From Candidatus Hydrogenedentota bacterium (GTDB taxonomy: Bacteria; Hydrogenedentota; Hydrogenedentia; Hydrogenedentales; SLHB01), in the NCBI GenBank assembly GCA_045863295.1, contig BTWA01000052.1, positions 1 to 27,588 of the forward strand: a DNA stretch of 27,588 bases, in the 5' to 3' direction. Under the pieces are notes generated by a model. That model did not search any database. It saw only the letters and a list, made by a program, of their open reading frames with translations, and had not been told where the DNA came from. Made by a program: the position numbers and the translations under genes. Position 1 is the stretch's first letter, and each line of letters starts with the position of its first letter. This document shows, one piece after another, positions 1 to 27,588 of the stretch.

Positions 1-75
1 GGCACGGCGCTCCGTTTCGTCGACCGTCCGTGCCGGGTCGATTTGCTCGACGATGGTATCCATCGATTTCGACAT
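1..75 (-). CDS. 5' part of a hypothetical protein running off the window edge; probable third paralog of the helical domain at 89-670
   Basis: Not in the ORF track. AGGAGG follows the stop of 89..670, then ATG at 75 opens MSKSMDTIVEQIDPARTVDETERRA to the edge. This resembles DLKALLATIDPDVIRRDVIEPIESA of the 560-aa protein. Confidence 0.7.
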   Translation of the reverse strand, partial: MSKSMDTIVEQIDPARTVDETERRA

Positions 76-88
76 CTTGGAACCTCCT

Positions 89-670
89 TTACAGCTGCCG
101 GAAGACCGGCGACGTTCGGCGCATGTTCTCCACGAGCGCGTCGATGATGATCCGGTAGTCGTTTGCATAGCGCGCGGGGTTGCTGAGGTCGACGGTATCG
201 GCGAGCACCGGGCCGTAGTAGTGAAAAATGTCACGGATAATTGCAACCTTGTCCTCGTATACGTTGCCTTTGATCTGGCTGTCGAAGGCCTCCTCGACGT
301 AGTCGCTTATGTCCTGCGCCTTGATACCTTCCGCGACCAAGTCGATGACGGCCTTCATACCGCCGTTAGTGCCATAGATGCCGTCATTGACTGCCGCTAC
401 GTAGCCGAGGCCACGACGCCGGTATTCGCGCTCGAGGATCGCTTTTGCCCGAGCGGCGGCGCGGCCAGGATCAATGGTGCCTCCACGTGTGACGGCAAAC
501 GTGTAGTGATGAGCATAGTAATCACCGGTGACCGCACGAAAGACATCCCAATTGGAAACACGGTTCTGGCGCAGGTGATAGCGGTTCCGTGCTTCGTCGT
601 GCCTGCTGGTGACACGGTCGGCGATGGTGATGTCACTAAGGTCGTGCATGATGGATTGGATGGTTGGCAT
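89..670 (-). CDS. Hypothetical alpha-helical protein (193 aa), paralogous to the C-terminal domain of 701..2383
   Basis: AGGAGG RBS before the ATG. Aligns by eye over its full length with the last ~190 aa of the upstream protein (GGMKAVID/GGIRYVLE; YEDKVAII/YERRVALV; PVFRQL/SVFRAL). Confidence 0.85.
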   Translation of the reverse strand: MPTIQSIMHDLSDITIADRVTSRHDEARNRYHLRQNRVSNWDVFRAVTGDYYAHHYTFAVTRGGTIDPGRAAARAKAILEREYRRRGLGYVAAVNDGIYGTNGGMKAVIDLVAEGIKAQDISDYVEEAFDSQIKGNVYEDKVAIIRDIFHYYGPVLADTVDLSNPARYANDYRIIIDALVENMRRTSPVFRQL

Positions 671-700
671 GGGGAGTCCTCCTATGGTTGTTTCTTCGGA

Positions 701-2383
701 TTAAAGGGCGCGGAAAACGCTCCTCAACGATGCCGCGGTTTGCATGTATGCCCGAACCAAGGGTTCGGGGTTCTTCAGGAACTGTTCCGGTGCGGTATCC
801 AGTTCCGTTTCGGTCAAGTACGGCCGAAACCGGTCGATTAGCGCCGCTACAAGGGCGACGCGCCGCTCGTAGCTCAGTTGTTGAAGGTGCGATTCGATAG
901 CGTGTTGGACATACATGTGCTCCTGCTCGGCGGCGTATTGACGTCCCATCCTCTCTAGCACGTACCGAATGCCGCCGTGGGGTGCGCCAGATCTTGCTTC
1001 CGCCTGCGCAGCCCGTAGACCTCCAGTATGCGCGAAAGCGCGGGCCAACAAGGCTGTGGCTTCATCTTCTACCGCATTGGAACGGACATCCTTGACCTCG
1101 TGCGTGTGCCGGAGCAAGTGCAGGTAACAGTTGGCTGGAACCGAAAGATAGCTTTCATCAGACCCGACAACCGCGCCGTCCAAACGGTAGGTGGCCATCG
1201 CGCTCTCGATAGGCTCGATTACGTCGCGACGAATGACGTCAGGATCGATGGTTGCCAAGAGAGCTTTAAGATCTGGATTTTCATCCGGCGCATCGCCGCC
1301 AGCAGCTCGTGTAACGACGGCAGGTGGGAGTTCGGGAAGCCGGTCCCCCGCGTTCGCATTAAGGAAATACCTGATGTCATCGACATCATCCGGCCGGGCC
1401 CAGGCAATGAGACGTGCCAATTCAGTCCCCGGCAGCAGCGGAAACTGAAGCCGCTTCCGGATGTAGGGCGGCAGGGTGACAAGAATGCGATAGAGATTCT
1501 CGCCGGCTCCGTGAGCGTAACTTCCCCTGCCCGCGAAGTACCGAACGAGTTCCGCCAACAGCTCGCTTGCAGAGGCCGGATCGCCATCCAGCCATTCCCG
1601 CTCAAGCGCGGACCAGAAACGGCCGTGAAGGTTGTCGAAAAGCGACTTCTCAAGTTCACTGCCCGTACGCTGCCCGCACGCTTCGTCGAAGTAGAGGTTT
1701 AGGAGCGAGGATATAACCAGGTCTCTTTCACGGAAGGCTATGCGCACGACGTCGGACAGGTCTTCCACGAAAATCACTTCAACTCGTGCGGATGCGCGGC
1801 GAAGTGCTTCCTCGATGGCGTCGTAGTCGTCCCGTGCAAGCTTACGCAATGAAGGATCCTGGCGTGGATCTGCGCACACGAATGTGCCTACGTAAGGGTC
1901 TTCGCACACGGCACGCAGTTTCGCAGGAAGACTATCGACCACTGCACATGTACCGTTGGGGTCTGAAACGTGCGCCGAGAAAACGACGTCCGAACGGCAC
2001 GGAATACCGAGGGCGGACGACAGGCACGCCATGCAAACCGCGGCGTCCGCCGAGTACCCGTTCAGTTCGAGCTTTCTGTTCTGTGCCGCAGAGATACTTA
2101 CGTTGGATACGGACAAAGTAAATTTGGCCGTCCGAAATTTGCTGATATACTTCGAAGAGAGATTCGGGGTAAGCACGTCGACGTAGTGGCGGATTGCCGC
2201 TGGGCAAACGGTCCCTGGACCAGAGGAACGAAAAAGCTCTCCTGAGTATTCGTTGATGATCTGTGCATTCACCTTTGCGATGACCGCCACGGCTTCGTTG
2301 TCCTTGCCACTGACGACTACAGTCTTCGCGCTTCCTATGGCCAGTGTGGGCGGCTTCTTCTCGATCGAATCTAACGTACGCAT
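701..2383 (-). CDS. Lon-protease-like (S16, Lon_C) domain fused to an unknown helical C-terminal domain; no AAA+ module
   Basis: NGYSADAAVCMACLSSALG...DVVFSAHV...G...VDSLPAKLRA matches the Lon pattern DGPSAG..A..SA...A.TGEI..G.V..VGG...K. Ser-Lys spacing is 44 aa versus 43 in E. coli Lon. GGAGG RBS; overlaps the upstream gene. Confidence 0.7.
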   Translation of the reverse strand: MRTLDSIEKKPPTLAIGSAKTVVVSGKDNEAVAVIAKVNAQIINEYSGELFRSSGPGTVCPAAIRHYVDVLTPNLSSKYISKFRTAKFTLSVSNVSISAAQNRKLELNGYSADAAVCMACLSSALGIPCRSDVVFSAHVSDPNGTCAVVDSLPAKLRAVCEDPYVGTFVCADPRQDPSLRKLARDDYDAIEEALRRASARVEVIFVEDLSDVVRIAFRERDLVISSLLNLYFDEACGQRTGSELEKSLFDNLHGRFWSALEREWLDGDPASASELLAELVRYFAGRGSYAHGAGENLYRILVTLPPYIRKRLQFPLLPGTELARLIAWARPDDVDDIRYFLNANAGDRLPELPPAVVTRAAGGDAPDENPDLKALLATIDPDVIRRDVIEPIESAMATYRLDGAVVGSDESYLSVPANCYLHLLRHTHEVKDVRSNAVEDEATALLARAFAHTGGLRAAQAEARSGAPHGGIRYVLERMGRQYAAEQEHMYVQHAIESHLQQLSYERRVALVAALIDRFRPYLTETELDTAPEQFLKNPEPLVRAYMQTAASLRSVFRAL

Positions 2384-3015
2384 AACAACACCTCCATCGT
2401 GGCGTTGTCCCGTCCGGGGAACACGCGGACTTCGATCTCTCCGTCTAGCAGGCGCTCATCCACCGACGCTCGCCGTGGAAGGCTTCCTGTATCCGCCGCG
2501 AAACGGATCGGTTCATCTGAAAAGGCGAACCCCGACAGAACGTGTTCGCGCCGAAGCTCGGCCTCCCAAATGATTTGACCGGTGGATAACCCAAGCTCGT
2601 AGTGGCCAGGGGTGATGGCGGGGATGGAAGCAGTCGGGTCGTTTCGGGAGAGCTTCAGGACACGCCGGAGCTGACCGCTACCTGCCAACACCAGCGACAC
2701 GGGAACTTGCTTTAGCGCATCCTCGAATACAAGATCATCAAAAAGGTGTTCGTACTCATCCAAGACGCCAATTTCTTCGGGTTCAATCGGAGCATCGTGG
2801 TCTATCGGATGCTCTGCACTGGAAACGTCCAGTCCCTTCAGATACTCGCCTCGCACGGCCTGCATGAAGACCAGGAACTGGGCGTAGCCATTCCGGTACT
2901 TCTCCTCACGGCCTAGCGTGCGAATCTTCTCCAGAGCCAGCAGAATCGCTTCCCCTCGGTTTTCCGCCCGATATGCCTCAAAAAGCAATGGAATGAAATA
3001 CAGGTCAGGGTTCAT
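2371..3015 (-). CDS. Hypothetical protein (helical N-terminus, beta-rich C-terminus); possible partner of the upstream HTH protein
   Basis: Probable start ATG 3015 (MNPDLYFIPLL) with GGAGG upstream, overlapping the end of 3005..4204. The track start at 3132 lies inside the upstream gene. Confidence 0.7.
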   Translation of the reverse strand: MNPDLYFIPLLFEAYRAENRGEAILLALEKIRTLGREEKYRNGYAQFLVFMQAVRGEYLKGLDVSSAEHPIDHDAPIEPEEIGVLDEYEHLFDDLVFEDALKQVPVSLVLAGSGQLRRVLKLSRNDPTASIPAITPGHYELGLSTGQIIWEAELRREHVLSGFAFSDEPIRFAADTGSLPRRASVDERLLDGEIEVRVFPGRDNATMEVLLCVR

Positions 3016-4204
3016 GGCGCACCTCCGAATCCGGGCTTGACTCATTACGAAGCGCTTCAACAGCGGCGCGGTACACGCCGGCACGCTCGGCCATCTCGCG
3101 TAAGATGGGATCGCGGCTAATCTCCCGAGCAACGTTCCGCCAAAGGTCTGGCATCGCGGAGTTCCACTTGCTGCCTGCGAACCGGCTGTACGCGGCCTTG
3201 GATACGCCTGCCTCGCGGGCGAGGGCGGCGTCGTTCTTCTGATCTGTTGCGAGGCCTTGCATGCGGGCCATTACGAGGGACCTCACGCCGTCTGCCCCGC
3301 ATTTGCGAATAGAGGGTTTGAGCGCATCGATACAAGTGGCCTTCTCCTCAGCGAAGTAGCGCGCCAGATCGGGATAGCCCGATCGGGCGGCCAGGTCCCG
3401 GGGATTCGGCATGGCGCTCGCCGTACACCCCAACTCGATTTCCGGATCGGATACAAAGCACGGTATGGCGAGTCGTTCATCTATGATGGATTGGACGCGT
3501 TCGCGCTCGCCTCTACGGCCGGGACAGGGGTCTTCCACGTTTTCGCGCAGCCATGCCGGGCGTTGCGGGCCGCTCAAGTACTTCGGCAAATAGACAGTGA
3601 TCGTACCCTTTCCCGGAATATTCCAGGCGTAGCGGGATTCGAAGGGATTGCGAGACTTGCGCGTTGCCTCCTGGAGAGAAAGTCCAATATGCCGCAACAC
3701 GAACCGCTGGAACACGGCACACACGGCGCTTTCGCGTTCGAGCGAATTCTGCGCGCGATTGACTTCCTGGTCCGCCAAAACGGCGTTGGCCAGCGCTTTG
3801 TAGTATTTCCGCCGGTCCGTCTTCGGCCAGTGGATGGCTTCTTCCTCTCCCTGCAGGTCTTCCGTACCAACGGGCGCGCTTTTGCGGAACTTCTCCGGTA
3901 AAGCCTCCGGCGGGAGGTTTGTGAACTTATCCAATGTCAGATCGCGCGCGGCGTCCAAGATTTCCGTTCTGTGGCGTGGCGACAACGATGCGCATCGCTC
4001 GATACCGTTCGCGACCAGGTGGTAAAGCCCGATGAAGACTTCACTGCCCTTCCAAACGAACGGCGTACGATGGTCTAGAAGCTCGTTGATGGCGCGATCA
4101 TTGACGTCTGTACACAGCACACCTATGAGCGCCTCGGTTGTATGCCGGGCAAACGGCCGCTCTACGGCTGGCTCAGTATTCTTTGGCTTGGCAATCGTAC
4201 TCAT
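3005..4204 (-). CDS. Large helical protein with C-terminal helix-turn-helix (possibly divergent sigma-factor-like)
   Basis: C-terminal NDAALAREAGVSKAAYSRF is HTH-like. ATGA overlap with the upstream small ORF. The sigma assignment is inference only. Confidence 0.6.
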   Translation of the reverse strand: MSTIAKPKNTEPAVERPFARHTTEALIGVLCTDVNDRAINELLDHRTPFVWKGSEVFIGLYHLVANGIERCASLSPRHRTEILDAARDLTLDKFTNLPPEALPEKFRKSAPVGTEDLQGEEEAIHWPKTDRRKYYKALANAVLADQEVNRAQNSLERESAVCAVFQRFVLRHIGLSLQEATRKSRNPFESRYAWNIPGKGTITVYLPKYLSGPQRPAWLRENVEDPCPGRRGERERVQSIIDERLAIPCFVSDPEIELGCTASAMPNPRDLAARSGYPDLARYFAEEKATCIDALKPSIRKCGADGVRSLVMARMQGLATDQKNDAALAREAGVSKAAYSRFAGSKWNSAMPDLWRNVAREISRDPILREMAERAGVYRAAVEALRNESSPDSEVRHEP

Positions 4205-4353
4205 GATGCCGTAACACTCCTCACTTCCATTCGCCGGTGGCGTGTACCAAGGTTGTTCATGTCCGCTTTCGCTGCACTGCGTTCAAAACGAAGCCATGTC
4301 GCCATTGGCCCAGCCTTGGCGAGAAACATCTTGTCTACGCGCTTACTCTTCAT
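4201..4353 (-). CDS. Small basic hypothetical protein (50 aa) bridging the pseudokinase and HTH genes
   Basis: ATG 4353 overlaps the kinase 3' end, and the stop overlaps the next start (ATGA at 4204-4201). No recognisable motif. Confidence 0.4.
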   Translation of the reverse strand: MKSKRVDKMFLAKAGPMATWLRFERSAAKADMNNLGTRHRRMEVRSVTAS

Positions 4354-5953
4354 GTACCGATCCAGGTTGTCTCTGCCCTTGGGTTCCTGCCAACACATCC
4401 AGTTGAGCCGCGAGGCGCAGGGCGATTTGCTTGTCGCCACGCCGAAATGCCTCATACATTTGTTCGTAAAGCTTCTGCATATGCGCGAGCTCTTCGCGTA
4501 TGCGATGCTGGAGCCCCGAAACGATTGCGCTGTCGGGATTCAGCGAGGCCGCACGTTCCAGCAGGCTAAGCGCCAGGTCCCGTTCTCCGCGCCTCAGTGC
4601 ATCTTCGGTAGCCTGTGCGAGGTCGCGGAATCGCTCGCAACGCTTGGTAAACGCGTGCTGAGCTGCACTCCGGCTGTAGTGCCCTTGGTAGAGGGACTCG
4701 GCATGCACGAGCAAGTTTGCCTGCTCCTCAAGACTGATGTGCGCATCTCCGGACGAGATGGCCGAGTAGATGCGCCGGGCCTCGGACTCTCTGCTCTCAA
4801 GCGTGTTGAGAAGGCTCCGGGCGCCGACATGCTCGGGTGATTGGATCAGAACGTTCTGACAGGCACGTACCGCGCCTTCAAGGTCGCCGTGTTCCATGCG
4901 CTCAGTAGCGATCTCCCAGGCATCCACGTCAGGAGTGGGCGAGTTCGTTTCCGGCACTGCGCCATCCGAGGAACCGGGACAGGACTTTTGTTGTGCAAAA
5001 CACGCCCCCAGAGCATGCGAAACGGACTGGTAATCGGAATATCGGCAACCAGGGTCCTTCTCCAGGCAACGGTAAACAACCGCTTGAATATTTTCGGGTA
5101 TACCAGGGAGTTGCGGGGGCGGCGCCTCCTGGTGCAGCATTGCGAGGCGATCAGGCGGGCCTTGGAACGGCGCCTGCCATTGTGGGTGCATCAGTTCGAA
5201 GAGAATGACTCCCAGCGAATATATGGTGCTGCGAACGTCGCAATGCCCAGGACTGTTGAAGCGTTCAGGCGCCAGGTACACGGCGATACTTTGAACCTTT
5301 TCGTGCAGGTTGGTGGGTACAGCGTTCTTATCGTCGCAGTACTCCAGTCCGCCGATCTTCAGGTTTTCTGAAGCTATCAGCAGATGTTCCGGGGTGACGG
5401 CCAGGTGGACTAGACCGGCCTTATCAAGGGCCTCCAGACCTTGGCAAGCCTGCTGTACGTAACGAGCCACTTCCCACGCTCGGTTGGGCGTGTCCCGGTG
5501 ACCTTCGCGCATCCACTCGGACAAGGTGCCACCATTTGCGAACTCCAAGGTTAAGATACTGATGCTTCCCCCGCCCCAGCGGCCATGATGGAGTTCCAAA
5601 GGCCGTATGATTTGCCGATGGTCACGAATTTGGGTTCTCAGGCGATTCGTTTTCAGGAACCAGTCGGGTACTTGCTCTTCGATTCCTGCATGAAGTCTAG
5701 CTGTTACTTTTTCGCCGCCAATCGTGTCCTCCAGGAGATACACCCGGCCAAGCGCATCTTCGCCGGCGCAGCCGCGAACCGTGAACCTTTCAAGAAGCAT
5801 CTCGCCTACCGGAATCTCAATGAACGTCGGCCTCCGCGGTGTCGGCTTCCCAGGAAAGTACTCCCTCGCGTCCTGCGTGAGAGCCCTGTGCTTGCATTGG
5901 CCGGCGATTTCGTGGCCACCAGCCGGAACGATTGTAGAAGTAAGGCTTTTCAT
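4343..5953 (-). CDS. Hanks-type Ser/Thr kinase-fold protein with degenerate catalytic motifs (pseudokinase) plus TPR-like C-terminus
   Basis: GRVY, LEFANGGTL, GLVHLAVTPEHLLI, LKIGGLE, YLAPE, IYSLGVILFEL and RCLEKDP..RY subdomains are present. TPR-like helices follow (GDLEGAVRACQNVLIQSPEH; ALSLLERAASLNPD). Probable start 5953, just after the stop at 5956. Confidence 0.85.
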   Translation of the reverse strand: MKSLTSTIVPAGGHEIAGQCKHRALTQDAREYFPGKPTPRRPTFIEIPVGEMLLERFTVRGCAGEDALGRVYLLEDTIGGEKVTARLHAGIEEQVPDWFLKTNRLRTQIRDHRQIIRPLELHHGRWGGGSISILTLEFANGGTLSEWMREGHRDTPNRAWEVARYVQQACQGLEALDKAGLVHLAVTPEHLLIASENLKIGGLEYCDDKNAVPTNLHEKVQSIAVYLAPERFNSPGHCDVRSTIYSLGVILFELMHPQWQAPFQGPPDRLAMLHQEAPPPQLPGIPENIQAVVYRCLEKDPGCRYSDYQSVSHALGACFAQQKSCPGSSDGAVPETNSPTPDVDAWEIATERMEHGDLEGAVRACQNVLIQSPEHVGARSLLNTLESRESEARRIYSAISSGDAHISLEEQANLLVHAESLYQGHYSRSAAQHAFTKRCERFRDLAQATEDALRRGERDLALSLLERAASLNPDSAIVSGLQHRIREELAHMQKLYEQMYEAFRRGDKQIALRLAAQLDVLAGTQGQRQPGSVHEE

Positions 5954-5955
5954 GG

Positions 5956-7791
5956 TTACTGACGGTCCTTTTGTGCAAGCTTTTGGTTGACTACGGTACC
6001 CAGCGCTTTCTCGACCTGGTGCTGCACGGACCGCTGCCATTGGACATACTCGTGCCCGTGCAAGACGCCGCGGATGAAGCGCTCCAACGTCTGATTATGT
6101 TCGGCAACGTTGTGAACCAGTTGGGCGGGAGCAAATGAGAGGCCGGGTACGACATCGGTTCGGCCGTTCTCCTGCTTAAACCGATAGACCAATTCCAAGC
6201 GGTGACCTTCTCCGAGCGGCCTGCTTATCACCATGCACTCCTCCGGGGTTCCAATCGCGTCCGGAGTGATGACGCGCAACGTCTCGTTTTTGTACGTTAG
6301 ACCGATATCGTATGACTCATGGCACCCGACGATGGCCCTGAGGCATTCGCTGGCGTCAAATTGCGTTCCCCAGCAGTCCGTCACGTCCCATTCATGGAAA
6401 AGCATGCGTGGTCTTACGGGTTGTGCGAGAGCCGCAGCTACCTGTATGTGTTCGAGCGCCGTATCTTCGTCCATTCGAATGAGAGCCGCTTCGTTGGCAC
6501 TCAAGTTCGCCATCGTGGAGACATGCTCCAGCGCCATCTGAACTTCCTCTCCATGGTCGATATATGAAAGAGATTGAAGCGCGTCGAGAGCGGCCGCGAA
6601 ATGCATGTGCCGCATGAAAAAATGAGCTTGCCGCCAATAACTGGGAATTGCGGCGGTGGTGTGGGGCAGAGTGCGAATTACGTCTTGGCGCAGTTGGGCC
6701 TGACGGTGAATGTCTCCGTTCAGCCCGGCAATGTCGGCATACAGCGCGCTACGTAAACTCTCGGAGAATACTCCGCGATATGAGTCCATCAAGGACTCCG
6801 CGCGGCGAGCGTTTCGATCGGAGATTGCTTTCGCCACGTCAACGGCGCATCGCCTGGCTTCTGCGTTCCTCGCTTGACAGGTTGTCGTTACGTAGGTTGA
6901 GTATGAAACGCCGCAAATAACGTGAAACTCGCCGGTGAAAGGGGCACCGACCGGAGTTATTTCGCGTTCGTTAACCTGGAAGCTGTGGGCAGTGCCGTCT
7001 TGCTGTACCAGCAGTAGCGGCGCGCGATGGTCCAACGTCAGGCCGGCCGCAATGACGCGAAGTGGCGATTCCAGTTCGGATACCAGGTGGAACGGATTCG
7101 AACCCCAACATTTGACGAGCCCATCGAGCGAGCCTACGGTCGCAAGCGTTTCGTTCCACTCGAATAGGGCATAGTAGTCCCCCGCGTGTACCGAGTGAAG
7201 TTCGGTAGTTTGCTTGACTGTATCGACGCAGAGCAGCCCGCCACCCGCAACCGGAAAGACCGCCTTCTTGGCGGCGGTCCAATACAGACCCTTGGCAAGG
7301 CTATAGGGAACTGGCGGCCTCACATCGCCGGCGCACCTGATGGTAGTCGAGCCCTTCGATGCCCACAGCGCGACACATCCGTCGGCGCTAAAGCCGACGA
7401 GCGTGTTCCCGGCCATGACTTGGGACGAGATAGGCGCATTGCCCTCGAACGGAAGTTCGTACGGGCGATTGTACGGCGGACGCCAAAGAAGCCACTTCTT
7501 CGCCGTATCCGTGGAGACGAAGTCGCTTTCGTTCGTGAAGCGGACGTCAAGCACTGCGGCGCCCTGGTTCAGACGGCGCGACTTCATCTTGTGGTCCAGC
7601 AGATGCACCATTCCGTACGTATCGCCGGCAATCAAGCGAGTGCCGCTAGGATTGCGGTCGATGCTCGTAAAGCGATGTCCGCACGGAAGACTCATTAGGG
7701 AGTTCTCTTCGCCAAGGCGGATCAGCGCTTCCTGGCCGGCGATTAGCCCGCCGAGCAGCGGAACATCGAATTTTGACGGTGTGAGGTTCAT
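5956..7791 (-). CDS. WD40/beta-propeller protein with helical (TPR-like) middle and unknown C-terminal domain
   Basis: WD-like repeats: HRFTSIDRNPSGTRLIAGDTYGMVHLLD; AVLDVRF..FVSTD..KWLLW; HAGDYYALF..LATVGSLDGLVKCWG. TAATG overlap with the upstream gene. Confidence 0.75.
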   Translation of the reverse strand: MNLTPSKFDVPLLGGLIAGQEALIRLGEENSLMSLPCGHRFTSIDRNPSGTRLIAGDTYGMVHLLDHKMKSRRLNQGAAVLDVRFTNESDFVSTDTAKKWLLWRPPYNRPYELPFEGNAPISSQVMAGNTLVGFSADGCVALWASKGSTTIRCAGDVRPPVPYSLAKGLYWTAAKKAVFPVAGGGLLCVDTVKQTTELHSVHAGDYYALFEWNETLATVGSLDGLVKCWGSNPFHLVSELESPLRVIAAGLTLDHRAPLLLVQQDGTAHSFQVNEREITPVGAPFTGEFHVICGVSYSTYVTTTCQARNAEARRCAVDVAKAISDRNARRAESLMDSYRGVFSESLRSALYADIAGLNGDIHRQAQLRQDVIRTLPHTTAAIPSYWRQAHFFMRHMHFAAALDALQSLSYIDHGEEVQMALEHVSTMANLSANEAALIRMDEDTALEHIQVAAALAQPVRPRMLFHEWDVTDCWGTQFDASECLRAIVGCHESYDIGLTYKNETLRVITPDAIGTPEECMVISRPLGEGHRLELVYRFKQENGRTDVVPGLSFAPAQLVHNVAEHNQTLERFIRGVLHGHEYVQWQRSVQHQVEKALGTVVNQKLAQKDRQ

Positions 7792-8414
7792 TATCTCGAT
7801 AACCTGTCACGTTCCATTGAAGTTTCGACTCCGGGATACCCTCCGAAGGCTTCGATCTCAGCGTCGAGGCTAGGCTCTGGAGGCAGAAGTGCGGGTGCTC
7901 GCATGGGGGCGCTGGGCGACACAGGGCAAAAACGCTTGCTCGCTCTTCCAAGAGGCAACTGCTTTGCCACACTCTCGGCCAAGGCCGCTTTGAGCGCATC
8001 AATAACCTGTGCCGCGACAACTTGACGCTCTCCCAGCCAGCGGATATCTTCCAGAATCGAGTCTTCGCCTTCCCGTAGGAGGTTCTTTGGAGCATCGTGG
8101 TGAAGCGTCTCGGCTGCTCGGTCAACGTCGCGCACACGCCGGGAGAGCCGCGCCTGTTCACTCCAAATAAACGCAAGACACTCCTGAAATTGCAGCAGTT
8201 CGGATTGTGCCTGTTGTTCGGCTTCTTCCTTCCGGGCGTAAAGTGCTTCCGCAAAGAAACATTCTGAATGTCGTTCCTGGTACACCCTTGGCAGGGCCGC
8301 AACTGCGTCGCGCAAGTGAGCTGCACAGTCCAGCGCTCCCTCGGCGTGCGAATCGAAGTGCTCGCGCAGGTAGGCCAGCGAGCGCCAATCCTGATTTGGC
8401 CCAACCATACCCAT
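7791..8414 (-). CDS. Hypothetical helical/coiled-coil protein (207 aa)
   Basis: TAATG overlaps at both ends and Glu/Ala/Leu/Arg-rich helical composition. Confidence 0.7.
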   Translation of the reverse strand: MGMVGPNQDWRSLAYLREHFDSHAEGALDCAAHLRDAVAALPRVYQERHSECFFAEALYARKEEAEQQAQSELLQFQECLAFIWSEQARLSRRVRDVDRAAETLHHDAPKNLLREGEDSILEDIRWLGERQVVAAQVIDALKAALAESVAKQLPLGRASKRFCPVSPSAPMRAPALLPPEPSLDAEIEAFGGYPGVETSMERDRLSR

Positions 8415-8920
8415 TACTCGCCTCCTCGTTCGCGCACACCGCGAAGCTCGGCCTCAATCTCCTGGCTCCGCTTCAGGCAATCCTTCGCGGCATTGAGTTG
8501 TTCGCTGAGCAGATCCAGGTCTTCCTGGAGCGCGTCCTTCGTTTTTTCGATGTGTTCAATTGCTTCCTGCGTTTCGATGAGCGTGTCCGAGGCACGATCG
8601 AGATTGCCGTCCGCGGCCTCTTTGCCTTCGTCGAGTTCTTCCTGAAATTGCTCGCTTTCCTCGTGGACCTTCTCGAGGTCCCGGTCATGTTCATCGAAGA
8701 CCTCCGATGTAGCATCGTCCGCACCGTCGACCGCACGGTCCACGGCATCAAGACCCTCGGCTGTTCCGCCGCTTCGGTCCAACGATTCACGCAGTTCCCG
8801 GATGGTATTGAGATCATCCGCCGTGATTTTGAGTTCTTCCTGATGGTCCTTCATTTCTACGGAGATACGTTCGTTCCTATCGTCGATCTCCTGCCGCGTG
8901 GGTGTGGGTGTGTCTCTCAT
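8414..8920 (-). CDS. Highly acidic coiled-coil protein (168 aa)
   Basis: Asp/Glu-rich heptad-like sequence with a central SGGTAEG turn. ATGA overlap upstream and TAATG downstream. Confidence 0.8.
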   Translation of the reverse strand: MRDTPTPTRQEIDDRNERISVEMKDHQEELKITADDLNTIRELRESLDRSGGTAEGLDAVDRAVDGADDATSEVFDEHDRDLEKVHEESEQFQEELDEGKEAADGNLDRASDTLIETQEAIEHIEKTKDALQEDLDLLSEQLNAAKDCLKRSQEIEAELRGVRERGGE

Positions 8921-9780
8921 TGCAGGTCCTCCAACTCGTTTCTGTGTTCAACTATTCGATTGAGAAAAGCGAGCAGATCCAGCGCTTGCGGCTGGAGACG
9001 TTGCTCGACCTCATTGTGGAGGCGTTGGCGATGAGCCAACAGCTCTGGCGAGACGCCATTTCCCTGACCGATGAGGCGTTCGTAACTGTCGTGGTAGAAC
9101 TCATGGAACTCATCCTCGAATTCGTCGTAGATGCGCGATAACATGTCAACGGACGGCGCCTTTCCCTTCAGAAGCCGCTCCACTTGCTTCGTGCGCTGAA
9201 TAAGAAGCGTGGAAAACGCCGTCATGCCCTCGCTCAGGCGCAGAAGCCGTGCGGTTGTTATGGCTTCATCTGCCTCGCGGCGCCAGGGTTGGTCACGACA
9301 TGCCTCGCGGATTGCTTCGGGTGACGGTTTGCTCAGCAGGGCGGGTATGTCACTGAAATCACGCATCTTGACTAGCCGCGCACGCGGGCTGTGCGGCGTC
9401 GACACATAGGCGTAGCCGGGCTCGAGTTGGGCCAAGGCTTCGGTTTGAGTGGCGCTCAGCAGGGCGGCGCCCGCGAGCAGTTCGCGCTCGCTCCGCTCTT
9501 TAGTGCAGTAGATAGCCTTAATCGGCGTTAGGCTGACCGCGTCGTCGGCCACGTTCCTTACACTCTGATCCGCGCCATGGATACTTACGCCCAGCTTTCG
9601 GTGCTCCCGGACCGCACGGCAGTACAGCTTCGACAACGTGGCGCCTGGATCCATGACTTGGTCCGATTGTTGCGCAAGAGGATTGCGGCCGGCTATCAAA
9701 TGCAGTTCATCGATCAGTATCAAGAAGCGGACACGTTTTACATTTCGCGTGTTGTACGGCACTAGCCTTCTCCTTGGCAT
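8917..9780 (-). CDS. C-terminal part of a HerA/FtsK (DUF87/VirB4-like) ATPase
   Basis: Walker B LILIDELH and REHRKLGVSIHGADQS (arginine finger plus the conserved Gln motif). No Walker A in this ORF. Confidence 0.75.
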   Translation of the reverse strand: MPRRRLVPYNTRNVKRVRFLILIDELHLIAGRNPLAQQSDQVMDPGATLSKLYCRAVREHRKLGVSIHGADQSVRNVADDAVSLTPIKAIYCTKERSERELLAGAALLSATQTEALAQLEPGYAYVSTPHSPRARLVKMRDFSDIPALLSKPSPEAIREACRDQPWRREADEAITTARLLRLSEGMTAFSTLLIQRTKQVERLLKGKAPSVDMLSRIYDEFEDEFHEFYHDSYERLIGQGNGVSPELLAHRQRLHNEVEQRLQPQALDLLAFLNRIVEHRNELEDLQ

Positions 9781-11687
9781 GGGTCGCTGTGTGACGTCAA
9801 TAGATACTCCTCGATTCCCCTCAGGATGAACTGCATCAGGATGGACTTTTCATCGTCACCAAGCCCATCGAGGTCCAGAATCGTATACCCGTGGATCAAC
9901 GAGTCCATCGAGGGAACGTTAATGCCGGGAAGGAATATGGTGCGAAGCGCGCCGGTGAAGAGTTTCTCGAGGCGAGTCAGTGACGCCGACATAAGGTTCT
10001 GGGATGTATCACCGGCATAGCCGAGCTTCTTGACCTGGCTACGCAGTTCCGGCAACAACATCTCCATGCGTGGCGGATTGTCTGGATCCGGATACCTTCG
10101 GTAGAGCTTGTAAATGGATTTGACGAGTGCCCTTTCAAACGCTGGAAAGCTTGGCAGTGATCCCATGATGCATTCCGCGACACCACGTACTTTGAGGTCC
10201 AGGGGGATGCCCTTCTTCCACGTGAAGGGATTAAATGCTCCTTCGGACACGCCTTCCGGCCCAAACGTGTAGTACTGCAGATCCTGCGCGAGGCGGCGTA
10301 CGTTTGGGTCGGAGTGATCATGCAGGAGCTTGAGGCCGGTTTGCTCTCCTGCGATGGGAGCGATGTAAAGGAACGGAACGCCGCAGCGGTGCGACTCAAA
10401 CGAGATAGTTATAAGCGATAGGGTCTTGCCGGATCCGGGAATTCCCAACGCAATGGCGCTCTGACTGGATTCGGACTCGAGCACTCCCTCCTTCCGGCCG
10501 AGTTCCCCTCTGGGGCCAACGACGACGTCTCCGAAGGAAAAAAAGATATCTGATGCTGAAACCGTCGAATCCATACTGTGGTAAATGCAGTAGGGAGAGA
10601 CTACATCAGCCACGGGCCATTGGAAGATTCCGCGGAGTTCCTGGGGGGATGCTAACTGACGGAGGTTTTGGAGGTCGCGGTAGTATGCGGGCATACCTTG
10701 CGCGGCCAAGTACTCGAAAGGACGAAGGTACTCGACATGCCCGTAGCGGACGGCGTCGACTAGATTTCCAAAGTCGGGGTCACCGCAAGGTGTTACAACC
10801 AATGCGTACGAAGCGTCTTTGAACGCGGCCATCGCCAGTGACGAGGCAACGGTTCTAGCGGTTGCTACGCGAGTCGCGAGTACACGGATAATGAAATGCA
10901 CCGATGGCCCGCGCAAATTCTCTCTGACGCGCTGAGTGCTCCTGGCTACGAGGTCGGCAGCAGGTTCCTTACGGTAAGGAAGGGGCAGCAGCCGGCGTCT
11001 TTCATCCCCAACAGCTTCATGCAAGGCGTGCGAGTCATCGAACGGCCGGTGAGCGCGCCCAATTTCGTTGAGCAACGCGCAGTGTTTCGCGAGGGCATGT
11101 CGTTGGGGCGTCGTGTCCTCCGGCTCGACGCCGATATAGATTAGTACCGGTTCCTGTACGGTATTGAATGTTCGATCCACCAGCAAGAGTTCGTTTCTGG
11201 ATTGCGGGATGAAGGGAAAGGGCTCATACAAGAGCGATGGTACGTTCGGATTCTCGCCGGCGGTGGTCACGGGAGACAGCGCCTGCTCCATGCGCACGAT
11301 ATCGCACGCTGCGCTGAAGACACTGAAGTCGATGTGAGCAGGCTCAGTGCGTTTGATTGCGTAGAGCCCATCCAAGCTGCCTTTCGAGAGCCACCCGTCT
11401 ATCCCTTCGACGATTGCCTTGTCGCGGGACGCGCCTCGCGCCATGAGACACAGCCGGTCTTGTTTCTTGTCCGGCGCATCGTTCGGAGCGTAGGACCAAA
11501 GGAGATTCATTGCGCAGGAGCCTGCGGGTTGATGCGCAACACTGTTGAGTTGCGACGAGAATTCCTTGCCCACCGTATCTTCCACCCGGTCGCCGTAGAA
11601 TTCTTTCAACCGCGGATCGCCGCGCGAGGGCAACCGGGTTGCTGCGTAGGTTTCACCCAGAGTCATCTTTGTTTGTTCTGTTCTCAT
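9762..11687 (-). CDS. N-terminal part of a HerA/FtsK-like ATPase with a long N-terminal extension
   Basis: Walker A ALGIPGSGKT, FNPF and TILDLDGL. Ends just before the expected Walker B, which is in the overlapping next frame. Probable start 11687 (ATGA overlap with the E1 stop). Confidence 0.75.
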   Translation of the reverse strand: MRTEQTKMTLGETYAATRLPSRGDPRLKEFYGDRVEDTVGKEFSSQLNSVAHQPAGSCAMNLLWSYAPNDAPDKKQDRLCLMARGASRDKAIVEGIDGWLSKGSLDGLYAIKRTEPAHIDFSVFSAACDIVRMEQALSPVTTAGENPNVPSLLYEPFPFIPQSRNELLLVDRTFNTVQEPVLIYIGVEPEDTTPQRHALAKHCALLNEIGRAHRPFDDSHALHEAVGDERRRLLPLPYRKEPAADLVARSTQRVRENLRGPSVHFIIRVLATRVATARTVASSLAMAAFKDASYALVVTPCGDPDFGNLVDAVRYGHVEYLRPFEYLAAQGMPAYYRDLQNLRQLASPQELRGIFQWPVADVVSPYCIYHSMDSTVSASDIFFSFGDVVVGPRGELGRKEGVLESESSQSAIALGIPGSGKTLSLITISFESHRCGVPFLYIAPIAGEQTGLKLLHDHSDPNVRRLAQDLQYYTFGPEGVSEGAFNPFTWKKGIPLDLKVRGVAECIMGSLPSFPAFERALVKSIYKLYRRYPDPDNPPRMEMLLPELRSQVKKLGYAGDTSQNLMSASLTRLEKLFTGALRTIFLPGINVPSMDSLIHGYTILDLDGLGDDEKSILMQFILRGIEEYLLTSHSDPCQGEG

Positions 11688-12886
11688 TTCGTTGGCTCGT
11701 ATGATCCGCAGGAGGGGCAGTGCGGGTCGCGCGGCAGAGGTAATCCATACCAACGAAGAATGGCCAGTTCGGCCACGCCGTAACCCAATGGCGGGATCCC
11801 GGCGATGGAAGTATTCGCTTCTCGGCGGTTGAACCAGATGTAGAGGGGCGCGGCGAGGTCTTCATCCAAGCTGCGGAGCGTTGACTCCTTGTCCCGCAGC
11901 AAGTGTTGAATAGCGAGCTTTGTCGCCATCGTGGCGACCGGCGCTATGTCGGTGGCAAGACCAGGTTCAATCGGCGCGGGACGGTCGCTGTAAGCAGGGG
12001 CAGTGTCCGATGGTTCACTTTGGGTCATTTCCGGGTTCGAATGGACGTGACAGCTGTAGCACGGCCCGCTACCCGGGCGCAGGATCAGGACTTGGCCGCC
12101 GTAGGCCCTCCGGCGAAGGCCTGCGAAGATGCATGCCACCGCGGAATCAAGGCATACTCGGTTCAAGATGACACGGCCTTCGTGGTTGTCCAACCCGGCG
12201 ATGACCAAGGTACTCTTCTGCACGATTTCCCTGGCTTCGCCGGAGCTTGCCCACGTGAGACGCGATTCACGTGTCTTCACCTGTACACGCGGGTTCTTAC
12301 CACGTATGAGTTCTTCTACTGAGTGGGTCTTATGCCGGCCGACGTGGCTTAGGGGCGAGGGATGGCGGCATGTGTTTCCGGGTTCCAGAACGTCGTGGTC
12401 GACGAGCGTGAACGCTCCAACACCGGCTTTTGCAAGCCCGAGCGCCACCTCGGCGCCCAGAGAGCCCACACCGAAGATCGCCACCTGCTCCTCGCGCAAC
12501 GCGTCGGTCTCAAGAAGCCCGCTTATCCGATGGAAAATGTCCCGATCATCGATAACGGTGAGCGCAGCATCCTTCCATCCTTGGTTTTCTTGAAGCCTAA
12601 CGCGACATTCCATGTGGGAGGCGGGAAGCAACCCTGCGGGAGCGGAATCAGACCGGCACGAGAGGACGATACTCGGCATCGCATCAACCGGGGACTCATC
12701 CGTCAATGTATCCAGAGGCCCGAAGAGTACGGAAATCTCGCACGGGTTACCGGAGGTGAATTCGTCTGATGCGAGAAGAGAAATGACGCCTTCCCCGGCC
12801 CAATGCCTCGCCGTCCAGCGGAACGGACCAGTGGACTTACGCAGCTCGTCCAACAGGGATTGCGGCAAGACTACACGGGGAGTCAT
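11684..12886 (-). CDS. ThiF/MoeB/E1-family adenylyltransferase with ~115-aa N-terminal extension
   Basis: IFHR; VAIFGVGSLG; LVDHDVLEPGNTCRH; GRHK; IAGLDN; zinc pairs PCYSC and CPSC. Confidence 0.93.
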   Translation of the reverse strand: MTPRVVLPQSLLDELRKSTGPFRWTARHWAGEGVISLLASDEFTSGNPCEISVLFGPLDTLTDESPVDAMPSIVLSCRSDSAPAGLLPASHMECRVRLQENQGWKDAALTVIDDRDIFHRISGLLETDALREEQVAIFGVGSLGAEVALGLAKAGVGAFTLVDHDVLEPGNTCRHPSPLSHVGRHKTHSVEELIRGKNPRVQVKTRESRLTWASSGEAREIVQKSTLVIAGLDNHEGRVILNRVCLDSAVACIFAGLRRRAYGGQVLILRPGSGPCYSCHVHSNPEMTQSEPSDTAPAYSDRPAPIEPGLATDIAPVATMATKLAIQHLLRDKESTLRSLDEDLAAPLYIWFNRREANTSIAGIPPLGYGVAELAILRWYGLPLPRDPHCPSCGSYEPTK

Positions 12887-12889
12887 CGT

Positions 12890-13093
12890 TCACGCCCATC
12901 CCAGGTCATCGACATCCACGTTCAACGTGGACTCGGGATTGTCCGACGGACTGGGTTCGCGGAAGCGATTCCGCTCCTTGTCGTACACATACCGCCGCCC
13001 TGCGCCCTGAAACCGGTTCTCCGCCTCTCCTGCAATTTGCAGACCCCGCAAAATCTCGTCGGTAAACGTGTTTGGGCTAGCATTGTCGCTCAT
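12890..13093 (-). CDS. Small acidic protein (67 aa) ending DDLGWA; candidate substrate/modifier of the E1-E2-JAB cassette
   Basis: GAGGAGG RBS and ATGA overlap with the E2 stop; ends 3 nt before the E1 start. The function is inference. Confidence 0.75.
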   Translation of the reverse strand: MSDNASPNTFTDEILRGLQIAGEAENRFQGAGRRYVYDKERNRFREPSPSDNPESTLNVDVDDLGWA

Positions 13094-13545
13094 GGGGCAT
13101 ACCTCCTCTTCAAATCCCAAAGCATGTCGTCAATCGATTGGCCGGTACGAAGATGCTGTTCGTACAAATGAATCCAAAGTTGACCACGCTGTATCACGGC
13201 CAAACACGACTTTCTCGGGTCCCAGTCCTTGCTGTGGCAGAGTCGCGTCCAGCCGAGTTCTTCACGGCGGCCCAATGTGTGAAACCGGTGAGATGGACAG
13301 GTCAAGTGATCCCCGTGATAATCGAAGAGCAGCGATGGATATGTGACGTACAGGTATGGCTCTTCGTCTGGATACCCGCTGCCCAATTCAAGCCGCAATT
13401 CATAGGGGTGGCGGAAACCGGGACAACTCTCATAGCCGACTACGTACGCCGTGCTCCAAGAAGTGAAGAAGACGAAGTGCGGCAAGAGACGGTCCAAGAC
13501 GTCCCGTTCTGCCCGAATCCGATTTTCCTGGCGCGCCGTCCACAT
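13090..13545 (-). CDS. Prokaryotic E2/ubiquitin-conjugating (UBC-fold) protein
   Basis: RIRAE N-terminal helix; YELRLELGSGYPDEEP (YP..P); H...G...LCH candidate catalytic Cys; WDP...LAVI....W. Lies between the JAB and E1 genes. Confidence 0.8.
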   Translation of the reverse strand: MWTARQENRIRAERDVLDRLLPHFVFFTSWSTAYVVGYESCPGFRHPYELRLELGSGYPDEEPYLYVTYPSLLFDYHGDHLTCPSHRFHTLGRREELGWTRLCHSKDWDPRKSCLAVIQRGQLWIHLYEQHLRTGQSIDDMLWDLKRRYAP

Positions 13546-13548
13546 GGT

Positions 13549-14616
13549 CTACTCGCTCCCCCGGTCTACAGGCTGGTTCTCACCCGGTATACCTTCGTCC
13601 TGCCCCTCGAATTGGCCTCTATCGGCACAAACATGATCAGTGCAAGAGGGTTCCGGCATCGCCTCGGGGCAATCATGATTGGACGAATCGGTCGTACCGC
13701 GGCGCTGGCTGAAAAGTGCGCCGTGCAATAACCGGCCTTCGTTCGACAGATACTGGAAAAAGCTCATGATCCTTTCGGAAAGGCGGTTGTTGTCGCACTT
13801 AAGGCGAAACTTCAGATTGGGACCGAGTCGAATCGTTACATGGAACTGGCCGTCCTGCTCGGTCACTTCACAGTAGTCGCGCAGATGATGCGGAAGTGCG
13901 AGCAATTCCTCCTCGAGCTGGCTCGGGAGAGAGCTTTCCTCGCGGGGAAAGTACGGAGTCGAAAAGCAGATGCAATTGCTTGGATGGGGAGCGCTATCAG
14001 AGCGAAGGCCCGCAGCCTTTTCGCCGGAAGCCTGAAAAGCCAGCCGGTGGGGACTGGCGGAGGGGATGGATTCGACGGGTATGGGCGACAGCAACTCCGA
14101 ATCTGTACGGAGCACAAAGGAATTGATGCATACATGAGCGCCCGCTCCGTGGGACCGGAACCGGCGTGCCGCCGGCGAACACGGTTCGCGTATTTCGCCA
14201 AGATGATGGGAGTCGTTCGAACCGATGGTGAGGATAAAGATAAGGAACTCAGCCATCCCGTTTTTCTTTGCGATTGCGGCAGCGCTCTCGATATCGCGCG
14301 GGCTTGGCGTACTAAGGCCCAAATAGTGATGTGAATGCCACGTACCCCACAGCCCAAGCCGAAAGTTGTCGACAATCCACCTATGGCTTGCATGTAGGGA
14401 GGTGAGGTCCTTCCGAAAGAAGCACGGTTCATGCACCGCGTTCGGGCCGGGTGGCGTTGCAAACGTGATGACGATATCGTTCCCGCGCGAACGATACCCG
14501 TAAAGTTCCCCGCCTGTTTCAACCGGCGCGAAATGAATTGCGTCGCCTGCGACTGCTTGGGCCTCGGACTCGAATAGCGCCACGCGATGGGCAATGCAAC
14601 TTGTCAACACGCTCAT
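13549..14616 (-). CDS. JAB/MPN (Mov34) metallopeptidase with C-terminal extension
   Basis: ETGGELYG, ATPPGPNA and GTWHSHH...PSPRD give the complete E...HxH...S..D motif. Probable start 14616 with GGAGG RBS. Confidence 0.9.
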   Translation of the reverse strand: MSVLTSCIAHRVALFESEAQAVAGDAIHFAPVETGGELYGYRSRGNDIVITFATPPGPNAVHEPCFFRKDLTSLHASHRWIVDNFRLGLWGTWHSHHYLGLSTPSPRDIESAAAIAKKNGMAEFLIFILTIGSNDSHHLGEIREPCSPAARRFRSHGAGAHVCINSFVLRTDSELLSPIPVESIPSASPHRLAFQASGEKAAGLRSDSAPHPSNCICFSTPYFPREESSLPSQLEEELLALPHHLRDYCEVTEQDGQFHVTIRLGPNLKFRLKCDNNRLSERIMSFFQYLSNEGRLLHGALFSQRRGTTDSSNHDCPEAMPEPSCTDHVCADRGQFEGQDEGIPGENQPVDRGSE

Positions 14617-14933
14617 GACCCACTCCTCCAGGAGATCACCATGCATGCACGAGAACGGTTGCATGAACTTGCGAATGCGACTAAGTCGCGTGCGTTTCTA
14701 ACAACGCGTGCAACGACAGTTGACGCTGGATGCACCGAAACCGTAGTGCCCTCACGGCGGCAGCGGCGCACACGCTTAGGCCGAGACGTTTCAATGAAAC
14801 TAGCGGGCCGGTAGCTTGGCGCAGAGCTGCCACTATGGCCGAGATGGGAAGACGTTTCCGAGAGCACGCACTCGCGACCATCAGGAATACTGCGCCGCGT
14901 GGCCGCGTTATCGGAATACCGGCTAACAAACAC
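14613..14933 (-). CDS. Possible Arg/Ser-rich hypothetical protein (~106 aa) bridging the HD and JAB genes
   Basis: GTG at 14933 with GGGAG upstream overlaps the HD stop, and its TGA overlaps the JAB ATG. No motif; could be non-coding. Confidence 0.3.
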   Translation of the reverse strand: MFVSRYSDNAATRRSIPDGRECVLSETSSHLGHSGSSAPSYRPASFIETSRPKRVRRCRREGTTVSVHPASTVVARVVRNARDLVAFASSCNRSRACMVISWRSGS

Positions 14934-15651
14934 GGCGAGCGCTCCCTTCTGCGATGAACGTGTTGGCCGCCTTGATGGATTCGTAGATCTGGTGTTCCAA
15001 GATTCGCGCGGCGTCGGTATACCGGCCAAGTCCGCCGGACTTCGTACCGCAAATGGGCAGCAGTTCGTCGCTAGTTTCGCGGATATACTCGCGCATCTTT
15101 TCCACGGAGAACGCGCCGCGCATCGAAAGCAGGTTGCTGAGCCTATCGGCCAGCTTCGGGATACGGGCTGAACGGCAGCTCCGCACCTGCGCGAAGTATT
15201 CAGCGGGATGCTCCGATTCGACCTTGGTCAGGGCGGCCACCGACGTCACTACGCGATCCGGCAGACCATACGCGTTTAGTCCCTCATTCGGCATGCGGTC
15301 ACTTGCTTCTTCGGCGGCGTCATGCATGACGGCAGAGATCAGGACATCCGCCTCGCGGACACCAGCAAGAAAAGAGAACCGGGCCGCATCTAGGAGATGG
15401 GCCAGATAAGGCTCACCGGTCCTGCGAAAGATGCCGGAATGAAGGTGGGCAGCAAGGATGATCGCGTCTCCAATCCGCATCAGTTCTGGTTTCGGAAAAG
15501 CACCATCGAGCATTTCCCACAGCCGGGAAAGGCAGGTATTCATGTAGGCGTCATACCTCGCCGGCAAATTGGTAGCTGCCAGCTCTGCGCCAGAAAGAAC
15601 TACGCGCCGACTTAGGTATATCGGGGTAGTCATCGAGACCGGAGCCTTCAT
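14923..15651 (-). CDS. RelA/SpoT-type HD-domain protein (small alarmone hydrolase/Mesh1-like)
   Basis: AAHLHSGIFRRTGEPYLAH; SAVMHDAAEE; VAALTK; KLADRLSNL. No synthetase domain. Confidence 0.9.
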   Translation of the reverse strand: MKAPVSMTTPIYLSRRVVLSGAELAATNLPARYDAYMNTCLSRLWEMLDGAFPKPELMRIGDAIILAAHLHSGIFRRTGEPYLAHLLDAARFSFLAGVREADVLISAVMHDAAEEASDRMPNEGLNAYGLPDRVVTSVAALTKVESEHPAEYFAQVRSCRSARIPKLADRLSNLLSMRGAFSVEKMREYIRETSDELLPICGTKSGGLGRYTDAARILEHQIYESIKAANTFIAEGSARRVC

Positions 15652-15836
15652 TTATCCCACCGGCGCCCAGAGCCGCCGGGCGACTTCGAGCCAGGAGCTT
15701 TCTGAAGTTTCCATGTGACTTCTGTGGCTATCCTTGATGCGGCGACTGCTCTTGCACTTTCCGGTATCCGAGATGCTCTCTGCTGCGCCTGCGTTGCACG
15801 TCGATACTCGATCCATTTCGTCGCTCTCTTAATCAC
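15648..15836 (-). CDS. Small basic hypothetical protein (62 aa)
   Basis: GTG start; its stop overlaps the HD start (ATGA). No motif. Confidence 0.35.
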   Translation of the reverse strand: MIKRATKWIEYRRATQAQQRASRIPESARAVAASRIATEVTWKLQKAPGSKSPGGSGRRWDK

Positions 15837-15982
15837 GAGTTAGGTTCTTTGATCGCACCAAACGCCAGTGCCTGGTCGTTGGGGTCCTGTAGCAACCCAC
15901 TGAAACCCGTTGACGCCATCTGCCGCTGCTACAGTGCAGCGTTATCAAAGTATTGCCTGAGATTCGCGGGGCGTCGACCTAA

Positions 15983-16006
15983 TCATTCCGAACTTGTTCG
16001 GAATGA
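15983..16006. promoter_or_regulatory. Perfect 11-bp inverted repeat with 2-nt spacer; operator-like
   Basis: TCATTCCGAAC-TT-GTTCGGAATGA, overlapping the stop codon of 15983..16714. Confidence 0.5.
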
Positions 16007-16714
16007 ATCCGAAGGAGATGATCCGTCGAGCATGGGCAGGGTGGGGCAAAAGTAGACGTTCCCCGGCGCAGCGTTCACGAAGTAAGGGGTTGGGACAGAT
16101 ATCGCCTCGGCGAACGGTGACCCTAGCTTTGATTTGACGTACTGAAGGGATTCGTTAATTTGCTTTGGGGTAACCCAGTATTCTTCAGGCGGAAATCCGT
16201 CAGATCCAAACGACCGGAAGAGCTTCCGTCCAAAATGCAAATAGGCCTCTTCCAGCTCATTGATTGTGCAGTACGCGGCAGCCCTGCCTTGGGTGGAAAA
16301 TTGCTCGTAAGTGATTAGGATATGCTTACGCACGAGTGCCCAAATGGGCACATAGCGAATCGTGGAAAGACCTTCGACGCGCCAATCGCCAGTCGTTCCA
16401 TCGAGAATGATAATCTGCCCGACCTGCGTTCGAGGCAACATGCGCCCATTGCCTACGAAGCGTCTGTCGAGCAAGTGCTCCTGTAGTATCACGACAAAGC
16501 GACTGTCAAAGAGCGGGTCAATTTCGCTGGTCATCCGAGTTATGGATTCCGCGAAAGTAACGCCTCCTACAGATAGTTCAGGATTCGGATAGCGCGAGAG
16601 CGTTAATCCGCCTTGCCACACTGGCCTCAGCAGGTGCCGCAAAAGCGCTCTCTGCTGCTCGGGAAGTCCCAGGGGCAGCGTTGATTCTTCATCTTCTCTG
16701 GCTTCGACCGGCAT
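15983..16714 (-). CDS. Hypothetical protein (243 aa), possibly with C-terminal winged helix
   Basis: Long ORF at the head of the cluster. TINELEEAY...YW..PKQINESLQYVKSKLG weakly resembles an OmpR-type wHTH. Confidence 0.6.
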   Translation of the reverse strand: MPVEAREDEESTLPLGLPEQQRALLRHLLRPVWQGGLTLSRYPNPELSVGGVTFAESITRMTSEIDPLFDSRFVVILQEHLLDRRFVGNGRMLPRTQVGQIIILDGTTGDWRVEGLSTIRYVPIWALVRKHILITYEQFSTQGRAAAYCTINELEEAYLHFGRKLFRSFGSDGFPPEEYWVTPKQINESLQYVKSKLGSPFAEAISVPTPYFVNAAPGNVYFCPTLPMLDGSSPSDSFRTSSE

Positions 16715-16809
16715 CCACTTGTTACCCTGCTACGCAATCCGAGAATCGGCTAGTTGTTGGGTGCGCGCAATTCGTAAGTACATTCTACACAAGCATTTAC
16801 GAGTCGCTC

Positions 16810-16891
16810 TCGTGCGCTAGACTTCTTTTGTCCGTCGCGGTCGTGCGCTAGGAGGAATTTTGGTCACTTCTTTCGTGCGCTACGGGAATTT
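16810..16891. repeat. Three phased direct repeats TCGTGCGCTA in the divergent intergenic region
   Basis: Copies start at 16810, 16841 and 16873 (spacing 31, 32). Copies 2 and 3 are both followed by GGAATTT. Confidence 0.85.
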
Positions 16892-17041
16892 CAGGATCGG
16901 ATAGCAAATTGCACCATCGAGAAGCAGCCCACTCGATGTATTCGAATCTTCTGGCGCCGTTTCCCTAAAATTTCCGTTGTTGACGCGATGAGGGGCGTCC
17001 ACGATTGGACGCGCTTGCGTATCTGCCATAGGAGCACAACG

Positions 17042-20000
17042 ATGTCGGGTGCTGGCCAATCAGCCCTACTTCAAATCTGTTTGGAACGCTTGGGCTTTGG
17101 AGCTTCCACCAGCCAAATCGGAAGGGCGCTGACAGGTATCTGGAGCGATAGGGCATGGCCAAATGGCAACTACCTTGTGACAGACACGGTTTTTTCGAAT
17201 TTGGCCGGTCTCCCGTTGTCCAAATCATCAAATATTCGCGCTAGGATCGCGGACTTGAATCGCAAGGTCCGCCGCGAATGGCTGAAAAACGGCCACGATC
17301 CTTTTCCGGCGCTGTTTGTATACCGCTTCCATGTTCCCAGAGATTGTCGTCACTATGTCCTTGCGCTTTTTGAGCCTTCATTGGCCGAGCATCTTGCTGT
17401 TATTTTTCTAGACCACCAGGACGGCGTGATTACGAAGACTGGGCCATCCCTGCACGCAGAAGAGGGGCAAATTCTGGCGGAGTACTTCGGGTGTGACCTG
17501 CAGCACCTGCATCGCAAAGGCCGCTACTTGGGACAAGGGCGATGGCGGATTCCGTTCGGACGAGGCGCCCTATCTCGAAAGCAAGTCCAAAGTCAACTGC
17601 AACGTCGCATTCTCGTGCATCTTCCACAACCGAGTCGCGGCGAAGATGCCACAGTTTCCAGAAAACATCGTGGAAAGACTGGAGGAGCCAGAGCAGACGC
17701 ACACCCCCGATTCGTTGGACTTTGGGGGGCGCCAGGAATCGGAAAAACCTATCACCTAAACAAGACGGCGCGGTCCGCCATATTACGCACGCATTTCTGC
17801 AGTGCAATTTGCTTCCTGACCATGGGCCAAGAGAAGACACCACTTGCAATTGATGCCAAGAAAGCCGAGCTTCTCGCGTTCTTAGGCCAGTGCCCCACTG
17901 CAAAGGTCGATCTACGAAAGTTAACGGAGCGGAAAAGAGTACTTGTCATATTGGATGACGTTCATTCTGCAGCGCAGGTGATGCCTTTCCAGTCGCTGAG
18001 CCAGTATTGCTGCATATTGGCTACGTCCCGAAGCCGCCGGGTCCTCGACGACGTCGAACTGCCAAAACAGCTTGTGCACCTATCTTCAATGAGTGACAAC
18101 GACGCGCGAATGGTACTTATGAAATCCGTGGGCGATTCAGTCAATAGCATACCGCCTGCGCTTCTCGATGGGCTTACTGTACGCTGTTCGGGCATTCCTT
18201 TAGCGCTCAAAATTGTTGGCGGTCTGCTTAAAAAAAAGCCCGAGTCGGCCGCGACGATCATTAGTCGCTTCGACAAACCGGGGTCCGGGCGCTTCAAACG
18301 ATTGCGGAAGTATCTCCAGGACTTCACGCCGCATCATGAGGCTGATGAAGGCGGGGAGACCGTGCTCTTCAACGTCCTGGATGTCGCCATCCATGAGTAT
18401 CTGAGCGTTGCAGAGCTGCGGGACCTTCGTCTACTGGCCGCAACACCAAAGAATGCCCGGATACCCTTCTCCGCATTGGAGACGATTTGGCGAGCCGACC
18501 CAGGCGAGACCAGAGAGACTATTGAGCGGCTTAGCGATCTGGCCATGCTTGAGGTAGATTGGGACGAACGACTCATCCAGATTCACGACGTCATACACGC
18601 TTTTCTTCGCGCGTACCACGATGACTCAGCGGCATCGCAGCGTGCGCACCGGACGATCCTTCGCGCCTACGCGGACAGGCATTGGCAAACCAGGAATCGA
18701 TTTTCTAGCAAGGATGGGCGCCTTCCCTGGTGGGAACTGGACGACGACGGCTACATATGGAATTTCATTGGTCATCATCTGTTGGGGGCAAATTGGTCCC
18801 GAGAGCTGCAGGGGCTTCTGCTAGATGCCCGCTATCTCTGCAAGCGCGTTACCTTCGGCACAGTTGAATCGCTTCTGCGTGATTTTAGTGGACTTCCATA
18901 TGAACTCGCCCGACCATTGGTGCCCTTGCGAATGTCACTTGCCCGCGCGTCCCATATTCTTATTCGTGACCCGCACCACATCTGGGGTGTGCTGTCATTG
19001 CTCGTTGAAGAAGATGCCTCCAAGCATGCCAAGATGCTCAGACGTACGCTTTCGCTCATCCAGCCGCCAAGACCCTGTCTCATCCCGCGTCCCGCCCGAG
19101 CCGGAACGCGCGATTTTATTCGCGTTTCGAGTGAGGTACTTATTCACGAAGCAGGCATTGCATCGTTCTCGATCTCTGAAGATCGGAAAACAATCATGGT
19201 GGCTACTGAAGAGCCCAGCGTCGCGGTATGGCGCAAAGCCGAGGACGGTATGGGCTATGTGAAGAAGTCATGCTTAGATACTGAAAGGCCCCTATGTGTT
19301 CTTCAGAATGGTCAGGGTCTGTTATCCGTCAATGGCAAGAGTCTCTTACATCGGGGCATAAGCCGCCAGAAGGTATCTAAGAGCCGGGTCGTATACTCGG
19401 ACTTCACGCCAAGGGACACGGTTTCGGCATTCCAAGCGGGAAACCATTTCCTACTTTGGAACGCAAATTTGGTTCATGTGGTTTCGCTTGCGCGGAGATC
19501 CGTAAAATGGCAATTTGAATCTCCAAATGGGCAAAGGATAGTCGCAGCCAGCTTCGGCGCAGAGCATTCGGAAGTGGGGGTCATACTTTCGGACGACGCT
19601 TCTCGGCTGCGTTGGCTGGTTTTTGATGTTACGAGAAGATTCTTAGAAACCGATACACGTCTTGCAGACGACGGTTTTCCTCATCGGTTCGGCTATTGGA
19701 GAACTAAGGGCTGCTTTGTTGCGTTGGGAACCTCCGGCGACCTCTTGGGCATCGACCGCGCCGACGGTTCTGTTCAGATTCTGGCCCGGTCTCCAAAGTA
19801 TGTCCAGGATGCGTACGCTTTCGTTCTTGACGGGCATAGGGATCGGTTTGCGGTCGCATTTACAGGCAATCGAATTGCTGTCATCACAGGTTGTCCCGTG
19901 CCGGCGGACGTGGTGACTCTTGACGATCATGCGGCCCCGATTGTTCAGATGGCTTTCACGCCGGACGCTGATCGGTTTATTTCTGCTGATTTAGCCGGCA

Positions 20001-20209
20001 TTGTAAGAGTGTGGGACCTAGAACAGCGTACTCGCACGAAAGGAATACTTACGCTGGAATCAGAGGTACTGTCACTAGCGGCCTCGGATACGGGAAAGCG
20101 TATTGCGATGATGGACCGTCAAGGAGAAGTAGTTATCCTGGACGACGAAGATCGGTTTCATCCTTGGAGAGCAGTAAATGGATGTGGTGAGGACGTTTCG
20201 GAGCAATGA
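17042..20209 (+). CDS. STAND NTPase, APAF-1-like: unknown N-terminal domain + NB-ARC + helical domain + WD40 repeats
   Basis: Walker A GAPGIGKT; Walker B RVLVILDDV; ILATSR; CSGIPLAL (GxP); IHD (MHD motif); DGYIWNFIGHHL; WD repeat HAAPIVQMAFTPDADRFISADLAGIVRVWDL. AGGAG RBS favours start 17042 over 16988. Confidence 0.92.
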   Translation: MSGAGQSALLQICLERLGFGASTSQIGRALTGIWSDRAWPNGNYLVTDTVFSNLAGLPLSKSSNIRARIADLNRKVRREWLKNGHDPFPALFVYRFHVPRDCRHYVLALFEPSLAEHLAVIFLDHQDGVITKTGPSLHAEEGQILAEYFGCDLQHLHRKGRYLGQGRWRIPFGRGALSRKQVQSQLQRRILVHLPQPSRGEDATVSRKHRGKTGGARADAHPRFVGLWGAPGIGKTYHLNKTARSAILRTHFCSAICFLTMGQEKTPLAIDAKKAELLAFLGQCPTAKVDLRKLTERKRVLVILDDVHSAAQVMPFQSLSQYCCILATSRSRRVLDDVELPKQLVHLSSMSDNDARMVLMKSVGDSVNSIPPALLDGLTVRCSGIPLALKIVGGLLKKKPESAATIISRFDKPGSGRFKRLRKYLQDFTPHHEADEGGETVLFNVLDVAIHEYLSVAELRDLRLLAATPKNARIPFSALETIWRADPGETRETIERLSDLAMLEVDWDERLIQIHDVIHAFLRAYHDDSAASQRAHRTILRAYADRHWQTRNRFSSKDGRLPWWELDDDGYIWNFIGHHLLGANWSRELQGLLLDARYLCKRVTFGTVESLLRDFSGLPYELARPLVPLRMSLARASHILIRDPHHIWGVLSLLVEEDASKHAKMLRRTLSLIQPPRPCLIPRPARAGTRDFIRVSSEVLIHEAGIASFSISEDRKTIMVATEEPSVAVWRKAEDGMGYVKKSCLDTERPLCVLQNGQGLLSVNGKSLLHRGISRQKVSKSRVVYSDFTPRDTVSAFQAGNHFLLWNANLVHVVSLARRSVKWQFESPNGQRIVAASFGAEHSEVGVILSDDASRLRWLVFDVTRRFLETDTRLADDGFPHRFGYWRTKGCFVALGTSGDLLGIDRADGSVQILARSPKYVQDAYAFVLDGHRDRFAVAFTGNRIAVITGCPVPADVVTLDDHAAPIVQMAFTPDADRFISADLAGIVRVWDLEQRTRTKGILTLESEVLSLAASDTGKRIAMMDRQGEVVILDDEDRFHPWRAVNGCGEDVSEQ

Positions 20210-21122
20210 GGGCCTCTTGCTAAGCGGGGACGGGAGCACGCTTCTTCGAACCGCATCAGATCGTGTTGAAATATTCGCCCTCGGACGCCACCGCTGCGAG
20301 ATTCGAAATACAATTAGCTGTATCCCGAATGAGCGATTTGAAGCTACGGCGATAAACGCTGACGGTACCATTGTTGTCGCGTCCGTGGTGTCAATGGAGA
20401 ATGTGGGGGCGCTACTTCTGACGCGAGCCGATAGTTCGGATGAACCGATTCGAGTCGAGGGCCTCGGCGGGGGCATTGACTCGATTCTATTTTCGCCGAA
20501 CAGCAAGCGGCTGGCTCTCTGCAGTATGGGGCCGCTACTTCTGCTTGATCTGTTGTGGAATGGTGAAGGGCAGGCATGCCGCGATACGCTTCCGCGGGAA
20601 ATCAAGGTGGGGCATTCAAAGTCAGACGTGAAGTGTCTCGGCTTTCTGCACAACGATACGCTTGTCCTCTGGCCGGGCGTACTCCCCTGGATGGATTTTC
20701 CGAGAGAGATTCGTTTCGTTAGCTGGGATGGTTCCGAGGATCGCCACCCAGCCATCTCGCATAAATCAGACCCGCTCCTTTTCCGCTCGTGGATAGATCC
20801 GGAAACCGGCGAGATTATGGGCCTATCTTCTGCACTTGACAATATATTGAGAATCATGAACGTGACCAAAGGTGAGTTGCTTGCCGAGATGCGAGGACAC
20901 GAGGAGCGAGTCGTTGGAGTTGCGATGCTGCCTGAGCGGCACACCGCGATATCGGCTTCAATGGACGGTTCAGTTAGGCTCTGGGATTTGCGAGATGGCC
21001 GGCTTCTCCACGCCTATCAAGGGCTTGCGTCGATCCGCTCTTTCGGGCTGTTGAAAACTGTGGATACCCTTGTCGTTGGAGATGTCACTGGACGAATCAC
21101 GTTGTTGGAGATATCCTGGTGA
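20178..21122 (+). CDS. WD40-repeat protein (separate gene or frameshifted C-terminus of the STAND protein)
   Basis: GHEERVVGVAMLPERHTAISASMDGSVRLWDL; LVVGDVTGRITLLE. Overlaps the STAND stop by 32 nt; GGAGAG lies upstream of the ATG. Confidence 0.85.
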   Translation: MDVVRTFRSNEGLLLSGDGSTLLRTASDRVEIFALGRHRCEIRNTISCIPNERFEATAINADGTIVVASVVSMENVGALLLTRADSSDEPIRVEGLGGGIDSILFSPNSKRLALCSMGPLLLLDLLWNGEGQACRDTLPREIKVGHSKSDVKCLGFLHNDTLVLWPGVLPWMDFPREIRFVSWDGSEDRHPAISHKSDPLLFRSWIDPETGEIMGLSSALDNILRIMNVTKGELLAEMRGHEERVVGVAMLPERHTAISASMDGSVRLWDLRDGRLLHAYQGLASIRSFGLLKTVDTLVVGDVTGRITLLEISW

Positions 21123-21359
21123 TGCTGGCCGATGGTTTGCCTGATGCAAAATGCCCGCGAGTTGTTCACCGTGGTCAGGCGCTTCGCCGTAACGAGTCGG
21201 TGATCACCATCGTCAGGATCCTCAATGAGCATAGTCGTTACGGTCCGTACAGAGAACGCATCTGGGCAGAGTGAAGCAACCCTTTGTTGAACGATGCCCC
21301 CCTTTTTTCTCTTGAACACTTATTCATATGAGTCGGGATAACCCCGACAGCCACACGCC

Positions 21360-21397
21360 AAAAGAGAGACATTCTCCTTGGGGAGATGCCTCTCTTT
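21360..21397 (-). terminator. Probable intrinsic terminator of the minus-strand MoxR module
   Basis: Minus strand AAAGAGAGGCATCTCC...GGAGAATGTCTCTCTTTT forms an imperfect stem ending in a short T run, just after the stop at 21406. Confidence 0.55.
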
Positions 21398-21405
21398 CGC
21401 CCGCA

Positions 21406-22797
21406 TCAGGTGACGCGGAGGAGGGCGCCGGTGAAGGCGACCTTGCCGTCGAGGAGGGCCAGGGCCAGTTCTTCGGGCGTGTACGTGGGGTTTTCGTGGC
21501 TGGGTTCGAGGAGCACGCCGCCGCGGAGGTGGCGCAGCGCGTACATGGCCAGGACGAGATTCCGCAGGTAACGGAGTTCCTCCAGCACGGGGAGTTCCGC
21601 CGTGGCGGAAGGGCTGGCCGTGATTCGCATGTAGCGGTTTTGCTGGAAGTAATCATCCAGCGTTGGCTTCGTCTCGGTGTACTTGTCCGCGGCGAGTTTG
21701 CCCAGCTTCGCCAACAAGTTGTCCTTGTTGCCGGTCATCGAGACGCCATTCTCGCGCAACAGCTCACGGAGCATTTCGCCGGTGCACTTGCTCGTGGCGA
21801 ATCGCCCGATGTGGAAGGTGCGGACCCGAGAGGGCTCGACCTCGACGGCCGCAGTGGGCTCGTAGTGCCTCGACGTGTAATTCAAGGCCGGGAAGGACAC
21901 CGTGCCGCCTTCCCGTTCGAGGATGTCTCCCAACCGTTCCACCGTCGTTCGGAACACCAGTTTTCCATCGTCGGTACGCCATCTCTTGGCGAACTCCTCC
22001 GCGGCAGGTCGTTTTGACGCACTTCCGCCAAGGTCGGGGCGGAAGGTCAAAGTGTGCCCGGAGCGCGTGATGTGCCACTGCACGTGGGTACCGCTGATGT
22101 GCGGCATCTCCGACTTCACGATCACCGCGAGACTCATGGCGCGTATCTCCGGTGTCAGGCGCAGCCGTCCTTGGCCGTCCGTGAATTGCGCCAGTGCTGA
22201 CGCTGAACGGAAGTTTTGGGTCGGGATGGCCTCGTTGATGAGCAGCTTGTCGTGCCGCTCGAAATCATCGAGCGTCAGGACGTTGCCGAGGTTGTACGTG
22301 TCCACGTCGTCGTAACTGGACAACTTTATCGACTTGTCCTTTGACTTTAGAAACTGCCGCAGCGACTGGAAACCGCAATGCGCCCGCTCCGCGAGCGCTT
22401 TCGCGATGGAATGGTCCCATCGGTTGCGGAGACGCTGCTTGGCAATGTCCAGGAGTTCCATGTACGATAGGTCTTCCACGAAGTACATGTCCTCGTGCAC
22501 GGTTTTGAGCGTCCGCTGGAACCGGCAGCGATCGCCGTAGACATATCCGCCGTCGGAGATGACGTCGTAGCTGTGTCCCATCGGCGTCAAGGCCGCGACT
22601 TTCGCTTCCTCGGAGTTCAGGCGCTGTAGCAGCGCATCGAGGAGCGATGGGTGCTTGTCGTGGCCCTGCCAGGGGTGGATTCCCTGAAGCAGTACGTCTG
22701 CCACGGGAACGTCGACCAAATGCCAGTGAAGGCGCTTGAACCGCGGAATTTCCCGGTCCGGTTCGAGCCAAAACTGAAATGTCTGCAAGGTACTCAT
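21406..22797 (-). CDS. Hypothetical protein with a SAP-like DNA-binding motif
   Basis: CTGEMLRELLRENGVSMTGNKDNLLAKL fits the SAP consensus (L...L...G....G.K..L...L). Probable start 22797 (ATGA overlap with the MoxR stop, AGGAGG RBS). Confidence 0.75.
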   Translation of the reverse strand: MSTLQTFQFWLEPDREIPRFKRLHWHLVDVPVADVLLQGIHPWQGHDKHPSLLDALLQRLNSEEAKVAALTPMGHSYDVISDGGYVYGDRCRFQRTLKTVHEDMYFVEDLSYMELLDIAKQRLRNRWDHSIAKALAERAHCGFQSLRQFLKSKDKSIKLSSYDDVDTYNLGNVLTLDDFERHDKLLINEAIPTQNFRSASALAQFTDGQGRLRLTPEIRAMSLAVIVKSEMPHISGTHVQWHITRSGHTLTFRPDLGGSASKRPAAEEFAKRWRTDDGKLVFRTTVERLGDILEREGGTVSFPALNYTSRHYEPTAAVEVEPSRVRTFHIGRFATSKCTGEMLRELLRENGVSMTGNKDNLLAKLGKLAADKYTETKPTLDDYFQQNRYMRITASPSATAELPVLEELRYLRNLVLAMYALRHLRGGVLLEPSHENPTYTPEELALALLDGKVAFTGALLRVT

Positions 22798-24281
22798 GCG
22801 GCTTTTCCTCCTTTCGTGTTTTTGCCGCCCGCGAGTAGCCGTTCGAAGGTGTTGAGGTCGTCCCCGATTGCTTTTGCGGTCTCGCGGATGGTTCTGGGGT
22901 TGACGTTGCGGGATGCGACCAGCTTGCTCACCCGCTGATATGCGATGAGCTTTGCAAGGTCCGTATCCCGGTCGAGCAGATGCTCGACTTCCTGGATGTA
23001 CTCGATGGCATCGCCTTCGAGCCTTGGAACGCAGGCCGTGCTGAGCGTGTCCGGGGAGACTTTTCCGCACAGTGATGCCAAGAGTTCCTGCGGTACCGTG
23101 CCGGGCCGGCGGGCCTCGACTTGCAGGGCGGTGTAGGCCAGGAGCGAGATGTCCCGGTCGTCTCTCATCAAGTCGGTCCAGGCCTTGGAGAGCGCGAGTT
23201 CCCCGAGGTCTTGGTTTAGCAACAGTTCCGCCTTACGTACGAGGTCGGGAGTCGTGAACAACTCGTAGATCAGATTGACTACGCCCAGTTCTGCTTCCGG
23301 CTCGAAGTAGTGGCTCAAGAGGTCGAAGCAGACCTCCATCTTGTGCACCGCCTCCTCGCGGTGAAGCGATGCGTCATTGAGGCCAACGGGAATGCTGGAC
23401 TGAACGACGTAGCGCGCCGACCGAACAAAGTCCGGGATGGCGGCGCCGAAATTCTCGGCTTTTGCCAGCTCGACGGCGCGGTTGGCGAGCAGGTTCCGGT
23501 AAATGAATCCGAGCCTGCGTCCGTCAAGCGCGACTTCGCCCTTGCTTTCCCGCATGAGCAGGTCGGCGAACTTGGCGAGAAACTCTGCGAGAGACGGCAA
23601 CTTTTCCTTGAGACTGAGAAAATGCGCTCCGGCCAGAGTAAGCATGCGACGAATCGTGTCTCCGGTCTCATTCACGTCATGCAGCGGCACCGTGCCGGCC
23701 GTGACACCGCCGGTCCATTCCACAAGACTCGGCGCATCATCGCCGTTAATGTGCGTTGCCACACGGATACGGTCCTCTTCTTCCATCTGCAACACGTCGG
23801 GCGGATAAAGAAAGAAGGCAAACCGTCCGATCAGCGCGTCGTCCAGCGCTTGGGTCGCGCTGTAGCTGAGCGGGTTCATAGCGCTCCATACCCATTTTAC
23901 GCGGGTGGTGAAGCCCATGATTTTGCGGCTACGGATGATTTCAAGCCACTTGGACTGGAGTTCCGGAACCGCGCGGTTGAGCTCGTCGATGAGCACGAGT
24001 TCCTTGTCCCAAATCGTAACGGGACTCTGAACGTACTCGACGACGCCTTCCTTGAGCTTCTCGACGTTGGGGTATCCCAGCACGTCCTCGAACATGGCTT
24101 TCGAAGCGTCGTAAACCAGGAAGGAACGGCCCAGTGCCTGGGCCACCTTGTTGGCGACATGGGTCTTGGCGCTCCCGTGATTGCCAATGAGCAACAGCGG
24201 GTCGCCGGTGAGGAGGGAAGCGAGTAACAGGTTCTCGTCGGCTTCCTTCCAGCCAAAGATACCGAGTTTGGACAAAATCAT
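22794..24281 (-). CDS. MoxR-family AAA+ ATPase
   Basis: LLLIGNHGSAKT (Walker A); LVLIDELNRA..ELQS (Walker B); SAMNP; LDDALIGRF. Probable start 24281 with AGGAG RBS. Confidence 0.9.
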   Translation of the reverse strand: MILSKLGIFGWKEADENLLLASLLTGDPLLLIGNHGSAKTHVANKVAQALGRSFLVYDASKAMFEDVLGYPNVEKLKEGVVEYVQSPVTIWDKELVLIDELNRAVPELQSKWLEIIRSRKIMGFTTRVKWVWSAMNPLSYSATQALDDALIGRFAFFLYPPDVLQMEEEDRIRVATHINGDDAPSLVEWTGGVTAGTVPLHDVNETGDTIRRMLTLAGAHFLSLKEKLPSLAEFLAKFADLLMRESKGEVALDGRRLGFIYRNLLANRAVELAKAENFGAAIPDFVRSARYVVQSSIPVGLNDASLHREEAVHKMEVCFDLLSHYFEPEAELGVVNLIYELFTTPDLVRKAELLLNQDLGELALSKAWTDLMRDDRDISLLAYTALQVEARRPGTVPQELLASLCGKVSPDTLSTACVPRLEGDAIEYIQEVEHLLDRDTDLAKLIAYQRVSKLVASRNVNPRTIRETAKAIGDDLNTFERLLAGGKNTKGGKAA

Positions 24282-24532
24282 GATTCTTCTCCTTTTGTTG
24301 AACTGAGCTGAAGTGGCCAAGAGCGAAGTCCCAACCGAGAGACATCGCGTATTGCGCTTACTCAACGCTGCGCAAAAATCCAGTCGGAACTTCATGCGTC
24401 AGCGATGAGCAACTGAAACGGTGCTGTCGCACGCACCGCTCTATAACGTGGAAGGCCTCGCCTCGGGACTGCCGAGTGTTCGACAGTTGGCAACCCGATT
24501 GGCGGGACAGAGAGTAGGGAAAGGGTCGCGAT

Positions 24533-25156
24533 ATGGAGAGAACGATAGACAACAGGTCAGGCTCAGAGGCAGCCGGCGAAGGCATTCTGGCGCGCGAGGA
24601 CTATTACATCCGTCACTTTGGCCCGCTAACCCAACCCATCGCCCATTCCACTGACGAGCAACCGGTGCATGTGGACATCTACCAGTTCGAGCCGACCCAG
24701 GAGCGCCGCCAATGGACGTTCGTTACAAGCGGCATGAGCGACCAGCGTCAACGCGTTCCCAATGAGCTTCTGAATGTACTTGCACCGCGGTCCGAGATCG
24801 TCTTGTATGCCTCCGAACCCGGGGCGTGGATTCCACCCCTGCTCAAGCGTTTAACCGAGTACTCATCCAAGAGGAACACGTGGTTGCACTGGTACCACAC
24901 TTGGACGGCGGATGGTCCGCTGATACCAGAGCATCCCGAGTTCACGGGTTGCGTCTTTCTTCCGCCCTGGCTTGAGGTCCCGTCGTTCAATGACCTCTAC
25001 GTTGAGGGTGATCGGGTGGATTTTCTGTGGATGCTTCCGATCACCACAGCGGAAAGGGAATTTGCCGCGGGACACGGAACCGAACATCTTGAGTGGCTTC
25101 TGATGCACCGTGGCGTGGATCTTACCGCCGGGGAATTCCGTCCGGCGATTGTTTAG
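24533..25156 (+). CDS. Suppressor-of-fused (SUFU) domain protein
   Basis: HVDIYQFEP; TFVTSGMSD; RSEIVLY; WLHWYHT; VDFLWMLPITTAEREFA..HG. Confidence 0.88.
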   Translation: MERTIDNRSGSEAAGEGILAREDYYIRHFGPLTQPIAHSTDEQPVHVDIYQFEPTQERRQWTFVTSGMSDQRQRVPNELLNVLAPRSEIVLYASEPGAWIPPLLKRLTEYSSKRNTWLHWYHTWTADGPLIPEHPEFTGCVFLPPWLEVPSFNDLYVEGDRVDFLWMLPITTAEREFAAGHGTEHLEWLLMHRGVDLTAGEFRPAIV

Positions 25157-25190
25157 GGCTTAGCAACTTCGATTGATATGCGCGCCGCTG

Positions 25191-25385
25191 CTAGGGTTCG
25201 AGTCTTGTGCTGAACACGAGGAACTCTGTTCCGTTGCCAGACTTGGCTTCGCGCGCATCCTCATCGTCGATGCCGTTTACTTGCAGCCAGGCGTTTTCGG
25301 CGTTCCGAGCGTCCGCCTCGCTGCGGAAAACCCGGGCGGCCGAGACAATGCCTTGGCATGTTTCGACGGTTACGTACACGTTCAT
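25191..25385 (-). CDS. Small hypothetical protein (64 aa), paralog of the C-terminal half of 25479..25847
   Basis: AGGAGGT RBS. GIVSAARVFRSEADARNAENAWL versus GIVRGVEAFRTAESATKAEQEWL. Confidence 0.8.
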   Translation of the reverse strand: MNVYVTVETCQGIVSAARVFRSEADARNAENAWLQVNGIDDEDAREAKSGNGTEFLVFSTRLEP

Positions 25386-25421
25386 GCTTCTTCACCTCCT
25401 TTTCTTGGTTTTGATACGGCT

Positions 25422-25457
25422 GCGGGGAGACATCTCGGCTATGCGATGTCTCCCCGC
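25422..25457. other. Perfect 13-bp intergenic hairpin
   Basis: GCGGGGAGACATC-N10-GATGTCTCCCCGC with no U-tract. Confidence 0.75.
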
Positions 25458-25478
25458 GGATCTCAGTGGTTGCAGTGG

Positions 25479-25847
25479 TCAGTCTTGGAGTTCGCACTCC
25501 CAGACCGCAGCGCCCGTTCCCCAATCGGAACGATGTTCGCGCGCCTTCTCGTCGTAAATCTCGGCGGCGCGTAGCCATTCCTGCTCCGCCTTTGTGGCCG
25601 ATTCCGCGGTACGGAAGGCCTCGACCCCGCGCACAATGCCGTCCTCCATGGGAACGAGCACGTGTACGCGGCCCACTTCGGGCGATGGGTATCCGAGATC
25701 TACCTCGTGGACTCGGCCGCTTTTGTCCCGGACTTCGAAATGCGTCGCCCACGATTCCGTGTTGCGATGAATTGCGAGCGCCTGGCTCGCGGCCTCCTCG
25801 GGGGAGTCCGCATCCAGGTCAATGTTCCAAGTGACTCTGTACTCCAT
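25479..25847 (-). CDS. Small two-domain hypothetical protein typical of phage/mobile-element regions
   Basis: GAGGAGG RBS. N-terminal YRVTWNIDLDADSPEEAASQAL; the C-terminal half is paralogous to the next gene. Confidence 0.8.
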   Translation of the reverse strand: MEYRVTWNIDLDADSPEEAASQALAIHRNTESWATHFEVRDKSGRVHEVDLGYPSPEVGRVHVLVPMEDGIVRGVEAFRTAESATKAEQEWLRAAEIYDEKAREHRSDWGTGAAVWECELQD

Positions 25848-25859
25848 CTTCGCGCCTCC

Positions 25860-27170
25860 TCAATGGACAATGTCTTCCAACTGCACCACATCGCCCAAGG
25901 GTTGGAATTCCGGACAGTCCTGCTTGCCACCGAATAGCACCGTCATCGTGCGGACCTTCCTGCGTCGCAGCTCTTCGAGCAGTTCGGGTTTCAATCCCGC
26001 GTATCCATCGGTGAGCACGACGGCCTTGTCGAGTCCGCGCTCGATGATGCTGTTGGCAATGCAATTGAAGTCCGTGCCGTAGGTAGTCTTGACCGCTCCC
26101 TGCAGCAAGGTATGGAAGGGAACTTCGACGGCCATGTTGCTGAAAAGGAACACCGACGTCAGTTCCGTTCGGAGGCTTTGCAGCACGCCGATGATTCCCG
26201 GAAGGTGCTCGTTCACGCTGCCAGACACGTCCAGGTAGACAGCGAGCCCTTGCTTGTGGCTGGTGACGCCGGTCGCGCGGTTGCGGTAGTGGAATGGCGT
26301 GATGCCTGCAGAGAGCAAGACCAGATCGCGTTTGGACGGGTGAATCGGAATCGGCGACACGCACACCCGGGAATGGCGCGTGGTCTGCCTGAAATTATCC
26401 ATCTTCTGCCGCGTGGCGAACTTCTGGAGCAAGGCCTTCTTAATGGACAAATGCGTCTTCAGCGCATCCACGAACATTTCGAGCAGGTTCTGGCTGTAGC
26501 CCGCGTTCGGGCCCAGGTTGCGTTTCACGGCTTTCTTCAAGTCTTCCGCGATACGGCCAAGATCCTCGGCTGACAGGCCTTCCGCTCCCGAACCAGATCC
26601 AAGCCCGGCATCCGTGCCTGTGGCATGGCTGCCGAGCAGCGTTACGACGGCCGCCTCCGACGTGGGCGTCAACACTTTCAAGGTCTGGATGACCTCGCCG
26701 GTGCTGAGCCACTGTTCGGATCTTCGTCCATAGCAGTAGAACACGTCGTACAGCGCGTCGTAGCGGCTGTCCCGCATCAGGCTCATGGGCCGCAAGAGTC
26801 CGGGAAGCCCATGGGGCTCGTAGAACTTTTTGAACAGACTTCCTTCGCCGGACGCGCGGGCGAACAACTGGGTGATACTCGCGTTGATCACCATGTCCGC
26901 GGCCAGGTTTTCCAATTCTCCCGGTCCATGGACGAAATGGCCGAACATGGGATGCATCAGTTCGTGCATGACAAGACAGAAAAGGTCTTCCTCGCTCGTC
27001 ACGTACCGACTGACGAATGCCGGCCCGTATCTCAGGTGTCCGTCGGCGGTGATGCATGCCGTTGGACATTCCGGGGATTCCTCGACGCGCTTGATGAATG
27101 AGCCGACAAAGCTTTCCCGCCCGAGCGCGTTTCTGAGCACGCTTCGAACGGTATCCAGAGTGATTCTCAT
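25860..27170 (-). CDS. DUF2201-like protein: HExxH metallopeptidase-like domain + vWA domain
   Basis: CPTACIT.DG; HELMH; NLAADMVIN; MIDAS YLDVSGSV; YGTDFN; VVLTDG. AGGAGG RBS. Confidence 0.88.
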   Translation of the reverse strand: MRITLDTVRSVLRNALGRESFVGSFIKRVEESPECPTACITADGHLRYGPAFVSRYVTSEEDLFCLVMHELMHPMFGHFVHGPGELENLAADMVINASITQLFARASGEGSLFKKFYEPHGLPGLLRPMSLMRDSRYDALYDVFYCYGRRSEQWLSTGEVIQTLKVLTPTSEAAVVTLLGSHATGTDAGLGSGSGAEGLSAEDLGRIAEDLKKAVKRNLGPNAGYSQNLLEMFVDALKTHLSIKKALLQKFATRQKMDNFRQTTRHSRVCVSPIPIHPSKRDLVLLSAGITPFHYRNRATGVTSHKQGLAVYLDVSGSVNEHLPGIIGVLQSLRTELTSVFLFSNMAVEVPFHTLLQGAVKTTYGTDFNCIANSIIERGLDKAVVLTDGYAGLKPELLEELRRRKVRTMTVLFGGKQDCPEFQPLGDVVQLEDIVH

Positions 27171-27189
27171 TGTTGATTTCCTCCTATGC

Positions 27190-27227
27190 GGCGCCCCGAA
27201 GGCTGTGGCTAGCGCCTTCGGGACGTC
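27190..27227. other. Intergenic hairpin immediately upstream of the vWA gene RBS
   Basis: GGCGCCCCGAAGGC-N10-GCCTTCGGGACGTC, with a perfect 9-bp core. Confidence 0.6.
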
Positions 27228-27244
27228 ATGGGTTGGGTTGAGGT

Positions 27245-27588
27245 TTAATGGACACGAAAGACGACATTTCCCTTACCCGCGCGAAAGCAATAGCGGCACT
27301 CGAAGCAGGACTTCGCTTTGCCGCTCTGATGCAGGCAGGGAACGCCTTCGGCTCGCGGATCGATATCGAGGTAGGCGACACGCCATCCTTTTGGCGGGTC
27401 CGGCATTCCCGGATCGACCGATGCGAACAGGTGAACGTTGGGCAGTGCCCGGAACTGTTCGAGCGCCGGCAGGAGCGATGGCTCGGTCCAAGACCGGGTA
27501 TAGGCCCAAAACTGCGTGGCAGGCTGTCTAATCGCGATCTTGCGCCACGCCAGGATGTAGGCCCGGCTGTAGAAGTCGCCGCTCACAT
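27245..27588 (-). CDS. 3' part of a GP88-like (phage gene product 88) protein, truncated by the window edge
   Basis: SGDFYS..Y...W..IA; FWAYTRSW; LPNVHLFASVD; C-terminal C...CFECRYCF. Confidence 0.7.
   Translation of the reverse strand, partial: VSGDFYSRAYILAWRKIAIRQPATQFWAYTRSWTEPSLLPALEQFRALPNVHLFASVDPGMPDPPKGWRVAYLDIDPRAEGVPCLHQSGKAKSCFECRYCFRAGKGNVVFRVH

Follow-up and report, generated by a model that had tools for sequence, protein, structure and literature searches.

Described systems closest to the locus

In Bil operons, separate and adjacent genes encode an E1 (BilD), an E2 (BilB) and a JAB peptidase (BilC), with a small ubiquitin-like (Ubl) protein, BilA, among them (PMC11601603). 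The same layout occurs in the window, i.e., the whole 27,588-nucleotide contig of a Candidatus Hydrogenedentota bacterium analyzed here (GCA_045863295.1, BTWA01000052.1:1-27588), and the motifs of its E1, E2 and JAB proteins are all intact. The window differs from Bil, however, in that it has no beta-grasp Ubl gene, its small protein being of a hydrophilic, 59-67-aa kind modeled with low confidence as a helix and three strands; in that its cassette, rather than being free-standing, sits within a system of more than 20 genes to which it is coupled; and in that its E1 is closer in sequence to ThiF, UBA5 and MccB than to those bacterial ubiquitination E1 proteins that have solved structures. In type II CBASS, Cap2 is an E2-E1 fusion and Cap3 a JAB peptidase, and the model sets of these two proteins gave the best PADLOC matches of the window's E1 and JAB, while the best structural match of its E2 was also a CBASS E2 (8yjy_B). 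As Cap2 conjugates the C-terminus of a CD-NTase (PMC11601603), tagging with a protein other than a beta-grasp protein has a precedent in CBASS. Neither a CD-NTase nor a cyclic-nucleotide effector was found by Pfam or PADLOC, however; E1 and E2 are separate proteins, and all scores of the window's proteins are far below family level.

The HerA chains of HerA/FtsK-centered defense systems (Sir2-HerA, DUF4297-HerA, DndH-type "capture" systems, MADS MAD7-MAD8), whose motors have been proposed to intercept invader DNA (PMC12839542, PMC10853773), match both ATPases of the present system. Moreover, the second ATPase matches the PADLOC models mad8 (9e-12) and DndH, and the kinase matches mad6. In contrast to these systems, Sir2, nuclease, methyltransferase, PglZ and ORC/Cdc6 partners were not found, and no other MADS model matched (MADS composition as given in the available part of PMC13662399). 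The word "ubiquitin" occurs in neither PMC12839542 nor PMC10853773, and "JAB" does not occur in the latter. vWA-MoxR ternary conflict systems with Ubl conjugation (Kaur et al., 2020, PMC7159879) bring MoxR, STAND proteins, beta-propellers and JAB-E1-E2 together, as does the window with its MoxR pair at 21406-24395, and their neighborhoods also hold "multiple alpha-helical proteins not found elsewhere". FtsH, RING-type E3, Ubl-E2 fusion, EAD adaptor and caspase-like effector were, however, not detected in the window, nor was a vWA domain by Pfam, whereas its HerA, Lon-like and primase components lie outside the description in the available part of PMC7159879. Finally, the system's primase scores above the cut-off of the Pfam "TOTE conflict system" primase family (PF22548; 95-110 bits versus 27). 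Strong members of this family in the phylum reach approximately 320-336 bits, however, and the TOTE member inspected, in genome G094, is an 829-aa AEP-SF2 helicase fusion that adjoins a Schlafen/AlbA_2 protein elsewhere on the same contig, whereas the system's primase is stand-alone, approximately 350 aa long, and matches profile positions 59-229 only. A literature search found no paper on TOTE.

Searches of PADLOC, NCBIfam and PHROGs gave domain-level matches only and no named defense system, in agreement with the original prediction. The gene system is real, is conserved in uncultured bacteria and still has no name; it centers on two DNA-pump-like ATPases and a Lon-like protease. Its conserved core comprises two paralogous HerA/FtsK-class ATPases, a stand-alone AEP-type primase-polymerase and an ATPase-less Lon-like Ser-Lys protease, together with a Ser/Thr kinase with TPR repeats, a WD40 protein, an HTH-bearing protein and several helical proteins, and is flanked by a divergent STAND NTPase and a MoxR pair.

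Gene row and core proteins

The row lies on the minus strand at positions 89-16714 and counts 16 co-oriented ORFs, or 15 genes if a split HerA gene is counted once. By ORF coordinates, neighboring ORFs overlap or lie 3 nt apart at 11 of the 15 junctions, with ATGA overlaps read directly at the E2/small-ORF and E1/HerA junctions. The other four gaps measure 30, 138, 258 and 331 nt, which leaves room for more than one transcription unit. In a consensus promoter/terminator scan, the row had fewer sites than its shuffles. A large coupled operon of about 20 co-oriented genes had been predicted, and the row and the tightness of most junctions are borne out, but not the number of ORFs. Nor does the unit end where it had been placed, at 1-16714. 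The window is one whole contig and cuts the system, which runs on to a second HerA/FtsK-type ATPase and an AEP primase beyond the window's left end and, on the right, takes in STAND and MoxR genes. Of the modules named at the outset, E1, E2, JAB, HerA, Lon-like protease, pseudokinase and HD_4 hydrolase were confirmed, whereas the HTH match is weak. No protein of the system has a membrane-spanning stretch, which makes a secretion machine unlikely.

The HerA-like ATPase (profile A1 versus PDB HerA chains, 7e-10 to 5e-6) is encoded in two minus-strand pieces. The N-terminal piece (9762..11687) holds an N-domain of approximately 400 aa and the Walker A motif GIPGSGKT, and its start ATG overlaps the E1 stop; the C-terminal piece (8917..9780) runs from the Walker B motif LILIDELH onward and aligns to the C-terminal third of an unbroken 909-917-aa orthologue. 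The pieces overlap by 19 nt in different frames, as read directly at the frameshift junction, and Walker A and Walker B therefore lie on separate polypeptides. The split is also present in a contig from an independent study (X2, record 3, 9437-10300), with 0 gaps and 3 substitutions. Of the 10 loci with ORF calls, five have a broken HerA gene; that of G094 is intact. The gene is again split, with a clean 4-nt overlap, in two paralogous loci, suggesting that a two-subunit form is viable.

The Lon-like protein g02 (701..2383, minus strand) combines an N-terminal protease with a helical C-terminal domain and has no AAA+ module. Its single sequence gave no Pfam match, while its profile (A2) matched many Lon chains in the PDB (Lon protease domains; 1xhk, 2.4e-9), and Ser111 and Lys155, 44 residues apart, are invariant in 7/7 sequences. 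Downstream, in nine loci, lies g01 (89..670, minus strand; 193 aa, soluble), a paralogue of the C-terminal domain of g02: in tblastn, g01 additionally matches g02 genes in their 3' part, and residues 372-560 of g02 match g01 genes. Pfam, PADLOC and NCBIfam gave no match for g01. The marker family of the system is g04 (3005..4204, minus strand; 399 aa), with 578 representatives at E<=1e-3 and 416 at E<=1e-30 among 1.84 billion; all 15 members looked up were unnamed and metagenomic. It has no Pfam match and a possible C-terminal helix-turn-helix, from one weak TetR-type match (E 0.037), on which both the HTH regulator proposed at the outset and the further step to "transcriptional output" depend. 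After g04, in 13 loci, comes g03 (2371..3015, minus strand; approximately 214 aa), for which profile A11 reached only E 0.084 against the PDB and the protein atlas gave no usable match.

The kinase g05 (4343..5956, minus strand) has a Ser/Thr-kinase fold (Pkinase 4.1e-15; PknB 4.6e-17; PADLOC PD-T4-6) and a TPR-like C-terminus. In the window and G094, the VAIK Lys is replaced by Arg, the HRD Asp by Ala, the catalytic-loop Asn by His and the DFG Asp by Gly, whereas all four residues are kept in the other seven aligned homologues; the window copy is thus predicted from its motifs to be catalytically dead, i.e., a pseudokinase. The neighboring g06 (5956..7791, minus strand) has an N-terminal WD40 beta-propeller (profile A10 versus PDB WD40 proteins, 1.6e-8 and many more) and a C-terminal half without assigned family. 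Conserved between g06 and g08 is g07 (7791..8414, minus strand; 207 aa), without a family match in Pfam, PADLOC, NCBIfam or PHROGs. The 168-aa acidic coiled-coil protein g08 (8414..8920, minus strand; 52 Asp/Glu versus 22 Lys/Arg) gave weak coiled-coil-type matches only (SMC, Rad50, JetC) and is 77% identical in G094.

The E1-E2-JAB arm and its 67-aa protein

The E1-like adenylating enzyme (11684..12886, minus strand) matches ThiF (1.5e-34) and the PADLOC E1-E2 (Cap2) models (2.5e-29) and carries an extra N-terminal domain of approximately 125 aa. Its profile (A7) found ThiF (4e-20), UBA5, SAE2, MccB, Cap2 (3e-10) and BubCD (6e-6) in the PDB, and GxGxxG and two Cys pairs are invariant in 5/5 sequences. 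The E2-like protein (13090..13545, minus strand) was assigned to the UBC fold by fold and motifs; Pfam gave no match. Its AlphaFold model (pLDDT 82, pTM 0.79) retrieved almost exclusively E2/UBC or UEV-type chains among the Foldseek PDB matches listed, the best of these being CdnG-E2 (8yjy_B; E 9e-3, TM 0.59), followed by BubB and Ubc6; profile A8 matched UBE2C (0.013). His86, His89, Cys103-His104 and Trp108-Asp109 are invariant in all five sequences. In the JAB/JAMM metallopeptidase (13549..14664, minus strand), an N-terminal JAB domain of approximately 150 aa (Prok-JAB 1.8e-4; PADLOC JAB (Cap3) models 1e-11) precedes an extension of approximately 220 aa without assigned family. The metal-site motif E...HxH...S..D is intact, and ETGGE and WHSHH..L.....PS..D are kept in 4/4 aligned homologues. 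A clearly decayed STAND-JAB-E2 remnant was observed in genome G086.

Further along the arm lies an HD_4 phosphohydrolase of the RelA/SpoT-hydrolase-like type (14923..15651, minus strand; HD_4 5.9e-7, 29.8 bits versus a Pfam cut-off of 27.2; N-terminal part of TIGR00691 spoT_relA, 8.6e-8), with a 34% identical homologue in the second system copy. The "alarmone hydrolase" first proposed here thus has support at the level of the domain only. The 243-aa g15 (15983..16714, minus strand) travels with the E1-E2-JAB arm (64% identical in G094, 22% in G079); Pfam, PADLOC and NCBIfam gave no family match, and the protein atlas unnamed clusters only.

No beta-grasp Ubl is visible, as had been stated at the outset, although a conserved 67-aa ORF between E2 and E1 (12890..13093, minus strand) had been missed. 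It is translationally coupled to both neighbors, its ATG overlapping the E2 stop (ATGA) and its stop lying 3 nt before the E1 ATG. A homologue sits at this place in G094, in a Lentisphaerae MAG and in metagenome locus L044, the position thus recurring in other phyla, and in G079 the small ORF is fused in frame to the E1 N-terminus. Compared with G094, it has 11 synonymous and four non-synonymous codon differences and is under purifying selection. Four of the five homologues have no Gly-Gly end, and the AlphaFold model (pLDDT 60) shows a free tail besides one helix and three short strands. The protein may be the missing modifier (tag) of the E1/E2 pair, or an adaptor for it, and thus possibly a new kind of tag.

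The cassette had been presented as an integral part of the system. It lies directly upstream of HerA in six loci and is absent from the five others with upstream DNA available; E1-E2-JAB is thus an optional add-on.

Distribution and possible function

The co-occurrence of the modules outside the window, which the original prediction had set as a test, was confirmed in the same order in other Hydrogenedentota genera, in the Lentisphaerae MAG and in metagenome contigs. G094 has every window gene from g01 to STAND in unchanged order, and G079, which belongs to a different family, has 13 of them (g01-g10, E1, E2 and JAB), with weak g15 and STAND matches. The Lentisphaerae MAG reads JAB-E2-small-E1-HerA-g08-g07-g06-kinase-g04-g03-g02-g01, as do metagenome loci L043 and L044. 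The distribution of the HerA type is patchy: it occurs in 10 of 135 genomes of the phylum (e.g., in 1/5, 1/6 and 1/8 genomes of three genera), with up to eight matching places in one genome, and the window's genome has two system copies, between which g01-g04 are 65-89% identical. Between this genome and G094, the flanking TetR, DUF6448, HlyD and ABC genes are 86-96% identical, whereas identity among the system genes is highest for the small ORF (93%) and E1 (89%) and falls to 28-40% for g01-g04, d1 and d2; the system has diverged far more than its flanks at an orthologous site.

On the right, the row faces a divergent STAND NTPase (16988..21122, plus strand) with NB-ARC, an APAF1-type helical domain and WD40, encoded in two overlapping ORFs (16988-20209, with NB-ARC 1.6e-17, APAF1_C and WD40, and 20178-21122, with WD40), a form also seen in G094. 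STAND or NACHT proteins adjoin the system in G079, G103, G089 (C511), the Lentisphaerae MAG and the second copy in the window's genome (C55), the last assigned from weak P-loop matches only. The MoxR-type AAA+ ATPase (22794-24395, minus strand; AAA_5 1.5e-10, bpMoxR 2e-5) and its partner of approximately 500 aa without assigned family (21406-23070 as listed, minus strand, the true start being probably further in) also lie beside the system in C55 (92-96%), G103 (41-74%) and G094 (62-84%). With SUFU, a type I R-M adjoining the Zixibacteria locus and an M78 peptidase, these neighbors form a context typical of defense islands. Domain-level kinship to defense components extends to the kinase, second ATPase, primase, E1 and JAB; core proteins other than the kinase and the ATPases had no PADLOC model match, and no nuclease, NADase or pore domain was identified in the system as an effector. 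Among the sequencing runs listed, none from RNA contained the locus.

We consider it most likely, at a probability of about 0.5 and as yet unproven, that a large anti-invader (conflict) system of many soluble proteins, located on an accessory, fast-diverging chromosomal island, is represented in the window by most of one copy. The primase, the two FtsK/HerA/T4CP-like ATPases, the ParB-HTH gene beyond the primase and the multi-copy presence also fit the conserved core of an integrated mobile element, in which the AEP primase-polymerase would start replication, the ATPases would move or package DNA, and the ParB-HTH and g04 HTH proteins would bind it, with the signaling and ubiquitin-like genes as modules for regulation or as cargo. 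Besides HerA, the second ATPase matches TrwB and IcmO/DotL, with a weak TrwB_AAD_bind match; a stand-alone primase (CRISPR-associated PrimPol, 3.5e-26) lies approximately 14.5 kb from HerA in G094, G079, G103, G082 and the Lentisphaerae MAG, with two in the window's genome for its two system copies; and a ParB-HTH gene adjoins the primase on another contig of that genome (C17). However, relaxase, membrane or channel proteins and PHROGs phage family matches were all not found, and an integrase (tyrosine in G103, rve in G079) was seen 5-7 kb beyond the primase in only two of five extended loci, each time separated from it by NrdD/NrdG genes. The island occupies the same chromosomal site in two genera (flanks 86-96% identical), which argues against recent mobility, and we regard a mobile element as rather unlikely.

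We find it less probable still that the genes form a tag-directed proteolysis or protein-remodeling machine for stress signaling, in which E1 and E2 would attach the 67-aa tag, JAB would take it off again, in the manner of Rpn11 at the proteasome, the Lon-like protease would receive its substrates from a HerA-class ring, and the HD_4 hydrolase would make the machine responsive to alarmone levels. FtsK-class ATPases can move proteins, e.g., EccC in type VII secretion. ESX loci pair a Ubl, an FtsK-like ATPase, a kinase and a protease (PMC1779556). The Ser-Lys dyad of a protease without its own ATPase, the coupling of the E1-small-E2-JAB genes to the ATPase gene and the adjacent HD_4 gene, with its homologue in the second copy, also agree with such a machine. 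The cassette is, however, missing from 5/11 informative loci, so that tagging is not essential to the core; the Lon-like gene lies seven ORFs from HerA, and in the Zixibacteria locus it occurs with g01, g03 and g04 in another arrangement; the solved HerA relatives matched are all DNA- or defense-associated; and a primase and hyper-divergence are hard to square with housekeeping proteostasis. That the row is a chance accretion or dead relic without joint function in this organism seems very improbable. The split HerA and dead kinase, the decayed remnant in G086 and a frameshifted ParB-HTH gene in G094 would fit decay, but gene order is kept across phyla, the other 14 ORFs are unbroken and as long as their orthologues, the small ORF's codon differences are mostly synonymous, the split HerA may be a working form, and the dead kinase, common to G094 with its intact HerA, is therefore an old, tolerated state. 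The window copy itself may be partly disabled, given that split and that kinase.

For an anti-invader system, we infer from gene content, order, conservation, folds and motifs that the STAND, WD40 and TPR proteins would sense, the kinase would serve as relay or scaffold, the HerA/FtsK rings would grip nucleic acid, and the Lon-like protease, with further partners, would act in execution or regulation. In approximately half of the loci, the window's included, the JAB-E2-small protein-E1 cassette adjoins the HerA gene and is directly coupled to it. There, E1 would most likely adenylate the C-terminus of the 67-aa protein, possibly after JAB has trimmed it to a conserved Gly, and E2 would hand it to a system component or invader protein; such tagging could tune or arm the system, like Cap2/Cap3 in CBASS and BilABCD in Bil.

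At the far right of the window, a SUFU-family protein (24533-25156, plus strand; SUFU 7.6e-26), followed by a small ORF, and a DUF2201_N putative metallopeptidase (25860-27170, minus strand; 1.8e-4) mark a stretch (24533..27170) that is syntenic in G094.

A conserved gene set and its extent

The window carries a real, conserved and unnamed multi-gene system. ORF calls on the minus strand of 89-16714 gave 16 ORFs, all in one direction and fewer than the about 20 genes originally predicted, in the order g01, Lon-like g02, g03, marker g04, kinase g05, WD40 protein g06, g07, g08, a split HerA, E1, a small ORF, E2, JAB, g14 and g15. The window is one entire contig (C52, 27,588 nt) of a host genome that amounts to 6.3 Mb in 88 contigs and is 96% complete. 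Overlaps or 3-nt gaps account for 11 of the 15 junctions in this row, and the remaining four measure 30, 138, 258 and 331 nt. By direct reading of the bases, ATGA overlaps join the E2 stop to the small-ORF start and the E1 stop to the HerA start, and 3 nt separate the small-ORF stop from the E1 ATG. Given the four longer gaps, strict coupling is limited to JAB through g05 and g04 through g02; the single coupled operon of the original prediction thus holds for these two stretches, but not for the whole row. A consensus scan found fewer promoter-like (5) and terminator-like (12) sites than the shuffle means, Rfam gave no match in the whole window, and the sequencing runs listed for the locus included none of RNA.

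The modules recur together elsewhere, as judged by tblastn of the window proteins on fetched loci. All genes from g01 to the STAND NTPase are present in the same order in G094, a Hydrogenedentota genome of a different genus, while G079, from a different family, carries g01-g10, E1, E2 and JAB, with weak matches to g15 and STAND. A Lentisphaerae MAG has the order JAB-E2-small-E1-HerA-g08-g07-g06-kinase-g04-g03-g02-g01, and the metagenome contigs L043 and L044 have the same. The core without E1-E2-JAB was found as a second copy in the host genome (contig C55), in G103 and on several contigs of G089, both of these being further Hydrogenedentota genomes. Counting only loci with DNA upstream of HerA, E1 lies directly upstream in six (window, G094, G079, Lentisphaerae MAG, L043 and L044) and no E1 is seen there in five (C55, G103 and the G089 contigs C511, C300 and C676). 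The E1-E2-JAB cassette is an optional module on a HerA/FtsK-Lon-kinase-primase system.

Within the phylum, the HerA type occurs in 10 of 135 genomes and the E2 type in 4 of 135, with the latter also present in 2 of the 401 genomes sampled from the phylum of the Lentisphaerae MAG. A genome-collection scan with a single HerA protein yielded 82 pattern matches, none of them confirmed; for g04, the query was a 4-sequence alignment. At E<=1e-3 the g04 family counts 578 representatives among 1.84 billion, a number that falls to 416 at E<=1e-30, and all 15 members looked up were unnamed and metagenomic. Word-index homologue searches likewise yielded few proteins (2 and 11), none with a name beyond 'hypothetical'. 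In a Zixibacteriota MAG, g04-g03-g02-g01 adjoin a type I restriction-modification methylase and specificity subunit; other genes and then an ATPase of the second type follow g01, and the HerA-kinase-WD40 block is missing.

The window holds the system incompletely, with further genes lying beyond g01. In G094 and the Lentisphaerae MAG, four more genes are present downstream of g01, encoding a protein of about 190-250 aa, a second ATPase of 826-858 aa (35% identity between these two phyla), a protein of about 210 aa and an AEP primase that stands alone and exceeds the Pfam cut-off for AEP-TOTE. The same four genes are found in G079, in G103, at the start of host contig C17 and at the end of host contig C23. 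Since the G094 locus and the C17 flank (TetR, DUF6448, HlyD, ABC) are syntenic, the window contig most likely runs on into C17. Directly past the primase lies a ParB-type HTH gene, at 5795-6406 of the C17 locus and about 11300-11850 of locus L045; its G094 counterpart matches in three frames and looks frameshifted. In G079 and G103, the primase is followed by NrdD and its activase (anaerobic ribonucleotide reductase) and then by an integrase, of the rve type in G079 and a tyrosine recombinase in G103.

On the other side of the row, the STAND NTPase (16988-21122, plus strand) consists of an NB-ARC, helical and WD40 ORF that overlaps a 314-aa WD40 ORF by 32 nt. The two-ORF form is also seen in G094, and reflects a split or a frameshift that has been conserved. 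A second module at 21406-27170 comprises a MoxR-type AAA+ ATPase, its partner (about 500 aa), a protein of the SUFU family and a putative DUF2201_N metallopeptidase. This module is found next to the system at three other loci, with 92-96% identity in the host's second copy, and a vWA domain was not detected in it. STAND, the MoxR ATPase with its unknown partner and the DUF2201_N protein are again neighbours of the system in C55, G103 and G094. The second copy (C55 and C23) is a mosaic in which g01-g04 and the MoxR pair are 65-96% identical to the window, the HerA, WD40 protein and kinase reach only 24-30% identity, and E1-E2-JAB is missing; its kinase and HD genes lie upstream of HerA.

The cassette and a candidate protein tag

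E1, E2 and JAB are encoded by separate adjacent genes, with 3-nt gaps or ATGA overlaps. E1 (11684-12886) matches ThiF at 1.5e-34. JAB matches Pfam weakly and PADLOC JAB models at 1e-11, and its metal-site Glu and HxH...S..D are retained in all four homologues. The E2 ORF (13090-13545, 151 aa), which lies between JAB and E1, had no Pfam match. In an alignment of five E2 sequences, YP-x-x-x-P and H-x-[FW]-H motifs are nevertheless seen, and an invariant Cys-His precedes Trp-Asp; the corresponding profile reached UBE2C chains in the PDB at 0.013. The E2 AlphaFold model (pLDDT 82) matched nearly exclusively E2/UBC or UEV-type chains, the best being the CBASS E2 8yjy_B (E 9e-3, TM 0.59), followed by BubB and Ubc6. 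E1 carries about 125 additional N-terminal residues, and its alignment to MccB begins at chain residue 107. The N-terminal domain of MccB clamps the peptide substrate.

Between E2 and E1 lies a 67-aa ORF (12890-13093) that was absent from the original gene list. Of its codon differences from the G094 orthologue, 11 are synonymous and 4 non-synonymous; the Lentisphaerae MAG and L044 carry homologues in the same slot, and in G079 the ORF is fused in frame to the E1 N-terminus. Together, these observations show that the ORF is a real gene. Members of the family are 59-67 aa long and have in common a hairpin region with Tyr/Trp-Asp, an invariant Pro and, at the C-terminus, Asp-x-hydrophobic-Gly. 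The protein ends in ...DDLGWA in the window and G094, ...DDLIVGGTTD in the Lentisphaerae MAG and ...MDHFGL in L044, and reads ...GDLGWG in G079 before continuing into E1. Ubiquitin-type precursors carry residues beyond the Gly until a peptidase trims them.

The original prediction that no beta-grasp Ubl is visible was confirmed, in that no ORF matched a beta-grasp family and the AlphaFold model of the small protein showed a helix, three short strands and a free tail rather than the beta-grasp order; with a pLDDT of 60, a very divergent beta-grasp could still be concealed here. Complex prediction for E1 and the 67-aa protein, run without controls, gave a best score of 0.29 against a mark of 0.32. 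We tentatively propose, while considering it doubtful, that the 59-67-aa protein is a new, non-beta-grasp tag. JAB would trim it to the conserved Asp-x-hydrophobic-Gly end, E1 with its additional N-terminal domain would activate the trimmed form, and the UBC-fold E2 would take it over. In the boldest version, the tag would send targets to a HerA-class ring that works with the Lon-like protease, itself devoid of an ATPase, in an independent parallel to ubiquitin-proteasome logic. Among the elements of the system open to testing, this candidate tag is the most novel. If the proposal were true, it would add a third bacterial protein-tagging route to the Pup and Ubl systems. A modifier of this kind would mean that an E1/E2 cascade can use a separately encoded tag without a ubiquitin fold, which would bear on the origin of ubiquitin-type signalling.

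Two further loci carry related cassette genes away from the core system. A small PVC-group genome encodes a JAB-E2-E1 set of the same family (locus L059, 14024-16830) with no small ORF, followed by unknown proteins of 408 and 923 aa that lack Pfam matches. In the Hydrogenedentota genome G086, a decayed relic (locus L056, about 6700-10335) has a STAND gene pointing away from a JAB gene that is read in two frames, together with an E2 gene whose C-terminus is aberrant; neither E1 nor HerA lies nearby.

ATPases, protease and kinase

The window HerA has Walker A GIPGSGKT and Walker B LILIDELH motifs, and its profile matches solved HerA chains in the PDB at 7e-10 to 5e-6; single HerA sequences gave no DUF87 match in Pfam. 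The gene is read in two frames, with Walker A on a 641-aa piece and Walker B on a 287-aa piece, whereas the unbroken orthologue is a single protein of 909-917 aa. A contig from an independent study spans 9437-10300 with 0 gaps and 3 substitutions, so the frameshift is not one sample's assembly slip. HerA is interrupted in 5 of 10 loci with ORF calls: two breaks lie directly before Walker B, one is caused by an in-frame TAG, and two, in a pair of G089 paralogues, lie directly after Walker B with a 4-nt overlap. These interruptions represent either decay or workable two-subunit forms. The second ATPase, encoded beyond g01, matches PDB chains of HerA, TrwB and IcmO as well as PADLOC mad8 (9e-12), and is a paralogue of the window HerA (hhalign probability 98.3% over 367 columns).

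By profile search, g02 (560 aa) matches Lon proteolytic domains at 2.4e-9, and the Ser111-Lys155 dyad is invariant in 7 of 7 sequences. It shares this dyad with Lon (MEROPS S16) but lacks the fused AAA+ module: an N-terminal Lon-like domain is followed by a helical domain, with no AAA match and no P-loop motif. Kinase g05 aligns to PknB at 4.6e-17. All four catalytic residues are replaced in the window (VAIK Lys to Arg, HRD Asp to Ala, loop Asn to His and DFG Asp to Gly), a state shared with G094, whereas seven other homologues retain all four. The pseudokinase assignment therefore applies to this lineage but not to the family. As for the remaining row proteins, g06 is a WD40 propeller, and g14 (14923-15651) scores 29.8 bits for HD_4 against a Pfam cut-off of 27.2 and contains the HD dipeptide; by its HD_4 domain, g14 is a predicted RelA/SpoT-type (p)ppGpp or small alarmone hydrolase. 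The HTH match of g04 is weak (E 0.037). Family, PHROGs and profile or atlas searches gave no informative match for g01, g03, g07, g08 and g15; the best PDB hit of the g03 profile had an E of 0.084, and the protein atlas returned for g03 and g15 no usable match or only unnamed clusters, with structure rows at TM about 0.3.

Named systems and the likely role

The combination matches no named system, as originally predicted, and a literature search, mostly outside subscription journals and supplementary tables, found no paper describing it. Bil resembles the cassette in having separate E1, E2 and JAB genes in one operon; Bil membership was rejected because BilA, its beta-grasp Ubl, was not found in the row. 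Type II CBASS was likewise rejected. Pfam and PADLOC detected no CD-NTase or CBASS effector in the 16 row ORFs or the STAND ORFs, nor did Pfam, or PADLOC on five ORFs, in the right-hand region, which bears out the predicted lack of a visible CD-NTase; moreover, Cap2 is an E2-E1 fusion, whereas E2 and E1 are separate here with another ORF between them. Bub (6E/DUF6527) is characterized, in passages of PMC11601603, by the DUF6527 serine protease BubE and by Ubl-E2 or JAB-E1 fusions. Neither a DUF6527 match (Pfam) nor such fusions were found in the window, and BubB ranks only second among the structural matches of E2, with BubCD matching E1 at only 6e-6; Bub was thus rejected.

Going by passages of the sources, HerA/FtsK-centred 'capture' systems (PMC12839542, PMC10853773) and MADS (PMC13662399) have only domain classes in common with the window system. 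MADS is an eight-gene set with a methyltransferase and MAD3/4 and MAD7/8 modules; we found only mad6-like kinase and mad8-like ATPase domains and no methyltransferase, the NCBIfam MADS6 match reached 70.9 bits against a cut-off of 460, and MADS was rejected. BREX was considered and rejected. According to passages of Kaur et al. 2020 (PMC7159879), the vWA-MoxR ternary systems join MoxR to JAB-E1-E2 genes and to helical proteins of their own, and they also include FtsH, a RING E3 and a Ubl-E2 fusion; these last three were not seen here. An ESX-like secretion machine was ruled out, as the 19-residue Kyte-Doolittle maximum is 1.86, with peaks in globular cores and no membrane-type segment. The system is unnamed, with most of its proteins lacking Pfam coverage and its marker protein present in at least 416 sequence clusters. 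It constitutes a fourth setting for bacterial E1-E2-JAB cassettes, beside the three currently known (CBASS, Bil and Bub).

An anti-invader role is the best-supported reading, to which we assign a probability of about 0.5. Flanking host genes are 86-96% identical between the host genome and G094, whereas identity within the island ranges from 93% (small ORF), 89% (E1) and 86% (E2) through 77% (g08), 62% (HerA) and 56% (kinase) to 31-35% for g01-g04; via C17, the second ATPase is 40% and the further gene d2 28% identical. Window g01-g04 are 65-89% identical to the second copy in the same genome, where HerA is only 28% identical. This uneven identity, set against the conserved flanks, and the mosaic second copy amount to the replacement of modules at one fixed site, as would be expected of arms-race genes. 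The main rival, namely that the genes are the core of a mobile element, appears unlikely to us. Integrase genes are present in two of five extended loci, each 5-7 kb past the primase, and 14 ORFs searched against PHROGs gave only two marginal matches (E about 2e-3), both to families whose function is unknown. The loci offer clean natural contrasts for experimental work: cassette present or absent, kinase active or dead, and HerA fused or split.

Our literature search found no paper on TOTE; by Pfam naming, the AEP-TOTE primase occurs only outside the window, on C17, C23 and the orthologous loci. Canonical TOTE was rejected, as the AEP-helicase fusion is not present at the system locus. In G094, a canonical AEP-TOTE was observed 47 kb from the system, as an 829-aa primase-SF2 helicase fusion (6744-10864 of locus L051, G094:C20:24000-43000) that adjoins a Schlafen/AlbA_2-HATPase_c_4 protein and is a separate candidate conflict module.

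Follow-up and report, generated by a model that had tools for sequence, protein, structure and literature searches.

The minus strand of the 27,588-nucleotide stretch analysed here (the window) carries four closely coupled genes for a JAB metallopeptidase, an E2-like protein, a protein of 67 residues and an E1-like enzyme. Our preferred reading, to which we give a probability of about 0.45, is that they encode a Cap2/Cap3-like conjugation module in split form. Its dedicated substrate would be the small protein, which is not ubiquitin-like (non-Ubl) and would be activated at its terminal alanine. This reading is based on gene order, on folds, families and catalytic residues, on the conservation of the small-protein family and its C-terminal motif, on fusions, and on the likeness to the ends of Cap2 substrates. 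Ubiquitin-type conjugation is thought to require a beta-grasp modifier. The sole known exception is the cyclase of CBASS, whose own tail serves to attach it to targets.

Organization and enzymes of the four-gene cassette

Analysis of the open reading frames places all four genes on the minus strand, where a sequence-only reading of this DNA had put them: JAB/JAMM metallopeptidase (371 aa, 13549-14664), E2-like UBC-fold protein (151 aa, 13090-13545), small protein (67 aa from its ATG, 12890-13093) and E1-like ThiF adenylyltransferase (400 aa, 11684-12886). The end at 14616 given there is a position within the cassette, the internal Met17 of JAB, but the JAB ORF runs on to 14664, and the relative G094 aligns to it from residue 1. 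The E2 stop and the start of the small ORF overlap in ATGA, and 3 nt separate the stop of the small ORF from the E1 ATG. The strong ribosome-binding site claimed for the small gene between E2 and E1 is likewise present: a Shine-Dalgarno GAGGAGG (13102-13108, minus strand), read from the sequence, lies 8 nt ahead of the ATG and is kept in G094. Comparison with G094 further demonstrates that the small ORF is a genuine gene and more than a chance ORF, with 11 synonymous and 4 non-synonymous codon changes. At 94% identity, with residues 31-67 identical, the small protein is the best conserved product of the operon, above E1 as well (other operon proteins, 53-89%).

The three enzymes look active and Cap2/Cap3-like. 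E1 comprises an N-terminal domain of ~115 aa, an adenylation domain and a CxxC...CxxC zinc site. It matches Pfam ThiF (E 1.5e-34) and the PADLOC E1-E2 (Cap2) models (best E 2.5e-29), and hhalign of fused homologues against the Cap2 of this genome gives a probability of 98.6% over 200 columns of the adenylation domain. Judged by these profiles, the adenylation domain is of Cap2 type. No conserved catalytic cysteine beyond the zinc site is seen in the alignment of E1 homologues. JAB consists of an N-terminal JAB domain and a C-terminal extension of ~220 aa; it matches PADLOC JAB models (E 1e-11) and Pfam Prok-JAB at an E of 1.8e-4, which is under that model's cut-off. Its JAMM residues Glu49, His110, His112, Ser121 and Asp124 are kept in 37-38 of 38 homologues, and on this conservation it is a Cap3-type JAB with a predicted intact JAMM site. 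In the defence library, E1 comes closest to the Cap2 models and JAB to the Cap3 models.

The E2-like protein has no family match in Pfam or the PADLOC models. Its AF2 model (pLDDT 95.7) retrieves UBC E2 chains in all 47 Foldseek pdb matches listed (E 3e-3 to 2e-2), which include the CBASS CdnG-E2 (8hsb) and BubB (9eae). This is further supported by a profile search of the PDB, with UBC matches at E about 1e-3, and by Cys103, His86 and His89, which are invariant in 25/25 sequences. According to the model, the protein is a UBC-fold E2 with Cys103 as putative catalytic residue.

The small-protein family and its C-terminal motif

The small protein is read as a helix, a KLVYD-type hairpin and a C-terminal motif with an aromatic-Ala end (...NVDVDDLGWA). 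Its AF2 model is of low confidence (pLDDT 61, 38-row alignment) and contains a helix (7-27), a hairpin (35-38/43-45), a strand (56-59) and a helical turn (61-64), in the order helix-strand-strand-strand-short helix and with no sign of a beta-grasp, roughly as the helix and hairpin described from the sequence. Other searches agree with the earlier remark that no beta-grasp pattern is evident: there is no solved-fold match in the PDB profile search and, one chance match aside, no Pfam family across 38 members. The VIA wide search with the small protein reaches a best Z of 2.5. As had also been noticed, the terminal Gly-Gly is missing. Beta-grasp Ubl modifiers have a C-terminal Gly or Gly-Gly, exposed or exposable; the window protein ends in W-A.

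The small ORF or its domain precedes E1 in 42/42 related loci that have DNA upstream of E1 (41 by HMM, and L032 by eye). These loci span more than 10 phyla, and a full-library profile search finds 307 clusters of the domain at 50% identity. Across all effector contexts only JAB, E2 and the small gene stay with E1; among 47 loci, E2 is found in 41 and JAB in 37. The small gene thus qualifies as a conserved and obligate companion of the three enzymes. At 11 of the 42 loci an in-frame fusion joins the domain to the N-terminus of E1, and four further loci have broken, fused-like ORFs (11-15/42, about a third). The linkers measure 0 to ~12 residues; in some library fusion proteins ...DMFA runs straight into the first E1 strand. 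Where the genes are separate, the boundary between them lies exactly within this linker, and free E1s begin at the strand that follows. Two library proteins carry 2-3 tandem copies of the small domain.

The conserved part of the family is a C-terminal motif, [IV]-T-P-E-D-x(2,3)-aromatic-[A/G/S], followed by a tail of 0 to ~15 residues. In an HMM-guided alignment of 183 rows the Asp is kept in 162, and the aromatic anchor is Phe, Tyr or Trp in 107 and stands one column earlier in 59 more. The residue after the anchor is Ala, Gly or Ser in 97/136 rows (41, 39 and 17, respectively) and bulky or charged in about 29%. Bulky residues occupy this position in four of the five free proteins of the SMODS-linked clade (Met, Tyr, Leu, Leu and Gly in L035, L048, L052, L066 and L044). 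A rough regex parse shows the aromatic residue itself to be the last one in 7 of 109 proteins. Some of the tails beyond the motif, e.g. in L035, come from sequence shared with the start of the E1 gene. The last residues of the window protein are W-A, aligned with the aromatic-[A/G/S] of the family, and those of L039 are F-A. Of the C-terminal conservation asked about in the sequence-only reading, the aromatic-[A/G/S] motif is kept. The extreme C-terminus is not conserved, an outcome which that reading had named as counting against its proposal.

E1 itself can carry the same motif on its C-terminal tail. With a strict pattern it is found in 17/120 E1 homologues, whereas 500 shuffles give 1.6 on average and never more than 7. 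Ala is the usual next residue there, and ...ALFG forms the very end of two E1s; the window E1 has no such tail. Because of this recurrence, the motif is, as far as sequence patterns indicate, an independent linear peptide. It had been proposed that JAB trims W-A to expose the glycine two residues from the end. The comparison lends this no support, since that column holds Gly in only 20/183 rows. The other proposal, that the terminal Ala is activated directly, agrees with the alignment of W-A with the aromatic-[A/G/S] position and its resemblance to the RFA end of Cap2 substrates.

Effector modules and known relatives of the system

Downstream of E1, also on the minus strand, lies a HerA/FtsK-like P-loop ATPase (8917-11753), which is divided here between two overlapping ORFs (9762-11753 and 8917-9780) and is a single ORF of 917 aa in G094 and of ~917-1000 aa in relatives. 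ATPase homologues follow E1 in 26/47 loci, and the full-length homologue L049 gives weak NCBIfam CedD/HerA matches. The coiled-coil protein p168 (8414-8920, minus strand) belongs to the same downstream module and has homologues in 20 loci, with only weak coiled-coil-type matches. The next gene encodes p207 (7791-8414, minus strand; homologues in 16 loci by phmmer, 20 by profile), with a hydrophobic-Gly motif, ...L[IL]x[MLF]G[P/G], in its C-terminal region beyond a Pro-rich linker; among 21 tails read by eye, nine are hydrophobic-Gly-Pro and four more hydrophobic-Gly. The last conserved gene is p611 (5956-7791, minus strand), which has homologues in 16 loci and no match in the family scans. The HerA-like ATPase and these three uncharacterised proteins form a widely spread operon, probably a defence system.

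Elsewhere the cassette has other partners. SMODS and TIR-SAVED genes lie directly downstream of it in four related loci, in all of which (4/4) the SMODS-linked cyclase-like protein ends in ...LFG plus 6-8 residues, and TIR genes are further neighbours. The cassette has no conserved association with export, immunity or tailoring genes; its neighbours are defence-type modules. Family scans detect neither a CD-NTase nor a nucleotide-activated effector in the window operon.

These features bring the cassette close to type II CBASS. In the published work on that system, an E1-E2 fusion (Cap2, E2-linker-E1) with a JAB peptidase (Cap3) conjugates a non-Ubl protein via a C-terminal Gly or Ala that is required for conjugation; CdnD of E. 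cloacae ends in ...TGRFA, bound in the Cap2 adenylation site, and Cap3 cuts linear fusions exactly after the last residue of the substrate. The ThiF-type E1 matching Cap2 models, the UBC-fold E2 with its cysteine, the JAMM peptidase matching Cap3 models and the four loci with SMODS and TIR-SAVED all resemble this arrangement. So does the candidate substrate, which has no beta-grasp signal and by its sequence ends, like CBASS substrates, in a Gly/Ala-type tail, ...DDLGWA; in two canonical type II CBASS loci (contig C16 of this genome, and G133) the cyclase ends in ...GGRFA. Unlike in CBASS, E2 and E1 are separate genes here, with the small gene between them, instead of one protein with a central linker. 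The candidate substrate, at ~60 residues, is a dedicated protein without an enzymatic domain, often extended or fused to E1; there is no cyclase in the window operon, where the module is attached to the HerA-like ATPase operon, and E1 has no conserved catalytic cysteine. The earlier label of a new modifier class is an overstatement, since type II CBASS already provides a case of a non-Ubl protein conjugated by E1-E2 with a JAB.

Like the cassette, Bil/Bub operons (Ubl, E1, E2 and deubiquitinase) keep E1, E2 and peptidase as separate genes, interspersed with a small one, and lie in a defence-island context; BubB is among the Foldseek E2 matches listed. Unlike in those operons, the small protein here has no beta-grasp signal. 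The prokaryotic Ubl-E1 fusions described in Iyer 2006 and Kaur 2020 have a modifier-like domain N-terminal to E1, as in part of our family, and a JAB in the operon; these accounts also describe Ubls lodged in larger proteins and released by JAB. The fused domains in those accounts are beta-grasp Ubls.

Competing explanations and a possible mechanism

The most serious competitor, which we rate as possible yet tentative, is that the small protein is never conjugated. It would be a detachable N-terminal E1 subunit that helps to dock the separate E2, comparable to the Cap2 linker domain or the ATG7 N-terminal domain, or else a pseudo-substrate that gates the module by plugging the E1 or JAB site with its tail. 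On either view the real substrate would be an effector-module protein, for example SMODS, p207 or the E1 tail. The frequent fusions to E1, some of them linker-free, suit a structural subunit and count against the preferred reading. The boundary within the linker also favours the rival, as do the overlap-encoded tails, which look like by-products of gene fission. E2, small protein and E1 (151, 67 and 400 aa) are moreover colinear with, and similar in length to, the Cap2 of this genome (612 aa), and when residues 1-195 of a fused homologue are searched with a language model, 'Cap2 central linker' clusters come first (score 0.80, a lead only). Profiles do not bear this out: when the small protein plus the E1 N-terminal domain is aligned with two Cap2 sequences by hhalign, no match appears beyond the adenylation domain (probability 0.12%), hence no similarity to the Cap2 linker or to the N-terminal two thirds of Cap2. 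In addition, the motif on the E1 tail would be a free linear peptide and not part of a fold, the small protein is better conserved than E1, and the A/G/S preference with exact W-A, F-A and F-G ends matches the prediction for a C-terminal activation site. The fusions do not preclude a free C-terminus, because Cap3 cuts linear fusions, and for other bacterial systems both N-terminal Ubl-E1 fusions and JAB release of a lodged Ubl have been described. Further points against the preferred reading are the bulky or charged post-anchor residues, the unconserved extreme C-terminus, the lack of a conserved catalytic cysteine in E1 outside the zinc site and the low-confidence model, in which the first half of the motif forms a strand of the small domain. 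The SMODS-linked cyclase-like protein with its ...LFG end plus extension could also be the real substrate, and the p207 tails make p207 another candidate.

Two other explanations appear very improbable. One, raised earlier, is RiPP-like: the small protein would be a precursor, and the ThiF-type enzyme would adenylate and chemically modify its C-terminus, in the way MccB acts on MccA, with JAB as leader or tail peptidase and no transfer to proteins. The E1 profile does match MccB (E 3e-20) and PaaA (E 7e-13) among solved structures, in the adenylation domain only, and the cassette shares with these enzymes an extra N-terminal domain and a small candidate substrate with a defined C-terminus encoded directly beside the enzyme. 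To our knowledge, MccB/PaaA-type systems have neither E2 nor JAB. Here a UBC-fold E2 with invariant cysteine and an intact JAB accompany E1 in 41/47 and 37/47 loci, respectively, which makes the RiPP reading unlikely; the Cap2 and Cap3 relationships and the HerA-like ATPase, SMODS/TIR-SAVED and TIR neighbours, with no conserved export, immunity or tailoring genes, argue in the same direction. The other holds that the substrate is a canonical beta-grasp Ubl from a gene elsewhere and that the small protein is an unrelated regulator. It gained no positive support, though the low-confidence model of the small protein (pLDDT 61) leaves room for an unusual fold. Family-library scans, which covered part of each locus, found no ubiquitin, ThiS or MoaD-type protein among the window operon proteins and 36 neighbours, and only JAB, E2 and the small gene are kept with E1 throughout.

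For the split conjugation module that we prefer, we infer the following course. E1 would bind the C-terminal motif peptide and adenylate its last small residue, in the window the terminal Ala, for which trimming would be unneeded. As E1 has no conserved catalytic cysteine, the acyl group would probably pass directly to Cys103 of E2, presumably as a thioester, and E2 would hand it to a target. JAB may cut off the variable extensions beyond the motif, free the small domain from E1 fusions and reverse conjugation. The module is portable, being attached to the HerA-like ATPase operon here and SMODS with TIR-SAVED or TIR genes elsewhere.

Somewhat short of an even chance, in our estimate, is the wider proposition that this whole non-beta-grasp family is a genuine tag, activated by split Cap2-like E1/E2 enzymes at aromatic-Ala/Gly and matured by Cap3-like JAB from extended, tandem or E1-fused precursors, in a four-gene switch moved among at least three defence effector modules. 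The small-protein family marks an uncharacterised, widespread operon. If the reading holds, a dedicated mini-protein bearing only a tail of the kind found on the CBASS cyclase would show that E1-E2-JAB chemistry can use a minimal non-ubiquitin tag, and would explain the role of Cap2/Cap3-like modules in cyclase-free operons.

The cassette and its small gene

Four ORFs, with starts taken as those of the longest ORF, are arranged head to tail on the minus strand of the window. They comprise a JAB protein (13549-14664, matched by the PADLOC JAB (Cap3) models with an E-value of 1e-11), an E2-like protein (13090-13545, recognized by the UBC matches of its AF2 model in Foldseek), a small ORF of 67 amino acids (12890-13093, a member of a conserved family based on HMM and profile searches) and a ThiF-type E1 (11684-12886, Pfam ThiF with an E-value of 1.5e-34). 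The sequence-only reading had described a small gene with a strong ribosome-binding site wedged between E2 and E1. This is confirmed: GAGGAGG lies 8 nt before the ATG, which overlaps the stop codon of E2 (ATGA), and the small ORF itself stops 3 nt before the ATG of E1.

In the E1 alignment the ThiF-type invariant Arg, Gly-rich loop, Asp, Asn and Lys are kept together with a CxxC…CxxC site, and no other Cys is conserved. The best match of E1 to the PADLOC 'E1-E2' (Cap2) models has an E-value of 2.5e-29, its relatives number 307 at E ≤ 1e-10, and a Pfam scan of 13 fused and 7 free E1s returned ThiF and Rossmann-type noise only. JAB keeps E49, H110, H112, S121 and D124, each conserved in 37-38 of 38 homologues. 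No family model matches E2; the Foldseek matches listed for its AF2 model (pLDDT 95.7) are UBC E2 chains only (E-values 3e-3 to 2e-2, TM 0.44-0.59), CBASS CdnG-E2 and BubB among them, and Cys103 and two His residues are invariant in all 25 sequences compared.

Word-index searches found a single relative each for the small protein (94% identity) and for E2 (86%), and among 135 genomes of the phylum a six-frame search detected the small protein only in the genome bearing the window (G000) and in its nearest related genome, G094. The small family was reached only through E1 neighbourhoods. A 42-sequence E1 alignment led to 47 genomic loci (one genome per species) from Hydrogenedentota, Planctomycetota, Desulfobacterota-type bacteria, Omnitrophota, Lentisphaerae, Armatimonadetes, Actinomycetota, Bacteroidales, Pseudomonadota, Verrucomicrobia, Myxococcota, Chloroflexia and Acidoferrales, which we take to belong to the Acidobacteriota; many loci come from metagenome-assembled genomes that may carry frameshift errors, and related loci are not independent of each other. 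JAB was detected by phmmer in 37 of these loci and E2 in 41. The small domain lies directly upstream of E1, or is fused to it, in 42 of 42 loci, the other five of the 47 beginning inside E1; an HMM built from the first 23 small sequences detects the domain in 41 loci, and the diverged copy of locus L032 was spotted by eye. Against 1.84 billion representative proteins the family profile matches 307 clusters at E ≤ 1e-3, of which 85 reach E ≤ 1e-10, and 118 of the 148 representatives fetched have at most 95 amino acids.

Compared with G094, the small protein is 94% identical, E1 89%, E2 86% and JAB 69%; the values for the downstream proteins are about 60% (ATPase), 77% (p168), 53% (p207) and 57% (p611). 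Of the codon changes in the small ORF, 11 are synonymous and 4 non-synonymous, and none alters residues 31-67. Because the small family is conserved, a chance ORF is excluded.

The C-terminal motif and its distribution

Members of the small family share an N-terminal amphipathic helix, a G-x-K-L-V-Y-D…K hairpin and a C-terminal [IV]-T-P-E-D-x(2,3)-aromatic motif. The AF2 model of the window protein is weak (pLDDT 61) and shows a helix, three short strands and a helical turn in an order that differs from beta-grasp, in line with the earlier impression of no evident beta-grasp pattern as far as such a model carries. A fold search with this low-confidence model gave nothing above Z 2.5, a PDB profile search with the family gave chance matches only (E-values of 0.5 or worse), and a Pfam scan of 38 members gave one chance match and no family.

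As a regex parse of the C-termini mis-anchors some sequences, we relied on column counts from an alignment of 183 rows guided by the HMM. It combines 145 representatives with the 38-row family alignment A3; the rows include some duplicates and are not independent. The motif Asp is kept in 162 of the 183. The anchor column holds F, Y or W in 107 rows and S, A or G in 59, the latter because the aromatic anchor lies one column earlier; the window protein falls into this class. Among the 136 rows with a residue after the anchor this is Ala in 41, Gly in 39 and Ser in 17. Beyond it the sequences diverge completely, with tails of 0 to about 15 residues. The sequence-only reading had suggested checking whether the C-terminal Gly-aromatic-Ala is conserved; the aromatic followed by A, G or S recurs (97/136 rows), while the Gly column is G in only 20 of 183. 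The proposal that JAB trims WA to expose this Gly was dropped on that count. The window protein ends exactly at W-A and that of locus L039 at F-A, and in the closest fused relative …DLGWG is followed by E1 sequence.

The small domain is a separate gene in 27 of the 42 loci and is fused in frame to the N-terminus of E1 in 11; in four more (L056, L059, L063, L067) it runs into E1-like sequence in ORFs that are interrupted or continuous with E2. In the fusions, 0 to about 12 residues separate the motif from the first strand of E1. The motif also occurs on the C-terminal tail of E1, after the last CxxC, in 17 of 120 homologues by a strict pattern, whereas 500 shuffles gave 1.6 on average and 7 at most. 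Ala is the next residue in 9 of these 17. By eye it is seen in about 20 of 46 locus E1s, two of which end exactly in …ALFG; the window E1 has no motif-bearing C-terminal tail. Two library proteins, P0217 (205 aa) and P0263 (159 aa), contain the small domain in two to three tandem copies, an arrangement reminiscent of polyubiquitin; metagenome scans recovered nothing of their gene neighbourhoods.

Relation to type II CBASS and the proposed role of the small protein

In the CBASS literature, the type II protein Cap2 (E2-linker-E1) is described as adenylating the cyclase at its C-terminal Gly or Ala and conjugating it, and Cap3 as cutting exactly after the last Gly/Ala of the cyclase, linear fusions included; the E. 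cloacae cyclase is given there as ending in …TGRFA. A search of the phylum with the PADLOC model PDLC00855 returned mostly housekeeping ThiF/MoeB genes and led to a canonical type II CBASS in G000 itself (contig C16, locus L082, about 3836-8834), comprising a SAVED-endonuclease effector, a cyclase, a 612-aa Cap2 and a Cap3-like JAB. An HmaB-like methylase adjoins it. Its cyclase and that of G133, another genome with canonical type II CBASS, end in …GGRFA. The cassette resembles type II CBASS in its Cap2-like E1 and Cap3-like JAB, and the window small protein ends in aromatic-Ala (W-A), as do the CBASS cyclases of G000, G133 and E. cloacae (RFA). In hhalign comparisons of fused small-E1 homologues with the G000 Cap2 the adenylation domain aligns with a probability of 98.6%. 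The N-terminal 190 residues (small domain plus E1 N-terminal domain) reach 0.12% against two Cap2 sequences; they have no profile similarity to the rest of Cap2, which does not support the idea that they represent the Cap2 linker. Iyer 2006 describes operon types 6a-6e, which have beta-grasp modifiers or an E1-E2 fusion. Full-text searches of the literature outside subscription journals brought up no account of a small protein without a beta-grasp encoded between E2 and E1.

Three features make a substrate role for the small protein the simplest explanation: the motif ends in aromatic-[A/G/S], two different proteins carry it at their C-terminus or close to it, and the module has a Cap2-like E1 and a Cap3-like JAB. 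The motif would then be a linear peptide serving as a handle for E1 and JAB, the small protein would be the dedicated non-Ubl substrate of the module, and in the window its terminal Ala would be activated directly, as the sequence-only reading had offered as an option. We assign this reading, whose chemistry is predicted from sequence, a probability of about 0.45. Alternatively, the small protein might be a non-conjugated subunit of E1 or a pseudo-substrate, with an effector protein as the real substrate. Three points keep this somewhat less probable reading alive: the small domain is fused to E1 in some loci, some family members have a bulky residue behind the anchor, and the cassette is colinear with Cap2. 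RiPP-type maturation, also raised from the sequence, is very unlikely, and we consider it equally improbable that a Ubl encoded elsewhere is the substrate.

Neighbouring genes and downstream modules

Downstream of E1 the window encodes a HerA/FtsK-like ATPase (8917-11753, minus strand) as two overlapping ORFs of 663 aa (9762-11753) and 287 aa (8917-9780). The ATPase is one ORF of about 917-1000 aa in G094 (an 80%-identical relative) and in many other loci, which suggests that the reading frame shifts near 9762-9780, be it through a genuine disruption or through an error in the assembly. The ATPase of some relatives (L024, L054) is split at a different place. The protein p207 (7791-8414, minus strand) carries a C-terminal motif after a Pro-rich linker, which in the window reads …EIEAFGG…. 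Homologues in L024, L038, L040, L041, L043, L054, L056, L059 and L061 show the Pro-rich linker, E-x-x-x-L-[IL]-x-[MLF]-G-P and a few variable residues, and many end, in tails read by eye, in a hydrophobic residue, Gly-Pro and a few residues more. E1 or JAB might act on this tail as well. Downstream of p611 lies a Ser/Thr kinase with TPR repeats (4343-6040, minus strand; PADLOC PD-T4-6 and MADS6-like matches), homologues of which are also found in L055, L024 and L033.

Just upstream of JAB are an HD_4/RelA-SpoT-like HD-domain protein (14923-15651) and an unknown 243-aa protein (15983-16714), both on the minus strand and 76% and 65% identical in G094, respectively. As both occur in the same order there, they may be part of the system in this clade. 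The region 16988-27170 looks like a conflict-system island, with an NB-ARC/APAF1-type STAND NTPase with WD40 repeats (16988-20209), a WD40 protein (20178-21122), a MoxR-type AAA ATPase (22794-24395), a SUFU-family protein (24533-25156) and a DUF2201_N putative metallopeptidase (25860-27170).

The cassette is modular and is attached to different downstream modules: the HerA/FtsK-like ATPase and three unknown proteins in 26 loci, the window included, SMODS and TIR-SAVED proteins in four, and TIR proteins in one. The SMODS proteins directly follow the cassette (L035:3764-4648, L048:7940-8827, L052:7942-8820, L066:8055-8933), end in …W[RK]xLFG plus 6-8 residues and are followed by the TIR-SAVED effector. 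The SMODS-bearing loci are a variant of CBASS in which E1 and E2 are split and the small protein is present.
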